Shown here: positions 1-64,000 of the stretch, in pieces
How positions within the stretch are numbered: position 1 is the first letter of the stretch
How the letters are laid out: every line of letters starts with the position of its first letter
Virus record (IMG/VR): IMGVR_UViG_3300001580_000013
Coordinates: 23,742 to 87,741 of that record
From: a virus
Lineage: Duplodnaviria; Caudoviricetes
DNA: 64,000 nt
Reading direction: 5' to 3' (one strand)
Position numbers and translations under genes: made by a program
The notes under the pieces: generated by a model
Database searches by the model: none
Told to the model about the DNA's origin: nothing
The model's input: the letters and a program-made list of their open reading frames with translations, nothing else

Positions 1-325
1 CTGATATGTTTAATTTAATTTTCATTTTCAGCCACCACTTTTAGATTTTAATTCCAAGTTTCTTTTCAATTTCTTTTATCGTCATTACAGTTTCATTATC
101 GTAACCAATAATTTCTTCTTTTTTAGTATCAGCAACAAAACTACACAATATTCTATTGTCATACTTGATCATACAATGTTTGCAATATGCACATGCGCCA
201 GAATTTACCATTATAAGTGAATTATTGAGGTGTTCTCGGTGTGGACAGGGAGTTAAACATTTATTACCATTCATTCGATACTTTATTTCTTCGACATCTT
301 TCATCTTTATTTCTCCTTTATTGTT

Positions 326-1027
326 TTATTTGTATAGAGCTTCAAATTGTTTTAATTTCTTCCAGCTATTGTTAACCATAAAAACATTTCCACTACTCAT
401 TGTCATACTACCATCATATTCAAAATATCTTTCAACATAATTTCTGAAAGGATAATATCTTATAACAATACCTTTATCAATCACTTTATCGAAGTATTCC
501 AAACCATTAAACGAATTAGTCTCAAAATATTTCCAGCCATCAGCTATTAATTTTTGTTTTGTAATTAAATCATCTATTTTCAAAAATTCTGATAATTCTT
601 CTGCTTCTTTGTAATCTATAAGAACACAATCCGTATATATTCTACCAGTTCTCAGATGCCAAAAAGCATATTTGATTCTTTCCCATAACATTGGCCATTT
701 TGGAAGTCCGAGGAAATGTTTATCAGAGCAACCAGATTCATACAACGAGAAATTAAAACCTAAGTGTTTTTCATCTTTCTCAATTCTAACAATTTCATTC
801 CCACAACGACACTGTATGTATTTGACCTCATTTTTTACTTCTGGTGCTTTTGTTGATGGTGTTATTGTGTATGTTCCAGTGTATGTTTTAGTCCCCTCAG
901 CACTAAAGGTATAATTTATATTAATGTTTTCTTCTCTTGGTTCTGGTTCACTTTTATTTTCTTTAATAATCACTGGTGGTCTAACTATAACCAACTTTGG
1001 ATCACAAACAAACTTTTCATCTTTCAT
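326..1027 (-). CDS. hypothetical protein (233 aa)
   Basis: Long ORF co-oriented with neighbours, upstream GGAG RBS and ATGA overlap with the next gene; no motif recognised. Confidence 0.7.
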   Translation of the reverse strand: MKDEKFVCDPKLVIVRPPVIIKENKSEPEPREENININYTFSAEGTKTYTGTYTITPSTKAPEVKNEVKYIQCRCGNEIVRIEKDEKHLGFNFSLYESGCSDKHFLGLPKWPMLWERIKYAFWHLRTGRIYTDCVLIDYKEAEELSEFLKIDDLITKQKLIADGWKYFETNSFNGLEYFDKVIDKGIVIRYYPFRNYVERYFEYDGSMTMSSGNVFMVNNSWKKLKQFEALYK

Positions 1028-1467
1028 TTCTTTCCTCTCATTTTATAGTAAATAGTTCCTTCAATTTCTTTTGTTTTCTCTAATTCTCTCATCCACTTTC
1101 TTTTCAATAAAATTTTCTTACCTTTTTTATATTCATACTTTCTTGTGTACCATAGAGAACCATTTGTGTTATCAGGTATTAAATTGTAGTATATACTATC
1201 AGCTATTCCAATGCACTTCTTCAATGATCGTCTTTCTAATTTATTATCGCTTAATAATCTATTTTTGTGTAGTTCTATTTCTTCAGGATTATAACAAGAG
1301 AAATGTTTTGGATGAAATACTACACTCTCATAGCTATTTGTGAATAATCTACTATCTACTCGGTTCTTAACAACCCAACCATGAGCAATTTTAGATTGGT
1401 AACCATCACCACCGGATTCAAAGAAAATAGTCAGTGCTAGCAGATATATATCAAAAAATGCTCTCAC
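1024..1467 (-). CDS. SleB-like cell wall hydrolase (Hydrolase_2 family)
   Basis: LALTIFFES (catalytic Glu), VVKNRV, VV..PKHFSC and downstream GSLWY motifs typical of SleB/Hydrolase_2. Confidence 0.8.
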   Translation of the reverse strand: MRAFFDIYLLALTIFFESGGDGYQSKIAHGWVVKNRVDSRLFTNSYESVVFHPKHFSCYNPEEIELHKNRLLSDNKLERRSLKKCIGIADSIYYNLIPDNTNGSLWYTRKYEYKKGKKILLKRKWMRELEKTKEIEGTIYYKMRGKK

Positions 1468-1688
1468 TTAATTAATTCTTGTATATAATTCACTGTGTAA
1501 TAAGAACTGAGAACAAAGAAAATAAATGGTATCAGCCAATATAATAGTTTATATTCTCCTGTTTTGTTTACTATCATAGCAACAACTATTATTATGTTTT
1601 GTGCTGTAACCACGAAAAACAAACCCCACAGAACGGATTCCGCCAAAATGCACTCCACTTCTTTTTCAAATTCTTTTTTACTTATCAT
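1464..1688 (-). CDS. small membrane protein
   Basis: 74 aa with two hydrophobic stretches; GGGAGAG RBS and sigma70 promoter upstream. Confidence 0.6.
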   Translation of the reverse strand: MISKKEFEKEVECILAESVLWGLFFVVTAQNIIIVVAMIVNKTGEYKLLYWLIPFIFFVLSSYYTVNYIQELIK

Positions 1689-1716
1689 TTATTCTCTCCC
1701 ATAATTGATTTATGGT

Positions 1717-1745
1717 AATATAAGATATACAAATTAAAATGTCAA
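1717..1745 (-). promoter_or_regulatory. sigma70-type early promoter (TTGACA-N17-TATATT)
   Basis: Plus strand tgtcaa at 1740-1745 and aatata at 1717-1722, 17-bp spacer; back-to-back with TnpB copy 1. Confidence 0.8.
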
Positions 1746-1763
1746 GTAAAATCTTTAAAATTT

Positions 1764-1771
1764 TATAAATA
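1764..1771 (+). promoter_or_regulatory. T4-type late promoter box TATAAATA (TnpB copy 1)
   Basis: TATAAATA ends 7 nt before the ATG at 1779; the same placement is seen at the other TnpB copies. Confidence 0.65.
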
Positions 1772-1778
1772 TAAGTAT

Positions 1779-2987
1779 ATGATAAGAACGTCTAAACATA
1801 TTCTCAAATTTGCCAACCAAAATAAATTAGATTTATTAGAACAAATTTATTTTGATTGTAAAAAGCAAATTGAAGTTTATATTGATCAAATTATATCGGC
1901 AAAGCTGGAATTAAGTAAGAGGATGAGCAGCAAATTGTTATCTAATGATTTCACAAAAAACTCCGATTGGAAAAATTTATGTTATCAACAAGCTTCTTCC
2001 ACCATCGGAAGTCAATACAAAAAAGCATCCAATAAAAGATTTAATTCTTACAAAAAGATTTACACCAAACTAAAAGAACAAAATAGATATCAAAAATTTT
2101 TATCAAAGAAATTCTCTGAATTAAATTTAAAACCAATTCAACAAACAAAATATTTCACTAAACCAAAATTGAATAATGTAACTATAATTATTCCAAAAAA
2201 TTTAATTAATTTCACTTCGGATTCTAAATCCTTTGATTCATTTATTAGATTAACTACACCATATAAAAAATCCATTCATAGATATCAAACCATCAATATT
2301 CCAATAAAATATCATTTTCATTCCAATAAATTTAGAACTTCTGGGTGGAAGTTGAAAAATTCTATTTCCTTGAACAAAGTTAATGATAACTTATACTTTG
2401 ATTTATTTTGGGAGAAAGAGCAAGTTACAAAGAAAACAAAAGGAAAGCAAATAGGTTTAGATTGTGGTTATAAGAAGCTACTCATTTCATCAGAAAATAA
2501 AATATATGATTTGGGTATGAAGAAAATCTATAACAAACTATCCAGAAAGAAACAAGGATCAAAGAATTTTAAGCAAGCATTAACTGAGAGAGATAATTTA
2601 ATTAATCGAAGTATAAACAAGATAGAAATGGAAGAAATAAAAACAATTGTAGTTGAAGATTTAAAGAATGTAAAGTTGGGAAGCAAATTTAGTAAAAAAT
2701 TTAATAACAAGCTACAGAGATGGAGTTATCCAAAGGTTTTGGTGAAGCTATCTATGATTTGTGAGGAACAAGGAATAAACTTGGTTAGAGTTGATCCTGC
2801 TTATACAAGTCAAACATGTAGTAAATGTGGATTTAAAGATAAGAAAAACCGTTCTGGTGAACGGTTCTTGTGTTTGAGTTGCGGAATGACTATGGATGCT
2901 GATTATAATGCATCAATTAATATTTTGCATAGAGGCATATACAGTTCCTCTACCGAAAATAATAAAGCTGATTTAAAGGTTAGCTGA
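1779..2987 (+). CDS. tnpB: RNA-guided endonuclease TnpB (IS607-type), copy 1
   Basis: 402 aa; RuvC triad IGLDCG / VVEDL / DADYNAS intact; zinc finger CSKCG...CLSCG; YTSQTC motif. Confidence 0.93.
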   Translation: MIRTSKHILKFANQNKLDLLEQIYFDCKKQIEVYIDQIISAKLELSKRMSSKLLSNDFTKNSDWKNLCYQQASSTIGSQYKKASNKRFNSYKKIYTKLKEQNRYQKFLSKKFSELNLKPIQQTKYFTKPKLNNVTIIIPKNLINFTSDSKSFDSFIRLTTPYKKSIHRYQTINIPIKYHFHSNKFRTSGWKLKNSISLNKVNDNLYFDLFWEKEQVTKKTKGKQIGLDCGYKKLLISSENKIYDLGMKKIYNKLSRKKQGSKNFKQALTERDNLINRSINKIEMEEIKTIVVEDLKNVKLGSKFSKKFNNKLQRWSYPKVLVKLSMICEEQGINLVRVDPAYTSQTCSKCGFKDKKNRSGERFLCLSCGMTMDADYNASINILHRGIYSSSTENNKADLKVS

Positions 2988-3011
2988 CTGTAGAATACAA
3001 ATTAATAGTAA
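2930..3011 (+). ncRNA. predicted TnpB omegaRNA 3-prime scaffold plus guide (copy 1)
   Basis: TAGAGG/CCTCTA hairpin, AGCTGATT-TAAA-GGTTAGCT hairpin, conserved end GACTGT at 2986-2991, then unique flank AGAATACAAATTAATAGTAA. The 5-prime boundary is not determined. Confidence 0.7.
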
Positions 3012-3023
3012 CATTTTATACTC

Positions 3024-3911
3024 CTATTTTAGTTTTTTCTGAATCATTTTTTTAGTTATTCCGCTAATTTCTTCAAATGCTTTATAATCAAAGTTTGGAA
3101 GATTCAACAATAATTCAACATCTTCTTTACTCGCAAATTCAAATGATTTCTGAAAACACTCTTTATATGTTTTACCAGCTTCTAAATTAAAATAAATAAA
3201 ATTGGGTTTCTTAGACTCTTCCCATAACTTTCTATCACAATCTTTATTAAATATTCTAACTGTTTCTGATTGTATAGTATTAAAGAAACCTGTTTCGTAA
3301 TTACAATTATTCCAGTTACCCGTATTCCTGTTACCCGTATTCCAGTCACCTGTATTGCTGTCACCCGTATTCCTGTTACCCGTATTCCAGTCACCTGTAT
3401 TGCTGTCACCTGTATTCCAGTCACCTGTATTGCTGTAACCTGTATTCCAGTTACCTGTATTCCTGTCACCTGTATTGCTGTCACCCGTATTCCAGTCACC
3501 TGTATTCCAGTCACCTGTATTCCAGTCACCTGTATTGCTGTTACCTGTATTGCTGTTACCTGTATTGCTGTTACCTGTATTGCTGTTACCTGTATTTCTG
3601 TTACCCGTATTGCTGTTATTATCATATTTGACAATAACTTCTTTTACAAATTTAAAAGATTTACAAACATGTTTTTCTATTACACCAACAGAATCACCCT
3701 CTTCTAAATCTTCTGCTTCAATTTCAAAGATTCTATTTGTTTCCTTATCAATCCACATATTCCAATATTCCGTTACATGATATCCTTTATTACACAAAGA
3801 AATATCATCAATTCTCGGAACTGATTTTCCGCTATTAACATATTCAGTGTAATCAAATGTTCCACCATCTTTCGCTTGCAAATCTTTGTTTAATACTTTG
3901 TAGAGTTTCAT
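3024..3911 (-). CDS. phage pentapeptide (G-N/D-x-N-T) repeat protein
   Basis: 295 aa; N-terminal LC..GYH domain, 20 tandem GxxNT units, C-terminal FFNT...FN domain typical of this phage family. Confidence 0.85.
   Translation of the reverse strand: MKLYKVLNKDLQAKDGGTFDYTEYVNSGKSVPRIDDISLCNKGYHVTEYWNMWIDKETNRIFEIEAEDLEEGDSVGVIEKHVCKSFKFVKEVIVKYDNNSNTGNRNTGNSNTGNSNTGNSNTGNSNTGDWNTGDWNTGDWNTGDSNTGDRNTGNWNTGYSNTGDWNTGDSNTGDWNTGNRNTGDSNTGDWNTGNRNTGNWNNCNYETGFFNTIQSETVRIFNKDCDRKLWEESKKPNFIYFNLEAGKTYKECFQKSFEFASKEDVELLLNLPNFDYKAFEEISGITKKMIQKKLK
3306..3605. repeat. 15-bp coding tandem repeat, 20 units
   Basis: Units such as tgtattccagtcacc and tgtattgctgttacc encode the GxxNT pentapeptides on the minus strand. 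Confidence 0.95.
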
Positions 3912-3971
3912 TTTATTCTCTCCTTTTTTAAATTCAATAGTAATATAAGATATTTTTAACTAAATGTCAAG
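3912..3971 (-). promoter_or_regulatory. early promoter/RBS cassette
   Basis: cTTGACA (3965-3970)-N17-TATATT (3942-3947)-ACTATTGAATTTAAAAAAGGAGAGAATAAA-ATG. Confidence 0.85.
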
Positions 3972-4790
3972 GATTATTTGTATTGCTTCAAATTTTTTAT
4001 TTTCAAATGGATAGCCAACTGGATTTGATATAAATTTAGTATCACCAAATAAATATTCCTGCTTAACATGTGTATGACCATAAATCCAATATTTCGCATT
4101 AGAGTATTCTGCGAAACCCATTCCGTTGAAGAAATATGCTCCTGTAAGTAAATCATATTTGTAAGGTTCATAAGCAAAGAATGGCTCGTTTAAAGGGCTA
4201 ATATGGGTAACTATAATATCAACTTGGTCATATACCTTAGATATTTTCTCCTTATCCGAAAATGACCACGCTTGCATATTTTCCCAAGTTAATTGCTCTG
4301 TGTCTTTTATCATTCCTTTAATGTAATTACCATCATTCATATTTCTATACCAATACTTCATTATATTAACCGCTGTCATACAAGGATTTAATTTCTGTGT
4401 ATAAGAAAAATCATACCAACCAGTACAACCCGATATTCTTACTCCATCAATTTCTTCAATTTGACCATCGAGAACAATTACTCCAAGTTTTTTAATTTCT
4501 TCCACAAGATATTTAGCTCTGATTTCATAATTATCAAATTTATCGCTTTCAGAATTAGAGAAATAGTGATCGTGGTTGCCCAAAACTACCAAAATCTTCT
4601 GATAATAATATCTCTTTAAATGTTTTAGAAAACTTAGTGTATCAGCTATAGAATTAGAAATATCACCAGCAATGATAATATTATCAGATTTTGGTTTAAT
4701 AAAATTTTTAATATAAAGACCAATCTTCCGTGGATTATTCGCGGTATGATGAGTGTAGTGAAGGTCTGATATTATGTCAAATTTAGTCAT
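3960..4790 (-). CDS. calcineurin-like metallophosphoesterase
   Basis: Motifs ISDLH, AGDIS, LGNHD, VTHISP, YGHTH, SNPVGY. Confidence 0.9.
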   Translation of the reverse strand: MTKFDIISDLHYTHHTANNPRKIGLYIKNFIKPKSDNIIIAGDISNSIADTLSFLKHLKRYYYQKILVVLGNHDHYFSNSESDKFDNYEIRAKYLVEEIKKLGVIVLDGQIEEIDGVRISGCTGWYDFSYTQKLNPCMTAVNIMKYWYRNMNDGNYIKGMIKDTEQLTWENMQAWSFSDKEKISKVYDQVDIIVTHISPLNEPFFAYEPYKYDLLTGAYFFNGMGFAEYSNAKYWIYGHTHVKQEYLFGDTKFISNPVGYPFENKKFEAIQIILDI

Positions 4791-4792
4791 TA

Positions 4793-5215
4793 TTAAATCT
4801 TATCAAAAAGTTGTTTGTTGGTTATAATATTATTTGTATATCCGAGTTCTCTTTCTTCTGTAAGATATTCATGTACCAATTGATTAACTGCTATTATGTT
4901 TGTATCTGTTGATATATTATCATGAAGATTTTCAAAAGCTCTCATAAGTTCTTGTCTATCTTTTTCAGTAGGTACTATTATTTTATAGCTAACATAATCT
5001 TCTTGTTTTGGGTCTTCATCATCTGCATATCTTTTCGGTGCTATACACAAATCTTCATATCTACAATAATGGTCATATCCATACGAAAGATTATCCCACT
5101 TTACCAAACAACCATCTTTGGAAGTTTTACCAACAACACCCTCCAAATCTTTAAGCCGTTTATGGCATACTCTTGTTTTGCCAGATTCCAAATATTTTAT
5201 TTCGTTATTGTTCAC
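4793..5215 (-). CDS. hypothetical protein (140 aa)
   Basis: Co-oriented ORF with RBS; no recognised family. Confidence 0.6.
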   Translation of the reverse strand: MNNNEIKYLESGKTRVCHKRLKDLEGVVGKTSKDGCLVKWDNLSYGYDHYCRYEDLCIAPKRYADDEDPKQEDYVSYKIIVPTEKDRQELMRAFENLHDNISTDTNIIAVNQLVHEYLTEERELGYTNNIITNKQLFDKI

Positions 5216-5216
5216 C

Positions 5217-5774
5217 TTAATTCTCCTTATTCAAAATATTTACAGCAATTTCGATATGCTCTGTTGTTAAACCATGCCACCAAGAAGTATGAATAAATTT
5301 ATCTTTTTGTCTATACAACATATCAGAATCATCGTCCAAAATTACATATCTAACTTGTTCTCTAACACTATACTCAGGATGAGTATGATATAAATATGCC
5401 TCTATTTCTAAACCTCTTGGAAGTGAAGGTGCTCTATCATTAAATGGCATATTTGCCTCTATATCATTCCACCATAATCTGGGTGTTATTCCTACTACAT
5501 TTCCTTTTACTCCAGCATAAGCAAGAATTTCTTTTATACTGGGCATAGAACGCCAAGTTGAAGAAACTACAATATCTGCTTGTGTTTGTTCGATAATTTT
5601 ATTCAGAACATCGACAGCTTTTGGGTCAAATTCCCATTTGTGATATTCTTTATCATCCATATCCTGTGCTCTTGCTCTCCATTCAGGATATCTTTCTTTA
5701 TACCAATCTTCCGAGTTCAAAACCCCGTCCACTCAAACATCCAAAAAAATTATTTTTGTAATTTTCTCAGACAT
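5217..5774 (-). pseudogene. HAD-family phosphatase (RNA-repair-type HAD) interrupted in motif I
   Basis: From GGAGG-ATG at 5774 the frame reads MSEKITKIIFLDV*VDGVLN; downstream IVVSSTWR, RGLEI and VILDDDSDM motifs are intact. In-frame TGA at 5733-5735. Confidence 0.75.
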
Positions 5775-5811
5775 ATTGCACCTCCTTTGCTTTAATTTTT
5801 AATTCGATTGT

Positions 5812-5840
5812 AATATAAGAATAATTTACTTAAATGTCAA
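5812..5840 (-). promoter_or_regulatory. sigma70-type early promoter
   Basis: TTGACA (5835-5840)-N17-TATATT (5812-5817). Confidence 0.8.
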
Positions 5841-7088
5841 GACTTATCTTCTATTTTTAATCCTTCAATTAACCCAAACAATTCTTCCGTACATTCGTAA
5901 CAAACTTCTGTATAATCTATGGAACTACAAACATTATTGATAACTCTACCAGAAAGCTGAAGATGCCCGTGACTACCCAAACTAATCAATTTCCCGCAAA
6001 TATCACATTTGATAACAGTCTCTTTCATTTCTCCTCCACGGTATAACAATTAGCATATTTTTCAAAAAATATATAAACAACAGATTTATGATATTTTGAA
6101 GAATTATGAACATATTTAATCACAATCTTCTCGTCCTTAGAATTAATACATTTATACAGATATACAGTTTCCAATTCATCATAATTTTGAATATCTATGA
6201 ACGTGATCAAGAGTTCTGTTGTTTTCTCATCTTTAATATATATTTTTTCTCTTTCTTCATCTATGGTTATAATTACATTTTTTGGAATATATCCACTCCA
6301 ACTGTGCCGGTAATTCGTAGTAGAGTATTCAAATGTTTTTAGGTGGAAAATCTCGGCAAAACATAAACTTGATAGAAGTAATATTAATAGTAATTTCATT
6401 TATTCTTCCGCGTTATAAATTTTCTGAATATAGCATTCTTCATCTATAAGCTGTTCTATCATATCCTCGGCTTCTTCATAAGTATCAAATCTATCAGCAA
6501 ACAATCTGCCACCAAACCTATCTTTGCTGAGAGAATAAAAAGCATCACCTTTAATATTTCGTATAATGTATTTAGTTTTCATTTTATTCCTCGATTTTTG
6601 TACTATCTGAATGTGTAACCACTTCATATTTTATTTTTACATTTTTTAAAGCTTCCTCAACACCAACTTTTTTAGCTTCGACCACGAGGGCAGACATTAA
6701 AAGACTTCCTATCAAACACCCACACAAATATAACCAAAATGGTTTTTTCTCTCCAAGAAATACACCAGAGGTTATCATAGTGATTGTAGAAAATATTATC
6801 AAAATTGTCAACATTTTATTCTACCTCCGTATAATTCATGAGAAAATGTTTAAACAAAAATGTATGATATAGAGAAAAATCCATTATACTACAATCATCG
6901 CATCCTTCCAAATAAAAATCCTCAATTTGTTCTACTACTTCACCCATAACATAACTGTCATCATCACCGCAATTCATAGTTCCAATACACAAACATTGCC
7001 AACCTAATTGTCCTGATAATTTCTTTAGTTTAATTAGGTATGCATATTGATCATATCCAAGAGCCGCATTTGTTTTATAAATTTTCAT
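5837..7088 (-). other. run of short hypothetical ORFs (5837-6028, 6025-6399 with signal peptide, 6400-6627, 6584-6814 membrane, 6816-7088)
   Basis: Tightly packed co-oriented ORFs, mostly with GGAG RBS; 6025-6399 begins MKLLLILLLSSLCFA (signal-peptide-like). Confidence 0.65.
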
Positions 7089-7100
7089 CGTTTCTCTCCT

Positions 7101-7568
7101 TTATTTGGTATCACATTCTTCGCATAATGGTAAAGGATCATATTCATATTCTATTGTATCACTTATAATATCAGAAGAATCATAATCTTTTACATCTTCA
7201 AATGAATATTCAAACTCATCATAAAAATCTTCCTGTTCATAACTTCTCCAGTACGAAGAAATTCTATCCTCAAAAAGATTTACTTTAATGTTATTATAGG
7301 TCTTAAAATGACCATTTAACCAATCAGTCAAAGCATATATATCTTTACCTCTTACACCGATTATTATTCCCGGAGAAGTTGACCTTATATTGATAACAAG
7401 ATTTATTTTATCACCAGAACTGTTGTCTAATGGTTCTACCTGAGTTTCAACCTCAACATCTGTTATTGAATATCTAATCCTTAACCTATCATCTTTGATA
7501 TGATTATAAAAACGATTCATACAAACTAAAACTTCTGTGGTGATTTCATTCAGTTCTTGAGTTTTCAT
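7101..7568 (-). CDS. KH-domain protein (type II KH, ribosomal protein S3-like motif) with acidic tail
   Basis: INIRSTSPGIIIGVRGKDIYAL matches the S3-type PGxxIGxxGxxIxxL KH loop; start reassigned to 7568 because of the RBS and promoter just upstream. Confidence 0.65.
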   Translation of the reverse strand: MKTQELNEITTEVLVCMNRFYNHIKDDRLRIRYSITDVEVETQVEPLDNSSGDKINLVINIRSTSPGIIIGVRGKDIYALTDWLNGHFKTYNNIKVNLFEDRISSYWRSYEQEDFYDEFEYSFEDVKDYDSSDIISDTIEYEYDPLPLCEECDTK

Positions 7569-7629
7569 TCTGTTCTCTCCTTTTTTTAAATTCAATAGTA
7601 ATATAAGACAATTCTGTTTAAATGTCAAG
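7569..7629 (-). promoter_or_regulatory. early promoter/RBS cassette
   Basis: TTGACA (7623-7628)-N17-TATATT (7600-7605)-ACTATTGAATTTAAAAAAAGGAGAGAAC. Confidence 0.85.
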
Positions 7630-8192
7630 TTTTATTTTTTAATTTAAATGCTCCGGCTTTAAACATCTTTTGAATATTATAAGATTTTTTAATTTCTTTA
7701 TCAGTGTATTGTTTTCTTTTTTCTGGATCAAGTAATTCGGATAATCTCAAAACTTCATACATTTCGTCGTCTAATCCCAAATTATATACGGCAACATCAT
7801 AGCCTCTATCAAGATACTCAAAAGATAAAAAATCTAAACAATATGTAGCTATATTAGAATATAAATGAGATCGCTCAATTTCCATTATGACTTCATAATA
7901 TGTCCGTATTTTTATTCTTGGTTCTAATTGTTCTGGCATAAGCAATATACTAATTTCTTTCATTATTTTCATTATTTTCCCCTATCTGTCAAGTTTTATT
8001 TTCAACCATTGCTTTCAATTGCTTAAGATTCTCAAAGGTGCATTCCATATACACCACACCATACTTCAGCATTTTATACATATAGTCTTGAAATGTACTA
8101 TCAGGCGTAAGTAACATACCTTCAGGAATATCGAGCATAACAACTTTATCTTGTGTTATCTGACCAATTTTGCAATAAGTTTTAATTCCCAT

Positions 8193-8792
8193 TTATAAAC
8201 CCTCTTCATCGGCTTGTTTTAATTCTTCTCTATAATCCTTTTTCCACAAACCTATACACTTAAGAATGAATATTATCTGTTCCCATTCATAAGGTTTCCA
8301 ACCATCCATTTCCCTAACGCCCACATCAAATCTATTCGGTAAAGGTCTCAGGGGTTTATGTCGGCAATAACCATGCACATGACCGTAGAGGTGAAAACTG
8401 CCGTAATGGTCAGAATCCCAAACTTCTATGGGATGATGAAACAAAACAATTTTTGTGCTTGGAATATTATCACCATTCTTTATTTTCAACACGAAGTAGT
8501 CTTTGATCCACTTAACATATTTTAGGAATATTGCTTCATTATGTTTTCCAATCCTATCATGATTGCCGGTTATGAGATACTTTTCACCATTCAATTGTTT
8601 CAGAATAAATTCGGGATCAACGCCATTCCAAATAAAGTCTCCGATAATATAAACTCTATCTCCATTATCGACTTTACTATTCCACGCATTGATAATAGTT
8701 TCGTCGTGCTCTGCTGTTGAGCCAAATCCTCTTTTCTTTGCTATGAAGTCGTGCCCGAAATGAGTATCAGCTATAAAAAATATTTTATTCAT
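8193..8792 (-). CDS. calcineurin-like metallophosphoesterase (short phage type)
   Basis: Motifs ADTHFGH, IGDF, GNHD, FHHP, LYGHVH, FDVGV. Confidence 0.88.
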   Translation of the reverse strand: MNKIFFIADTHFGHDFIAKKRGFGSTAEHDETIINAWNSKVDNGDRVYIIGDFIWNGVDPEFILKQLNGEKYLITGNHDRIGKHNEAIFLKYVKWIKDYFVLKIKNGDNIPSTKIVLFHHPIEVWDSDHYGSFHLYGHVHGYCRHKPLRPLPNRFDVGVREMDGWKPYEWEQIIFILKCIGLWKKDYREELKQADEEGL

Positions 8793-11700
8793 CTGTTTTA
8801 TCCGTTCCCCGTGTAGTCATATTCCAGTTTTTACCGTTTGTGTTTTCTGGCTGAATCGAATACCACTGACCACCATCAGTTAATATTTCAAATCCCCAAT
8901 CTCTCTGAAAAATATTTACTATTCTGTCCTCTGTTGTTTTCATTGATAATCCATCGAAATTTTCTGAAATTTCAAATTTTCTCATTTCATTAATATTGAG
9001 CTTCATTTTTGTTACTCCTTTTTGTTTTGTTTTTAATACGATTCTATAACAACTGATATATCGCGTTTATCTCCATACCTGCTAAAAGAAATACTCTTAA
9101 CAGTTTTCATGGATTGTATTTCATATATAGAAATAGCATCCTCAATTTTCCTTCCCGCTAAAAACATAGCAGTTTTTTGAATTTCTTCTAAAGTTAACTC
9201 CTCGACTAATTTTTTCATTTATTTCACTCCTTATATTCTATTTCGTCTATTTCCCAATCATAATCTCTTGCAATTTCTTCGTCTATATTTGTTATACAAT
9301 CTTGATATCCGGCAATATAATCTTCTTTTTCTTGCTCTGTCAATTCTGGATCATTTTGCTCACTCCTTATATCCTTCTTATATTCTTTTATAAGTAATGC
9401 TCTCTTTTTATTTTTCAACCTTTCAACTTCTTTCTCAGCAGATTCCTCTGTTGGATGTGCCGAACAAGGAGTATAAGGACTTTCATAATCCCATTTACAA
9501 GAACAATGAGAAATTAAAAATATTTTTTTCATATTACTTCCAGTACTATCCAGTTTTCAATTTTATTTGACACGAAACTTTTGGTTTCCTTTATACTCAA
9601 ATTTCTAAAATCTTCTTTGACAAACAAGAAAGAAAATAAACTATCAAAACTCATCAAGTATCCGTCAATATATTTCATACTAAACAATATCCTGCCATCT
9701 TTTGATCTTAAAATATGAGTACAATCAAGTTTAGTGCTATAAGATTCTAACTCACTCCATGAACATTTATCTTTAATCATGTTCTCTCCTTATATTTCAA
9801 CATTAGGATATCCAAGAAATGGATTTTCCTGATATTTTTGTTTACACCTCTGATGCTCTTCGTCACTATAAAGAAAAATTTCAGATTTATCAAAAGATAC
9901 ATCTTGCCCGATAGAACAACCAGTAATCAAATTAACGCTCCAAGTATTATGCATAACACCTTCTCCGACAAAATAACCAAGTTCATAGCCAAATCCACTA
10001 TCCCATATTATTTTGTCACCAGCTTTAAATTCTTTCATCTTTCTCTCCTTTTTAATTCTATAGTAATATAAGATATTTTCTATCAAATGTCAAGGATTAT
10101 TTTCCTCTCTGGCTATAGCAATATATGGTGCATAAACTATTCCCTCTTTACCCTTTGTATTTTCAGTACACCAAAACCATAATTCATTGGGTTCAAAATC
10201 TTTCATTATAACATCGTAAAGATTATGATAAGTTTCTAAATCGGTTATGACTTGTATTCCAATCATCGTAGTTTTATTATTATCAAAACTATCAAATAAT
10301 AATTTTTCGTGATATTTAACATTTTCAGAACCAATGGCTTCAGAACAAATTCCGATAGCCTTATTTATTCGCATCATTATTGGTATCATTTTACTTATCT
10401 CCACAATCAGCTAAATCGGCTGGAATACCTTTTTCATTATCAGGCACTTCCACAACCATTCCTCTTATATCTCTATCACTGTATAAAATATCTCCATTTT
10501 TGTCTCTAAATATTTTACCGTGAATAGCCATTTGTGCTCCGATATGAACAGCATCTTGTATTATAGAACAAATTTCATCGTAGCTTCCACAGCAAGTCTG
10601 AAACCATCCTGTGCTTTCATTCCAAGCATCAAAGTTTTCTACTGCCTTTCTTGTGGCATATTCTATCTCAGATTTTTTCATTCCATTCTTCCTCTGCAAT
10701 TCCGAAATATTTTCTTAGATAATCCCTCACACAACCACAAAGAGAATCTTTATTTTCCTCTTTCCATTCTCGCCCTTCATCTGACTCATACCAAAATAGA
10801 AACCCGTCGGAATCTTCAAGTTTTTTCATTTGTTTTAAAGTTTCCTCTTTTTCTCTCTCCGAAAGAAGCAAAGGTATTCTGTCTAAATTAACTACTGCTT
10901 CTCTTTTTTGAGCAAACAAACCATATCCCGCAGGTATTAGATTCTTCTCTTTTATTCTGTAAAATATTTCCTCTGTTTTATTGCTATTCATTTTACACTT
11001 ATCCCAAATATATTAAAATTTTTGTCAAGATGTTCTCCTTTAACCATTCATTCGCTTATTTCTCGTAATAATTGAAAATTTACCCACACTTCTTGTTCCG
11101 AAACTACACCATTATAATTATTTCTATATTTTACTAAACAAATATATAATTCTGTTAAAGTCGAATTTCTTAAATAATCTATAAATTCTAAACTATTCAT
11201 TTTACCCCTTTTTCTTCAAAAAACTGTATAATATCATCTACCATTAACGGATATATAAAGGTATTTTCCAATTTTCTTATTTTCAAATTATGAGCATATC
11301 GAGTTAACCATCCTTGACAATGAGTTAATCCCTCTGCTTTCTTACGCTTCCAATACTTCAATGCCCATTCGAAGTGTGGAATTTTTTTACCATGAATATC
11401 GTCTGGATTTATGCGAACGTCGTTATTGGAAAACTTCCAATAAACCTCTAACTCTTGTCTTGCTCTTACATCCATAAGTTAATCTCCTATTTTAAAAGTA
11501 AATCGTTCACTTTGTCAAAGGTGAATAGTTCTTTTTTAATTTCTTCCATAGCAATTTCTATGGCTTTTTCTTTACCTTTTTCGAAAATCAAATCTATAAA
11601 TCGTTCTATCGGAATCTTCATTTTTACATTCATAACAGTTTCAAGTGGGAACTCATCTGCCAATTCAAAACCATCTACTTTTAATTCTTTACTAATTTCA

Positions 11701-12356
11701 ATTCTAAAATTATTACTCATTTTATTCTCCAATTATAAAGTTATCTACAATTTTATCAGCAAGTATTTTGCCGAGAATTTCTTTCATCCTTTTTCTGCCA
11801 GCAACCGTTTGTAAAACTTGTAAATCGGTTATTGGTATATCTACCTCTAACTGTATGCGCTCATTCATATTATAAGGGTCAACAATCTTTCTTAAACCTT
11901 TAAATATTATATTTTTCTCAAGTTCATTCATTTTTTAATTTCTCCAATTATAGAGACTTTTCTCACAAGCAACACAAATTTTTAATAATTCTCTTTCTCC
12001 TTTGTTGTTCTCATAAGTGGTACCGTCGGTTTTGTACTCGGGGTGAGAACACTTATTCTGGATTTCTTCAATTTCTTTATTAATTTCTACGTTTCGTTTT
12101 CTGAGATTGTAAATTTTTCTACTATACTCCAACCATTTTCTGTGGATTTCCTTTTTCTCATCTTTTAATTTTTTAACATCATTCATTTTTCTACTCCTAT
12201 CTCATCTAATTCTAAAAATTTTTCATCGTTAAATAACCGTTTATAAAATTCCAAATCTTCCAAATTACAAAAGAAAAATTTTGGTTTTGGATTCACACTT
12301 TTCTTTGCAAATTTCTCAACCTGCTCTTTGAGCCATTCTTGTAATGTTGGTTTCTT
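8785..12356 (-). other. array of about 14 short hypothetical early ORFs
   Basis: Contiguous 50-107 aa minus-strand ORFs, most with AGGAG RBS or ATGA-type overlaps; none has a function I can recognise. Confidence 0.65.
10039..10094 (-). promoter_or_regulatory. early promoter/RBS cassette
   Basis: TTGACA (10088-10093)-N17-TATATT (10065-10070), then AAGGAGAGAAAG-ATG at 10038. Confidence 0.85.
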
Positions 12357-12769
12357 CATTTATTTTCCCACTGTGCCAACATTTTAGCAAAGTTTTTACC
12401 TTCTTTTTTCAATTCTTCTTCACAATTTTCTACAACTACAATTTTCTTATGAAGAGCGAAGGCAACACCCATATCAAAATGGGTTCCCGTTGATGCCGGT
12501 GAAAAGAAAATATGAACTTCATCCGCATCTGAAATGGCATTGTAATTTTGAATACATATTTCTAAACCTGATGCTGTCTGGTCAGTATTTCTGTGAGGGA
12601 GATGAACACAACAACCACAAGTTTCTAATGATTCAACATATTTTTCTAATTTTTTTCTATACTCGTCAGAAGCTCCTCTGACAGAGCAAATAATAAATAT
12701 GTCTTTTTGCCGTTTGTATAATTTCAATCTAAAGGTTTTAGGAATTAACAATTTATATGAGTATTTCAT
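12356..12769 (-). CDS. nucleoside 2-deoxyribosyltransferase-like / nucleotide N-glycosidase
   Basis: IFIICSVRG, VHLPHRNT, AISDADEV and STGTHFDMGVAFALHKKIVV fit the NDT/RCL fold signature (the usual catalytic E is D here). Confidence 0.7.
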   Translation of the reverse strand: MKYSYKLLIPKTFRLKLYKRQKDIFIICSVRGASDEYRKKLEKYVESLETCGCCVHLPHRNTDQTASGLEICIQNYNAISDADEVHIFFSPASTGTHFDMGVAFALHKKIVVVENCEEELKKEGKNFAKMLAQWENK

Positions 12770-13016
12770 TATTTAAGTCCTAATAATTTCAAAATCTTTT
12801 CATAATCCTCATCTCTTTGATATTCAAATATATAATACCAAACAAACTCTCGCGGTTCTATACCATTATAAAAAACTATCTGGTGTCTATCCTCATCTTT
12901 ATCATATTCCATATATACAGTTCCGATAAAATCTAAGTTTATAGGAGAATTTATGTGTGGATTTTCTTCATGGTTAGGATTTGAGCATTTTTCATATTGA
13001 CATTTAACCCACATCT

Positions 13017-13841
13017 TTAAAATCCTATCGGTCTGTTATTGTGTTTGAATCTTACGATGTTATCATCTGTAACCCCACTAAACCAATAACAATCTGTAAA
13101 ATCATATATTTTATTTGTGGTTGGGAAACAATCTCCATCAAGCGTAGTTGAACAAAGCTGTATATTTTTGTTAAATATACCAACAAAATATCTTTTACCT
13201 TTCCACTCCACTTTATCAGAGCAGACTTTCATACCATTTGCTCGCCATTTTTCGTAACCAGACACTCTTCGAGTATCATTTAATATATAGCAATTACCCA
13301 AAGATGATATATGCCCGATGTCAACTTTTAAACCATTTGCATAATAGCATAACACTAAACAATTACTTCTCTCAATTACTTCAAGTTTCAAAACATAATC
13401 TTCGTTCTTCTGCTTCTCAATTTTTTCAATCTCTTTGCCGAGTTCTTCATACTTTCTTTTCAGGTCTGTTAAGTCTTCCATTTTGCTTTCTCCTATTAAT
13501 TTTATTAAATTTTTCTCTTCAACATAAAAATTACCATTTTCAAATTCAACATACCATATATCAGGTTTCTTTGTTACATCTTTTATGGTGCCAATATCAT
13601 ATCTCGTAAGTTTTTTATTTGACAAAGTCACCAAATTAGCAGAAGTATATTGAACTCTATCCCCAACTTTGAATTTTGGTTCTGGTATTAAGAATAAATT
13701 CTCCTCAGATGCCCAAAACACTAAACCATCATCTATACTATAATCTATATAATAACCATTCTGCACACTCAAAGAATATATGATTCCTACTTTACCTAAT
13801 AATTTATTTTTTACTCTATCCCCAACTTTGAATTTTGTCAT
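13017..13841 (-). CDS. protein with tandem KFKVGDRV (SH3/KOW-like) modules
   Basis: Two KFKVGDRV-initiated modules, then a coiled-coil stretch and a further domain. Confidence 0.6.
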   Translation of the reverse strand: MTKFKVGDRVKNKLLGKVGIIYSLSVQNGYYIDYSIDDGLVFWASEENLFLIPEPKFKVGDRVQYTSANLVTLSNKKLTRYDIGTIKDVTKKPDIWYVEFENGNFYVEEKNLIKLIGESKMEDLTDLKRKYEELGKEIEKIEKQKNEDYVLKLEVIERSNCLVLCYYANGLKVDIGHISSLGNCYILNDTRRVSGYEKWRANGMKVCSDKVEWKGKRYFVGIFNKNIQLCSTTLDGDCFPTTNKIYDFTDCYWFSGVTDDNIVRFKHNNRPIGF

Positions 13842-14209
13842 ACTTCTACCTCCGCCATTTTATCAATATTCTTAGTTGTCATGCCTTCCGATGTTCCATT
13901 TTTTACCGCTAATTCTGTTAATTCTTTCATAAATACCACCGAAGTTTTAGTAATTTCTTCACTAATTTTTAAATCAAACGGTTTTACTAATTGAATATAA
14001 TCTACAGTAATTATATTTTTCATTTTATTTCCTCTCCTTTAAATTTCACAAATTTCATTAAGTTCTTTATAAGCATTATCCAATTCCTGATATAATTCAA
14101 AAAGAGTAAGTGAAGCAAAAGTTTCTGTTCCACTGGTAGATTCTTCTCTGAAATGAATAAAAAACTCCAGATTACTTATTTCTGTTTTTATTTCCTGTAT
14201 AGTTCTCAT

Positions 14210-14267
14210 TATCTCTCCTTTTTTAAATCTTAACAATAATATAAGATATTTTCATCTAAATGTCAAG
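14210..14267 (-). promoter_or_regulatory. early promoter/RBS cassette
   Basis: TTGACA (14261-14266)-N17-TATATT (14238-14243), AAGGAGAG RBS, ATG at 14209. Confidence 0.85.
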
Positions 14268-16568
14268 TATTATAAAATAAATTTTTTGACGAAATCCATA
14301 TACTGAACTGAGGTTATTTCTTCATATTCTAATTGAAGTAATTCATTCCATGTTAGTTTAAATTCTCTCCAATCAAACTTTTCATCTCTAAAATTGATAA
14401 TATATTTATTACTGCTATATCCTAATGAAAACTCGACTCCATAATTATACCAACTCGATTCTTTGTTAGTTTTTCCATTTGTCATTGTATGCTGTGATAC
14501 AGCAAAATAAGCATAAAATACTTCTTCATTAAATAATCGTTCATTGGTTTCATATTCATAACCGAGTTCTTTGGTAATTTTTAATTTGAAGCACCTATTA
14601 TTCAGAAAAGAAAAATACCGATCAACTAAAACGGATTTGTTACATCTGATGTTGTCTCTATATTTACAACTGGCTCGCTCCTGCTTATCAACAGCATTTT
14701 GAACTTTTCTCATCCAGTCTCTATCTAATTTGATCATTCTTTGACCTCCGTTTCAACTATTTTCCAATCAATATCAAATCCAAATTTGGTATTTCGCAAA
14801 TATTCTTTCAACTCTTCATATTCTGTTGAATATACTATATTACCTTCTTTAATCTCGTCGTGAAGTTTTTTGATTTCGTGCCAACCAGACCATTCTTTCC
14901 AATAATTTAATTCTCTTATTTTATGTTCTCTGATTGCTTTCTTTGCGCCTTCCTCTGTATAATGTAAAGATATTGTGCGGTAAGTGGATTCGTATATACA
15001 AGGACAAAATAGAGCTTCATATATTATCATTTTTAAGTTCCTCTACAAATTCATCCAAAAGTTCTATACCATCGTCCATATTAAAATCTTGGCATATTCC
15101 ATAATCTTTTACAAATCTTTCAATAGTGCTTATATTTATCTGATCCAAAATAACTTTCCGAATATCCTTGATAGTTCCAAAAGATAAACTCATGCAGCAG
15201 TTTCTACCAAGAACTTCATTAACAGCCAAATATAACTGTTTATCTTTTTCTGTAAATTCATTACTCATCTTTGTCTCCATTTAAAAATCCTATTCATTAT
15301 TATTCATATTTGCCATATCCGAAACTCTCCACACTCTCAGTGAAATATCTGATCCTATTTGCTCAGACTCTTTTACCTTCTCTCTTAATTCTTCGGTTGT
15401 TAATTTAATAGCATCATAAATATCTTTAGCTTCTATGTAACCTTCATATTCATAACACGCCTGATAAAAGTATGTATTTGTTTTGTCACTCATTTTCTTC
15501 ATCCTCCATTTCATCTTTAGTCCAACTTTCAGTGTGTTTTTGAATATCTTCTTGAGAGAAGCCACCCCATGTTATATCATAAATTACAAGAGCAATCACA
15601 AATTCCTTAGGATACTTTATGACAGTTTGCTCATCCATACTCATACCAAGAACTTTCTCCCAGCTTACATAAGAGAAGCAAGAATCAACTTGTTCTCCTT
15701 CTTCTTTTCCATGAACACCAAAATAATCATCACACGGTTCTTCGTCATTATGAACAAAATAAACTTCAATTTGAGTATTTTTGTATTCATCATCTACTGG
15801 AAGATTTTTCAATTCATTCCAAACTTTTTCATAGCCATCTTTATTCTTTTTTACATCGTGATAGAGATGATACAATTCCCACCAAACATCTTCAAATTTA
15901 GCATTGTGAATATATTCTTTTAGGTTCATTTTAATTTCCAGTTAATTCATTAAACTTTTTCAGACATTTAGCACAAATATATTTCACGACATGATTTGAC
16001 TGCCTACACTCTCCAACATCGCTTATTATGCCACTTGAATAAACCTCAGAATAACTGGTTACATCTAACTGAATATAACCGTTTATTGGACTGAATGGAT
16101 TCACATCTTTTTTGCACATACAACATTTCATATTATTCTATCTCTTCAAAATTTTTATCGAAGGCTTCCTTTGACATTACTCTAAGCTCATCAAATATTC
16201 TGAGTATAATATCACCTTTATTTACTTCAATCCAGCCATCTGATCCACAAAAAACATCGAGAATAGTTATATCGGAAAGATGTTCAAAATTATTAGAATC
16301 AAACTGCGTTAAAATATAATTAATATTTTTCTTTGTCCCATCATATTCTATAGCTTCGATATCTTTTTTAAATTTTACTTTCATCTTTCTCTCCTCGTTT
16401 TAAATTGATCAAATCTTTTTCAAGTTGTATTATTGTTTGTTCTCCTCTACTACCTTCACCCTCATAATAAGTAAAATTATGTTTTGTTTTTGGATTATAT
16501 AATTTTCTAATTGCATTTAGCGCAGTGGATTTATATAGTTGTGAGATTTGTTCGGTAGTCCTTTTCAT

Positions 16569-16627
16569 TTGTTCTCTCCTGTTTTAAATTCAATAGTAAT
16601 ATAAGACATTTTTCATCAAATGTCAAG
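16569..16627 (-). promoter_or_regulatory. early promoter/RBS cassette
   Basis: TTGACA (16621-16626)-N17-TATATT (16598-16603)-ACTATTGAATTTAAAACAGGAGAGAAC. Confidence 0.85.
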
Positions 16628-17397
16628 CCCTAATCCATGTAATATTCAATTTTATTTCCAATCTCAAAAATTTCCTCTTCTTTATATTTTGGAACAGGAT
16701 AGCATTCCGTATTTATTATGAATACACCCTTGATATATTCTGCCACACACCAATCAGAATTTTCACAACATTTAATCCAATAATATCCGGGTTCTCTCAT
16801 AGGTCTTTCCAAGCATCATTTTCTTCTTTATCTCTTAGATCAATTTGTGTAAAATCTTTAACGGTATCCATATAAACCTCATATGCTTCTTGCTTGAACA
16901 ATTCTTCCAATTCTTCTGAAACCTTATCATAATCAGTTATTGGAGAATATTTAAGTAGTAGCATTTTCCTTATATTTTTCTTCTGCTTCTTGTTTATTTT
17001 CTAAATCTGAACATTCTACACCATAACAAGATTCATCTTCTTGGTAATATGAATCTTTTACTGCGATGCCATATCTCCAAACAACCTCTTCTGTATTAGA
17101 CCATCTAAATACACTATCAGTCTTTATATCTTTCATTTCAATAGGCAACCATCCACTAAAACCCTCACTCACTTCGAGAATTTCAATCAGTTTCTTTTTC
17201 ATTCTTACTCCTGCTATATTCAGCTACACACAGTTTACACATTGTTCCCATTCTATACTTACTGCCATAAAAATTCTTTTCGCAATGAGGACAAGTATTT
17301 TCATAAAGTCCGGAACCATCCTCTTTAGCATCCTCTTCATAAGATCGTTTTTTATAATCTTCATCACGGTTGAAATAGTAAATATCATTATCCATCT

Positions 17398-19254
17398 TTA
17401 TACCTCTACTGCTTTGTAAATCTGAAATCCATCCGTGCTATTTGATTTCTCTACTGAATTATATCCGCCACTCAACATATAGTAGAATCCAGTAAAGGTA
17501 ATATGGTCATCAACGAAGATGTATCTTGTTGAAATATCCGCGAAACAAACCACATCTCCGTTCTTCAAATCTTTCCTATCAACTTTAACCCAAACAATAT
17601 CTTTCGGAATTTTCTTCTCTGCTTCACTAATGAGTATTCTTTTATATTTGTGTGAATAATACATAACTATATTTTCATCGAGCATAATACCTTTTGATTT
17701 TCCTCTGAAAGAAAGTTTATCAGTTGGGAAGTCGAAGGTTTCTAATTTTTCTATTTTATCAATAGTATATAAATAAGAGACGTTTGCAAATTTTATCAGA
17801 TACGCTTCACCAATATATGACTCGCTCACCTTGCTCCAAAAATTTTCAAAATATTTTGTAATTCTGCCGATTGTTTCTGTTGTTCCTCTATTCGTTTTAA
17901 CTTTTACTATATCACCAACATTGAATTTTGGTTTTGGTGCGGAATTAATATCCATCCATTTCTTAAGATGCTTAAATATATGATTGTCGTGTATTGGTGT
18001 TGATGTTATGGTAATCTTTGGTTTATTGATAGGTTTTGCAAAAGTCCATGGAGTTAAACTAACATCTCCAGTGTTCGTATCAACGTCCTCGCACCAATAT
18101 TTTCCATCCATGTAAACTTTGAAAGTTCTGTTATACCAAGTAATATCATCATTCTCAGTAACCTTGATTACTTCATCTTTCTTTGGTCTCCATTCAGTTA
18201 TTGCTTTTTCAACTTTTTCAAGTTCACCATCTATAAAAACTCTTTTTAAACCTCCATCAAAATCCAATTTCACTATTGTTCTAATTCCTTCAAAGTCTGT
18301 TATTACACCTTCTTTACCTATTAAATTTTCATCTGGACAACCTTCGATTATTTTTACACACCTAACTCTATCACCAACTTTAAGTTTTGGCTCTGTTGGC
18401 AAAAACCTAACAGCATATTCTTTATTTGGGTCAAAGGTCATGGGTTTTGGTTCTACTTCTCTCGGTAAAATTCCTATTATATGTTTTTCATTTACAAACA
18501 TTGTGTCTGAGTCCTTCAAAAGATAACCATACTCATCTAGATGGGTGGTTATTTTGCCACTTAATATCATATTTGATTTGGCGCAATTATAGCCGCAATT
18601 GTGACCTCTAACCTCAGCAACATCTCCATCTTTAACCTTAAATTTTGGCTGAGCAATTTTCTCAAAGTGATCACAACGAATTGCAATACTTTTAATTCTA
18701 TTAAAATCCACGACATAAACATCTTCCAATGTAAGTGGTCTATTTTTAATCTGTCCCACTTGTCCTTTAAAATAATCGATTTTAATCTTAACCCATTCTC
18801 CGATAGAAAAATCTGAACTTTTGTAAACTCTTTCAAGCCACAATGGAGACATATAGTACCCACTATTGAGGAGATAGTTTCCTGTGTCTGAATTATATCC
18901 GGTTATAGTATCTTCATTTCCAACTAAATCATTCATACCGCGTTGCCAATCGAGGTTTTTGCTAAAAATTTTAGAACCATCATTTATTCTTACCTTATCA
19001 CCAACATTAAATTCTTGTTTCATGTCATTCTCCTTCTTTTTTAATAATGTTTCTTCTACGTGCAAAAATATCTCACTAGTTTTAACATCTTTTATCCTAC
19101 AATAAAACTCTCTGCCTTTGTAACTATATATCATCCATACCTCGAAGTCAATGTTTAAAAAACGTTTTGCCTGTAAACACCATATACTTCTCCATAATTC
19201 ATCTTCATTGAGCTGAACTATGTCGCCTTCTTTAAATTTTCTTTTCATTTCCAT
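17398..19254 (-). CDS. multi-module protein with 7-8 SH3/KOW-like (F-K/N-V-G-D-x-V) repeats
   Basis: 618 aa; modules start KFKEGDIV, EFNVGDKV, DFSIGEWV, KFKVKDGDV, KLKVGDRV, KFNVGDIV, DLKNGDVV. Confidence 0.7.
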   Translation of the reverse strand: MEMKRKFKEGDIVQLNEDELWRSIWCLQAKRFLNIDFEVWMIYSYKGREFYCRIKDVKTSEIFLHVEETLLKKKENDMKQEFNVGDKVRINDGSKIFSKNLDWQRGMNDLVGNEDTITGYNSDTGNYLLNSGYYMSPLWLERVYKSSDFSIGEWVKIKIDYFKGQVGQIKNRPLTLEDVYVVDFNRIKSIAIRCDHFEKIAQPKFKVKDGDVAEVRGHNCGYNCAKSNMILSGKITTHLDEYGYLLKDSDTMFVNEKHIIGILPREVEPKPMTFDPNKEYAVRFLPTEPKLKVGDRVRCVKIIEGCPDENLIGKEGVITDFEGIRTIVKLDFDGGLKRVFIDGELEKVEKAITEWRPKKDEVIKVTENDDITWYNRTFKVYMDGKYWCEDVDTNTGDVSLTPWTFAKPINKPKITITSTPIHDNHIFKHLKKWMDINSAPKPKFNVGDIVKVKTNRGTTETIGRITKYFENFWSKVSESYIGEAYLIKFANVSYLYTIDKIEKLETFDFPTDKLSFRGKSKGIMLDENIVMYYSHKYKRILISEAEKKIPKDIVWVKVDRKDLKNGDVVCFADISTRYIFVDDHITFTGFYYMLSGGYNSVEKSNSTDGFQIYKAVEV

Positions 19255-19314
19255 TTTTCACTCTCCTGTTTAAAACTTAATAGTAATATAAGATATTTTT
19301 ATTCAAATGTCAAG
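19255..19314 (-). promoter_or_regulatory. early promoter/RBS cassette
   Basis: TTGACA (19308-19313)-N17-TATATT (19285-19290), CAGGAGAG RBS. Confidence 0.85.
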
Positions 19315-19786
19315 ATTTATTTTCTTGTAAAAATTTAATAAAATCTTCCATATTCTTACGAGAAAAATCCCATTCATAACAACTACAACCTATTTCTGGT
19401 TTTGATAAATCTCTAATCCATTCCGTCCAATTTTCTGTAATTTGTTTAATGAAGCTTTCATCTGAACATCTCTGAATATATCTTTGCTTAAACATTTCCT
19501 TATCACACAATCTCGGATATACTGTTGAGAAATATATACAATTATCTAATAATGCTTCTCTGACTTCCTTATGTGTTGATACAAATATTACATCATATTT
19601 TCCAATATTCTCTTTTATATGATCAATATAATTTTGAGGAAAGTTTGGGTGTCTTTGTTTGGTAAATCCATAATCTAAAATCCAAGAAAATTCCGAACTA
19701 TCAGAATCTAATGTTATATCTTTATTATTATTAAAATAGAAACTTTTGCCACATCCCGGAAATGCTGAAATTATTTTAGTTCTCAA
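19310..19786 (-). CDS. small P-loop NTPase / nucleotide kinase-like protein
   Basis: N-terminal Walker A IISAFPGCGKS followed by LDSDSS; TTG start with AGGAG RBS. Confidence 0.7.
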   Translation of the reverse strand: MRTKIISAFPGCGKSFYFNNNKDITLDSDSSEFSWILDYGFTKQRHPNFPQNYIDHIKENIGKYDVIFVSTHKEVREALLDNCIYFSTVYPRLCDKEMFKQRYIQRCSDESFIKQITENWTEWIRDLSKPEIGCSCYEWDFSRKNMEDFIKFLQENKS

Positions 19787-19801
19787 TTTTTTATTCTCCT
19801 T

Positions 19802-20647
19802 TTATTCATATTTGGGTATATACAAAGATATTTTTCTATGGTAGTCAATCGACTCGCTTGGAGAAGTAAAATTATCAGCAGATTTTACTACCCAAACAGA
19901 AGAATATAATTTTTCTCCAGTATTACTGTCAGTTGTCCTTAGTTCATCTTTCTTAACAACCATTCTGCCTCTTTTTAGTCCACAATCTAATTTATCCCAA
20001 TTCGTTCCGTCTTTTTGAAAAATCATTTCCTGTAGTTGTGAAGTATTTTTCTTTTCAAGTTCTTTATGAGAAAATTTTGATTGAGCCAACGATTGAATTG
20101 AGTTTCTTACTGCATCCTGTTGTCTCCAAATGAAATAGTTCTCAACCTCTGTTCTATCTGGGATGGTGAATACACGAGAATCGAACACTGCCAATTTAAA
20201 ATTTAAAATATCTTCAGAATTACAAACAGATGAAATGTTACCACAAGGAAATCGTGGAACGCTATTTTTATCAGTGAATCTCATAAGCCTCAACTGATTA
20301 AATTCCGCGGTTGCTAAACTTGAGGATATGCTAACTATTTTCTGAATGTTACCATCAAACCACGAATCAGTGGTTATAGTATCAAAATCAGTTAATAATA
20401 AAGAAATTTCATCAGACTGAACATATCCGAATTTACAACCCTGAACATTCTCACAAAGATATTTAGCGGTTTCATTCATATCATCAATAAAACCTGCATC
20501 AAATGGTTTTTCTAAATTTTTGGTGTAGGTATGAAAAGCCTTTCCGTCTAGTCTTATAATTGTATATGTTCTTCTTGGAAGATAATACCTTGTTCTGTGT
20601 TCATATTGTGATTTCATTCTTTCGCCAAGTTGATCATTCATTTTCAT
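19802..20647 (-). CDS. thg1: tRNA(His) guanylyltransferase Thg1-like protein
   Basis: Motifs RMK..E, IIRLDGKAFH, GYVQSDEISLL, WFDGNIQK, FDSRVF, YFIWRQQDAVRNS. Confidence 0.92.
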   Translation of the reverse strand: MKMNDQLGERMKSQYEHRTRYYLPRRTYTIIRLDGKAFHTYTKNLEKPFDAGFIDDMNETAKYLCENVQGCKFGYVQSDEISLLLTDFDTITTDSWFDGNIQKIVSISSSLATAEFNQLRLMRFTDKNSVPRFPCGNISSVCNSEDILNFKLAVFDSRVFTIPDRTEVENYFIWRQQDAVRNSIQSLAQSKFSHKELEKKNTSQLQEMIFQKDGTNWDKLDCGLKRGRMVVKKDELRTTDSNTGEKLYSSVWVVKSADNFTSPSESIDYHRKISLYIPKYE

Positions 20648-21294
20648 TCTCCCAATTTGTTGTTATAATACAACAATGTTGGTGCATCCTTCTTCACCTC
20701 TTCAGAAGGAATTTGAGCATTATATCGTTCCTTGTACAATTTATGAAAACTCTGAATATCAAAAGGACTTGTTATAATATGAAATCCGTTCAATGTAGGA
20801 ATAACATCCATTATTTTATTTTTAACATCAATGGGTTGAATTTCCACTAATATTTTATTCAAAGAATCTATCAATGCTTCTATGGGAATAATTCTTTCAG
20901 GATCATCAATATCAAATATCCATTTCTTATTTTTATCATTTGAGTAGCTGCCACATACCGAATCCCATGCGCCTTTGTTGCCTTCATAATTTTCAGTTTC
21001 AATATTTGTAGCAACGGCGGAAATAAGCTTCATAGAACATTTTTTGAATGATCTTTTATTCAACCAAAAATAAGCTCTCGCATTCGTAGCTTCACAAATT
21101 TCTTGTATCATTGGAATTTTTTTATCAAAATCCTCTAATGATTTGATGTAATAATTTTTAACCGGAATATTGTTGCAGTTCATATTCCAATTGGTAAAAT
21201 CTTTTTTTCGTTTTAAAAGAGTAACGAAATAGAAATCATCTTTAGAATCAAAACTCATAAACTTTTTTATTTTTTCACTATTATCTAATTTCAT
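20644..21294 (-). CDS. putative archaeo-eukaryotic primase (AEP)-fold protein
   Basis: WIFDIDD (motif I-like DxD) and TLNGFHIIT (motif II-like GxH). Confidence 0.5.
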   Translation of the reverse strand: MKLDNSEKIKKFMSFDSKDDFYFVTLLKRKKDFTNWNMNCNNIPVKNYYIKSLEDFDKKIPMIQEICEATNARAYFWLNKRSFKKCSMKLISAVATNIETENYEGNKGAWDSVCGSYSNDKNKKWIFDIDDPERIIPIEALIDSLNKILVEIQPIDVKNKIMDVIPTLNGFHIITSPFDIQSFHKLYKERYNAQIPSEEVKKDAPTLLYYNNKLGE

Positions 21295-21478
21295 TCTTTC
21301 ACTCTCAAAATTATATTTTCTATTTTAATGAAAACTACATTGTTATAAGAGGTATCTTTATCTATTAGAAATTCATTTGATAACGGACACAACAAATCAT
21401 TAATGTTATTTACTTTACATTTGCCATATAATTTTTTACAATCTTCACAATTAGTAATTGCTACTAATACTGCTTTTC

Positions 21479-21772
21479 TCATTTTATAAAATCCTCCAAT
21501 GAATAATCTCCAGACAAACACCATTCCAATGTATGAACTTCCTCTTCTATTTTCTTTAATTTTTTAACCAATGATTTTGCCTTTTTCACAAATTTTTCTC
21601 TTTGCTCAGGAGTTAAATATGATAACTGATCAACTATCTGTTTATCTTTAGCCCAACCATCATTTTTCCAAACTTCTTCTTCATATTTGAAATCGCTTTT
21701 GATATGTGATTCAATATCATCTATACCATATTGAAGTTTGTGTGTAAAATAATCCAATGCTCCCCCAGACAT
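21479..21772 (-). CDS. conserved-type phage hypothetical protein (MSGG...Y N-terminus)
   Basis: MSGGALDY start and EWCLSGDY end resemble a recurrent phage hypothetical family. Confidence 0.55.
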   Translation of the reverse strand: MSGGALDYFTHKLQYGIDDIESHIKSDFKYEEEVWKNDGWAKDKQIVDQLSYLTPEQREKFVKKAKSLVKKLKKIEEEVHTLEWCLSGDYSLEDFIK

Positions 21773-21781
21773 TTAATCCTC

Positions 21782-22846
21782 CTAATATATTTTAAATTCA
21801 AAATTGCGGCATGATAATATGCAAGCTTTTTCTTTTAGTAAATTTTTTTCTAAATCTCGTTTCATAGTCCATGTAGATTTAACTTCTACTATTTTATTTT
21901 CTTTTGGAATATAGAAATCTGGAAAATATTTATGTTTCTTCCCATCTTTAGTATAATACCATATCTTTCCAATTATATCTTGAGTTGGATGAACAATTAT
22001 ATCTTCCTCTGATCCCTTATTATAGAAATATTCATCGAGATATATTCCTTCGTATCCTTGAATTTTAACTACCTTTCCAGATGGCATGATATAATCTTTC
22101 CATTTAAACGCTGATCTGGAACACTTATCAAATATTCCTTGATCTTGCATAGGGTTTTCTACCCCGTACTTCTCGATACATGTATTTTTAATTTTTTCTT
22201 TCATTTCATCATTTTGAAGGTGACACCGTGTACCGAAATTATCCATACATGTTTTTTTTGATTTTTCCTTATTTACTTCCGCTTGTAGGGGATTATCTGT
22301 TCCATAATGTTCTCTACAGGTATTTGTTTTCTTTTCTTTTATTTCTGCACTTTGAGAAACATTATCAACACCATATTTTTCGCGAATAGTCTGTTGTTGT
22401 TTTTTATATATATCTTTATTTTGTAAAGGATTTTCAAAACCGTATCTCTTTAAATTTGTTTGTTTAACTTTTTCTCGCATTTCGTTGGATTGAGAAGAAA
22501 ATTCTACACCATATTTATCCATACAAGTTTTTTTACTTTTTTCTCGCATTTCTTTGCTTTGCATAATATTTTCTACACCATATTTTTGCAAATTTGTTTC
22601 TTGCCGTGCTTTTACCTGACAGTCAACACTACCGCACGATTGACTATACCCATGTGCGATATCAATAAACATTTTATCGTTTGAACAATATTTGCATTTT
22701 TTATCTGATACATTTTGTAAAATATAAGTGTCATAATATTGCTGTTTCGTTATTTCCGGATGAGAATGAACAATATGATATGAAAAAGAAAAATTATTTT
22801 TACATTCTTTTCCACATATTTTACATATTATTTTATCTTGAACCAT
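21782..22846 (-). CDS. putative homing endonuclease: Zn-finger + 23-aa KYGV repeats + PD-(D/E)xK nuclease
   Basis: CKICG...H...H zinc finger, seven KYGVEN..Q repeats, C-terminal YFPDFYIPKENKIVEVKS. Confidence 0.75.
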   Translation of the reverse strand: MVQDKIICKICGKECKNNFSFSYHIVHSHPEITKQQYYDTYILQNVSDKKCKYCSNDKMFIDIAHGYSQSCGSVDCQVKARQETNLQKYGVENIMQSKEMREKSKKTCMDKYGVEFSSQSNEMREKVKQTNLKRYGFENPLQNKDIYKKQQQTIREKYGVDNVSQSAEIKEKKTNTCREHYGTDNPLQAEVNKEKSKKTCMDNFGTRCHLQNDEMKEKIKNTCIEKYGVENPMQDQGIFDKCSRSAFKWKDYIMPSGKVVKIQGYEGIYLDEYFYNKGSEEDIIVHPTQDIIGKIWYYTKDGKKHKYFPDFYIPKENKIVEVKSTWTMKRDLEKNLLKEKACILSCRNFEFKIY

Positions 22847-23525
22847 GCATTCTCTCTATTATTGTGTTATATAGATTTATGTGTTTTGATCTATCTTTTG
22901 GACTTAATTTTTTAAATATTTTTGTAAATTCATCAAGTTCTTGTTCAGTCAAAAGTTTCTCTTTTATGACTGTATTTGCAGATTCATTTGTCATGTGATA
23001 TACGATTGCATCAGGCGCACTCTGATCAAAAACTATATCAATTTCTGCTAAACTTAGATCGTTATCAACTTTTTTATCTTTTTTAACTGTTCCTGTTGCT
23101 CTTGAACTGACCCCCCAAGAAAATCCCGCCTCAAACATTTCTTTAACCAACAGACCAAGACCATAATTAACTATAACGGATTCGCCCATTATGTTTGTTC
23201 CGTCTGGCCACAATTTCTTAATTCTTGCCGCCGTTCTTTCGGGATTCAATATTAACTCATCTGGATGGTTTAATTCCATGCCTGCTTTATTTTTATCTAC
23301 TACTTCTCTGATATATCTTTGAGTTTCTGGAAGAAGAACATCATAAAATGGATAAATTCTTCCATTTCTGTTCTCAACGTCACCCTGCATATAAATTCCC
23401 GAAAAATTATAATCATTCTTCCCTGTACTTTCGTTCAAAACTTTTTTAACTATACAATTTGAATTACTATTTTCAATCAGTATTCCCTTTCCGGCGGTAT
23501 GTGGTTTTAATATTCCTAAATTCAT
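22833..23525 (-). CDS. gp21: prohead core protease (T4 gp21-like)
   Basis: GIYMQGDVENRNGRIYP, MELNHP, GVSSRATG, IDIVFDQSAPDA; TATAAATA at 23544-23551 upstream. Confidence 0.9.
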   Translation of the reverse strand: MNLGILKPHTAGKGILIENSNSNCIVKKVLNESTGKNDYNFSGIYMQGDVENRNGRIYPFYDVLLPETQRYIREVVDKNKAGMELNHPDELILNPERTAARIKKLWPDGTNIMGESVIVNYGLGLLVKEMFEAGFSWGVSSRATGTVKKDKKVDNDLSLAEIDIVFDQSAPDAIVYHMTNESANTVIKEKLLTEQELDEFTKIFKKLSPKDRSKHINLYNTIIERMHGSR

Positions 23526-23555
23526 AATTTAACCTTTTCTTATTATTTATAAAAT

Positions 23556-24614
23556 TTACGAAAGATTTGCACCAGTATGACCTTTATCAGTTAAGAAAAA
23601 TGCGTATGGGTCATTTCCAGTTGTTTTAGAACCAAGTCCTGCTACATATTTTGTTATTGTAGTTGTTCCAACTGCTATTATATATATATTATAACCCCCT
23701 ATAACATCATAAGTTGAGAAGAAAATATCTCCTTCCAAATTAGTGTGCAAATTATAACAGTAATATAATGGTGTGGTCAAATCTTCTTTTGTTAGTGGTA
23801 TGACTGTTATTACTGGTGTAGTCTCAATTGAAGTCATTTTGTATAATATATTTTGAGTAGTTCCATTTTGTTGATTAGATAATGCCCACAAGGTGTCATC
23901 TTTATCACAAATTAAATCTATTACATATCCTATATTTTCGGATATTACCATATTAGTATTAGCAACTATTATATTATTATAAACATATCGTGACATTCTG
24001 GTTGTTGGCGCACCTCCACATAAACCATATCCATTACCAATTTGATTTACAGCAGTATAAATAATCCTATTATTACCATCAAACCCATAATTAACAACAT
24101 TTTGAGTATCAGCATTTATTACACTACCATTTGTGGTCGAACTTGCCGCATTTCTCCCTACCCACAAATTATTAAATTTATCAATTCTAAAATAATATGA
24201 TGCTATCTGATTAGAAGCTACATAAAAATTACTTGCAGATAAGGTGAATGAAGATACATTTATTTTGTATATTTTTGCGTTTGTTGCTGTTGTGAGTGTA
24301 TTTATCATAATATATAAATTTCTTCCACCAACATCTAAACCATTATCTAAAGCTAAACCCTGAACTTCATAATCGGCAGGAGATAATCCCAAAGCAGTAT
24401 TTACATTTATCTCGGTTCTGTTTCCGTCCACATCAATCTTTCCAATCAACGCGCCATAAGAATAATAAGTATTTCCATCTGTGTCGCAAACATTTCTCAT
24501 TTCATAATAATTAACACGAGGAATACCACCAGTTGGGTCATTTATTGGGATTTGTTGTAAAACCTCTACATTTCCTTCTGGGTCTGTTCCAAGCTGTGTC
24601 ATATAATATTTCAT
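23556..24614 (-). CDS. probable virion protein, beta-propeller-like
   Basis: 352 aa rich in N/T/G/Y, with repeated blade-like motifs (IDKFNNLWV, CDKDDTLW, NLEGDIF); lies in the late region. Confidence 0.5.
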   Translation of the reverse strand: MKYYMTQLGTDPEGNVEVLQQIPINDPTGGIPRVNYYEMRNVCDTDGNTYYSYGALIGKIDVDGNRTEINVNTALGLSPADYEVQGLALDNGLDVGGRNLYIMINTLTTATNAKIYKINVSSFTLSASNFYVASNQIASYYFRIDKFNNLWVGRNAASSTTNGSVINADTQNVVNYGFDGNNRIIYTAVNQIGNGYGLCGGAPTTRMSRYVYNNIIVANTNMVISENIGYVIDLICDKDDTLWALSNQQNGTTQNILYKMTSIETTPVITVIPLTKEDLTTPLYYCYNLHTNLEGDIFFSTYDVIGGYNIYIIAVGTTTITKYVAGLGSKTTGNDPYAFFLTDKGHTGANLS

Positions 24615-24628
24615 ATCTTAAATCTCCT

Positions 24629-25150
24629 TTATTCTGGTATTCCGGGGTCATCCGTTCCATTAGTTAATAATATCCAACCTCTATCCAATCCTGTAAATGT
24701 ATTCTCTTCATAATTTTTGTTTGTGAGAATCCAGCATTCATTATCGTATGGAACATTTGAACCATAATAGAAATTTGTTAAAATCCAAGGATTGATTTCA
24801 CTTCCCACTAAGCTAAAATAATCACTAAATCCAAATACTTCCGAATAATTCACCACACTTATTTTTATTTGATAATTACCACCCATAAGAGTTTTAAAAA
24901 TTGTAGAATAAATTCCATTATTTGGTGTACTTTCGGCTATTGTAGAATAATAAACCCCGTCTTTATATAATTCAATCTTCACATTTGGAAAATAAAAATT
25001 ATTAAAATATCCGCTGTTCCAAAGGATTATAACTGTGTATGGTTGTTCAAAACTTCCACTGTTTGGAGAAATAACATGAATATATGGAGATTTTGACTTA
25101 TATAATCTCGCATTTAATCGGTTAGATATTTCGTGTGTTAAATCCGTCAT
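24629..25150 (-). CDS. Ig-like (Kre9/GPI-anchored-type) domain virion protein
   Basis: VISPNSG...I.W...NVKIELYKDG...I....PNNG.Y...NYQIKI pattern; TATAAATA at 25156-25163. Confidence 0.55.
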   Translation of the reverse strand: MTDLTHEISNRLNARLYKSKSPYIHVISPNSGSFEQPYTVIILWNSGYFNNFYFPNVKIELYKDGVYYSTIAESTPNNGIYSTIFKTLMGGNYQIKISVVNYSEVFGFSDYFSLVGSEINPWILTNFYYGSNVPYDNECWILTNKNYEENTFTGLDRGWILLTNGTDDPGIPE

Positions 25151-25180
25151 ACTTTTATTTATATTTTTACTTAAATAAAA

Positions 25181-25201
25181 AATCCCGAATTATACGGGAT
25201 T
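25181..25201. terminator. rho-independent terminator
   Basis: AATCCCG-AATTATA-CGGGATT hairpin flanked by A/T tracts, downstream of the 25221-26126 gene. Confidence 0.7.
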
Positions 25202-25220
25202 TAAAATAAAAATTTTATTC

Positions 25221-26126
25221 CTAATTAACATCAACTTCTATATTCTTTTTAATTTTCTTCTCGATTCTCCTGAGTTCATCTAATCCATCCATTGATTTGA
25301 TTGGTATTGGTTCTTTATTATTTGTCGTGCTCCACGCAGTTAAAATATCACTGGCGGTATCTTGCATAAACAAAATTGAAAGATTAAAAAACCTGTTCAC
25401 TTTATCATTAATGCTTCCACCGATCATGCTACGAACTTTTTCTATATATTCATCTAATCTTTTTTGTTTGAGTTCCATATATTTGTTACACACATCAACT
25501 GAAAATTCTGTTTGACATTTTGCATTCATTTTGAAACAATGGTTTTTTAAATTTTCTACCGCCAAATTTAAATCTTCGCTACTGTTAAAAATATAGGTCA
25601 TACTATCCATAACCCAATCACCAAACTCTCCGCATTGCTCCACAATGAAACAACGAAGTTTTTCATTTGAGAAAAATGGCAAAACATCACCAATTTTTAA
25701 TCTGATAACTCCTCGATATTGTTTATTTCTTGCTTCTGAATCCTCTCCTTTCTTGAACAAGGCATATAGATCATCCAAACCTGTTTTTATTTCTGCAAAA
25801 TTTTTATTTGTTATATCAAAATGTTTAGTGTGTTCTTTTAAAATTTCTTTGATATCATTATGTTCTCTTATATTTTTTGATTCATATGTTCTTAGTTCAT
25901 CTATAACAATTCTATCAAGTGTCACAATTGAATTTTTTTCATCTTGTTTGTCAGCATCATCTACAATTTTTTTCTCGCTGAATACTTTTTCGAGTGCTGC
26001 TGTTACAATTTTTGAAGATTGCTTTTCTGCATCTCTTTCTCTTTTTTTGTTACCAGAAAAGTAAAAATAAGCAATTATTCCTAGTATTCCGGCTTCCACA
26101 AAGTACTTCCACATCACCAAATCCAT
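25221..26126 (-). CDS. N-terminally membrane-anchored helical protein (lysis-cluster candidate)
   Basis: Single TM (FVEAGILGIIAYFYFSG) followed by a soluble helical domain; TATAAATA at 26147-26154. Confidence 0.6.
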   Translation of the reverse strand: MDLVMWKYFVEAGILGIIAYFYFSGNKKRERDAEKQSSKIVTAALEKVFSEKKIVDDADKQDEKNSIVTLDRIVIDELRTYESKNIREHNDIKEILKEHTKHFDITNKNFAEIKTGLDDLYALFKKGEDSEARNKQYRGVIRLKIGDVLPFFSNEKLRCFIVEQCGEFGDWVMDSMTYIFNSSEDLNLAVENLKNHCFKMNAKCQTEFSVDVCNKYMELKQKRLDEYIEKVRSMIGGSINDKVNRFFNLSILFMQDTASDILTAWSTTNNKEPIPIKSMDGLDELRRIEKKIKKNIEVDVN

Positions 26127-26173
26127 TTTATAACCTTTTTTTCTTTTATTTATAACTTTTCTTTTTTATTTTT

Positions 26174-26443
26174 CTATTTTATTTCATCTACTTTTGCATT
26201 CTCTTCTGCCATTGGAAGTTTTTTAAACGCATTGTACGTGAGTGTGAGCATCCACGCAGCCATGAGTCCATCCGGAACTGTAAAATATTCTTTTATTATA
26301 TCAGCATATTCTACTCCACCGATCCACAAAAATATAAACTTCCCCACCCAAAAATAAATTAAAATGACAAGAAGAATCCAAAATGAAATTCTTCCCATAG
26401 AAATGTCTTTATTATTTTCTGAAATCAAACTCTTATAATTCAT
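26174..26443 (-). CDS. holin-like two-TM protein
   Basis: ISMGRISFWILLVILIYFW and GLMAAWMLTLTY helices with a charged C-terminus; ATG at 26443, 4 nt past the TnpB copy 2 end. Confidence 0.55.
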   Translation of the reverse strand: MNYKSLISENNKDISMGRISFWILLVILIYFWVGKFIFLWIGGVEYADIIKEYFTVPDGLMAAWMLTLTYNAFKKLPMAEENAKVDEIK

Positions 26444-26506
26444 AGTCACAGTCAGCTAACCTTTGAATTAGCTTTATTTTCAGTAGAGGAACTATAAATG
26501 CCTCTA
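26428..26506 (-). ncRNA. predicted TnpB omegaRNA 3-prime scaffold plus guide (copy 2)
   Basis: Same two hairpins and GACTGT end (26448-26453); flank GACTATGAATTATAAGAGTT. Confidence 0.7.
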
Positions 26507-27660
26507 TGTAAAATGTTTATAGATGCATTGAAATCAGCATCCACAGTCCTTCCACAACTCAAACATAAAAACTTTTCTAACTTCCTATTGTCTTTGTGTT
26601 TGTGCCCACATTTGCTACATGTTTGACTTGTATAGGCTGGATCAACTTTTATAAAGTTTATTCCATTCTCTTCACAAATCATAGATAGTTTATTCAAAAC
26701 CTTTGGATAACTCCATCTCTGTAGCTTGTTGTTAAATTTCTTTGAAAACTTTGATTTTGATTTTACATTCTTTAAATCTTCTACCACTATAATTTGTATA
26801 TTTTCTGTTTCTATTTTATTGATAGATTGATTTATTAAATTATCTCTCTCAGTTAATGCTTGCTTAAAATTTTTGCTTCCTTGTTTCTTTCTTGATAGTT
26901 TTTGATATATTTTCTCCATACCCAAATCATATATTTTATTATCTGAACTTATTAATAATTTCTTATAACCGCAATCTAAACCAATTGATTTACCGCTCAA
27001 TTTCCTCACAAGTTCTTCTTTCTCCCACAGCAAATCAAAGTAAAAATTATTGTTAACTTTGTTCAACGATATAGAATTTTTTAATTTCCAACCAGATGTT
27101 CTAAATTTATTTGAATGAGAATGATATTTGATGGGGATGTTAATTGTTTGATAGTGATAATTGTCTTTAGTGTGATATGGTGTAGTTAATCTAATAAATG
27201 AATCAAAGGATTTAGAATCTGTGGTGAAGTTAAACAATCTTTCGGGTAATATTATGGTTACATTATTTAATTTTGGTTTGGTGAAATATTTTGTTTGTTG
27301 AATTGGATTTAATTTTAATTCCGAGAATTTCTTAGATGTAAATTTATTATGTCTATTCTGTTCTTTCATTTTAGCATAAATTCTTCCATAAGCTTTAAAT
27401 CTTCTATTAGAAGCTTTCTTATACTGACTCCTTATAATTTCAGAAGCTTGTCCGTAACACAACTGTCTCCAACGAGAGTCTGTAATAAAATCTGAAGATA
27501 ATAATTTAGATGTCATATTCTTTTTTAATTCAAGTTTATCGGATACAATTTGATCAATATAAACTTCAATTTGTTTCTTGCAATCAGAATAAATTTGTTC
27601 AAGCATATCTAATTTATTTTTGTTCGCGAATTTTAGTATGTGTTTACTTCTTCTTATCAT
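26452..27660 (-). CDS. tnpB: RNA-guided endonuclease TnpB, copy 2
   Basis: MIRRSKHILKF start at 27660 (aligns with the other copies); RuvC D/E/D and zinc finger intact; TATAAATA at 27666-27673. Confidence 0.93.
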   Translation of the reverse strand: MIRRSKHILKFANKNKLDMLEQIYSDCKKQIEVYIDQIVSDKLELKKNMTSKLLSSDFITDSRWRQLCYGQASEIIRSQYKKASNRRFKAYGRIYAKMKEQNRHNKFTSKKFSELKLNPIQQTKYFTKPKLNNVTIILPERLFNFTTDSKSFDSFIRLTTPYHTKDNYHYQTINIPIKYHSHSNKFRTSGWKLKNSISLNKVNNNFYFDLLWEKEELVRKLSGKSIGLDCGYKKLLISSDNKIYDLGMEKIYQKLSRKKQGSKNFKQALTERDNLINQSINKIETENIQIIVVEDLKNVKSKSKFSKKFNNKLQRWSYPKVLNKLSMICEENGINFIKVDPAYTSQTCSKCGHKHKDNRKLEKFLCLSCGRTVDADFNASINILHRGIYSSSTENKANSKVS

Positions 27661-27679
27661 ATTTTTATTTATAAAATTT

Positions 27680-27967
27680 TTATATATGTGTATAAAATGA
27701 TGTAATCCCATCGAACCATATCACCAATTTATACTTACAACCATTTCTTTTGTATTTTACATATTCAGCTATCTTGACACTATTATTTATAATATTTCCA
27801 ATTTCAAAATCAGAAAATTCAGAATCAACCAAAAATCCTTCTTTTTTATCTGCATATTCTATATCAATTCTTGTTATGTTTTCTAAAGAAAGTTTTACTC
27901 CCTTATCATACTTGTCAGAAGAAAGATCGTGTTGGAATGTTCGTGTATTTGTTTTTATTTTAATCAT
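27680..27967 (-). CDS. hypothetical protein (95 aa)
   Basis: ORF with ATGA coupling to the upstream small ORF. Confidence 0.6.
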   Translation of the reverse strand: MIKIKTNTRTFQHDLSSDKYDKGVKLSLENITRIDIEYADKKEGFLVDSEFSDFEIGNIINNSVKIAEYVKYKRNGCKYKLVIWFDGITSFYTHI

Positions 27968-28113
27968 ATTATTATTTCATTTTTTCTATATTCTATTTTC
28001 TTTTCTGGTTCTTTCTTAAAAATTCTCATAGTACCAATAACAATGGAACCAATCCAAATTAGTAAGATGAAGGTTATTAGTACTCCTCGATATTCTGTAA
28101 TTAAGTTTTCCAT
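27964..28113 (-). CDS. 49-aa single-TM protein (not in the ORF track)
   Basis: Manual translation MENLITEYRGVLITFILLIWIGSIVIGTMRIFKKEPEKKIEYRKNEIII*; TATAAATA at 28119-28126 ends 5 nt before the ATG; ATGA overlap with the next gene. Confidence 0.6.
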   Translation of the reverse strand: MENLITEYRGVLITFILLIWIGSIVIGTMRIFKKEPEKKIEYRKNEIII

Positions 28114-28121
28114 AATCTTAT

Positions 28122-28673
28122 TTATAAATTAACTCCAACGAAATATAATAAAGGTAAAATTAAACTGTAATCATAAAACCTATCGCTGTAGGGATATGGT
28201 TTTCCAAACATCCAATAAGTAGTCATTGTTAACCTATGTTTAAAGCTGTTGAACATTGTATAATTCATAACTCTTTTGTAAATCCAATTTCCGATTAGCC
28301 ACCAAGCCGATAATAAAAAGAAATCCATTCCACCAATTAAAAACATAATAAACGGAATAGAAAATTCTAATCCCCGAAATGTGTGATAATCTATAATTAT
28401 ATTTTTAATTATTAAATTTGATTTATCATAAATTTTTCTATTTATCCATATATATACAGCAAACATAATGGTATAGAGCGATTGTACGATGAGTGAATAT
28501 TGTAAGGTGATAAACGCAATCGACAATACAAAAAAATTGACTATATTAAACCACGAATTTTTTGATAATTTCCAGAATATAATATTCTCTTTTTTCCACT
28601 GCAAACCTTCACGAACTCCTGATGAGAAAAAGATTAATAATACTAATAGTGAATATATATAATTTTGATTCAT
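28122..28673 (-). CDS. polytopic membrane protein
   Basis: 183 aa with several hydrophobic segments. Confidence 0.6.
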   Translation of the reverse strand: MNQNYIYSLLVLLIFFSSGVREGLQWKKENIIFWKLSKNSWFNIVNFFVLSIAFITLQYSLIVQSLYTIMFAVYIWINRKIYDKSNLIIKNIIIDYHTFRGLEFSIPFIMFLIGGMDFFLLSAWWLIGNWIYKRVMNYTMFNSFKHRLTMTTYWMFGKPYPYSDRFYDYSLILPLLYFVGVNL

Positions 28674-29773
28674 TGTATCTCCTTTATTTTAATTCCGGGT
28701 TCCCAACCATCATTTAAATATTTCTCAAGTTCTGATTCATGTATTTGTGTTCTTTTTTGTAATTTATCGTTATGAACCCATTTAAACCCTTTGGTGGTTC
28801 CCACTAATTCTCCAGTTTTTAATCTTGGGTCATTTTCATCAACTTGTATATATTTTCTTGATATAGTATCAAACATATTCTTTTTCTTTGCCATTACACC
28901 AACTAATTCACCACTTATCCATCTTGGGTCATTTTTATCTACTTGAAATATATTTCCATCTTTGTCTTTTGATTGAATTTTTCCTTTACAGATGTGTACC
29001 AGTTCTCCATTAGATATTCTCGGGTCATCTTTATCTACTTGAATGGTGTTGCCTTCTTTATCTTTAACAACCGCCTTGCCTTTAAAACAACTAACCAACT
29101 CACCACTCAACCATCTCTCGTCTGTTTTATCAATTTGAAAGGTGTTGCCATCTTTATCCTTGACAGTTACTTTTCCCGTGGTCATGTGAACCAATTCCCC
29201 ACTCGTATATCTGTTATCAGTTGTAGAAATTGAAAGAAATTTACCATTCTCATCTTTTACAATAACTTTTTCTTTCGTTATAGATTCTAATTCTCCATCG
29301 GCTATTCTTGGGTCGTCTTTATCAACTTGAAAAGTATTTCCGTCTTTATCTCTGACAGCACCCATTCCTTTAAAACAACTAACCAACTCACCACTCAAAT
29401 ATCGTTCATCGTGTATTGAAACTTGTGAAGTGTTACCATCTTTGTCTTTTACACTAACCATTCCAATATTCTTATATCCAATATCTCCATTCCCACCAAG
29501 AGTCATATTATAAGTGTCATCTCTCCTAAGTAAATCTCTATTAATGAGTTCTTTTTCTTTTAATATCATTTCTTCTTGTGTATCAAACACAAATAATATT
29601 TCTTTTTTAAAATTTTCTTTTCCATATTTTTTAATTGCTCGTTTAATACCGATACCACTACCCAAATATTTATCATCGACATTCTTTGTTTTGTGCATAC
29701 CGATATAAAATTTACCATTAATAATATTAGTTATTTTATATATCGTGTAAAATATTTTCTTTTCTTCGTTCAT
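28670..29773 (-). CDS. GIY-YIG homing endonuclease (Seg-like) with seven 32-aa C-terminal repeats
   Basis: YTIYKITNIINGKFYIGMHKT...YLGSG...YN motif; repeats V.VKDKDGN..QV...D.R..SGELV; TATAAATA at 29779-29786. Confidence 0.88.
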   Translation of the reverse strand: MNEEKKIFYTIYKITNIINGKFYIGMHKTKNVDDKYLGSGIGIKRAIKKYGKENFKKEILFVFDTQEEMILKEKELINRDLLRRDDTYNMTLGGNGDIGYKNIGMVSVKDKDGNTSQVSIHDERYLSGELVSCFKGMGAVRDKDGNTFQVDKDDPRIADGELESITKEKVIVKDENGKFLSISTTDNRYTSGELVHMTTGKVTVKDKDGNTFQIDKTDERWLSGELVSCFKGKAVVKDKEGNTIQVDKDDPRISNGELVHICKGKIQSKDKDGNIFQVDKNDPRWISGELVGVMAKKKNMFDTISRKYIQVDENDPRLKTGELVGTTKGFKWVHNDKLQKRTQIHESELEKYLNDGWEPGIKIKEIQ

Positions 29774-29827
29774 ATAATTATTTATAAGAATATTGCTAAG
29801 ATTGTTATAACCATTTGTTACTCCTTT

Positions 29828-30688
29828 TTATCTATTTAATACTCTATTTATTTCCAAATCCATATAATCAATATAAAGTAAATCTATACTACTCGTTCCA
29901 CTATTCCAACATTTTACTCCATGTCCAGTATAAGTTGTTGGTAAATTAGTAGTTATTGTTGCAGACCACAAAGGAGCAGAATTGATTGTTGAAGTTATTT
30001 CAAATAATATACTATTATAAGCAGAATTAACAGTTATAACCGCATTATACCAAGTGTTTGCAGTAAGATTTGATATAGTTCCTGCTCCTGCACTATTACT
30101 TGTGTTTGCTCCATTATAGGTATAAGCAGTTAAATTTGCTGTTCCACCTGCTGTTGATTTAACCCGTATAAGTGCTGATTGTGCTCCTATTGTTGCTGTC
30201 GTTGTATTTACAAATCCAAATAATAAAGTAGAATCTAAAGTATTCCCGGCATCTATAAAACTTGCAGGAATTTTGAATATTGCTCTCGTTTTTTCTCCAC
30301 CAGATAAAACAAATTGAGAAGTATTAGTTAAAACATAATAACCCGAATCTGCACCGGTACCAGATTTTAGAGGAACTACACCAATATGATTAGCATCTGC
30401 CTGTCCGCTTATTCCTGTTGCTAAAGTACCGCCAGTTCCAATAGCTCCACCATACCAATGGTCAAAATTGGCAGCATTTCCAAAGAAAAAATCATTTGCC
30501 CATTTCTGACTATCCATAACAACCCTCGAAGAATATTTTTGAGTAATATTATCAGTAGTTGCTAAAGTTCCTGTTATTGAGGTATTTCCTGCTCCTAAAG
30601 TTCCTATCACACCCAAATTACCTGTTACTGAAACATTTCCCGTAGTTGCTAAAGTTCCAATTATTTCCGTATCTTTCAATTTTGCCAT
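29828..30688 (-). CDS. tail-fibre/virion structural protein
   Basis: MAKLKDTEIIGTL start, G/T/A-rich beta-repeat N-terminus and beta-sandwich-like C-terminus. Confidence 0.55.
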   Translation of the reverse strand: MAKLKDTEIIGTLATTGNVSVTGNLGVIGTLGAGNTSITGTLATTDNITQKYSSRVVMDSQKWANDFFFGNAANFDHWYGGAIGTGGTLATGISGQADANHIGVVPLKSGTGADSGYYVLTNTSQFVLSGGEKTRAIFKIPASFIDAGNTLDSTLLFGFVNTTTATIGAQSALIRVKSTAGGTANLTAYTYNGANTSNSAGAGTISNLTANTWYNAVITVNSAYNSILFEITSTINSAPLWSATITTNLPTTYTGHGVKCWNSGTSSIDLLYIDYMDLEINRVLNR

Positions 30689-30690
30689 CG

Positions 30691-31458
30691 TTATATCTCC
30701 AAAAATTCATTTTTTACTGTTACATCGTTTGTATTAATTCTCATATTTACATCTAAAGTGTCATCTTCTATAAATTCCTCACATCTAACAGTTCCGTCAT
30801 TTCCCATTAGAAAGTTTGAGGGATAATTCCAAATTTCTGATACTTGCCAAAAACTTGTAAGAGTTCCATTTACTGTTAATTCAGTTCCTTTATTGCCTGT
30901 AATAGTTGAACCTGTTCCATTATTTATGTACCAAGTTTCATTGTTTATTTGAAAGGAGTATATTTCATCAATCAAATAAGCGTTAGCACCATTTCTATTA
31001 TATATCCACATAATGTCATTTGTGGTTACACTTCTCGTTACGGTTTGTGTATATACTTGAGAAAAAGTTTTTGATAGGTAAGAATATTCATAAAATATTA
31101 TAATATAGTTCGCACCATCTTTCGTAGCACTCAATTTGTATATATTACCCGTTGTTATGTAAGGTGTTAAATTTATTTCAGTGTACTGATTACCTATTGC
31201 CATATATAAACCGTTATTATATTTGAACAAATGGTATCTGCTTGTACCACCACCAAAAACACCATAATATACTTGAGTTGTAGTAGCATAAATGTATTTA
31301 AAAACAATCTCGCTGAAATTTACTTCATTAGCAGGAATCCCAGTATTAATATAAACATTTGTTCCATTCCCCTTTCCAGCATAAGAAATTTCATTGATTT
31401 CCATTCCACCAATTGCTGATAAATCTCCAGTATTCGTCAGTTGATAAGTCTTGCTCAA
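30691..31458 (-). CDS. virion structural protein (lectin/beta-sandwich-like)
   Basis: GNGTNVYINTGI motif and C-terminal CEEFIE..D motif seen in phage tail-associated proteins; TATAAATA at 31480-31487. Confidence 0.5.
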   Translation of the reverse strand: MSKTYQLTNTGDLSAIGGMEINEISYAGKGNGTNVYINTGIPANEVNFSEIVFKYIYATTTQVYYGVFGGGTSRYHLFKYNNGLYMAIGNQYTEINLTPYITTGNIYKLSATKDGANYIIIFYEYSYLSKTFSQVYTQTVTRSVTTNDIMWIYNRNGANAYLIDEIYSFQINNETWYINNGTGSTITGNKGTELTVNGTLTSFWQVSEIWNYPSNFLMGNDGTVRCEEFIEDDTLDVNMRINTNDVTVKNEFLEI

Positions 31459-31488
31459 AAATTCCTCACTCTTTTTCTTTATTTATAA

Positions 31489-34400
31489 CTAATTGATAAT
31501 AAAATCAATACTATTACTAACCGAATTAAATTTCATAACAGCATTTGTACCCATTCTAAATTCTGTTGCTTCTATATCACCAGTTGTTTCAATATCAGAA
31601 GTTCCTGCATCTATCGTTCCTGCTACTGCATTTATTATTTTATCTCCACTTTCTAATGTAATATCGCCAACTACAGTTAAATCAGAAGTAGTCCGTACTA
31701 TACCAGCACCTTTAGGAACTAATTCAATATCATAATCTGTTCCAATTCCTTTGGCTTTCCACTGATTTTTCAGAGTATCTTGGTCTTCTTCAAAATGTTC
31801 AAATAACCTATCCAATGTAATATTCACAGCAGGATAATCTAACTGAGAATTGTAAGTTCCACCACCGTGTATTAGAACATTTTGAGTTGTTAATGGTGAA
31901 CCACTTCTTTTTGCTTTTACTCTTATTGCTAATTTATCTCCAGCAACAAAAGTATGTTGAACATCCGCAGTCACAACGAAAGTATAAGCCTCAATATTAG
32001 TTGCAAGTGGAGCTACTATTTCTGCTGATGAATAAGTATGTAATATTGTTCCTACACTATCCAAAACTAATAAATCAACTTGGAATGTTACTCCTCTATT
32101 TGCAGTTGTTTTTTGCAAGTAAAGATAAGATTCAAATCTATCACCAATTTCAATAGAAGTCCTGTAATTCATAGCATCTTCAAATTCAATCCAAGTTTCT
32201 AACTCTGTTTGAGTATCCTGTGAAACTGAATAAGTATTAGAAAATGATGCTTGTGCTGTCAAACTTAATAATTTATTTATTCCACTATCTGTATTTGTTA
32301 AATATGCAATTCTGTCTTGGTAAACACTTAGAGCGTTTTTTAATCTTTGCTCTGTTATATATTCAGCATTTCTATATGAAGTGGCTGTTGAAACTCTTTC
32401 GGCTTCCCACATTTTAGTTACGCCATCACCTTCAACTTGGAAAGCGGGTCTTAAATCATTATGGGCAGAATAAACAGCCAATCTCGTATTAGTATGACGA
32501 CAAATTGAACTCAACTCAGCAGGAGTAGAATAAGCGGTAACAGGAATTAATCTTAGCCAATAACCTTCTGTGCCATCAATAGTCTTTTTAGCCCAATCCA
32601 CAAATTCTGTATTATCCCATATTATATCACCATTTGCTGTAAGGTTTGTTGTTGAATCTATAGCATTTGGAACATCAACCCAAGCATCAGAACTATTCAA
32701 ATATTGAACTTTAAAAGTACCACCAACGCCATATTGTGATAATATAACATTGACAGCACTCCATTTTGAAGCATTTCCAAGATAAAGATAATGGTCGGTA
32801 TCTCCTAATATTTCAAAACTATCAGCTATACTACATTGAGTTGTTGCTGATTTGTAAGTATAATCTATAAAAGTTGAACCAGCATCCTCAGAAACCATGA
32901 CTCTGTGTATCATAGGAGGTTTGATATCCATTGTACTTGGTGGGTCTTGTGAGAATCCTCTTACAGACCAAGTATCCGTTAAACTATGACCAGTTGTTGC
33001 TCCAAAAGTTATATAAACACCTTCTCTTAATTCATAAGGAGTAATTTGACAAGGAATAAGAGTTCCACCAGAAGTCCAAGTTGAACCTGTTCCGCCAGCA
33101 TTGATTAAATATTCCCATCTGAAAGTATCGGGTGTTCCTACACTATCAATATAAATTCTGAAAGCTGTTGTTGTATTTCCTTCAAAATTTCCACTTGCAG
33201 TTACATCATTTAATCCTGTTCCATTATAAGCTACATAAGGACTTACTAAACTTATTGGTCTATTAAATCCAAATCTACCATTTCTACTTATTACTAAAGG
33301 ATTTTCTTGGCTATCTAAATTGTAAAAATACATAAATCGAGCATCTTCGTTTCTCCAAGCACCTTGAATAGCCCATTTATCTACACCATTGTCCTTGAAC
33401 ACAATTTGTTTATCAGTATCAACTGCACCATCAAGGAATAAACCATTTTCTTGTAAATTATCACCACCCAAATCAGTGTCATCTGTCGCGTTTATAGTTA
33501 CATCACCTATGAAATTATGAGTTGTTTTTACTATAACACCAGCTTTATCCACATAATAACCATAATCGAGTGAATTTATTGTTGGATTCTTTCCACTTAA
33601 AGTAGCAGATATAACATTAACACTATTCATTGATATTTTACTATTTGTTGTTTCTAAATCCGCAAATAAAGAAATAGAACCATTTGAATTGAATTGAATA
33701 TTAATATCTTTGTCAGTACTACTAATAAAAAGTTGGTTGTCTTGGAACGGGTCTAAGTATATTTCGTTATACATAGTTCCGCTACCATAAAGATACGCAT
33801 CCCACAGGCTTATACCACCAACAGATTCAATATATTTTGGTGTTGGTAATGCACCTTCTTCTCCAATAAATATATTTCCTTTTAAATGAGCAGAATAATA
33901 GTCATCAAATCCCAATATACTATCATTTACAATAAGACCGTTTGAAGTTATTTTTTTATCTGTTTCAACGTTTCCATCTCTATCAATGCTAACTAAGCTA
34001 TCATATCCTTTTATAGCAAAAGTATATTCAGTAGAAACCTCATAAGCACTATAACCCGCAGGAATCGCTTGGTCAACTAATGGAGTTTCTAAAATATCCC
34101 AACCCTCTGACAAATGTTTATGAATGTATAATCTATGTTCGTCATATATACCTGTAAAATATTCGAGATAAGACTCACAATTATCATTCGGATTTTCTTG
34201 GTTTATTGCATCTTTGGTAACCACTCTTAATTTTTCTATCTGTGAATATTGATAACCTTCCATAGAAGTTGAGTGTAAAATATGGATAGATACTCCAGAT
34301 TTATTTCCTATATCAGAAGTAACCGTAAATATTAAACTTCCATTCTGTCTGCAATAACCGTCTGGAGGAGCTGGAATAGTATTCAGCCAATCACCACCAT

Positions 34401-37400
34401 ACCGTATTTCAAACATTGCGTGAGAAGTGCTTGAACTATTAGGACAAGTTGCTATACGAACCCATTTACCAATAGAACTAACGCCCATTAAATTACATTG
34501 AAATCCTTCATCAACTTTATTTCCTCTAATATTTTCCTTTGCTATTATAGAACTTTCAACCTCTAAATCCCAAATTTGTGTAAGATAATCTGAATTACAT
34601 CTCCACATATAGTATCCGTCTTCAAACTCATTGTATCGTTCTAATTTAAACCAATTTCTGCCTTCATCATCTTTATCTTCTCCGAGCAACCAAAGAGGAA
34701 CAGAACCATCACCAACATCACCAAATTTTATTATGTTATCTGCTGTTGGGTGGTCTATATTTGCTGATTGGGCTTTAACATTCCCCTCCCCATTAACATT
34801 AAATACAGTTTCACCCGCATAGTTATTAACTTGGAATACATCAAGCGCATCTCCACCAACCTGCCCATTCTGAAATGTTACACCATCTCTTGTAGCATCA
34901 GTTACAATTTCACCAACAGGAGAATTGTTATATGCTTGTTGTAAAGTAGTTGTACCGCCAATTCCGCCAATACTCTGATTAACTTCACCAAATCTATTTA
35001 GTTCTATAAATTTTGCTTGTAATGGGTTGGATAAGTCTGTGGCATTTTTTGAAACTACTATAACACCTCTGAATAATCCGTTCTCTGCTATATTTTGTTC
35101 TACCGCAAACACTTCTGTATTAACTGCGGCAAGAGCATCTGCCATATTTTTATATACTGCTTGACCATATTGAATACGAATTAAATTAGATGAAAATAAT
35201 GCTACTCTCATTATACTAAATTCGTATGGAGCAGTAATAGCAGTTTTTACGCCGTTGCGGTCATAGTAACCAACATCTAAGGTATTTGTGTCTAATCCCT
35301 CTGGTGTTAATAGAGTTATACTTCTTGTTCTGTGTCTCAAAGTGGCTGGAGCACTCAAACTATCCAAAAATTTTAAATTTGGATTATCTGAACCATTTAG
35401 TTCATGGAAATTTACACCTTTTTTGAAAATCTCACCAGAAGATTTGTTTAGATACTTGTTGACTCCATTCGCAGATATAATATTGCCATTAACATTAAAA
35501 ACTCTTATAGCATCAAGTAAATCGTTATATTGACCTGCCACGTTCTTCGCCACATCTGGCATACTATTGAAAGCATTTATTGTTGTCATATTACTATGAA
35601 TTACTGCACCAATTAATATGTAGTTTCTTCTATCTGTTGGCGTAAAAGGACTCGAACTTTGAACAATCTGAGTTAATCCGATTGGTTGTGAATAATCCAA
35701 AGCAATATATGTAACTAATTGAGTTGTTAAATTTGTAAGCGGTATCTCATCTAATTCTGCAAATTGAGTAACACCATCTTCTAAGGAATAATATGAACCT
35801 GCTGTAATTTTAAATTTTGTAGTTGGAGCAAGAGTAGCAATATCAAGTTTCATTCCATTCTTAACACCATTAGTAACAAGTGTACGGTCAGCATCATCTA
35901 ATCTGTTTATAGTGTTTTCATCAATAAAATCAAAAGAAGTATTATTGAATGCTGAAGTAACTATTGTAGTGTTATTACCTTTTCTGACTATTATTCTTCC
36001 AGCTAACATTCCTAAACTTTGAAATGGTGGGGGTAATTCGGAAACATCTGGAGCAGGAATTTCCATAACATTAGTAAATTTATATGGAGTATTACCTAAT
36101 AATATACAAGCGTGTTTTGTTCCATCTGTTAAAACTGCTCTATAAACCCAGTTAATAGCATAATCGTTCCAAGTAGGTAATTCGGCTAAACCAGTAGCTA
36201 CATCATTATATTGAGAGTTGTTATATTTAGTTGCGGCTTCTCTGTACCATTCAGTACCGATCTTATACCATATATAACAAGTATCTACCGAACTATCAAA
36301 GGAGTCAACAAAATATCTATGAACCCTACCTCTCCAAATATAACCTTCTGAAAGTATTATTTTTCTATCGGCGTCATTTGAAGCAGATAATTCCATTCCA
36401 CTTTCTGCTGTCCATCTTTCAGTCCTAACCAAACCGTCAGCAATTTTATTTGCTAATCCTTGAGATGCTAAATCCCAATTAACTTCAAAAAATGAAATTT
36501 CTCCATCCATATCCATTCTGTAAATTGTATAGATTGGGATTATTTTTAATTGGTCTATAAGATGCGGAGCTTCTCTTGTCTGATATACTTCTACAGATTC
36601 TGTATTGCCATCAAATACTATGTAATTGATACTATTTGCGACTAAAGTTAAAGTTTGTTCTGCTATTTCGTATCTTAATAGAGGAAGCGCACCATTAATA
36701 TCTGAATAAACATTATAAGTTCCGGCTGAAAGTATCATGTTTCCTGTTTTGACACCGCCAACTTCTTCTGCTGTTATGGAAGGTAAAGTTCCCGTTACTC
36801 CGGCCGTATGATTTATATTTCGTATATTATAATAATCGAGTTGTCCTGCTGGCGCATTTCCATGTTCATAAGTGTCATAAGCAGAGTCTAAATCTATATA
36901 TTTAGTTTCTATATCATTCGCTGTTAATTTGTTAGTTCCCAAATCTACATCTTTATTAGCACCAGTGTAAGGAATAAAACCAGATAAATCTTGATTTTGA
37001 GATTTTTGCCAAACTGTTCCATTATACATTACCCAATCGCCAACTTTAAACTCTATCAATTCTCCGTCAAATGTTTGAGAACCCTCTACGGAAGTTACAT
37101 AAAAATCTCCAGTGTTTCCCGTTCCATCTATAAGAGTTGGTGTATTTGTTAAAGCATTCCAAGTTCCTTTATATTCTATAACACTATCTGGTAATTGTGA
37201 TGGGTCTATTTTACCATTTATTAATCCCGGATATCCATTAGTTTGATTTTTTTCTGAAAGAAGTTGATAGTTCCCCACAACACTTCCAGTATAATCTATA
37301 ATTTTGTTGGATGTCCATAGATCGGTATTTGTAGTACCGGTATCGTTTATTTTGTATATGAATTTAAAGTTTGTTTGATCAAAACTTAATATATTTCCAT

Positions 37401-38868
37401 TCACATCATAATTAGTTGAATCAACATCAAACAATTTCGTCAGATAATAATTACTCATGTTTGATCCGCCTCCACCTCCGCCTATTATAGATACATAGGG
37501 TTGCTGATTGTTGCTTTCTCTTTTAGTATCTTCTACCGATGATTTTACTTTTATTGGAGTTCCCCATTCGCCATCAGACTGTTTAAAGAACAACCAACCA
37601 TTCTGTACCATATGATCAGGGGATTTTCCCATGAACTGCTCTTTGTTCTCTTCAAAATACTGCTTAATGTATTCTGGTGTAACTATATTCTGTTCAACTT
37701 CTTTTAATTTTTTTGATATATCGGTTATTTTTCCATTTAATTCTTTGGATATATTTTTTATTTCTGTTTTTAAATACTGCTCTACATCTTCGTTTATGAT
37801 TTTTATTTCAGAATTTATAACCTTAATATCTTCTTTTAATTTTGCTATTTCTAAATTTTTTGGATCAACCTTCTCAACAATTATTTTATCTAATTTTTTG
37901 TTGAATTTTGTTTCCATGAGTTGCAATATCAATTCTTGTATCTGCGTAGAATTTAATGAAGCTTCCTCTGTTAATGACAGTTTATCTATAATATTGGATG
38001 AAATTTTGGAAAAGCTTTCTTTTATTTCTTTTATGTTCTTATCGGTTTTTTTTAGAGCTTTGGTGTAATTATCCATGAATTTATCAAAAACTTCTGAATC
38101 AATCTTTTCTTGTAATTTCGTTGTGATATCTGAATTTAATTTATCCGAACTTTCTTTTATGCTGTCAATGTAGTTCTGTGTTAACTTGGCATAAACATTT
38201 TCCTGATCTTCTTTTAATTTTATAGAAGTCGCGGTTAATTCCGATTTTAATTTTTCTGTTGTTTCAAATATTTCTTTTGATATTTTTTGTGTTACTTGAG
38301 TTACTTTTTCGAGTTCTTTGTTAAATGTTTCAGAAATATCAACTACATCATTGTTGGTCTGTATTATTTGTTCTGACAGATTATCATTTATTTTTTTCAG
38401 AGATTCATTTAATGCTTTGTTGTATTCAATATTTAATTGCGAAACATAATCAAGCATTTCCTGATTTTTTTCTGTCAATTGTTCTGTTATGGATGAAAAC
38501 TTTTTACCAGAATCTATTCCGAGCAGATCAATGATATTTAAAAGATGTTTCTCCTGTTCTTGTAAAGCATCTCTATATTCTTCGTTAACTTTGAATATTT
38601 TTTTATCAAATGATCTTTTAACTTTTTCATCATTAACAATTTTTGTATCATACTTTTCATTTAATGAATTTATTTTTTCTATTAAAGATGAAATTTTTGA
38701 AAATACATCATAATTTATTTTATTGTATCTGATATTATCTACAGATTTTAATTTATTAATTTCTTCGGTTATAGAAGTTTTTAATTCAAACAATTCTTTT
38801 CTTGCTGTGAATATTTCTTCTTTAATAAATTCGGTATTTTCGTCTTTTTTAATTATTTCAATGTTCAT
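31489..38868 (-). CDS. giant virion protein (2459 aa): coiled coil fused to tail-fibre-like modules
   Basis: About 440-aa coiled coil, then GKSPDH..WLFF...DGEWG, a GGGGGS linker, YKGTWNA.TNTPTL...GD.Y...GDW and YTGA..DVDLG modules; directly downstream of the portal. Confidence 0.65.
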   Translation of the reverse strand: MNIEIIKKDENTEFIKEEIFTARKELFELKTSITEEINKLKSVDNIRYNKINYDVFSKISSLIEKINSLNEKYDTKIVNDEKVKRSFDKKIFKVNEEYRDALQEQEKHLLNIIDLLGIDSGKKFSSITEQLTEKNQEMLDYVSQLNIEYNKALNESLKKINDNLSEQIIQTNNDVVDISETFNKELEKVTQVTQKISKEIFETTEKLKSELTATSIKLKEDQENVYAKLTQNYIDSIKESSDKLNSDITTKLQEKIDSEVFDKFMDNYTKALKKTDKNIKEIKESFSKISSNIIDKLSLTEEASLNSTQIQELILQLMETKFNKKLDKIIVEKVDPKNLEIAKLKEDIKVINSEIKIINEDVEQYLKTEIKNISKELNGKITDISKKLKEVEQNIVTPEYIKQYFEENKEQFMGKSPDHMVQNGWLFFKQSDGEWGTPIKVKSSVEDTKRESNNQQPYVSIIGGGGGGSNMSNYYLTKLFDVDSTNYDVNGNILSFDQTNFKFIYKINDTGTTNTDLWTSNKIIDYTGSVVGNYQLLSEKNQTNGYPGLINGKIDPSQLPDSVIEYKGTWNALTNTPTLIDGTGNTGDFYVTSVEGSQTFDGELIEFKVGDWVMYNGTVWQKSQNQDLSGFIPYTGANKDVDLGTNKLTANDIETKYIDLDSAYDTYEHGNAPAGQLDYYNIRNINHTAGVTGTLPSITAEEVGGVKTGNMILSAGTYNVYSDINGALPLLRYEIAEQTLTLVANSINYIVFDGNTESVEVYQTREAPHLIDQLKIIPIYTIYRMDMDGEISFFEVNWDLASQGLANKIADGLVRTERWTAESGMELSASNDADRKIILSEGYIWRGRVHRYFVDSFDSSVDTCYIWYKIGTEWYREAATKYNNSQYNDVATGLAELPTWNDYAINWVYRAVLTDGTKHACILLGNTPYKFTNVMEIPAPDVSELPPPFQSLGMLAGRIIVRKGNNTTIVTSAFNNTSFDFIDENTINRLDDADRTLVTNGVKNGMKLDIATLAPTTKFKITAGSYYSLEDGVTQFAELDEIPLTNLTTQLVTYIALDYSQPIGLTQIVQSSSPFTPTDRRNYILIGAVIHSNMTTINAFNSMPDVAKNVAGQYNDLLDAIRVFNVNGNIISANGVNKYLNKSSGEIFKKGVNFHELNGSDNPNLKFLDSLSAPATLRHRTRSITLLTPEGLDTNTLDVGYYDRNGVKTAITAPYEFSIMRVALFSSNLIRIQYGQAVYKNMADALAAVNTEVFAVEQNIAENGLFRGVIVVSKNATDLSNPLQAKFIELNRFGEVNQSIGGIGGTTTLQQAYNNSPVGEIVTDATRDGVTFQNGQVGGDALDVFQVNNYAGETVFNVNGEGNVKAQSANIDHPTADNIIKFGDVGDGSVPLWLLGEDKDDEGRNWFKLERYNEFEDGYYMWRCNSDYLTQIWDLEVESSIIAKENIRGNKVDEGFQCNLMGVSSIGKWVRIATCPNSSSTSHAMFEIRYGGDWLNTIPAPPDGYCRQNGSLIFTVTSDIGNKSGVSIHILHSTSMEGYQYSQIEKLRVVTKDAINQENPNDNCESYLEYFTGIYDEHRLYIHKHLSEGWDILETPLVDQAIPAGYSAYEVSTEYTFAIKGYDSLVSIDRDGNVETDKKITSNGLIVNDSILGFDDYYSAHLKGNIFIGEEGALPTPKYIESVGGISLWDAYLYGSGTMYNEIYLDPFQDNQLFISSTDKDINIQFNSNGSISLFADLETTNSKISMNSVNVISATLSGKNPTINSLDYGYYVDKAGVIVKTTHNFIGDVTINATDDTDLGGDNLQENGLFLDGAVDTDKQIVFKDNGVDKWAIQGAWRNEDARFMYFYNLDSQENPLVISRNGRFGFNRPISLVSPYVAYNGTGLNDVTASGNFEGNTTTAFRIYIDSVGTPDTFRWEYLINAGGTGSTWTSGGTLIPCQITPYELREGVYITFGATTGHSLTDTWSVRGFSQDPPSTMDIKPPMIHRVMVSEDAGSTFIDYTYKSATTQCSIADSFEILGDTDHYLYLGNASKWSAVNVILSQYGVGGTFKVQYLNSSDAWVDVPNAIDSTTNLTANGDIIWDNTEFVDWAKKTIDGTEGYWLRLIPVTAYSTPAELSSICRHTNTRLAVYSAHNDLRPAFQVEGDGVTKMWEAERVSTATSYRNAEYITEQRLKNALSVYQDRIAYLTNTDSGINKLLSLTAQASFSNTYSVSQDTQTELETWIEFEDAMNYRTSIEIGDRFESYLYLQKTTANRGVTFQVDLLVLDSVGTILHTYSSAEIVAPLATNIEAYTFVVTADVQHTFVAGDKLAIRVKAKRSGSPLTTQNVLIHGGGTYNSQLDYPAVNITLDRLFEHFEEDQDTLKNQWKAKGIGTDYDIELVPKGAGIVRTTSDLTVVGDITLESGDKIINAVAGTIDAGTSDIETTGDIEATEFRMGTNAVMKFNSVSNSIDFIIN

Positions 38869-38876
38869 CGCTTGTC

Positions 38877-40829
38877 CTATTTTTCTATGAGTAATCCGTC
38901 TTGATAAAGATAAACTTTTCCATCAATTTTAACTGTATCACCATTTCCTGCTTGTTCCTTCAGTAATTTGGAGATGTCCACTTTTTTATCAGAAAAACTG
39001 TCTTTTATATAGCTCGCTTCTTCATCTTCTTTTTTGGTGTCCTTGACTAATTCTTCATCAGAAAATTCTTCTTGTTCTGCTCCAATTTCTCCCTCAACGG
39101 ATTGTGCTATTTGGTCGGGTGACATATCTTCTCCACCTTCCCCACTTTCCATTTCTCCGCCACCACCCTCCATTGATTGTGCCATTTCGTCTGGGGTCAT
39201 ATCTTCTCCCCCCTCTCCGCCACCACCTTCATAAGAACCACCTCCACCACCGGAACTTCTCATATTCGCATAGTCATCATCGTTCTTATCTTTTGCAAAT
39301 TCAATATCTTTCATTCTGTATGTGGTTGTTTCTTTCTGCATGTCGTCCCACTCTTCTCTTGTAAATTTCAAAACATTACGAACAACCCAGTCTCTTGTGT
39401 AATACCCAGATTCAATGAATGGTTCAATTTTTTCAAGAATAGATAATTTCTGATCTATAACAAAAAAATCTTTCATTGTGTTGTAGTAGTTATCGCTTTC
39501 CCAAATGAATTTTATTTTATTTCTTATTTTAAACCAATCTTGAAGAGTTATTTCCTGTTTTGCCATCATATCTCGTTTAATCAGTTCATAAAATAATTGT
39601 TCAAAGTTTTTTCTAAATCCACGATTTTTCTTAGAAAAAGTTAATTCTTCTCTCAATATGTTTGGATCAGTTGCACTTGTCCACGAAACTTGAGCCGATT
39701 CATCGCTTAAACTCCTTCTACTCTTCGGAACATTGAATGAGGTATATATTTGCTTAACGAAGTGATCTAAGTCCTTTAAATCGCCCAAATCCATGTTCCC
39801 CGATGATAACATATCAACACTTGATCCTCTACCATCAGAATCCACAGGAAACCAATAATTTTCTCCAATCACTCTAACCTGTTTCTGTTCATCAACTTCA
39901 CCGGTGTCCGATCTATAATATTTTTTTTGTTCATATAATCTTTTTAATTTTGCTGTATATGCTTCTGCTTTATCCTTTGGCATTTTTCCTGTATCAATTT
40001 TAAAAACCCTGCTATCCGAACCATGAGTTAATCGGTACATAATAAGTTGATCTTGAATTAAATTCAACTGATTTATAGATTTCATTGCATGATAAATTGG
40101 AGAAAGATACATCATCTTTGAACTATCCCATTGACCAACATGAACTACGACAATCTGTTCTTCTTGCAATTCTTCTAAATTTCCAAATCGTTCTTCTGCG
40201 GGAATAAGCAAATCCATATTTGATATACCAATTTTTTCATCTTGCCCCTCTACATTAGTATATCTCCAAACAAATCTTTTTTTGTTTATCTGATATATTT
40301 TTCTCAGACCAAACGGACTCAGCTGATCAATACGAATTATACCATCTTTTATTTTTTTATTATTGTAAATACACTCAAAAGGTAAAATTCCGTCTATATA
40401 AGATTGCATGAAATAAACATCAGCCAAATTTTCATATTCTAATAGTTCTTTTATTTTGGTGAAACTTTCTTCAACCTGAACAGCAATATCATCACCGTAA
40501 ATATCGGCTAATTCTGCTGTATCAACTTTGGTTACTTCATTTTCAAGTACAACGACATCATCAACAATTTCTTCTATACAAGATGCAGCAATTGGATGAT
40601 ATGCAAGTTGTCTCCATCTTTTTATCATTTTATCACCAGCGAGACCAAGTTCGGAATCACTGTTATACATATCAAAATTGTTTATTTGCGTTCCACTGTC
40701 ATCTTCAATTGCAAAATTTATCTCTTTCCTTGATGGATGATATATTGTTACACTATAATTAGCATTAGATATATCTCTTTCGGGATAAAAATTTCGCTTT
40801 AATGATTCAAATAATTTTTTGTCAGCCAT
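38877..40829 (-). CDS. gp20: portal vertex protein (T4 gp20-like)
   Basis: WRQLAYHP...IEEIVDD, YIDG, INQLNLIQD..IMYRL, RVFKIDTGKMPK.KAEAY, ENYWFP...GRGS, NVPKSR, ILREEL.F; TATAAATA at 40852-40859. Confidence 0.93.
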   Translation of the reverse strand: MADKKLFESLKRNFYPERDISNANYSVTIYHPSRKEINFAIEDDSGTQINNFDMYNSDSELGLAGDKMIKRWRQLAYHPIAASCIEEIVDDVVVLENEVTKVDTAELADIYGDDIAVQVEESFTKIKELLEYENLADVYFMQSYIDGILPFECIYNNKKIKDGIIRIDQLSPFGLRKIYQINKKRFVWRYTNVEGQDEKIGISNMDLLIPAEERFGNLEELQEEQIVVVHVGQWDSSKMMYLSPIYHAMKSINQLNLIQDQLIMYRLTHGSDSRVFKIDTGKMPKDKAEAYTAKLKRLYEQKKYYRSDTGEVDEQKQVRVIGENYWFPVDSDGRGSSVDMLSSGNMDLGDLKDLDHFVKQIYTSFNVPKSRRSLSDESAQVSWTSATDPNILREELTFSKKNRGFRKNFEQLFYELIKRDMMAKQEITLQDWFKIRNKIKFIWESDNYYNTMKDFFVIDQKLSILEKIEPFIESGYYTRDWVVRNVLKFTREEWDDMQKETTTYRMKDIEFAKDKNDDDYANMRSSGGGGGSYEGGGGEGGEDMTPDEMAQSMEGGGGEMESGEGGEDMSPDQIAQSVEGEIGAEQEEFSDEELVKDTKKEDEEASYIKDSFSDKKVDISKLLKEQAGNGDTVKIDGKVYLYQDGLLIEK

Positions 40830-40872
40830 TAAAAGCCCTCTTGTTTTTATTTATTTATAAAAATATGTAGAT

Positions 40873-41649
40873 TTATTTTCCCTTTTTGAATCGTCCAATT
40901 CTTGAATTAGATAAATCTCTCAGAGATGGTGTAGATTTTTTGGCTGGTTTCCCCGATGGTGTGGCTGAGGGTTTTTTGTTGGTTTTTGACATGTCCGCTC
41001 CCGTATTGGTTTTTTCTGAATCCATCCTTAATTTTTTCAATGATTTGTATTTTACGAATATTTTATCATAATCATTTTCTGGAATAATAACAATTTTTCC
41101 TATTCTGTTAATGTAATATTTTCTTATCGCTTTCATTGCTGGTTTAAGTGCATCATATTTTTTTATATCACTGTAAATTAAAAGAGGAAGTTGCGCCCCC
41201 TTATTATAAGACTGTAAAAATTCATAACTTCTTTTGATGTAATTCCAAAAAGTCCAACGATATTTTCTATCAATCCAATGCATATTCACACCAAGCATCA
41301 ATCTTCCTTTTTTTCCTTGTTGAAATCCTAAAACTAAAACAAGAGGTCTGATATCCCAAATTGGCGGATTAGAAACGGGATGTTTGTAAGTGAAATAAAA
41401 TATGCTATACGGATCAAATTTTTTACTTTTAAATTTTTTTGCTTTTTTCTTTTCTTCTAATAGCTGTTGTTTCCTATCAATATTGTCTTTATTTGCTTGA
41501 GCAACCTTTGATCTCGTTACTAATTGATTTCTTTGTTTTAAAAGCTTTCTGATAGCCACTTCAACTTTATCACGAGATTTATAGATATTTCCATACTTCT
41601 TTTTGAGTCTGGAAATTTCTACAATATTTGGTTTTTTCTTATCCGACAA
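40873..41649 (-). CDS. gp2: DNA end protector protein (T4 gp2-like)
   Basis: FYFTY...PIWDIRPLV...LGVNMHWI...R and L.Y..IK....KPA...IRKY pattern. The TTG start is uncertain. Confidence 0.75.
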   Translation of the reverse strand: MSDKKKPNIVEISRLKKKYGNIYKSRDKVEVAIRKLLKQRNQLVTRSKVAQANKDNIDRKQQLLEEKKKAKKFKSKKFDPYSIFYFTYKHPVSNPPIWDIRPLVLVLGFQQGKKGRLMLGVNMHWIDRKYRWTFWNYIKRSYEFLQSYNKGAQLPLLIYSDIKKYDALKPAMKAIRKYYINRIGKIVIIPENDYDKIFVKYKSLKKLRMDSEKTNTGADMSKTNKKPSATPSGKPAKKSTPSLRDLSNSRIGRFKKGK

Positions 41650-41692
41650 TGGTCATACTCTGTTTTATTTTTTCCATAAAATTCTACCAACT

Positions 41693-41774
41693 TTGCTTCG
41701 TGTTCTGTTTCCACAGTCAGCTAACCTTTAAATTAGCTTTATTATTATCGGTAGAGGAACTATATATGCATCTA
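41693..41774 (-). ncRNA. predicted TnpB omegaRNA 3-prime scaffold plus guide (copy 3)
   Basis: Same scaffold (one mismatch in hairpin 1), GACTGT end at 41713-41718; flank GGAAACAGAACACGAAGCAA. Confidence 0.7.
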
Positions 41775-42937
41775 TGCAAGATATTCACTGAAGCATTAAA
41801 ATCACTATCAGTTTCATATCCACAACTCAAACATAAAAACTTCTCGGCTTTACGATTATTTTTATCTTTGTGTCCGCATTTGCTACATGTTTGACTTGTA
41901 TAACTCGGATCAACTTTTATCAAATTAATTCCTTGCTCTTCACAAATCATGGATAGTTTATTCAAAACCTTTGGATAACTCCATCTCTGTAGCTTATTGT
42001 TAAATTTTTTACTGAATTTGCTTCCCGTTTTTACATTATTTAAATCTTCAACTACGATTGTTGAAAGATTCTCTGTTTCTATCTTGTTTATGCTTTGATT
42101 AATTAAATTATCTCTTTCAACTAATGCGTGCTTGAAATTCTTTGATCCTTGTTTCTTTCTACTTAGTTTATTATAGATTTTCTCCATACCCAAATCATAG
42201 ATTTTATTCTCTGAAGAAATCAATAGCTTTTTGTAACCACAATCTAATCCTATTTGCTTTCCTTCAACTTTCTTTGTTGTTTCTTCCTTCTCCCAAAATA
42301 AATCAAAGTAGAAGTTATTGTTTACTTTATTCAAAGAAATGGAGTTCTTTAACTTCCAACCAGAAGTTCTAAATTTATTTGATTGAGAATGATATTTGAT
42401 TGGAATATTTATGGTTTTATAATAATTGTTTGTTTTATTTATTTTCTTTACATAAGGAGTAGTTAATCTCACAAATGAATCAAAATTTTTGGAATCAGAA
42501 GTAAAATTAAATAACTGTATAGTTAATATTATACTCACTCTATTCAATTTTGGTTTTGTGAAATATTTTGTCTGTTGAATTGGTTTGAGTTTTAATTCGG
42601 AAAATTTCTTTGATGTAAATTTTTGATATCTATTTTGTTCTTTTAGTTTAGCATAAATCTTTTTGTAATAATTAAATCTTTTATTAGATGCTTTCTTATA
42701 TTGACTTCTAATTACTTCTGATGCTTGTTCGTAACATATTTGCTTCCAATCAGAGTTGACAACAAATTCGTCTGATAACAACTTACTACTCATCCTCTTT
42801 TTTAATTCTAATTTTGTTGATATTATTTGATCAATATAGACTTCAATCTGCTTCTTACAGTCAACATAAATTTGTTCAATTAACTCTAATTTATTTTTGT
42901 TTGCAAATTTTAATATATGTTTTGATCTTCTTATCAT
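41717..42937 (-). CDS. tnpB: RNA-guided endonuclease TnpB, copy 3
   Basis: 406 aa; IGLDCG / VVEDL / DSDFNAS and zinc finger intact; TATAAATA at 42943-42950. Confidence 0.93.
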   Translation of the reverse strand: MIRRSKHILKFANKNKLELIEQIYVDCKKQIEVYIDQIISTKLELKKRMSSKLLSDEFVVNSDWKQICYEQASEVIRSQYKKASNKRFNYYKKIYAKLKEQNRYQKFTSKKFSELKLKPIQQTKYFTKPKLNRVSIILTIQLFNFTSDSKNFDSFVRLTTPYVKKINKTNNYYKTINIPIKYHSQSNKFRTSGWKLKNSISLNKVNNNFYFDLFWEKEETTKKVEGKQIGLDCGYKKLLISSENKIYDLGMEKIYNKLSRKKQGSKNFKHALVERDNLINQSINKIETENLSTIVVEDLNNVKTGSKFSKKFNNKLQRWSYPKVLNKLSMICEEQGINLIKVDPSYTSQTCSKCGHKDKNNRKAEKFLCLSCGYETDSDFNASVNILHRCIYSSSTDNNKANLKVS

Positions 42938-42968
42938 ATCTTTATTTATAAAAATTCTTTCTTTTTAC

Positions 42969-42997
42969 TTGACATTTAAAAATAATTTGTGTATATT
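42969..42997 (+). promoter_or_regulatory. sigma70-type promoter, divergent from TnpB copy 3
   Basis: TTGACA (42969-42974)-N17-TATATT (42992-42997). Confidence 0.8.
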
Positions 42998-43027
42998 CCA
43001 TCGTTGATTAAAATGGAGAAAATTAAA

Positions 43028-43546
43028 ATGGACGAAAAAGAAAAAAGAATGAAAGAATTTACAAACAAGATCAACAATCACAGAAAACACATAAAAAGAA
43101 AATATGAAAATTTAACAACAAATAAAGAAGAAATTTACTATATAATTGATGACATTTGCGATGAGGAAATTTGGTATATTGCCTTAGATATAATTGATAA
43201 AACACCTGAACAAATAAAAGAAAGAGTGAGAGTAACTAAAAAGTTTATTAAAAACTCAATTAAAGAAAAATTAGAAAATAAAAAAATAACATTAACTGAA
43301 TGTATATCCAAGATTAAAAGTTTTAAATATTACACAAAAAGAAAATTAAAATATTTGGATACGGAAACTAAAAAGCATTTTTACGATGTGATTGATGAAT
43401 TTTGCGAAGAAGATATCAACTTAGCAAAAAAAGAAAAAGATGAGCATGGGGTATGGAAAAGATTGCAGGGAGCCAAACATGGAATAAAAGAGTGGGTTGA
43501 ACAAAATTTGCGATACAAGAAATATTTGGAAGATTTAAAAGATTAA
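43028..43546 (+). CDS. hypothetical helical protein (one of the few plus-strand genes)
   Basis: GGAGA RBS before the ATG at 43028 and its own promoter; internal similarity YYIIDDICDEEI / YDVIDEFCEEDI. Confidence 0.65.
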   Translation: MDEKEKRMKEFTNKINNHRKHIKRKYENLTTNKEEIYYIIDDICDEEIWYIALDIIDKTPEQIKERVRVTKKFIKNSIKEKLENKKITLTECISKIKSFKYYTKRKLKYLDTETKKHFYDVIDEFCEEDINLAKKEKDEHGVWKRLQGAKHGIKEWVEQNLRYKKYLEDLKD

Positions 43547-44098
43547 AACCACCTCAGCAACTTCCTGCTCTTTCAATGTTATCATTCCGTTATCATACCA
43601 TTTAATATTTTGAACAGTGTGAACTAATGTTCTTTTTCCCAATATATCATCTATATTTGTGCTCATAGATATTTTCACACCAAATTCTTTATTTTTAATA
43701 GTCACTTTAACAAATCCGTTTTTATTTTTATCTCTCAAAATTTTATATATTCTAACGGCTTCACTATTATCACTATTCTGAATTTTTCCATCTAATTCGT
43801 CTAATGCTTTCTTGACTAACTCATTTATATCTGTTTCGGTTATTGGTTCTTCGCCCCGATTTAATCTGATAGAATCAATGTGTGTAGTTTCTTCTCTATC
43901 GGTATTATTTGACCAAAAAATATTCCAATCATTATATTTTTCTTTAAATACTCCAGTTCTCTCATTTTCATCGGGTTTAAATTTGTTATCAATTTTATCT
44001 TTTACTTTTTTGCTAATAGCTTTTAATTGACCTTTCTTGAGTTTAGGAATAACAATATTATCTTCTATAAGTATTTTAAATTGTTCACTTAGTCTCAT
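43535..44098 (-). CDS. hypothetical protein (187 aa)
   Basis: ORF overlapping the gp4 stop codon; no function recognised. Confidence 0.6.
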   Translation of the reverse strand: MRLSEQFKILIEDNIVIPKLKKGQLKAISKKVKDKIDNKFKPDENERTGVFKEKYNDWNIFWSNNTDREETTHIDSIRLNRGEEPITETDINELVKKALDELDGKIQNSDNSEAVRIYKILRDKNKNGFVKVTIKNKEFGVKISMSTNIDDILGKRTLVHTVQNIKWYDNGMITLKEQEVAEVVLIF

Positions 44099-44654
44099 AA
44101 ATTTTCCTGATTAAGTTATAATCCAACACTTGATTGTTTTCTATGAATAAATTAAATTCAATATTTCTTTTCTTTACTCTTCTCGCATATTCAGTAAAAT
44201 CACAAGCAGCTTTCCATTTACATTTGTTTACATACCACGCACATTTTTTGTTTATATAATTCTTTTTTGATTTCTGAGTTATTCTTTTCGGTTCTTTTGG
44301 CTCATATACCTGAGATTCTGGTTTTATTTCTCCCAACACTTCTTTTATTTCGCCATTTTTATTTTTCATTATAAAATAAATATCTGGAAAATAATTCCTT
44401 AATTCAAATCTTATAATTTTTCCCACATCGTTGAAAATTGGTTTCTGATAAGGAATAGCAATATTTTCACTGCTCCATTTCAAGATACTGTCATTTCTAT
44501 CAAATGTTCTGAAATAATCAATTTCCATTCCGCTTCTGGCTGTTAATTTTTTATCTTCTCTGAGATATTTTTCCGGATGCTTTAAATGAACATAGTAATT
44601 CTGACATTGATAGAATTTTCCGTTTTGCATTATTTTACTTTCGTTGATTGTCAT
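44085..44654 (-). CDS. gp4: head completion nuclease (T4 gp4-like)
   Basis: RSGME...FDRNDSILKWSSENIAIPY, YFPDIY, EIKP..Q, VNKCKWKAA. Confidence 0.88.
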   Translation of the reverse strand: MTINESKIMQNGKFYQCQNYYVHLKHPEKYLREDKKLTARSGMEIDYFRTFDRNDSILKWSSENIAIPYQKPIFNDVGKIIRFELRNYFPDIYFIMKNKNGEIKEVLGEIKPESQVYEPKEPKRITQKSKKNYINKKCAWYVNKCKWKAACDFTEYARRVKKRNIEFNLFIENNQVLDYNLIRKIYETK

Positions 44655-44670
44655 TTATCTTTTCCAAATC

Positions 44671-45153
44671 TTATTCATCTACACTCTCCACACTTTTATA
44701 ACTATAAACAAAATTTGCAGTAAATGTTTCAATCTTATCATCATCTGCCCCAAGATCATACGGAGAAACTTCTTTTAAATATGTGTCGTGAAATATTATC
44801 TTTTTAAAAACTGTTCCCTTGTTTGTCAGCAAATACAACACTGCTTCAAATTTCGGATATTCTATGTTGGTGTAAACTATATCAGGTCTGGATGTTGATT
44901 GAGTTAAAAAGTCATCCAATGTGAGCCAAATCTCTAATCCTTCATCACTCATCACTGTTATAGGTAATTCATTAAATGTTAAAAGAGTTCCGGGAACTGG
45001 ATAAGTCAGTGATGGAGCTTTCACGTCATTAAATTCTAAAATTGATCGTGGAAGAGAAGTTTTGGTAATATAAAATTCCACATCAATTAGATCGTTGTGG
45101 AGTTTAAATAAAAATGAGGATGATTTGGATTTATTTAGCGGATTAAACGGCAT
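44671..45153 (-). CDS. gp3: tail completion / tube-fold protein (T4 gp3-like)
   Basis: NPL....F.F, SLP, PVPG..L.FNEL.I...SDE, F.DT.L...S....A, FTANF.YS; TATAAATA at 45175-45182. Confidence 0.7.
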   Translation of the reverse strand: MPFNPLNKSKSSSFLFKLHNDLIDVEFYITKTSLPRSILEFNDVKAPSLTYPVPGTLLTFNELPITVMSDEGLEIWLTLDDFLTQSTSRPDIVYTNIEYPKFEAVLYLLTNKGTVFKKIIFHDTYLKEVSPYDLGADDDKIETFTANFVYSYKSVESVDE

Positions 45154-45208
45154 AGCCCCTCTGTTGTTTTTATTTATTTATAAAATTCAACAGAGGAAAA
45201 AGCTATTT

Positions 45209-45682
45209 TTACATTTCAGATTTCTTGAGTTTTTCTTTTTCTATTTCGCCATAATGTTCAATTGTTTTAAAATGCTCTCGAATTTTTTCTAATTCTTTTG
45301 CATCAATCACTTTAATATATTCTTTGGCTTCTCTTTCAGTTATTTCAAAATTTTCTGCTATATATTGTATATCCTTTGGATTAAACTGATTTGAAAGTAA
45401 ATTCTTTTTCGGATAATCAATGAACACTACTTTATTTCCAAAGCATTTTCTGTACATACTTCTCATCAGTTTATAGTGCATCTTCTTGGAGAAACCTTTT
45501 CTGTTGGTGTCATAAACAATATTTGTCAATTCTGGAATACAACCAAGAATCCTGTTCATCATCCAGATATCGTAAGATCGCTGAATTTCATTTTCAAAAT
45601 CTTCTATGGTTTCTTCCTTGATTGTTCCATTGATGACCTTTATCCACCACCAAATGTCTTTTTTTTCTATTTTATCTGCCAT
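45209..45682 (-). CDS. gp62: clamp loader small subunit (T4 gp62-like)
   Basis: SYDIWMMNRIL...MHYK and IAENFEITEREAKEY..I pattern. Confidence 0.75.
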   Translation of the reverse strand: MADKIEKKDIWWWIKVINGTIKEETIEDFENEIQRSYDIWMMNRILGCIPELTNIVYDTNRKGFSKKMHYKLMRSMYRKCFGNKVVFIDYPKKNLLSNQFNPKDIQYIAENFEITEREAKEYIKVIDAKELEKIREHFKTIEHYGEIEKEKLKKSEM

Positions 45683-46495
45683 TTAGTTTTTATCCTTCGT
45701 ATTTAATTTGAATAATCCAGAAAACATAAAACACGGATTTTCTCCCAAGTTGTACTGATAAGGAGGAGTTTTATCGAAATACACCATATAACCCAAAACA
45801 TGATATTTAATTGTTTCATCATAAATTATTTTAGTCACTGTTCCACTACCAAGAAAAGAACCATCAGTAACTCTATCACCAACTTTTAAATCTTTCATTT
45901 TATTTCTCCTCTAAATATTTTTTAACTTCATCGAGCATATCATCTTTACCACACCAATCTTCAAATATATCCATATAAACATATTTATCTACTGCTTCTT
46001 TTATAACGATGAGTAGATGTTTGATCTGTTTTTCCGATAATTTAAATTTATTATTTTTTAAATCTTTCAAAATTGAATTAGTTGGTGTGACTTTCCCAGT
46101 TGTAAGTATTTCATAACAAGGAGAACACAGTTGACCTATAAATTTTCCTTCTGATGATTTATTTGTGCATCCTTTGACTATACATTTAATTGACATTATA
46201 CTGCTCCAAAATTTATACATTCAACTTCTACACCGTTATACATTACTTTTTCAAATTTATAACTTTTCATCTGGTATTTTGGATGACTTCCGTGTTTTCT
46301 TATTATTTCATAAGGGATTGACGTCAATTCAAGAGAGTTTTCGCTGACCCAAGTTTTTGTCTCACCATACCACTGAACCTGATACCTGTGTTTATCATTA
46401 TCTATTGCTACTATTTCTCCAATTCTTCCCACCACATAGTCACCTTTTGTTCTTACTACTTCTTGTCCGATTTCTAACTTCATTTTTCTCTCCAA
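45683..46495 (-). other. three short hypothetical ORFs (two SH3/KOW-like, one Cys-rich) behind a TTGACT-N17-TATATT promoter (46510-46538)
   Basis: ORFs 45683-45898, 45900-46220 and 46196-46495; promoter elements seen directly. Confidence 0.6.
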
Positions 46496-46551
46496 TTTTA
46501 CTTAACTGAAATATAACACAAATTTATTTCAAAGTCAAGAAAAATCTTCAT

Positions 46552-46580
46552 AAAATAAAAAGGGGAGCAAAAACTCCCCG
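46552..46580 (-). terminator. rho-independent terminator
   Basis: GGGGAG-TTTTTG-CTCCCC followed by a T-tract on the minus strand, just after the 46601 stop. Confidence 0.85.
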
Positions 46581-46600
46581 ATTTAATCAAAAATTATCAA

Positions 46601-48208
46601 CTATGGATTATCATCTGCGATTGTTTCAATATTTACAACTGGTGTATTGAAATCAACATTTGTTATCACGATACATTCGGGTGTTCCTGCTTCTGGTACG
46701 GTTATTAAGAAACTATCAGCAGTTGCATCTGCAATTCCGAAGATGGTATTTATGTTGTTCACTTTTATTATTGTTTCGGCTTCATCTTCTGATGTTATTG
46801 TGACCGGTGTTGTTATAACATCATCCATTGTTTCATCAACAAAATCCCATTTGGTGTAATTATCATCTTCGGCAAATGTTATTTTTGTATCAGCCCCCGC
46901 AGTTGCTATTGTTTCAATTTCTAAATCAACTCCATTAAAAGCAGAATTTTCATCAAGATTATCAAGTTGAACAGTATCACCAACCAAAAATTCTTTCATT
47001 ATATCATCAGTATAAACAACACCTTTGAACAGAATATGATCTTCTTGCATTGTTAAAGATGAAGTTGCATCGGCTACGGTATAAACTAAATCTTGTGTAT
47101 AATCCATAGTGGTTGTAGATATATCCGCCTCATTTGCAAGTAACCAATCAGCATCTAATGTTATTGTGGTTACTCCCCCCGCTGGTGTTGTTGTTGCTAC
47201 CGTATAATCACCGTTATTGTTTGCTGTTCCCACCAAGGTTATAACAGTTCCCGCAATAGGATGTTCTAATGCATCCATTTCTTCGCCGATAACAAGTTCT
47301 TGATCTTGTGATAACATAGCGGAAGTGGCATCAGTAATAATATAAACATAATCCCCATTAACTGTTATTGTTGACACACCATCATCAAAAGCTTCATCGG
47401 TATCAAAATCTTCTGTTACATATATTGTAGTATCAGTATCTATAACAGCGTTTCTGACTGTATAAGTTCCATCATTTCCTACCGTTGTACAATTTGCTAA
47501 TGTTATAGTTTGACCGCCAGCAACATCAATATAATCAAGTTCCTGACCAACAATAGTGATTTTATTTTCTTTTGCTGTTATAGAACTTCCTGCTGGCATC
47601 GTGTAGGTATATTGCTGCCCAGCTTTCCCAATTGTAGTAGTTACCAATAAATCTTCCGATGTATCAAAATCTTCTTCTGTATATATAGTAGTATCTCCGG
47701 CAGCTGGAGAATCAGCAACAATGCTTCTTACGGTATAATCTATGTCGTTTCCAAGAGTAGTACAACCATCAAGAGCAATTGTATCGCCTTCTTCAATTCT
47801 ATCATACTGTTCAATATCCTGATTTTTAAGAATTATTTTATTAAATTTTGGAACAACAACCGAAGCAGCATCATCATTTGTGTAAACCCAGTTATCATGT
47901 TCGATTTCTATGACTTCACACTTTTCTATTGTTCCGTTGGTATCTTTTAATCTGACCCAAATTTTGTCTCCGACTTGAGGAACATAATTATAATCCTCGT
48001 CTATTAATGTTGTTGATGCCGTCAGTCCATCAGAAGAAACGGTGAATGTGACTTCTTTCAGATCAGATACAACAAAATCTCCATCAACATACGGATGCTG
48101 ACCGAGAATGAATCCGTTTATGTGTTTTATGGTTGTATCACCATCATAATTCTCGTAAGTGGCCGAAAAAACGAGCTTACCCATTCCTTTAATCTTAATA
48201 AAATACAT
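46601..48208 (-). CDS. acidic late (probably virion) protein with four internal beta-repeats
   Basis: 535 aa, very D/E/T-rich; repeats G.TI.L.G/N....N..YTV; TATAAATA at 48245-48252 and its own terminator. Confidence 0.65.
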   Translation of the reverse strand: MYFIKIKGMGKLVFSATYENYDGDTTIKHINGFILGQHPYVDGDFVVSDLKEVTFTVSSDGLTASTTLIDEDYNYVPQVGDKIWVRLKDTNGTIEKCEVIEIEHDNWVYTNDDAASVVVPKFNKIILKNQDIEQYDRIEEGDTIALDGCTTLGNDIDYTVRSIVADSPAAGDTTIYTEEDFDTSEDLLVTTTIGKAGQQYTYTMPAGSSITAKENKITIVGQELDYIDVAGGQTITLANCTTVGNDGTYTVRNAVIDTDTTIYVTEDFDTDEAFDDGVSTITVNGDYVYIITDATSAMLSQDQELVIGEEMDALEHPIAGTVITLVGTANNNGDYTVATTTPAGGVTTITLDADWLLANEADISTTTMDYTQDLVYTVADATSSLTMQEDHILFKGVVYTDDIMKEFLVGDTVQLDNLDENSAFNGVDLEIETIATAGADTKITFAEDDNYTKWDFVDETMDDVITTPVTITSEDEAETIIKVNNINTIFGIADATADSFLITVPEAGTPECIVITNVDFNTPVVNIETIADDNP

Positions 48209-48579
48209 AGCTATTGTCCCTTTTTTAATTTTTATTTCTATATTTATTTATAAAGTAAACGGGATAAATTCAAAATAAAAATACTTTAAAAATGAAAAAT
48301 ACTTAAAAAATTTTCCACTCTTTAAGTATTTGGGATGTTATTTTGTATTTAAATTTTGTTTATTTCGGAAGTTACAATTATTAAAAATTAAAAATAAAAA
48401 CCATTTCTCGCTAAGTTTAAACTGTTTTTACTCTTACTATCTCTATACCAATTTTTGATATTATCATAATATAGTTCTATCATTTCTTGTAATTAAATGA
48501 AAAAATAATGAAAATAATTATTTGACTCCCCCTAATTTTTTTATAAATAAGGATATAAAATTAAATTTGGTTAGAAAAA

Positions 48580-48786
48580 ATGAAACTAAGTGAATATGCA
48601 AAGAAACATAATGTGACCTACAGAACAGCCTACAATCATTTCATTAAAGGTTGGATTCCTACAGCCTATCAGCTTGAATCTGGAACTATCATGATCCCAG
48701 ATGATAACAGCACACAAGAACTAAAGAACACAGTGAACGAACTTAAAAAACTTATTCAAGAACTAAAAGATACAAAAAATAAATGA
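48580..48786 (+). CDS. tnpA: truncated IS607 TnpA: MerR-like HTH + short coiled coil, no serine-recombinase domain
   Basis: MKLSEYAKKHNVTYRTAYNHF..G.IP.AYQL.SGTI.I matches the IS607 TnpA N-terminus; the YARVS catalytic motif is absent. Confidence 0.8.
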   Translation: MKLSEYAKKHNVTYRTAYNHFIKGWIPTAYQLESGTIMIPDDNSTQELKNTVNELKKLIQELKDTKNK

Positions 48787-49991
48787 TAAGAAGAAGTAAA
48801 CACATATTAAAATTCGCTAACAAAAATAAATTGAATATGCTCGAACAAATTTATTCGGATTGTAAAAAACAAATTGAAGTTTACATTGATCAAATTATAA
48901 AAGGGAAATTAGAATTAAAAAAGATGATGAGTTCGGCTTTATTATCGAATGAATTTATAGAAAACTCCGATTGGAAAAATTTGTGTTATCAATATGCTTC
49001 TTCCACCATCAGAAGTCAATACAAAAAAGCATCAACTAAAAGATTTAATTCTTACAAAAAGATTTATGCTAAACTGAAAGAACAAAATAGATATAATAAA
49101 TTCACAACAAAACGATTTAAAGAATTAAAACTCAAACCAATTCAGCAAACTAAATATTTCGTCAAACCAAAATTGAATAATGTTACGATAATATTAACTG
49201 TACATTTATTTAATTTTACTTCGGATTCTAAAAATTTTGATTCATTTGTGAGATTAACTACACCATATAAAAAATCGGCGGGAAGATATCAAACAATTAA
49301 TCTTCCAATAAAGTATCATTCTCATTCAAATAAATTCAGAACTTCTGGTTGGAAGTTGAAGAACTCTATTTCACTTAACAAACTAAACGGAAACTTCTAT
49401 TTTGATTTATTCTGGGAGAAGGAAGAAGTTAGTAAAAAGTTGGAAGGAAAACAAATAGGATTAGATTGTGGATACAAGAAGCTACTTATTTCATCAGAGA
49501 ACAAGATTTATGATGATGGACTTGAAAAAATCTATGAGAAGTTATCAAGAAAGAAACAAGGATCAAAAAACTTCAAACAAACATTAACCGAAAGAGATAA
49601 TTTAATTAATCGAAGTATAAACAAGATAGAAACAGAAAGTATTTCAACAATAGTAGTAGAAGATTTAAAGAATGTAAAATCAAAAAGCAAATTTTCAAAG
49701 AAATTTAATAACAAGCTACAGAGATGGAGTTATCCAAAGGTTTTGAATAAACTATCTATGATTTGTGAAGAGCAAGGAATTAATTTAGTTAAAGTTGATC
49801 CCGCCTATACAAGTCAAACATGTAGTAAATGTGGACACAAACATAAAGATAATAGGAAGTTAGAAAAGTTTTTATGTTTAAGTTGTGGAATGACTATGGA
49901 TGCAGATTTCAATGCATCTATAAACATTTTACATAGAGGCATTTATAGTTCCTCTACCGAGAATAATAAAGCTAATTTAAAGGTTAGCTGA
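48783..49991 (+). CDS. tnpB: RNA-guided endonuclease TnpB, copy 4
   Basis: 402 aa; RuvC D/E/D and zinc finger intact. Confidence 0.93.
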   Translation: MIRRSKHILKFANKNKLNMLEQIYSDCKKQIEVYIDQIIKGKLELKKMMSSALLSNEFIENSDWKNLCYQYASSTIRSQYKKASTKRFNSYKKIYAKLKEQNRYNKFTTKRFKELKLKPIQQTKYFVKPKLNNVTIILTVHLFNFTSDSKNFDSFVRLTTPYKKSAGRYQTINLPIKYHSHSNKFRTSGWKLKNSISLNKLNGNFYFDLFWEKEEVSKKLEGKQIGLDCGYKKLLISSENKIYDDGLEKIYEKLSRKKQGSKNFKQTLTERDNLINRSINKIETESISTIVVEDLKNVKSKSKFSKKFNNKLQRWSYPKVLNKLSMICEEQGINLVKVDPAYTSQTCSKCGHKHKDNRKLEKFLCLSCGMTMDADFNASINILHRGIYSSSTENNKANLKVS

Positions 49992-50015
49992 CTGTCCCAA
50001 TTATATGTCGCTGTT
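49934..50015 (+). ncRNA. predicted TnpB omegaRNA 3-prime scaffold plus guide (copy 4)
   Basis: TAGAGG/CCTCTA and AGCTAATT-TAAA-GGTTAGCT hairpins, GACTGT at 49990-49995; flank CCCAATTATATGTCGCTGTT. Confidence 0.7.
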
Positions 50016-50311
50016 TCTTTTAGCATTTTAATTTATAACCATATTTCTCGTCCAATTTTTCTCTTTCCTCATTTCTCATATGGTGATATTTCATTGAATC
50101 ATACACTTTTTCTAATGCTTTAAATCTATTAAATCCATGCCCTCTGCCATCAATTTTCCAAACTCAGTCATATCAATGTTTTCATGATTACAACAATTGC
50201 AAAAACTCAACCATAAGTCAGCAAATAATTCTGGAGAGTGTGCTATAGTTTTCGCTATTTCATATACATCACATTCTATTTTTGATTCTACACTCATTGT
50301 TACTTTCATAA

Positions 50312-50620
50312 TTATTTCTCCATATCTTTATTATCTGTAAGTTCACTAACCAATTCCAACAGAATATCACCGTGACATGATTGAGGTTTACACCAGCAAC
50401 CTAATATCTTATTTTTCAATTCGTGTAAATCATTTAACAAATATTTACCGTCGCCGTTGGTAATCCATTCTCTGTATGCTTCTATAGCTTCCGTTCTACT
50501 TCCAACTATATATTTTGCCAATGTTTTCCCATCTTGTTTATGTGTGAATGGATTACCCCATTTACTTGGTCGCCCAATATAAACATCATAAGGTTCTTTT
50601 TTCCAATGAACTACTTTCAT
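50312..50620 (-). CDS. DUF4326-family protein
   Basis: DVYIGRPSKWGNPF...LHEL..K.LGCWCKPQSCHGDIL signature. Confidence 0.88.
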   Translation of the reverse strand: MKVVHWKKEPYDVYIGRPSKWGNPFTHKQDGKTLAKYIVGSRTEAIEAYREWITNGDGKYLLNDLHELKNKILGCWCKPQSCHGDILLELVSELTDNKDMEK

Positions 50621-50630
50621 AATTCTCTCC

Positions 50631-52742
50631 CTATACCTGTTTTAATTCACTGAAACCATTCACATTTTCAATATTAAAGTTCCGGGTAACTGTGTTATCT
50701 CCGAAATTTATAAGATGAACCATGCAGATTATTTCCATTTCTTTTGATTTTTCTTTGAAAATGTTCATCAGCATCGTCAAACTATCATTATCCAGACCAT
50801 TAAAAATTTCATCAACCATCAACAATGAATAACTTTGATTTTTAATTTTTTTACTTAAATCCATGAGAGCTAGCATTATACTTAAATCTACTCTTTTTCC
50901 CTGACCCAAACTCAAAGCTTCATAATCAACTTCGGCTTTATTCTTTCTGATTATCGTCTCTTTGAATTGTTCATCAAATATAATATTGAAAGGAAGCTCG
51001 AACTTGAACATATAATCATTCAGAACTTTGTTGAAATAAGGCATCCATCTTTTTACGATATAGTATTTCATTGGTTGAATAATTTTTTTCAGTAATTCTC
51101 TATGTGTCAATATCCGATCAAGTTCTATCAATTCTGTTGTAAAATTTTCAATATCTTTCTCTATTGCTTCCAACTGAACCAATGGATATTCTTTATTCAA
51201 TTCCAAATTCAAAGAAGCAATTTTAGAATTATTTGAATTTATTTCAGAATTTAATCTTGAAAGGGAGGAATAAATCTCTCCCTCTTTTGCCGTCATCTTC
51301 TGAGTTTCGGTTTGTTCTGTCTGCTTATCTTCGAGTTGTTTGTTTATCGCTTCTATTTCGAGTTTTCGCTGTTCAATTTCCGCTTTGTATATAATGATTG
51401 ATTCATTCAGCTTGGACAATTCACCAACTGCGTTTGTTAGCTGTTTTTGGTTGTTTGAATTATTTTCTTCTTCTTGTTTTATTTTGTTTATCTGTTGTTT
51501 TTTTAATTCAATTTCAGTTTTTGTGTCGGTGATATCCTTATTAACATCATCAATCTGAAGTAAAAGTTTTTCTTTTTTGGTTTTTAATTCTTCAATGTTA
51601 TAATCTTTCTGAATATCTTTCACTCTGATACAATCACCACAAATCGAGGTCATCTGGGTTATTATTTTTGTTGCTTCCGATATCTTTGTGTCTATTCCAA
51701 CCTTTTCTTTTTGGCAATCGATGAAATCAGAATTAAGATTAGTCAATTTATTATTCAGATCAGAATATTCTTTTTCAATAGAAGCCGTGTCATGAACTTT
51801 ATAATTTTTTATCAATTCTTCGTACTTCTGAATATCTGAATTATACTGTTTTATTTTTGTATCAGACATATTGATGTAACTTTGTTGCTCTACAATTTTT
51901 CTATCAATCGCAGTATGTTTTGAATTTAATTCAGAAATGTTTTTGTTTATGTCATTAAGAATATTTTTGTATTTATCTACAATTAATTTCCCTTGCTCAT
52001 ATTTTTCTATTTCAGATTTTTTTGAATTATTGTTTTCTTCTAATTCTTTTATCTGCTGTCTTATTACATCTTTCAGTTGCTCACTTGATTGCTGTAAAAT
52101 ATTTTTTTGTGTTTCTAAATTCTTTGTGCTTAATGATAAAGAACTTGAAGCTATTTCTTTTTTCTGATTATGTTCTTTTATGTATTTCACATTTTGCTCG
52201 GTGATATAATCGAAAAGATGAATAGAAAATATATTATCCATGAAAGTTATTCTATCAGCTTTCTTCATTGAAATAAATGATAGAGGTTTGATTGCTGATT
52301 TAATAACGATCATTTCAAAGTAATATTTATCCATACCCAAAATGTTTTCTTCAAACTGCTTCTGATAATCTTTTTTATGCGGAAGCTGTGGAACAATTTC
52401 AAATTCCCCATTTTCTTTTTCTTCATAGATTCCAAAAAAGTCGGCTTCACCTTTCATTTTAAGTGTTCTTCTAACTTTATATCTTTTTTCGTTTTTTGTG
52501 AAATAAAGAATAACTTCAGTGTTGGATTTATTAGTCCAGTTCACAAGTTTGGCTATTTTGATATCTCTGTAGGCTGATCCAAAAAGAACATAACAAAGGG
52601 CATCAGTGAGAACAGATTTTCCGTTTCCGGATTTTCCTTGAATGTGAGTTATTCCATTATTGAAATTATAAACAGTTGGTACATTTCCATAGGAGAGGAA
52701 GTTTCTAAATTCAAGTCTTTCAAATTTTATCATATTGTTCAT
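50631..52742 (-). CDS. gp46: recombination ATPase subunit (T4 gp46 / SbcC / Rad50-like)
   Basis: Walker A GKSGNGKS, coiled coil with CGDC hook, signature LSLGQ, Walker B LMVDEIFNGLD. Confidence 0.92.
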   Translation of the reverse strand: MNNMIKFERLEFRNFLSYGNVPTVYNFNNGITHIQGKSGNGKSVLTDALCYVLFGSAYRDIKIAKLVNWTNKSNTEVILYFTKNEKRYKVRRTLKMKGEADFFGIYEEKENGEFEIVPQLPHKKDYQKQFEENILGMDKYYFEMIVIKSAIKPLSFISMKKADRITFMDNIFSIHLFDYITEQNVKYIKEHNQKKEIASSSLSLSTKNLETQKNILQQSSEQLKDVIRQQIKELEENNNSKKSEIEKYEQGKLIVDKYKNILNDINKNISELNSKHTAIDRKIVEQQSYINMSDTKIKQYNSDIQKYEELIKNYKVHDTASIEKEYSDLNNKLTNLNSDFIDCQKEKVGIDTKISEATKIITQMTSICGDCIRVKDIQKDYNIEELKTKKEKLLLQIDDVNKDITDTKTEIELKKQQINKIKQEEENNSNNQKQLTNAVGELSKLNESIIIYKAEIEQRKLEIEAINKQLEDKQTEQTETQKMTAKEGEIYSSLSRLNSEINSNNSKIASLNLELNKEYPLVQLEAIEKDIENFTTELIELDRILTHRELLKKIIQPMKYYIVKRWMPYFNKVLNDYMFKFELPFNIIFDEQFKETIIRKNKAEVDYEALSLGQGKRVDLSIMLALMDLSKKIKNQSYSLLMVDEIFNGLDNDSLTMLMNIFKEKSKEMEIICMVHLINFGDNTVTRNFNIENVNGFSELKQV

Positions 52743-53810
52743 CTATAACATCTCCTCTGCTTCATCATATAACTCTGTAAATAATTCAATTAAAAAATCC
52801 TGATTGATTTCTATTTCAAATGTCAGGGCATTTATGTATTCAATACAAGAATCTTTTATTCCTTTTTCATGTTCTGTCTGCTGGCTTTCTTCCTCAAGAG
52901 CCGCAACGACTTCATAGTTCTGATATCGTTTTGTGTTCTTTATGTCACCGAGAAATTTATCAAGCATGACTTCGTTTATGTATTTTTTAACATAAATATC
53001 TGTAAAATTTTCTCCTATAAATTCTGTGGCAAGAACCGCATTAGAAAATTCAGTTTTTGTTATTCCGTCATCAACCAAAATTGAAAGATTTTTTCCATCA
53101 TCATTGTATTCAACTTTTAAGAACTTCGGAGATATCGTGTTTTCTACAAAATGTTTACCGGTGATGTCATAGTACCAAAATCCTTTCTGCATACCATAAT
53201 CATTCCTATCCATCGGGTAAGGCGAGCCGCAATACTGAACAGTAGAATTTTTTATTTTTGAATGATAGTGACCGGATAAAACTTCTTCATAATCAGCAAA
53301 ATCCGAAACTTTTAAGGTACTTCTAACAGGATTTTCTAAAATATCCCCCATCTCAAAATGACCGCAAAGGACACTTATGTTATCTGGATGAAGGATTCCT
53401 TTATTTAATTCCGATTCATATCCCCAAGGAATAAAACCAAAATTCTTATTTTCAAAAATATGTTGAAATGGTTTATCAATGATGACTACACTTTTATATT
53501 TTTCGAGTGTATAAACATAACTAATATCATTATCAGCTTTGTAATAGGTATCGTGATTTCCAACAAGCAGCCATAGTTTGATATCATTCTTTTCAAAAAA
53601 TCCAAAAAATTCTCTATCAAGATTTTGTTGGATATAGATGTCCATAACTTGCCGGTGGTGACACAAATCTCCCAAATGCAACACATCTTTCACGTTGTGT
53701 TCCAACAGAAAAGGAAAAAACTGTTCTTTGAAAAAATCTAATTGATAATGAAAAATTGTTTTATCAAAGTTAGAAACTCCAAAATGTGTATCCGTTATCA
53801 TTGCTATCAT
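52743..53810 (-). CDS. gp47: recombination nuclease subunit (T4 gp47 / SbcD / Mre11-like)
   Basis: ITDTHFG, HLGDL.H.R, VGNHDTYY, GHFE, SGHYH, YCGSPY; adjacent to gp46. Confidence 0.92.
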   Translation of the reverse strand: MIAMITDTHFGVSNFDKTIFHYQLDFFKEQFFPFLLEHNVKDVLHLGDLCHHRQVMDIYIQQNLDREFFGFFEKNDIKLWLLVGNHDTYYKADNDISYVYTLEKYKSVVIIDKPFQHIFENKNFGFIPWGYESELNKGILHPDNISVLCGHFEMGDILENPVRSTLKVSDFADYEEVLSGHYHSKIKNSTVQYCGSPYPMDRNDYGMQKGFWYYDITGKHFVENTISPKFLKVEYNDDGKNLSILVDDGITKTEFSNAVLATEFIGENFTDIYVKKYINEVMLDKFLGDIKNTKRYQNYEVVAALEEESQQTEHEKGIKDSCIEYINALTFEIEINQDFLIELFTELYDEAEEML

Positions 53811-53831
53811 AGATTATCCAAAAAATTAGAG

Positions 53832-54912
53832 TTATTTTTCTACTGAATCATTTTCTTCAACCATCTCATCTTTCTTTAATTCTTCTTCCTTCTTAATGGC
53901 TTCCTCAGAAATAGCACGGAAAGCATCATCAAAATTATCCATAAACAGTTTAAATATTTTCGATTCACTTCCTTTGTGAATTTTCAGATTTAACACATTA
54001 TTCATATCAAAACTGAATTTAACTTTTCTTTTCGGACTATCGAAGACCATAATATTTACAACTTCTTTCTCTTTTTTCAGAGGATTCAAACTTTCTCTTT
54101 TTTCTACATCAATATAATTATACACAGTTTTGTAATACATTTTGCCTTTTCTTTCTGTTCCATATTTGGTGAAAGTATTTACAAGCAAACTGAAAAACAT
54201 TTTACGAACATTCAGATCAGACCATTCTATAACAGGATATCTGAGAGTTGGCCATTTTTTAAGTTGTTTTAATTCTTCTTTCTGTTCTTCTGGTGATTTC
54301 TGTTCTATGCTATCCGAAGATGGCATATTGACAACAGGAAGTTCATCAAAATTTGAAGGTTTTTCTCCCTCTGATCTTATGACTTCTTGAACATCTTTCA
54401 TTTTGTCTAAAAGTGTTTCCTCTCCAGATTGTTTAAATACACCATGAACAACATTTGATTCAGTTTCTTCTTCCTTGATTTCTTCAAATTCTGCTACTTC
54501 AATTTCTTCAGTCATTTTGATTTCCTTATTGAACAATTATATGTTGATGTTTTTTTAGTAATTTTTCTATATCTTTGAATTTTTCTTTTTCTTCTTCCAT
54601 TACTTCTTTTAATTCTTCCTTATCCCATCCGTCCTCCAAAATGAGTTTATCAATTTTATTAATGAACGGAGTATCAAAATAAATAATCAAGAAACTTTTA
54701 TCATATGAAGATAAATTTTTAAAATCTTCAAAAGTTATAACTTCAAGTCCTTTATCAGTTTTAGTGTGTTCTTTGATTATCTCGCAATATTCATCTTGCT
54801 GACCACCAATTTTTCCCATAAAATAAATCTTGTCGCCTTTGAAAAAAATGCTGTCATTTCCTGATACTATAAATTGATCGTCTATGAACCTGAATTGCAT
54901 TGCTACATTCAT
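53832..54912 (-). other. two hypothetical genes (53832-54536 with acidic N-terminus; 54526-54912)
   Basis: ORFs behind a TTGACA-N17-TAATTT promoter (54930-54958). Confidence 0.6.
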
Positions 54913-54970
54913 TTTTCCTCCATGCTATAAAATTAAGTTAATTTTTTATTTTTGTCAAGTGTTATTTTGA

Positions 54971-55939
54971 TTAATTTAATGCTAATCTGATGAGAGCTTC
55001 TTTCCCGCTATAAATATTCTTCCTGACCAACGGCATTATTTTATTTTCTGGAAATCCAGACATAACTAATTCGTTGATATCTTTGTATTGATTTAATTCT
55101 TTTGGCATAATAAAAACTTCAAACCCTTTCTTAACTAATTCTTTGCTTTTAATTATCCCAGTGTGGCTTGTTCCCTCTGCATCATTATCTAAAATAAAAA
55201 CTGGTCGGTAGAAATCCTGTAATAATTTTTTACTTATAGTTACACCTTGTATAGCCATGCTGTTTTCGACAAATAAGGAGTCTATGATACTTTCAGTTAT
55301 GAAACATTCCAAATTCTTATTGACATTGTAGTAGTTATACAATTTTGTGTTATTCTCGTGCGCTAAATGAATGTGAAAATATTTTCCAAAAACACTTCTC
55401 GCAGTAAAACCATAAATTTTTCCGTTTCTTCTCATGGGAAAAATTATACAATTATTGTAACCGGTTTTTTCTTTTCCGATATACCACCAAATATCATCCC
55501 AAAATTTATTAGGAATTTTTCTTTTATGAATATACTCTATCGCGGGATTAACTGCGGTTGCTTTAATGAAATTGTGATCAAAGTCCATGTAAACCAAATT
55601 ATCTTCGGTATCGTCTTTCAATTTCTTTTTCTCTTGCTTGGGTTCTTTGGATAAAAACTGTTCCATCAACAAATCTTTATTCTCAACAAAATACTGACGG
55701 AAAATGTCACTATCCATTTCTTTTAAGAACCACTCAAAGTTCATAGCTTTAGAACAATTGTGGCAATAGAAACGATAATCTTCATTTTTCAGAATATAAG
55801 CTCTCCGCTTTCTGCCTTTGCTTTTTCCTTCGTGACAAAAAGGACAAGAAAAATTTACAGCATCAGAGTTCTCGGTGGTTTTATCCGTATCGAGTAGATG
55901 TATTACTTTTGATAAAAATTTTTCTTTAGAATAGTTCAT
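54971..55939 (-). CDS. gp61: DNA primase (T4 gp61-like)
   Basis: Zn domain NFSCPFC...FYCHNC, IIFP...G...GF.AR, TOPRIM ESIIDSL / LDND, KDINEL. Confidence 0.9.
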   Translation of the reverse strand: MNYSKEKFLSKVIHLLDTDKTTENSDAVNFSCPFCHEGKSKGRKRRAYILKNEDYRFYCHNCSKAMNFEWFLKEMDSDIFRQYFVENKDLLMEQFLSKEPKQEKKKLKDDTEDNLVYMDFDHNFIKATAVNPAIEYIHKRKIPNKFWDDIWWYIGKEKTGYNNCIIFPMRRNGKIYGFTARSVFGKYFHIHLAHENNTKLYNYYNVNKNLECFITESIIDSLFVENSMAIQGVTISKKLLQDFYRPVFILDNDAEGTSHTGIIKSKELVKKGFEVFIMPKELNQYKDINELVMSGFPENKIMPLVRKNIYSGKEALIRLALN

Positions 55940-56119
55940 TATCCAAACAACACTGATGTTGGTTCAATAACTATTGCTGATTCGTTTAAACCTTGCGTGG
56001 TGGCTTTTTCCTTCAAACACTCTCTATGCCCAACAAGGGTCTGCTCATTCAATTTCATTCGGCATAGATCAGTTTCAACCAGTTCACCACATATCATACA
56101 TTTTATTTTTTTGTCCATT

Positions 56120-56968
56120 TTATCCTCCAAAATTTTTTCTATTTATTTTCTTCATTGAAGTGTTTGTTCCGTTCATATACTCATCATATTTAAGTATATC
56201 TATTTCCTCTGGTGTGATTATAGCTATTTCGTTTTTGTTTTTATCCATAATCCATCCACTGTTATTTATAAAGTGAAAAGTGTTTCCGGTGAACAAAACT
56301 TCATGTTTCATCAAATTTAATACAACATATCGGTAATCTTTTTTTATTATATATAAGTATTTTTCCAATTTATAAGATCGCTGAACCGTTTCTATGAGCT
56401 TATTGCTCTTGGTGTTGTAAATATCCATCCCGGTGATATTATCGAAATAGACAGTAGTTTTCTTGCAAACCAAAGGATTCTTTTTCATAACCCGTAAATC
56501 AAATTTCTTGGTTTGTTTATCGTAGGTCAATTTTCTGGAGGTGTTATCATCCAAAAAATAAAATCTGTCATTATCCAATAAAAAATTGTTAAAAGAAAGT
56601 AAAACCCGTTCTATCACAATTTCTATTTCAGTCATCTTGAATAAACATACCTTGAAAGTATTATCTGAAATATCAATCAGCAAATTATGGGGGAAAGATA
56701 AAATAAAATATCTTGAAGTATAATCCAAAACATATTGTTCATTCTTCCACAGATATCTTTTCCAATCCGTTCCATCAAAAACACTCACAGCAACAGCATG
56801 AGGATAAACATAATAATATCTAACATATTGTTCTATCTGCTCGTTCCCACAATAAAAACAGAAAGTATTATTCAATTTTTTTATGTAATAATTTTCCCTG
56901 ATAATATTACTATCTTTTAGTTCGTTCTGTTTTTGAAAGGATATGAAATCTGTCTCAAAATTCATCAT
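56120..56968 (-). CDS. hypothetical protein (282 aa)
   Basis: Co-oriented ORF between rnh and the primase region; no motif recognised. Confidence 0.6.
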   Translation of the reverse strand: MMNFETDFISFQKQNELKDSNIIRENYYIKKLNNTFCFYCGNEQIEQYVRYYYVYPHAVAVSVFDGTDWKRYLWKNEQYVLDYTSRYFILSFPHNLLIDISDNTFKVCLFKMTEIEIVIERVLLSFNNFLLDNDRFYFLDDNTSRKLTYDKQTKKFDLRVMKKNPLVCKKTTVYFDNITGMDIYNTKSNKLIETVQRSYKLEKYLYIIKKDYRYVVLNLMKHEVLFTGNTFHFINNSGWIMDKNKNEIAIITPEEIDILKYDEYMNGTNTSMKKINRKNFGG

Positions 56969-57951
56969 AAGTTATCCAAGAAATCATCAACTATTCGTTC
57001 ACTCACAGAAACACCATCAACAAATTTTTTCTGCTCTGTGTGTATTCCTCTCAAAGAAAAATTGCCCATAGTCATCATCAGATTATTGCATCCGTATTTA
57101 GATAAAAAGTCCATTATTTTATTCCCGTCAAAATTATAACTATCTTTTAGGCTATTATAACTTTTAGCAATTTCATCGGTAATATAACTCGGAATACATG
57201 ATAAGTCAATAAGTTTTTTGTTTACTTCATACCGAAAATCTACATCTTTATCAATTTGCCGAATGGTATCAATATCGTGTAGTAATTTCAATGCTTTCTT
57301 TTTTCCTACACCCTTTATAACCGCAGGAATTTCATCGGCTTTATCACCCATTATGATATGGTGTTTCAAAAATAATTCCGGATCAGCAACATCTTCGTAA
57401 AGATATTTTCTTGTATTAAAATATTTAATATTCTTTTTTGTGATTAACTGTCTAAAATCTTTATCGCCAGAAAGAATAACAATATGATCATTATTATTCT
57501 GTAAGGTAAGATATCCAATGATATCATCACCCTCAGTATTTTTAACTTTCATGGCACAAACATCAGTGGAAGAATTTAAAAAAAGTATAATTTCATCTAC
57601 CAATTCATAAATTTTTTTCCAATCAACTTCTTTTGATTTTTCCCTGTGTTCTTTGTAACCTTCATCAGTCACTTCTTTCGATTTGTAATAATTTTTAAAA
57701 TACTGATCTTTCACTTTCTGAAAATATTCTTTTCTCCAGCTTTTATCATCGAAAGCCAATATTATCCTGTTGTTTGAACTTGCACCAAATTCTCTTATTC
57801 TTTTTAGTATCTGATTTAAAAACACATGAACAAAATAATTATACGGATGCTGTTCTGATTCAGGAAGATTTTCCAAATTTTTTATATGAAAAACATCAAT
57901 GTTGGCATAAACCAAGCTGTGAATATCTATACTGCTATCTATTAATATCAT
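56965..57951 (-). CDS. rnh: 5-prime-3-prime exonuclease / RNase H (T4 rnh-like)
   Basis: ILID, AFDDKSWRK, YK..R, EGDDII, SGDKDF.QL, IMGDKAD.IP. Confidence 0.9.
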   Translation of the reverse strand: MILIDSSIDIHSLVYANIDVFHIKNLENLPESEQHPYNYFVHVFLNQILKRIREFGASSNNRIILAFDDKSWRKEYFQKVKDQYFKNYYKSKEVTDEGYKEHREKSKEVDWKKIYELVDEIILFLNSSTDVCAMKVKNTEGDDIIGYLTLQNNNDHIVILSGDKDFRQLITKKNIKYFNTRKYLYEDVADPELFLKHHIIMGDKADEIPAVIKGVGKKKALKLLHDIDTIRQIDKDVDFRYEVNKKLIDLSCIPSYITDEIAKSYNSLKDSYNFDGNKIMDFLSKYGCNNLMMTMGNFSLRGIHTEQKKFVDGVSVSERIVDDFLDNL

Positions 57952-59165
57952 TATAAGTTATCCAAGAAATCATCAATTCTTTCAAAAGTCCAACCAACAT
58001 CTTCCATAATAAATTTCATTTTGGATTTAAAAACTTTATCCCACATTTTATCGTAGTCTATCTCATCCTTTATGATGTCATACAGCATAGCAGGAATAGT
58101 ATCGTGAACATTAATTGCCATACTATCCAATCCCAATTTTTGTGATGCTGTTTTCTTCAAATAAACATACACAATTTTTGATCCGCTGTATAATAACTGA
58201 TGTGTCTGTTCGAGTTTATTTTCTATAATAAATTTATTATACAACAACGCACTTTTTGTTTGTCTTGGTGTTCCTTTTTTAAATTCAGAATCAATATAAG
58301 TAGAATCAAAATCGTCATCTTCGTCGTCATCATTAATAGACAGCATGGGAATATCTGTCATTTTATATTTTTCCATATCAGATACACTCATAGGTTTTCC
58401 GACTTTACGAAGATCAAGTTCCATAAATTCTTTTTTTGCGATATCAATATAATCCCACATATCTTTGTTTGTTCCATCAAAAATAATTTTCAAAGCATCT
58501 TCCAGCTTTTGTCTTACCCATATAGGGGAATCTCGGCGAACAATACTAACACCTTTGATTTTATATTTGTAATCTTTTTTATCGTAGAACTTGCCATCTT
58601 TGTAGATATAACGACCAATATATTGTTTGGGGCTATGCATTATCATCTGATCACAAATTTCATCAACTTCCATTTTTATCAAATTTTCAACATTAAAAAA
58701 TTTAGCCATATCCACAAAATTTGATTTAATGATAGGAACAACTTTATCTTTGCTATAAGCCAACATACTCTGCGCCAATTTTTTACTATCAGGATTATCC
58801 GGAATAGTTTTTAATTGCGTAAAAACACTATCGGTATCATTGTAGAAACAATCTACTTCATCTCCGAGTTCTTTCTGTATTCTGTCTTTCACTGATCGAA
58901 CACAAAACTGCGACCCCGAAGAAACTGCTTCTGCATTTTTTGGATTATGTACTGGACTTTCTTCTTTATCAAGTATTCCATACAAGGAGTTAATAACATT
59001 TACTTTGTACACATTATTTTTAATATCCCAGAAATTGGAATATTCCTCTAATTTTGATTTTAGTTTAATCAATTCATCTTTCGATAAACTTTTTAAATCT
59101 ACTTTTTTTAATCGGTCAAAGATGTTAGTATAATTTGATGTAGAATAATCCAGTACATTTTCCAT
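57951..59165 (-). CDS. gp43: family B DNA polymerase, C-terminal half only (split gp43, gp43B-like)
   Basis: 404 aa with NSLYG (motif B), YNDTDS (motif C), KQY, KGVSIVRRDSP and KGTP; no exonuclease domain or motif A. Confidence 0.85.
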   Translation of the reverse strand: MENVLDYSTSNYTNIFDRLKKVDLKSLSKDELIKLKSKLEEYSNFWDIKNNVYKVNVINSLYGILDKEESPVHNPKNAEAVSSGSQFCVRSVKDRIQKELGDEVDCFYNDTDSVFTQLKTIPDNPDSKKLAQSMLAYSKDKVVPIIKSNFVDMAKFFNVENLIKMEVDEICDQMIMHSPKQYIGRYIYKDGKFYDKKDYKYKIKGVSIVRRDSPIWVRQKLEDALKIIFDGTNKDMWDYIDIAKKEFMELDLRKVGKPMSVSDMEKYKMTDIPMLSINDDDEDDDFDSTYIDSEFKKGTPRQTKSALLYNKFIIENKLEQTHQLLYSGSKIVYVYLKKTASQKLGLDSMAINVHDTIPAMLYDIIKDEIDYDKMWDKVFKSKMKFIMEDVGWTFERIDDFLDNL

Positions 59166-59174
59166 TAAAATTCC

Positions 59175-59933
59175 TTATTTAGCTATTTGGCTGAAAAGAT
59201 AATTGTGTTTGCGTTCCTGCCCTTTGAAAATAACAAGTCTTTCATTGATAGTTATTTCATAGGTATCTTCTACGAAATTGTCAAGAACCAACTCAAACTT
59301 AGAATATCCACCATGTTTTACTTTGTCAAGCGTGTTGTCTGTTATGTTTCCTTCAATTTCAATTTCTGCACAATCTTCTGTTTCAGTAGAAAAATTATCA
59401 CCAATTTTTAAAATAACTGCACCATTATCTTTTTCTGAAATAAAGAAGAATTTCTTTTTCAATTTCTGTTGTAGTGTGGATAGATCACTCAAAACAGACC
59501 AATCAACTCTGAAAGTGAGTTTGTTTGGCATATTGAATCCTCTCTCGATTTTTCCCTCGACATCAGTGAAAGGAATAACACCTGAATCTTCTGGAGAAAG
59601 CATTATTTTTACTTTTATTTTTTTCTCTTTATCCACCACGAGAAGATGGGTCTCATACACGCGAATTTCAACTTTATCCACATTCTTGTCGTTGACAATT
59701 TTCAGAAAATCAGAAACCGATCTCAATCCTATTTTTTTCTCAAAACTATAGGGCTTGTCTAATTTCTTGACCGCACACACAGTCATACCATTGAGCTTTT
59801 TTGATTGATCCATTTTTCCGTCAACTATGCTGATTCTGTCATTTTCAATAAATAGCATATCACGAATTGTACTGAATTTTTTTAGAGTTTCCAGTTCCTC
59901 TTTTGATGGATTATATATTTCATAATGATCCAT
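59175..59933 (-). CDS. gp45: sliding clamp (T4 gp45-like)
   Basis: 252 aa, LKKFSTI...LFI N-terminus, ...YEITI....VIFK......YLFS C-terminus, adjacent to the polymerase. Confidence 0.75.
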   Translation of the reverse strand: MDHYEIYNPSKEELETLKKFSTIRDMLFIENDRISIVDGKMDQSKKLNGMTVCAVKKLDKPYSFEKKIGLRSVSDFLKIVNDKNVDKVEIRVYETHLLVVDKEKKIKVKIMLSPEDSGVIPFTDVEGKIERGFNMPNKLTFRVDWSVLSDLSTLQQKLKKKFFFISEKDNGAVILKIGDNFSTETEDCAEIEIEGNITDNTLDKVKHGGYSKFELVLDNFVEDTYEITINERLVIFKGQERKHNYLFSQIAK

Positions 59934-59961
59934 GCTTCCTCCTTGTTTTTATTTTGTTTGC

Positions 59962-59990
59962 AAGTTATGTATTATTTTCAACTTTGTCAA
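59962..59990 (-). promoter_or_regulatory. sigma70-type promoter upstream of gp45 (TTGACA-N17-TAACTT)
   Basis: tgtcaa at 59985-59990 and aagtta at 59962-59967 on the plus strand. Confidence 0.6.
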
Positions 59991-60228
59991 GTGTTTCTTC
60001 ATCTTTTTTTGGATTAGCAGTGTTCCAATTTTTTATTAAGTCATGCTGTAATTCGGTTAGATGTAAAATTGATCGAGAAAATTGGTGGGATTTATCAAAA
60101 ACTCTGCTATACATTATTTTTTTGCAAACCCCACAAGTTATAACCCAACCAACCGCGAAATCATGTATTAAACTGCTCAATCTAACTTCATCTATTTTGC
60201 AACATTTATTTATTTCCAATACTAACAC

Positions 60229-61575
60229 CTATATAACACTGATTTCATTTTTCAGAATAATATCTATTTCAGGTGAATAATCTCTTCCAGTGAATATTTT
60301 GTTATCATAAATTGTTACACCATCATGATAAACTACAGCGTGAGTATCAAAATATTTATCAACAGTATTGACAACACAGATTCCTTGCTGCCAGTTTGGT
60401 TGACTCTTCCCCGGAACACTACCATCTATATTACACAAACAGCCGATACTTTCAACAAACATTTTTTCTATTCCATGTCTGCCATGAGAAGTTTTAAATA
60501 TCTTTTCTATCGTGTGTTTGTGCCCCTGTATAGTAGATATTCTGCTATTGGCTAATTCTTTGTTGATGTTAATATATTCACCATGAACTACCCTCAAATT
60601 ATCGTTGATCCAATAGCTGTCCTGTGGATATCTCTCAAGATAATTAACACCCAATTGTTCCAAATTTAGTAAATTTTTCAATGACAGAATACTATAATCT
60701 GTTCCAAAAGTTTTTAGTGTGTAAGCAAATGCCATGTATTCGTACGCATAATTCTTTAATCTGTCCTCGTGGTTTCCTGCCAAATAAATGATATTGGCAT
60801 TTGAAACACTTTTTATTCTCATCAAGAAAAATGCCATCTCTGTTAAGGCTGATTGAGTAGTAAAATAAAATCCCGGTTCTTTGATGAATTTTTTGCTCGC
60901 TTCACTGCAATCAATCATATCCCCAAGTATAATAATTTCATCTGGTTTTATGTAGTCTATCAATTGTAGTGTCAAATCCATAGCAGTTCTATCATGATAT
61001 GGTTCAAGTTTTCCTTGAATTTTTCTAAATCCAATTTGACTATCTCCAATTATCACTGATGTTTTTATATTATCTTTTTTCGGGGAAATTTTTGGTACAG
61101 AGACATTTGACAGAATTATTTGTTTTAGTTCTGGAAATTGCGGTTTCTCTGGTTTAAGTTTTTTCAGAACCACCGTGCACTGATTGTTCGCATTTTTTTC
61201 GTTACCCCAAGCATTAAAAGTTAGTTTATCAATATACCAAATAGTCAAATCAATTTTATAAAACTCTATTACTTCTTTCTCTGACTTTGGAATATTAAAA
61301 CCCTTGCTTATTATTATTTTTTCATCGCCATTTATTGTTTCTTGGGTGTTTACTGATGATAGATTTTGCCCAGTACAATCAATATATCCATCATATCCAT
61401 CCGATATGCGTGGGGCTAGATTATTTCTTCTTGTACATAACTGTATGGCGTTCACAGAATAATATTGACCATGATTTTTTTCAATATAATGCGATATCTG
61501 ATTATATTGACCCGTTATACCTTTGACTAGTGGATGTTCGGCATAATATTCAATTAAAATTTCTTTTAATGTCAT
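60229..61575 (-). CDS. large metallophosphoesterase with N-terminal extension
   Basis: IIGDSQIG, ILGDMID, AGNHEDRL, VVHG, QGHKH motifs. Confidence 0.85.
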   Translation of the reverse strand: MTLKEILIEYYAEHPLVKGITGQYNQISHYIEKNHGQYYSVNAIQLCTRRNNLAPRISDGYDGYIDCTGQNLSSVNTQETINGDEKIIISKGFNIPKSEKEVIEFYKIDLTIWYIDKLTFNAWGNEKNANNQCTVVLKKLKPEKPQFPELKQIILSNVSVPKISPKKDNIKTSVIIGDSQIGFRKIQGKLEPYHDRTAMDLTLQLIDYIKPDEIIILGDMIDCSEASKKFIKEPGFYFTTQSALTEMAFFLMRIKSVSNANIIYLAGNHEDRLKNYAYEYMAFAYTLKTFGTDYSILSLKNLLNLEQLGVNYLERYPQDSYWINDNLRVVHGEYININKELANSRISTIQGHKHTIEKIFKTSHGRHGIEKMFVESIGCLCNIDGSVPGKSQPNWQQGICVVNTVDKYFDTHAVVYHDGVTIYDNKIFTGRDYSPEIDIILKNEISVI

Positions 61576-62031
61576 TTATTCACCTTTAGTAAATTTAAAA
61601 TTAACTTCCGATTTTACATTATTAAACAAAAATGATATTGAATTTTCGATCACCATCTCGAAAGAAAAAATGTAAATCGGAATATTTGCTTTATTTTTCA
61701 CTTTTAAATCTTTTATTCTGACATTTTTGTAAAATGCATCTGGAACTTCTTTGTTGTGTGAATCCGCATCTTCAAGTTTGAACAAATCCAAACACAATCC
61801 AAACATAGACAGATCACCAAAATCCACATCTTTGAATGGCATCGGTTGAATATTAAGAAGAGTAGCAGAAACCGATGAATTAAATTTTGCAAGAGAATCA
61901 TAATCAATGTCATCTGATTCAATTTTGAATTTACATAGCGGGGTGTATGATACCGTTCCATCTTCATTTTTTTGTTTTTTTGTTCCAGCAGATACGGATA
62001 TAATTTTTCCGGAAAATACTTCGTTTAACAT
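61576..62031 (-). CDS. hypothetical protein (151 aa)
   Basis: ORF with GGAG RBS. Confidence 0.6.
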   Translation of the reverse strand: MLNEVFSGKIISVSAGTKKQKNEDGTVSYTPLCKFKIESDDIDYDSLAKFNSSVSATLLNIQPMPFKDVDFGDLSMFGLCLDLFKLEDADSHNKEVPDAFYKNVRIKDLKVKNKANIPIYIFSFEMVIENSISFLFNNVKSEVNFKFTKGE

Positions 62032-62250
62032 TTGCTGCTCCTATTATTTATTTTTTAATTATCTCTGTGACCATAATTTATGATAGTTGAATGACTGACT
62101 CTTTTCATAAATTCTTCTTTTGTTATTTGTTCTTCAAACCAAGAATACTCGAAGTTTTTTCTGTCCCAGCCATCGGGGTCTTTTACTTCAATTCTTAATT
62201 CTTGCACCCAATCGTAGCTTGTTTTTTTCATATTTTCTCCAAGTTATATT

Positions 62251-62652
62251 TTACCAAAGAAATTCGGCATTTTTAAAAGATAATTGTTTTTTAATATTTG
62301 GTTCTATTACTTCTTCCCAAATCGTGTACCTGTTAGCCAATCCTGCTCCTATTTTTGATATTAAATATGTTTTATCGGGAGTTAAAGATATAAGCATCTG
62401 TAATTTTATCAATTCGTTTAAAAATACCTCTTCAAATTCCTTTGGTTTATAAAAATCTTCATCACGATAACTCGGAGCTTTCTTAGTAATAAATCCATAA
62501 GTATTCGGAAGATGTCTCAGTTTTGCTGCTCCACCATTTCCAATTCTTAGTAAATTATCTCCAAAGACAAATATGTGATCAGGATGCTCTTTTAACCACT
62601 GTTCGGTTACTTCAAAATCAATAAAATTATCCATTGAGAGTTTCTCCATCAA
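62251..62652 (-). CDS. macrodomain-like phage protein
   Basis: IFVFGDN..RIGNGGAAK...YGF.TKK and IGAGLA glycine loops resemble macro-fold ADP-ribose-binding loops. Confidence 0.6.
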   Translation of the reverse strand: MMEKLSMDNFIDFEVTEQWLKEHPDHIFVFGDNLLRIGNGGAAKLRHLPNTYGFITKKAPSYRDEDFYKPKEFEEVFLNELIKLQMLISLTPDKTYLISKIGAGLANRYTIWEEVIEPNIKKQLSFKNAEFLW

Positions 62653-63139
62653 TTTTATGATAACGATACAAACATTTCAAATTACTTCTTTTTGCTGATC
62701 TGCTTCCATCGTATGCTACTGTAATTCCAATAAAATATCCACCGAAATATTCAACAAAGTCTCTAACTTTATTAGCTGTGATTCCATTGAAATAGGAATC
62801 ATCCACAAAAACCCAATCAGTATATCCAAGATTTATTCTTTGTTGAAATTCATCGTTAAATACCGCATCAACATAGTTTCCATCAGGTCTTAAATTTCCA
62901 TTAACAAGAAAAATTTCAGGATAAAGTTTTTTTAGTTTTGCTCCAAATTTTCCGCTTGCTATAACATTTATTCTTGGTGGTTTAAAATCCATAGAATTTT
63001 TTGATTCAAAATCAAGAGCAATATCTATTAAATAAGAAAGAAGTCTTGAATTACTTCTAACGAGATCATCCAGAGCATCAAAAAACTTTTCACCACCTTC
63101 GTGTTTTTTAATACACTCGTAAACTATTTGATCTATCAT
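62627..63139 (-). CDS. type I phosphoribosyltransferase-fold protein
   Basis: PRPP-binding loop VFVDDSYFNGITA followed by VAYDG; promoter TTGACA-N17-TAGCTT at 63164-63192. Confidence 0.7.
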   Translation of the reverse strand: MIDQIVYECIKKHEGGEKFFDALDDLVRSNSRLLSYLIDIALDFESKNSMDFKPPRINVIASGKFGAKLKKLYPEIFLVNGNLRPDGNYVDAVFNDEFQQRINLGYTDWVFVDDSYFNGITANKVRDFVEYFGGYFIGITVAYDGSRSAKRSNLKCLYRYHKIDGETLNG

Positions 63140-63200
63140 TTTCTCTCCTGTTTAATTTGATACAAGCTAAAACAATTTTTATAATTTGTCAAGAGTTATT

Positions 63201-63578
63201 TTAACAACCACTAATTATTTCAGAATCAGAATCTTCGGATTTAATCAAATAATCATAAAGACGACCAGCATCAGAAAAATCAACATCCACACCATTCTTG
63301 TCAGTGATCATTCCTCTCTTCCACTTTTTACCGTAATCCAACTCATAAATGAAATAATCTATATCCGAACCATATTCATCGGTTTTTTGTAAATCAAACA
63401 TTTCATTCAACAAATCTATTATAATTGATGTATAAGCATCACACGGAACATATCTCAATGCCCAACAATCAAATGCAGAGGAAACTGCTTTAGAATATTC
63501 CTCATCCTTTTCTTCAGCTTCTTTCAGTGATGTCAGAATTTTGATGAATTTTTCTTTGCTTATCATTGTAGTCCTCAT
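63201..63578 (-). CDS. phage hypothetical protein
   Basis: IDYFIYELDYGK motif typical of a common phage hypothetical family. Confidence 0.6.
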   Translation of the reverse strand: MRTTMISKEKFIKILTSLKEAEEKDEEYSKAVSSAFDCWALRYVPCDAYTSIIIDLLNEMFDLQKTDEYGSDIDYFIYELDYGKKWKRGMITDKNGVDVDFSDAGRLYDYLIKSEDSDSEIISGC

Positions 63579-63773
63579 ATTTTTTGCAAGATTTTAGAGA
63601 TCGAAGAGTGTGAAGAAAACAACAAGATTTAAAATCAGAATCATAATTTTCACATTCTTCATTTTTACAGGGCGGATTTTTTGTGTTATTTTCGTTCATG
63701 ATCTCTCCTTTATAAATTTTGTGCCACCGACCAACAATACAAATATAAAACATAATAAACATTTTGTCAATAT

Positions 63774-64000
63774 TTATTTCAACCATTTTCTAATAGCATT
63801 ATCACTAACACCATATTTTCTACCACATCCTTTATATCCCAACTCATTTATATCTCGCATCAACAATTCTTTCGTTGGTCTATTTACTTTTCGTTGTTTT
63901 ATTTTTGCGCATCCACCGCAAACCGATCCAATTTTACTCTTTTTTTCTCCACCACAAACAGAGCACAAATAAATCTTCTTTTCTTTTTTTATTTTAATCT
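63774..64000 (-). CDS. C-terminal Zn-finger + HTH of a probable HNH-type endonuclease (truncated by the window edge)
   Basis: The frame stays open to the window end; CSVC...CGGC then RPTKE.L......GY...GRKYGVSDNAIRKW. The nuclease domain is not visible here. Confidence 0.55.
   Translation of the reverse strand, partial: IKIKKEKKIYLCSVCGGEKKSKIGSVCGGCAKIKQRKVNRPTKELLMRDINELGYKGCGRKYGVSDNAIRKWLK

Follow-up and report, generated by a model that had tools for sequence, protein, structure and literature searches.

TnpB/omegaRNA cassettes of IS607 ancestry as candidate RNA-guided homing genes in a T4-like phage

TnpB, the ancestor of Cas12, is known for guarding its own transposon against loss after excision. 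Transposons of the IS607 family have ends with neither inverted repeats nor target duplication, and these ends usually carry GG beside a GG target. Here we describe at least seven intact tnpB genes in a T4-like phage that was recovered from a hydrocarbon metagenome and is uncultured. They resemble the IS607 TnpB/omegaRNA systems (H. pylori IS607; C. botulinum IStron TnpB, bioRxiv 10.1101/2023.11.20.567912) in several respects: their TnpB clade has relatives with an HTH-plus-serine-recombinase TnpA upstream, and in the predicted omegaRNA a nexus hairpin pairs with the scaffold 3' end while the guide comes from the right flank. At the ends, no terminal inverted repeats or target-site duplications were seen, and in a relative the two junctions have only the dinucleotide AT in common. 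Unlike IS607, the phage cassettes either lack TnpA or retain just its HTH domain (68-70 amino acids (aa)), their left end is a late promoter abutting the ATG, their scaffold occupies the last codons plus 4 nt, they end in ACTGT or ACTAT rather than GG, and their host is a lytic-type T4-like phage carrying seven diverged copies.

Three further systems bear comparison. ISDra2 TnpB (IS200/IS605; PDB 8exa, 8h1j) and the IS1341-type elements share with the phage genes a RuvC plus zinc-finger nuclease (the PDB matches being weak, E ~7e-7), a right-end guide RNA and a TnpB often found without TnpA; they differ from them in that the partner in relatives of the phage cassettes is a serine recombinase, not Y1, and the cassette ends lack DNA hairpins on which Y1 could act. 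The free-standing homing genes of T4-type phages (seg, mob; SegF marker exclusion) are likewise lone nuclease genes between conserved genes, with their own late promoter and several paralogues per genome; unlike these, the phage TnpB would have its target read by a flank-copied RNA and not by protein, and it would be the insert, rather than substitutions in a neighbouring gene, that distinguishes self from non-self. Finally, IS605 spreads among plasmid copies by TnpB without TnpA in what has been called 'non-restorative homing' (bioRxiv 10.1101/2025.02.20.638934, discussed in PMC13565253, whose table gives phages a theoretical row only). As in that plasmid case, we propose that TnpB would cleave an orthologous site left empty in a second replicon and that repair would copy the element there; unlike it, the phage cassettes would act without any transposase.

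Phage contigs and tnpB copies

The window, a 64,000-nt stretch of an IMG/VR contig (G000), was analysed together with a second IMG/VR contig of the phage (G001), giving 163 kb of scanned phage DNA; with CheckV estimates of 47% and 40% for the two contigs, the genome is incomplete. A 128-kb ENA contig is 100% identical to G000 across the 21 kb compared, and five sequencing runs contain the stretch, one of which belongs to a second study and has 26% of the words. Searches with the portal protein and a 535-aa neighbour in IMG/VR, and with the 535-aa neighbour also in JGI metagenomes and a 5.8-billion protein set, yielded no close relative, returning only the phage itself, one 45% relative and one distant 4.8-kb locus; the first 6 kb likewise had no megablast match among GenBank phages.

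The preliminary description had recognized four paralogous tnpB genes with a full RuvC triad and zinc finger, and this holds on closer inspection. All four ORFs match PF07282 (Cas12f1-like TNB; Pfam, E 1e-20 to 1e-22), and across a 28-sequence family alignment the triad D228 (GLDCG), E293 (VVEDL) and D375 (DADxNA) is invariant, as are the zinc-finger residues C347, C350, C365 and C368. The E and last D of the triad align to catalytic positions in solved Cas12f/TnpB chains, the top-scoring of which are Cas12f (E 3e-16), not ISDra2 TnpB. The genes thus combine the hallmarks of TnpB (D/E/D triad, CxxC...CxxC zinc finger, TNB domain) and, having kept the RuvC catalytic residues whose loss defines TldR, cannot fill a TldR-like repressor role. 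The other window copies are 80-85% identical in amino acid sequence to copy 1, and the divergence first noted between copies 1 and 4, at 13 of 60 N-terminal residues, was reproduced.

Two additional copies lie on G001, and are present on the 128-kb ENA contig as well; a seventh is found in the same ENA assembly on a contig of 71 kb, and only its sample and its place in the tree tie it to this phage. All seven form one star-like clade (support 100/100) and have the minimal left end in common. Pairwise dS ranges from 0.7 to 1.3 and dN/dS from 0.10 to 0.18, which indicates that the copies are old and that every one is under purifying selection; recent identical copies, which would have spoken for ordinary insertion sequences, were not found. 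In a sliding scan along the gene, synonymous diversity falls just slightly across the last 115 codons, a point that counts against the reading favoured below.

Cassette ends, promoters and predicted omegaRNA

The left end is short. As first described, each tnpB in the window lies downstream of a TATAAATA box, at 7, 5 and 5 nt for copies 1-3 and by way of a 68-aa ORF for copy 4 (Table 1). Over the whole window the box is not enriched (19 occurrences vs 15 expected); its position is what stands out, with 28 of the 55 boxes on the two contigs falling 0-40 nt upstream of a same-strand ORF start, vs 3.7 expected. The same promoter-N5-ATG layout is found 5' of the phage's GIY-YIG homing endonuclease gene. 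Gene maps and these late promoters together show each nuclease gene set amid conserved genes under a promoter of its own, in the way of free-standing homing genes. Upstream of the ATG, the ~20-25 nt common to the copies coincide with the late-promoter consensus of the phage, so the left end has no room for TnpA sites; a 138-nt left end with subterminal repeats, such as that of the related L080 group, has no counterpart in the phage cassettes. We rejected as a left end the ~75 nt common to the 5' sides of copies 1 and 3 and of one G001 copy (gA), which belong to a phage early promoter also found where tnpB is absent. Candidate TAMs are either the 5 nt 5' of the ATG (AAGAT, AAAAT, AGTAT, AATAT) or the sequence before the promoter T-tract, neither being preferred.

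Table 1. Cassette features in the window, in window coordinates
Feature	Position	Strand	Remarks
tnpB copy 1	1779-2987	+	402 aa; antisense to the early genes around it
tnpB copy 2	26452-27660	-	402 aa; same direction as phage late genes
tnpB copy 3	41717-42937	-	406 aa; flanked by gp2-like DNA end protector gene and a + strand ORF
tnpB copy 4	48783-49991	+	402 aa; neighbours on opposite strand
HTH protein ORF	48580..48786	+	68 aa; no resolvase domain; stop overlaps ATG of tnpB copy 4
Late-promoter box TATAAATA, cassette 1	1764..1771	+	7 nt 5' of ATG; no Shine-Dalgarno
Late-promoter box, cassette 2	27666..27673	-	5 nt 5' of ATG
Late-promoter box, cassette 3	42943..42950	-	5 nt 5' of ATG
Late-promoter box, cassette 4	48542..48549	+	30 nt 5' of HTH ORF
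Early (sigma-70-type) promoter, context	1717..1745	-	back to back with cassette 1, pointing away
Early-type promoter	42969..42997	+	back to back with cassette 3; sole + strand one in the window
Predicted omegaRNA scaffold, copy 1	2930..2991	+	within last codons plus 4 nt
Scaffold parts, copy 1	~2930-2952 (nexus hairpin)		terminal hairpin AGCTGA/TTAGCT; 3' end GACTGT
Predicted omegaRNA scaffold, copy 2	26448..26506	-	
Predicted omegaRNA scaffold, copy 3	41713..41774	-	
Predicted omegaRNA scaffold, copy 4	49934..49995	+	
Predicted guide, copy 1	2992..3011	+	flank; 3' UTR of convergent pentapeptide-repeat gene (Pfam)
Predicted guide, copy 2	26428..26447	-	spans ATG and first codons of next gene; starts GACTAT
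Predicted guide, copy 3	41693..41712	-	leader 5' of gp2-like gene
Predicted guide, copy 4	49996..50015	+	intergenic

At the right, the end GGTTAGCTGA followed directly by CTGT is identical in the four window copies and homology stops exactly after ACTGT; all copies finish in AAAGGTTAGCTGA followed by CTGT and are unrelated beyond, in agreement with the earlier observation of a common end bordered by unrelated sequence. This end is predicted to form the omegaRNA scaffold. Across 33 family members, the nexus stem and a pseudoknot from its loop to the 3' end are 98.6% paired, with compensatory changes in 6 of the 11 scaffold pairs and a covariation score (0.342 vs 0.155) reached by none of 500 shuffles; the terminal pentamer tracks the loop variant, an association equalled in 0 of 5000 permutations. 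In most of 32 members, a terminal hairpin built from many differing stem sequences closes 1-2 nt ahead of ACTRT (mean z -2.4; below -1.5 in 23 of the 32). In silico, the arrangement of a nexus paired to the 3' end and then a flank-derived guide is thus recovered, and the phage scaffold fits the universal omegaRNA layout described previously (bioRxiv 10.1101/2023.11.20.567912). With a guide length assumed by analogy, each predicted guide is unique to its own flank and has no second target in the phage's own DNA. No orphan scaffolds were found; Rfam returned no family at gathering thresholds, RAGATH-18 included; and a right-end 16-mer searched in IMG/VR recovered the second contig and six chance matches.

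IS607 ancestry and alleles in related phages

In four relatives of the cassettes (L042, L045, L051, L064), a full HTH-plus-resolvase TnpA with a Resolvase domain lies directly 5' of tnpB. This establishes an IS607 ancestry, from which the phage copies, lacking a serine-recombinase TnpA at that position, survive as incomplete elements. Placement in IS200/IS605 finds no such footing, with no PF01797 match and a left end too short for a hairpin. The identification of the copy 4 partner as an HTH-only IS607 TnpA was confirmed by its homology to the N-terminal HTH of full-length IS607-type TnpA (phmmer, 6e-13 to 3e-8) and its lack of a resolvase domain. A conserved HTH-only protein of this kind (dN 0.38, dS saturated) accompanies copy 4 and one further copy, gB, the other copies having no TnpA; it is probably a regulator or end-binding factor kept from TnpA.

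A search for a serine recombinase or Y1 TnpA elsewhere in the genome, as suggested in the preliminary description, gave no PF00239 (resolvase) or PF01797 (Y1) match in the 163 kb of G000 and G001, the two contigs covered by the scan, and none of the best 120 of 1643 TnpA homologues is on a contig with the lengths of this phage's contigs. The proposal that the copies have left transposition behind agrees with this result and with the minimal left end; it is too strong for their past, given the star-like clade. That topology, together with the minimal left end common to all copies, indicates that the cassette reached new loci after TnpA had been lost in cis. To judge from these sequences, the cassette has in the past settled at no fewer than seven new loci, and homing alone is insufficient to explain this.

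In the collections searched, no cassette-free allele of any of the seven loci came to light, the phage having no close relative there. More distant members of the family do differ in presence and absence between related phages at the predicted ends. The L085 element has no counterpart at the homologous G002 site (26 nt vs 1355 nt), with an AT common to both junctions, and a copy at L023 (67% identical) separates two genes with 4 nt between them in L107. Two other loci were set aside as clean empty-site cases: the filled site of L080 lacks 430 nt found in the cassette-free phage, a replacement and hence not a clean homing or transposition event, and at L030 the segments are non-homologous.

Candidate homing cassettes and alternative explanations

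On balance, we lean towards reading the seven copies as TnpA-independent candidate RNA-guided homing cassettes. They would be compact TnpB/omegaRNA units derived from IS607-family transposons that lost the serine-recombinase TnpA and the left-end sites, and that now live on in a large T4-like phage as RNA-guided nuclease genes, free-standing and expressed late. Late in infection, the promoter abutting the ATG would drive tnpB, its spacing suggesting a leaderless mRNA. The transcript 3' end is predicted in silico to fold into a nexus hairpin, a terminal hairpin and a pseudoknot to the terminal ACTGT, and the transcript would continue ~16-20 nt into flanking phage DNA, which after processing would serve as the guide. 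We propose that the phage's own genome is spared because there the scaffold end, in place of a TAM, stands before the guide match. In a co-infecting, cassette-free relative, the left flank (TAM) would adjoin the guide match and the allele could be cut; repair from the cassette-bearing genome would then copy the cassette plus flanking sequence (homing, marker exclusion), or the competitor would die. With no transposase present, the transposon-retention role cannot explain seven intact copies; the explanation left would be a nuclease that cuts competitors' genomes in co-infection, an RNA-programmed counterpart of the T4 homing endonucleases.

A possible alternative, to which we give limited credence, is that the copies are ordinary, non-autonomous insertion sequences of IS607 type, with tnpB alone as in IS1341, moved in trans by a TnpA and restored by TnpB after excision; the TnpA might come from the unseen part of the genome, a co-infecting phage or the host, a supposition that we hold equally loosely. 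Such elements have a plausible context, since other phage contigs carry complete elements of the family with both TnpA and TnpB, TnpA homologues are plentiful (1643 matches), the seven copies stem from one burst and the phage genome is incomplete; the conserved terminal hairpin and, in a relative, a 2-nt core matching the left junction are also what serine-recombinase ends would lead one to expect. What speaks against such elements is the absence of recombinase domains from the 163 kb and of contigs with this phage's lengths among the best 120 TnpA homologues, a left end that is promoter only without the subterminal repeats of the L080 group, and the lack of young copies (dS at least 0.7); moreover, without excision, restorative homing offers no selective ground for the purifying selection seen in all seven. 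We think it unlikely, and put forward tentatively, that the spread to new loci and between alleles was transposase-free, from one founder, once its left end had shrunk to a promoter, to at least seven sites in this genome and to others in related phages; the route could have been RNA-guided or off-target breaks repaired via short homologies, for example in the repeated promoter modules of the phage.

That the copies are domesticated weapons against co-infecting relatives (exclusion, with copying a by-product), or serve some other guide-dependent role in DNA metabolism, appears decidedly improbable, even though the long purifying selection that the seven copies of one genome have undergone, their late-promoter wiring, which is like that of the phage's own genes, and the conservation of the accessory HTH protein would all suit it. 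In one relative, ~25 nt adjoining the insertion point cannot be aligned in the cassette-free phage, and 81% identity holds over the 1 kb that follows; this could be target escape but may be no more than a variable gene end. A repressor variant of this idea fails on the intact catalytic residues. Because the guides are the flanks, and a single cut leads to homing or killing according to partner divergence, weapons and homing cassettes are inseparable in silico. Inert relics of an old IS607 invasion would account for the missing transposase and the missing recent copies, yet seven ORFs intact at dS ~1 under the selection described, with invariant catalytic residues and scaffold pairs kept by compensatory changes, make this barely credible.

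If confirmed, homing cassettes of this kind would give TnpB a second natural job, offer a route by which RNA-guided nucleases outlive the loss of transposition, and provide very compact nuclease/guide units (~1.24 kb) whose scaffold lies within the coding sequence. The idea has already been put forward in print and demonstrated with plasmids. The present case lends breadth and not a new principle; what it adds are seven copies, an IS607 ancestry and an HTH remnant. Were the transposase-free spread true, large T4-like phages would host self-propagating, programmable homing endonucleases with their own late promoter, some copies possibly having in addition a promoter that points outward and leaves the neighbouring gene unharmed.

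Apart from tnpB, the same phage encodes GIY-YIG and LAGLIDADG endonuclease genes.

Seven tnpB copies in a T4-like phage

The parent contig (87.7 kb from IMG/VR, 30% GC, CheckV completeness 47%), of which the window is the right 64 kb, belongs to a large T4-like phage. This is marked by the gene content of the window, which includes portal, gp2-like DNA end protector, head-closure protein, gp46/47-like SbcCD, primase, RNase H-like exonuclease and split B-family polymerase genes, with GIY-YIG and LAGLIDADG homing endonuclease genes also present. The four ORFs named in the preliminary description as paralogous tnpB genes proved to be such: they show 80–85% identity to copy 1 and all match the Cas12f1-like TNB domain. 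A family alignment of 28 members shows no variation at D228, E293, D375 or any of the four zinc-finger cysteines, and these conserved residues align with catalytic positions in solved Cas12f/TnpB chains.

Using a right-end 16-mer as query, we retrieved a second IMG/VR contig (G001, 75 kb) with two further copies, gA and gB, the latter accompanied by a 70-aa helix-turn-helix (HTH) ORF. A protein search located copy 1, gA and gB on the same 128-kb ENA contig, which matches the parent contig at 100% identity over the 21 kb compared; both IMG/VR contigs thus come from a single phage. Another tnpB gene, the seventh (79% identical), follows a sheath gene on a 71-kb contig (L021) of the same ENA assembly; only the common sample and its place in the tree link it to this phage. 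Maximum-likelihood analysis places the seven copies in a 100/100-supported clade, an unresolved star save for one pair, with pairwise dS of 0.68–1.29 and dN/dS of 0.10–0.18. These values suggest that the copies arose in one burst long ago and that purifying selection has since kept each of them for a long time.

Several other genes deserve mention (see table). The N-terminal half of the polymerase is not adjacent to the ORF matching its C-terminal half, so the gene is split. The LAGLIDADG-type paralogues are dispersed, share 55% amino acid and 72–83% nucleotide identity and form the break points of two assemblies. A 273-aa ORF on G001 carries RuvC-like GIDMN, AIEDL and D..ARRG motifs without zinc-finger cysteines; it is weakly similar to TnpB residues 272–345 (E = 4.5e-6) and may represent a separate lineage of small TnpB-like proteins.

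Coordinates of the tnpB copies and other features
Feature	Contig	Position (strand)	Remark
tnpB copy 1	window	1779–2987 (+)	
tnpB copy 2	window	26452–27660 (-)	
tnpB copy 3	window	41717–42937 (-)	
tnpB copy 4	window	48783–49991 (+)	
Copy 2 flank	window	26442–26447 (-)	GACTAT directly after the element's own GACTGT
Seventh-copy flank	L021	10971–10986	first 16 nt
Repeat of that flank	L021	11091–11106	120 nt downstream, one mismatch
LAGLIDADG-type paralogue	window	21782–22846 (-)	
LAGLIDADG-type paralogue	G001	68270–69970	
LAGLIDADG-type paralogue	G001	74849–75065	
LAGLIDADG-type paralogue	L021	start of contig	
GIY-YIG gene, close-set box	window	28670–29773 (-)	
Gene with close-set box	window	24629–25150 (-)	
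Gene with close-set box	G001	12335	
Gene with close-set box	G001	46494	
Giant ORF	window	31489–38868 (-)	2459 aa; late region, between portal gene and tnpB copy 2
ORF beside copy 3	window	42989–43546 (+)	about 175–185 aa; no Pfam match; sole + strand ORF of its region
B-family polymerase, C-terminal half only	window	57951–59165 (-)	PHROG 262 positions 493–846
RuvC-like ORF	G001	about 12900–13700 (+)	273 aa
Early/late module without tnpB	G001	67120–67210	
Small ORF upstream of tnpB	L035	3847–4008	

Late promoters and a predicted guide RNA scaffold

The count of TATAAATA over the whole window is not enriched (19 against 15 expected), while 28 of 55 boxes on the two contigs lie 0–40 nt upstream of a same-strand ORF start (3.7 expected). 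This non-random placement, together with a wider consensus (TTT-TATAAATA-A...) after which most late genes have a leader of about 20 nt including a Shine-Dalgarno sequence, indicates that the phage uses T4-type late promoters, bearing out the earlier proposal that such promoters precede tnpB. The tnpB genes have the box 5–7 nt ahead of the ATG and no ribosome-binding site, a layout found also at the GIY-YIG endonuclease gene and a few others (5–6 nt at the genes in the table). This close-set arrangement suggests a class of leaderless late mRNAs.

Upstream, the four copies have only about 20–25 nt in common, of the form AAAATTTTATAAATAAAGAT-ATG. Copies 1, 3 and gA each lie back to back with the highly uniform early promoter of the phage (TTGACATTT-N-TATATT, 11 in the window against 0.4 expected). 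The sequence common to these three was ruled out as a transposon end: the early/late module is also present at other sites without tnpB, so the shared sequence is a phage promoter. At one site on G001 the back-to-back module TATAAATAAAGATAT, as at copy 3 and gA, is followed by unrelated sequence, its late promoter facing the end of a convergent gene; this could be a vacated or unoccupied site. The ORF back to back with copy 3 has the only + strand early promoter, and it may have arrived jointly with cassette 3.

At the right end, likeness among the four copies ceases exactly 4 nt past the stop codon (...AAAGGTTAGCTGA-CTGT). Across 34 family sequences this end has three parts: a hairpin in the ...RG(I/V)YS... 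codons, a second hairpin very variable in sequence and length, and a terminal (A/G)ACT(A/G)T. Folding predicts a terminal hairpin, built from many different stems, for most of 32 members (mean z of -2.4 against shuffles, below -1.5 in 23). The first-hairpin loop pairs with the terminal pentamer (ATAGT/ACTAT, ACAGT/ACTGT, ATAAT/ATTAT), by Watson–Crick pairs in 27 of the 34 and wobble-compatibly in the rest, a fit equalled in 0 of 5,000 permutations; loop/terminus switches occur within closely related groups. In a 33-sequence alignment the nexus stem and pseudoknot are 98.6% paired (88.7% in shuffles, 42–65% in slid controls), with compensatory changes at 6 of 11 pairs and a covariation score of 0.342 (against 0.155) reached by none of 500 shuffles. 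The layout is the same as the nexus-to-3'-end arrangement described as universal in IS605 and IS607 omegaRNAs (bioRxiv 10.1101/2023.11.20.567912).

The visible scaffold in this phage is predicted to span about 62 nt, of which 4 nt are noncoding; every predicted guide matches its own flank only, and a search for orphan scaffolds found no case without tnpB. The GACTAT in the copy 2 flank, a terminus variant in relatives 66–69% identical, could be chance or the remnant of an earlier element end.

IS607 ancestry and candidate role

The nearest outside copies (66–69% identical) are solitary too, mostly antisense between phage genes, with the same promoter-N5-ATG start and hairpin-plus-GACTAT end. 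A profile search of IMG/VR yielded 71 loci at 35–55% identity, several large phage contigs having 2–3 diverged copies. The ORF immediately upstream of tnpB differs among family loci. At L042, L045, L051/L052 and L064 it encodes an IS607-type TnpA of 190–196 aa, which has an HTH at its N terminus and a Resolvase domain; at copy 4 and gB it is a 68–70-aa ORF homologous to the HTH domain of such a TnpA (E = 6e-13 to 3e-8). These two share an HTH-plus-short-helix build (dN 0.38, dS saturated), and most homologues of the copy 4 ORF are themselves 50–110 aa. In another phage, two copies are preceded by an independent MerR-like HTH ORF of 55–56 aa. The family therefore descends from IS607 elements and has repeatedly lost the recombinase domain while keeping small DNA-binding proteins. 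A domain search found no Resolvase or Y1 domain in either contig of the phage, in agreement with the earlier reading of the tnpB copies as transposase-less. In L035 and L038–L040 a small ORF about 150 nt upstream of tnpB, at the TnpA position of other members, resembles, on visual inspection, a ribbon-helix-helix (Arc/CopG-like) protein, recalling the Arc repressor described for IS605 elements in a recent report (bioRxiv 10.64898/2026.09.24.754181).

With no TnpA, a left end too short for TnpA sites and no young copies, and with protein and RNA both under selection and the genes wired to late promoters, as are the phage's protein-only homing endonucleases, the sequences argue that the cassettes are functional TnpB/omegaRNA units that have become independent of a cis-encoded transposase. 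The restorative role known for TnpB would bring no benefit if the element is not excised. TnpB would instead cut cassette-free alleles of co-infecting relatives, amounting to homing or exclusion; this is the most economical selective explanation, and we lean slightly towards it. The principle is that of 'non-restorative homing', theoretical for phages and supported for plasmids (PMC13565253). That the cassettes are non-autonomous IS607 elements mobilized in trans seems unlikely to us, yet is still a serious rival, because the genome is incomplete and a seven-locus burst needs some route to new sites.

TnpB, its guide RNA, IS607 and TnpB-driven homing are already known, and solitary tnpB genes are common; in the literature searched, no experimental account of TnpB homing from one phage to another was found. 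Set apart here are the seven diverged copies in one lytic-type phage, a left end consisting of a late promoter only, a scaffold almost wholly inside coding sequence and a conserved HTH-only TnpA descendant.

Occupied and cassette-free sites in related phages

The sequence of this uncultured phage is present in five sequencing runs, one from a second study; no close relative was found in IMG/VR, JGI metagenomes or a large protein set. Among more distant phages, the L085 element (TnpB 48% identical) has an empty counterpart: a related 133-kb phage has 26 nt at the homologous site instead of 1,355 nt. The boundaries of the element are the predicted left end and ACTAT, and both junctions share only the dinucleotide AT; the first ~25 nt of its right flank, the predicted guide place, are unalignable and are followed by a kilobase at 81% identity. 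The phage with L085 also carries the L080 element, which stands in place of 430 nt kept by the cassette-free phage; this stretch comprises the tail of one gene and the beginning of a macro-domain gene. In L023, a 67%-identical copy separates two genes between which a distant relative (L107) has 4 nt; the last bases of the copy form the stop codon of one of these genes, and the other is served by an additional late promoter directed outward. Across these cases, family members are gained or lost between phage genomes at their predicted ends, not in every case cleanly.

The tnpB genes of L030, L031, L036, L080 and L085 (IMG/VR contigs 3300028601_000019, 3300042267_000149 and relatives) have an in-frame TGA at a conserved DAD-x-NA position and are full length under translation table 4, which suggests that TGA is recoded to a sense codon in these phages.

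Follow-up and report, generated by a model that had tools for sequence, protein, structure and literature searches.

In the ISDra2 element of Deinococcus radiodurans (PDB 8H1J/8EXA), the omegaRNA of TnpB has a 116-nt scaffold that starts with stem 1, and the stem-1 loop (bases -105 to -103) pairs with the bases beside the guide (-5 to -3), forming a pseudoknot that stacks on stem 1 (PMC10097598). The primary RNA is 231 nt long and overlaps residues 335-408 of the protein (~74 codons); the 115 nt located 5′ of stem 1 are dispensable in vitro, and the essential core overlaps the disordered C-terminal domain (PMC10097598). That TnpB trims its own guide RNA is shown for other TnpBs (PMC10278001). 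The reRNA of ISFba1, an IS607 TnpB, derives from RAGATH-18, is 187 nt long and lies entirely outside the coding sequence (PMC11061315). Finally, TnpB/omegaRNA elements that lack a transposase act as RNA-guided homing endonucleases (Meers et al., PMC10055086).

Here, we analysed a window of 64,000 nt that is part of an 87.7-kb IMG/VR viral contig (30% G+C, ~47% complete). It contains four intact tnpB paralogues, whose proteins are 79-85% identical:

1779..2987, + strand: tnpB copy 1, 402 aa, with a Cas12f1-like TNB domain and a zinc finger; AlphaFold model available
27660-26452, - strand: second tnpB copy, a paralogue
42937-41717, - strand: third tnpB copy, a paralogue
48783-49991, + strand: fourth tnpB copy, a paralogue

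The protein encoded next to the RNA described below is a TnpB with RuvC triad and zinc finger: PF07282 matches it with E = 1e-20, its PDB matches are TnpB and Cas12f, AlphaFold2 with a 40-sequence alignment yields a confident TnpB fold (mean pLDDT 87), and D228, E293 and D375 of the triad, together with the four cysteines, are unchanged throughout the family. At the 3′ ends of the tnpB copies the last ~65 nt are almost invariant, against ~80% identity in the remaining gene, and the homology of the four copies ends abruptly after GACTGT, 4 nt beyond the TGA stop, where unrelated sequence follows. The same limit is seen with two more copies in a related phage contig (six copies in all), and the window has exactly four occurrences of the 14-mer GGTTAGCTGACTGT at the element end, where chance alone would give 0.14.

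We propose that the 3′ end of each tnpB doubles as the pseudoknotted omegaRNA scaffold of the same nuclease, a reading to which we give, on comparative sequence evidence, a probability of roughly 0.8. The core would be an H-type pseudoknot: its 5′ strand, five bases in the loop of hairpin 1 (ACAGT or ATAGT), pairs with the final ACTGT, and the two strands are separated by an A-rich linker and a hairpin 2 that varies. Its parts are the following:

2930..2952, + strand: hairpin 1; 2930-2935 and 2937 pair with 2946 and 2947-2952, C2936 being bulged
2941-2945, + strand: 5′ strand of the pseudoknot, ACAGT, within the hairpin 1 loop
2953..2965, + strand: single-stranded, A-rich linker of 13 nt (most relatives: ~9 nt)
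2966..2985, + strand: hairpin 2, 8 bp with a TAAA loop
2985-2987, + strand: TGA stop of tnpB copy 1
2987..2991, + strand: ACTGT, which closes the pseudoknot as its 3′ strand and forms the right end of the element (last 5 nt)
2992..3011, + strand: putative guide segment, copied from flanking DNA and different for each copy, by the known TnpB mechanism (PMC10097598)
26448..26506, - strand: the same core in the 27660(-) copy, with a linker 3 nt shorter and a hairpin 2 loop CAAA
41713..41774, - strand: the same core in the 42937(-) copy, with one hairpin 1 mismatch and a loop ATAGT that gives a U·G wobble in the pseudoknot
49934..49995, + strand: the same core in the 48783(+) copy

Hairpin 1 is written TAGAGG/CCTCTA (TAGATG, with one mismatch, in the 42937(-) copy) and occupies the codons H-R-G-I-Y-S-S-S-T; hairpin 2 reads AGCT(G/A)ATT-(T/C)AAA-GGTTAGCT, and the loop A(C/T)AGT of hairpin 1 is complementary to ACTGT. 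All the details listed in the original prediction were found in the four copies: two hairpins with A/G and T/C variants, one mismatch in stem 1 and a terminal GACTGT that ends 4 nt beyond the TGA. The pairing it had proposed between loop and element end holds for 5 bp (2941-2945 with 2987-2991), which covary, and finds no support for a sixth, T2946-G2986, as T2946 instead pairs with A2937 in hairpin 1. We infer that the A-rich linker may lie in the groove of hairpin 1.

A large protein collection contains 912 relatives of the TnpB protein with E <= 1e-20; close relatives are common on viral and metagenome contigs but scarce in cellular genomes, and more than one tnpB copy is present on several phage contigs. 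With the RuvC-III motif D-x-D-x-N-A-x-x-N-I as anchor, so that no RNA model enters the alignment, the 3′ ends of the relatives were aligned with MAFFT without structure fitting (32-57 homologues; alignments A4, n = 32; A5, n = 52; A6, n = 44). The same architecture recurs in these relatives: hairpin 1, written in the codons x-R/L/M-G ... S/P-S/Q/H, an A-rich linker of ~9 nt, a variable hairpin 2, one spacer base and a terminal pentamer, mostly ACTAT, beyond which the similarity between copies of one contig ends. Hairpin 1 is 97-98% paired and has changes on both sides in 6 of its 7 pairs in A4, A5 and A6 (variants TAGAGG/CCTCTA, TTTGGG/CCCAAA, ATGGG/CCCAT and CAGGGG/CCTCCTG); its seventh pair, A2937-T2946, is 100% paired, by GC in 26 sequences and by AU in 18. 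The 5-bp pseudoknot is 97-99% paired with all five pairs double-changed in A5 (ATAGT/ACTAT, ACAGT/ACTGT, ATAAT/ATTAT, ATTGT/ACAAT, ATAGC/GCTAT and GTGGT/ACTAC), and exactly one pseudoknot double change separates L018 from L021, which share a contig. Taken together, 10 of the 11 pairs of hairpin 1 and pseudoknot are changed on both sides in A4, A5 and A6; none of 500 column shuffles attained the observed values, and pairing fell to 43-59% when the 3′ partners were slid by 1-3 columns. The original prediction had seen here an omegaRNA-type scaffold at a transposon right end with a pseudoknot adjoining the guide; the strong covariation of hairpin 1 and pseudoknot, on alignments made without structure fitting, argues for just such an RNA.

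The element ends of the relatives were partly curated by eye. In an automated re-test the end was set by hairpin 2 alone, a procedure that recovers about half of the ends cleanly: a perfect 5-bp complement was located one nt past hairpin 2 in 39 of 75 sequences, against 27 on average and 34 at most when loops were swapped between sequences 1000 times, and the sequences with an ACAGT loop all terminated in ACTGT. Hairpin 2 itself is present in 46 of 49 relatives (median z -3.6) and absent from L008, L033 and L054; its sequence and length (4-20 bp) vary in the family and MAFFT gave no consistent alignment of its columns. The RNAalifold consensus of a gap-free 141-column alignment returned hairpin 1 alone.

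Two groups of relatives deserve a separate mention. L033 and L054 are neighbouring tnpB copies without hairpin 2 on a 429-kb jumbo-phage contig (IMGVR_UViG_3300025030_000039); just ~44-46 nt separate stem 1 from the element end, and their pseudoknots differ by a compensatory change (GTGGT/ACTAC versus ATGGT/ACTAT). L009-L016, L064 and L069 have an in-frame TGA within the RuvC-III motif (D-A-D-stop-N-A), and because this position reads Trp in other members, their phages probably use a code in which TGA means Trp.

The RNA also leaves its mark on the protein. In the family, synonymous choice is free in the codons upstream of hairpin 1 and codon restriction starts exactly at this hairpin, in the codons of R-G-x-Y-S-x-S: Arg is always encoded by AGR, Tyr by TAT and Gly by GGA, and of the two Ser sites one has AGT and the other TCT. 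The amino acids of the tail covary by base-pair rules (R-G..S-S versus L-G..S-Q versus M-G..P-H). In the AlphaFold model the last helix ends at residue 383 with no secondary structure beyond, and residues 389-402 have a pLDDT below 50, the tail being predicted as disordered. The codon restriction, the base-pair covariation of the residues and the unstructured tail together suggest that the tail is largely a translation of the RNA, which bears out the earlier proposal that RNA structure shaped the C-terminus.

Conserved RNA folding reaches ~170-240 bases upstream of the 62-nt core, in three to four hairpins (~2695/2755-2918), among which are:

2891..2918, + strand: hp0; 2891-2899 pair with 2910-2918, in the RuvC-III codons x-D-A-D ... 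N-A-S/A-I
2830..2880, + strand: hpZ, a long hairpin flanked by the two zinc-finger CxxC motifs
2755..2812, + strand: hpA, a long predicted hairpin in the codons C-E-E...P-A-Y-T-S-Q; the fold is kept and the register varies

The hairpin hp0 lies 11 nt upstream of hairpin 1 and has, in copy 1, a G·A mismatch at 2894/2915. One of its pairs joins two third-codon positions seven codons apart and occurs as UA in 20, AU in 7, GU in 6 and GC in 5 sequences; 39 of 44 sequences are paired there against 21 expected (p < 2e-4), and two adjacent pairs are also significant. Covariation supports a secondary structure that comprises hairpin 1, hairpin 2 and hp0. An all-against-all column scan (375 nt upstream, 97 representatives) placed only hairpin 1 and hp0 above noise; hpZ and hpA were missed by this fixed-column scan because their register shifts between relatives, and they are based on folding z-scores and shifted-register examples, versus fixed-column covariation for hp0. 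For hpZ, these registers are of the ATTGATAA/TTATCAAT type and of the ACATAAA/TTTATGT type; in individual folds, some amino acid changes beneath hpZ and hpA look compensatory.

Sliding-window folding of 60 relatives gave z values of -2.4 at 2820-2879 and -1.9 at 2745-2804 over a background of about -0.2. Against permutations of synonymous codons, which preserve both the protein and its codon usage (threshold z -1.64), hpZ had a median z of -2.37 with 77% of 70 relatives below the threshold and hpA a median of -1.83 with 56% of the 70; the corresponding proportions were 10-16% in control segments and 41% of relatives in region 2695-2753. In copy 1, bases 2750-2991 fold into a hairpin series with z = -4.4. 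A further helix predicted in copy 1 (2881-2885/2926-2930) was rejected, as its pairing in the family is only 79%. The six close copies have their highest synonymous-site identity (0.88-0.95) at codons 306-330 (window 2695-2768), a region that may be an additional 5′ element or an RNA processing site. The covariation of hp0 and the stability of hpZ and hpA indicate that selection keeps RNA structure well 5′ of hairpin 1, and the conserved upstream hairpins point to a natural RNA of probably 240-300 nt, which is an ordinary length.

This bears directly on the size of the functional scaffold. The original prediction had described it as compact, written entirely inside the C-terminal codons and possibly unusually short; a pseudoknot core of 62 nt is indeed what we find, while a scaffold made up entirely of these 62 nt and unusually short is not supported, given the conservation of hp0, hpZ and hpA upstream. 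That the 62 nt from hairpin 1 to GACTGT are nevertheless the whole functional scaffold, the upstream folds being dispensable, would agree with the sharp onset of codon restriction at hairpin 1, with the ~44-52 nt left in L033, L054 and L008 without hairpin 2, and with ISDra2, where the functional scaffold begins at stem 1 and the 5′ remainder can be deleted (PMC10097598). However, hp0 covaries at synonymous sites, hpZ and hpA beat the synonymous-codon permutations in 56-77% of 70 relatives, and nothing within 62 nt replaces the RuvC-contacting stems 2 and 3 of ISDra2. We thus consider this explanation unlikely, and we are equally doubtful that the module of hairpin 1, linker, hairpin 2 and pseudoknot suffices alone as a TnpB scaffold with the upstream hairpins acting only in processing or stability. 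If it did, this scaffold of 62 nt (~44-52 nt without hairpin 2) would have about half the length of the smallest natural TnpB scaffold characterised so far.

IS200/IS605 elements carry subterminal hairpins at their ends, and an internal sequence recognises their cleavage site through base pairing. The hairpins could thus be single-stranded DNA signals of an IS200/IS605 right end for Y1 TnpA, with the loop-end pairing as cleavage-site recognition: subterminal hairpins are on the same (top) strand in IS200/IS605 ends, and the last 5 nt would serve as the transposon-encoded motif. We find this very improbable because: (i) neither the contig of the window nor five further carrier phage contigs, of which two are at least 96% complete, have a Y1 TnpA (PF01797), which argues against a present-day TnpA signal on single-stranded DNA; (ii) no left-end hairpin matching the right end exists at the tnpB copies; (iii) the internal partner in IS608 is at the foot of the terminal hairpin and not in the loop of a second hairpin; and (iv) wobbles of the G·U type are frequent, the non-Watson-Crick cells of hairpin 1 and pseudoknot being G·U in 31 cases versus A·C in 4, and the fold is therefore read on the sense strand. 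An ancestral dual use as DNA signal and RNA is possible. A serine recombinase (PF00239), searched in the window's own contig, is absent as well, and no Rfam family reaches its gathering score, the matches at E <= 10 being at chance level. The locus is thus neither an autonomous IS200/IS605 element, with Y1 TnpA and left- and right-end hairpins, nor an IS607 element, with a serine recombinase TnpA and RAGATH-18 downstream of tnpB. Least credible of all is that the conservation reflects a functional protein tail (ILHRGIYSSS...) with RNA pairing as a by-product: the motif R-G-[IV]-Y-[SN]-x-S is widespread among proteins, but the fixed synonymous choices (Ser AGT/TCT, Arg AGR) go beyond protein function, residue replacements obey base-pair rules, the tail is predicted to be disordered and conservation runs 4 nt beyond the stop codon.

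The omegaRNA reading, in contrast, fits an RNA on the tnpB sense strand whose scaffold ends at the right-end boundary, and in which the loop of a 5′ stem forms a pseudoknot with the bases directly 5′ of the guide, the evidence for the latter being comparative. The RNA would run on into the flanking DNA as a copy-specific guide, so that the guides would be four different flanks; no second close match of any of them exists within the window. It would be the 3′ part of the tnpB mRNA, most likely excised by TnpB, since no internal promoter was seen; the following boxes stand before the ATG:

1764-1771: TATAAATA late-promoter box before the ATG of a tnpB copy
27666-27673, - strand: TATAAATA late-promoter box before the ATG of a tnpB copy
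42943-42950, - strand: TATAAATA late-promoter box before the ATG of a tnpB copy

These boxes are 5-7 nt upstream of the ATG in three of the four copies; for the 48783(+) copy the nearest box is at least 234 nt away. None is found inside the tnpB genes, and the motif is not enriched in the window (19 found versus 15 expected). Expression of the RNA would be followed by TnpB binding and guided DNA cleavage, and because there is no transposase, the elements would likely spread by homing into co-infecting genomes that lack the insertion (PMC10055086).

The left end of the elements is reduced to 10-20 nt, with just the late-promoter box before the ATG in three of the four copies. An upstream similarity of 50-70 nt, shared by copy 1, the 42937(-) copy and the relative L007, was considered as a transposon left end and set aside: a divergent sigma-70-like promoter fits better. 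Such a promoter is seen at window 1745-1717 on the - strand (TTGACA, 17 nt, TATATT; 11 of 12 matches), directed away from tnpB copy 1. No uninterrupted (empty) site turned up when the related 75-kb phage contig was searched at the DNA level and in translation. The 48783(+) copy (window 48500-48710) and the copy L006 of the related phage (G001 53775-53986) have their left neighbour gene in common and unrelated right flanks, and hence different guides. Around copy 1, an exact 11-nt direct repeat, ATACAAATTAA, occurs at window 1727-1737, ~40 nt upstream of the ATG, and at 2995-3005, 4 nt inside the presumed guide; it could be the trace of an insertion event or a common promoter-like sequence. Directly downstream of the copy-1 guide, window 3024-3911 (- strand) is a 295-aa ORF with a long run of a five-residue repeat (N-T-G-D/N-S/W/R), which corresponds to a tandem 15-nt DNA repeat.

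One DNA stretch would thus carry two codes, the RNA pseudoknot dictating the C-terminal amino acids and the RNA helices upstream running through synonymous positions within the codons for the catalytic and zinc-finger residues. The family counts at least 900 proteins, mostly on viral contigs, and has no Rfam model; the structure would allow right ends and guides to be annotated automatically. For genome editing, it offers a natural TnpB with a pseudoknot core without stems 2 and 3, about half as large as that of ISDra2, the selection on the upstream hairpins being a reason for caution.

How does this RNA compare with the described systems? As in ISDra2, it is a sense-strand RNA over the tnpB 3′ end with the right end a few nt past the stop, the loop of the first stem pairs with the bases before the guide, the core overlaps a disordered tail, and the total natural length is similar (~230 nt there, an estimated 240-300 nt here). 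Because the topology is the same, hairpin 1 would correspond to stem 1 of ISDra2 and hairpin 2 to the guide-proximal stem. The differences are nonetheless substantial: stem 1 is 116 nt from the element end in ISDra2 versus 62 nt here, stems 2 and 3 are absent and a single variable hairpin precedes the 3′ strand of the pseudoknot, and the pseudoknot has 5 canonical bp in place of 3 canonical and 2 non-canonical ones. The 5′ part is dispensable in vitro in ISDra2, whereas the upstream hairpins are conserved here; the two TnpBs are only distant relatives (E = 7e-7) and TnpA is absent here.

ISFba1 has a TnpB of similar size (~390 aa) and a guide RNA with essential pseudoknots (PMC11061315). However, its RAGATH-18 motif was not found here, and the present core overlaps the coding sequence. 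Cas12a demonstrates that a very short, pseudoknot-only scaffold can work; the 5′ handle of its crRNA, like the core of the Cas12f sgRNA, derives from a CRISPR repeat and has no coding overlap, while the present RNA belongs to a TnpB without a CRISPR array. The elements of Meers et al. are similar in that they too combine tnpB with an overlapping omegaRNA in the absence of tnpA, with a guide that equals the flank and would cut insertion-free genomes, the difference being that the present copies reside in a T4-like lytic phage, behind late-promoter boxes and with practically no left end. TnpB omegaRNAs are an already known kind of RNA, to which the core described here is, judged from sequence comparison, a well-supported addition.
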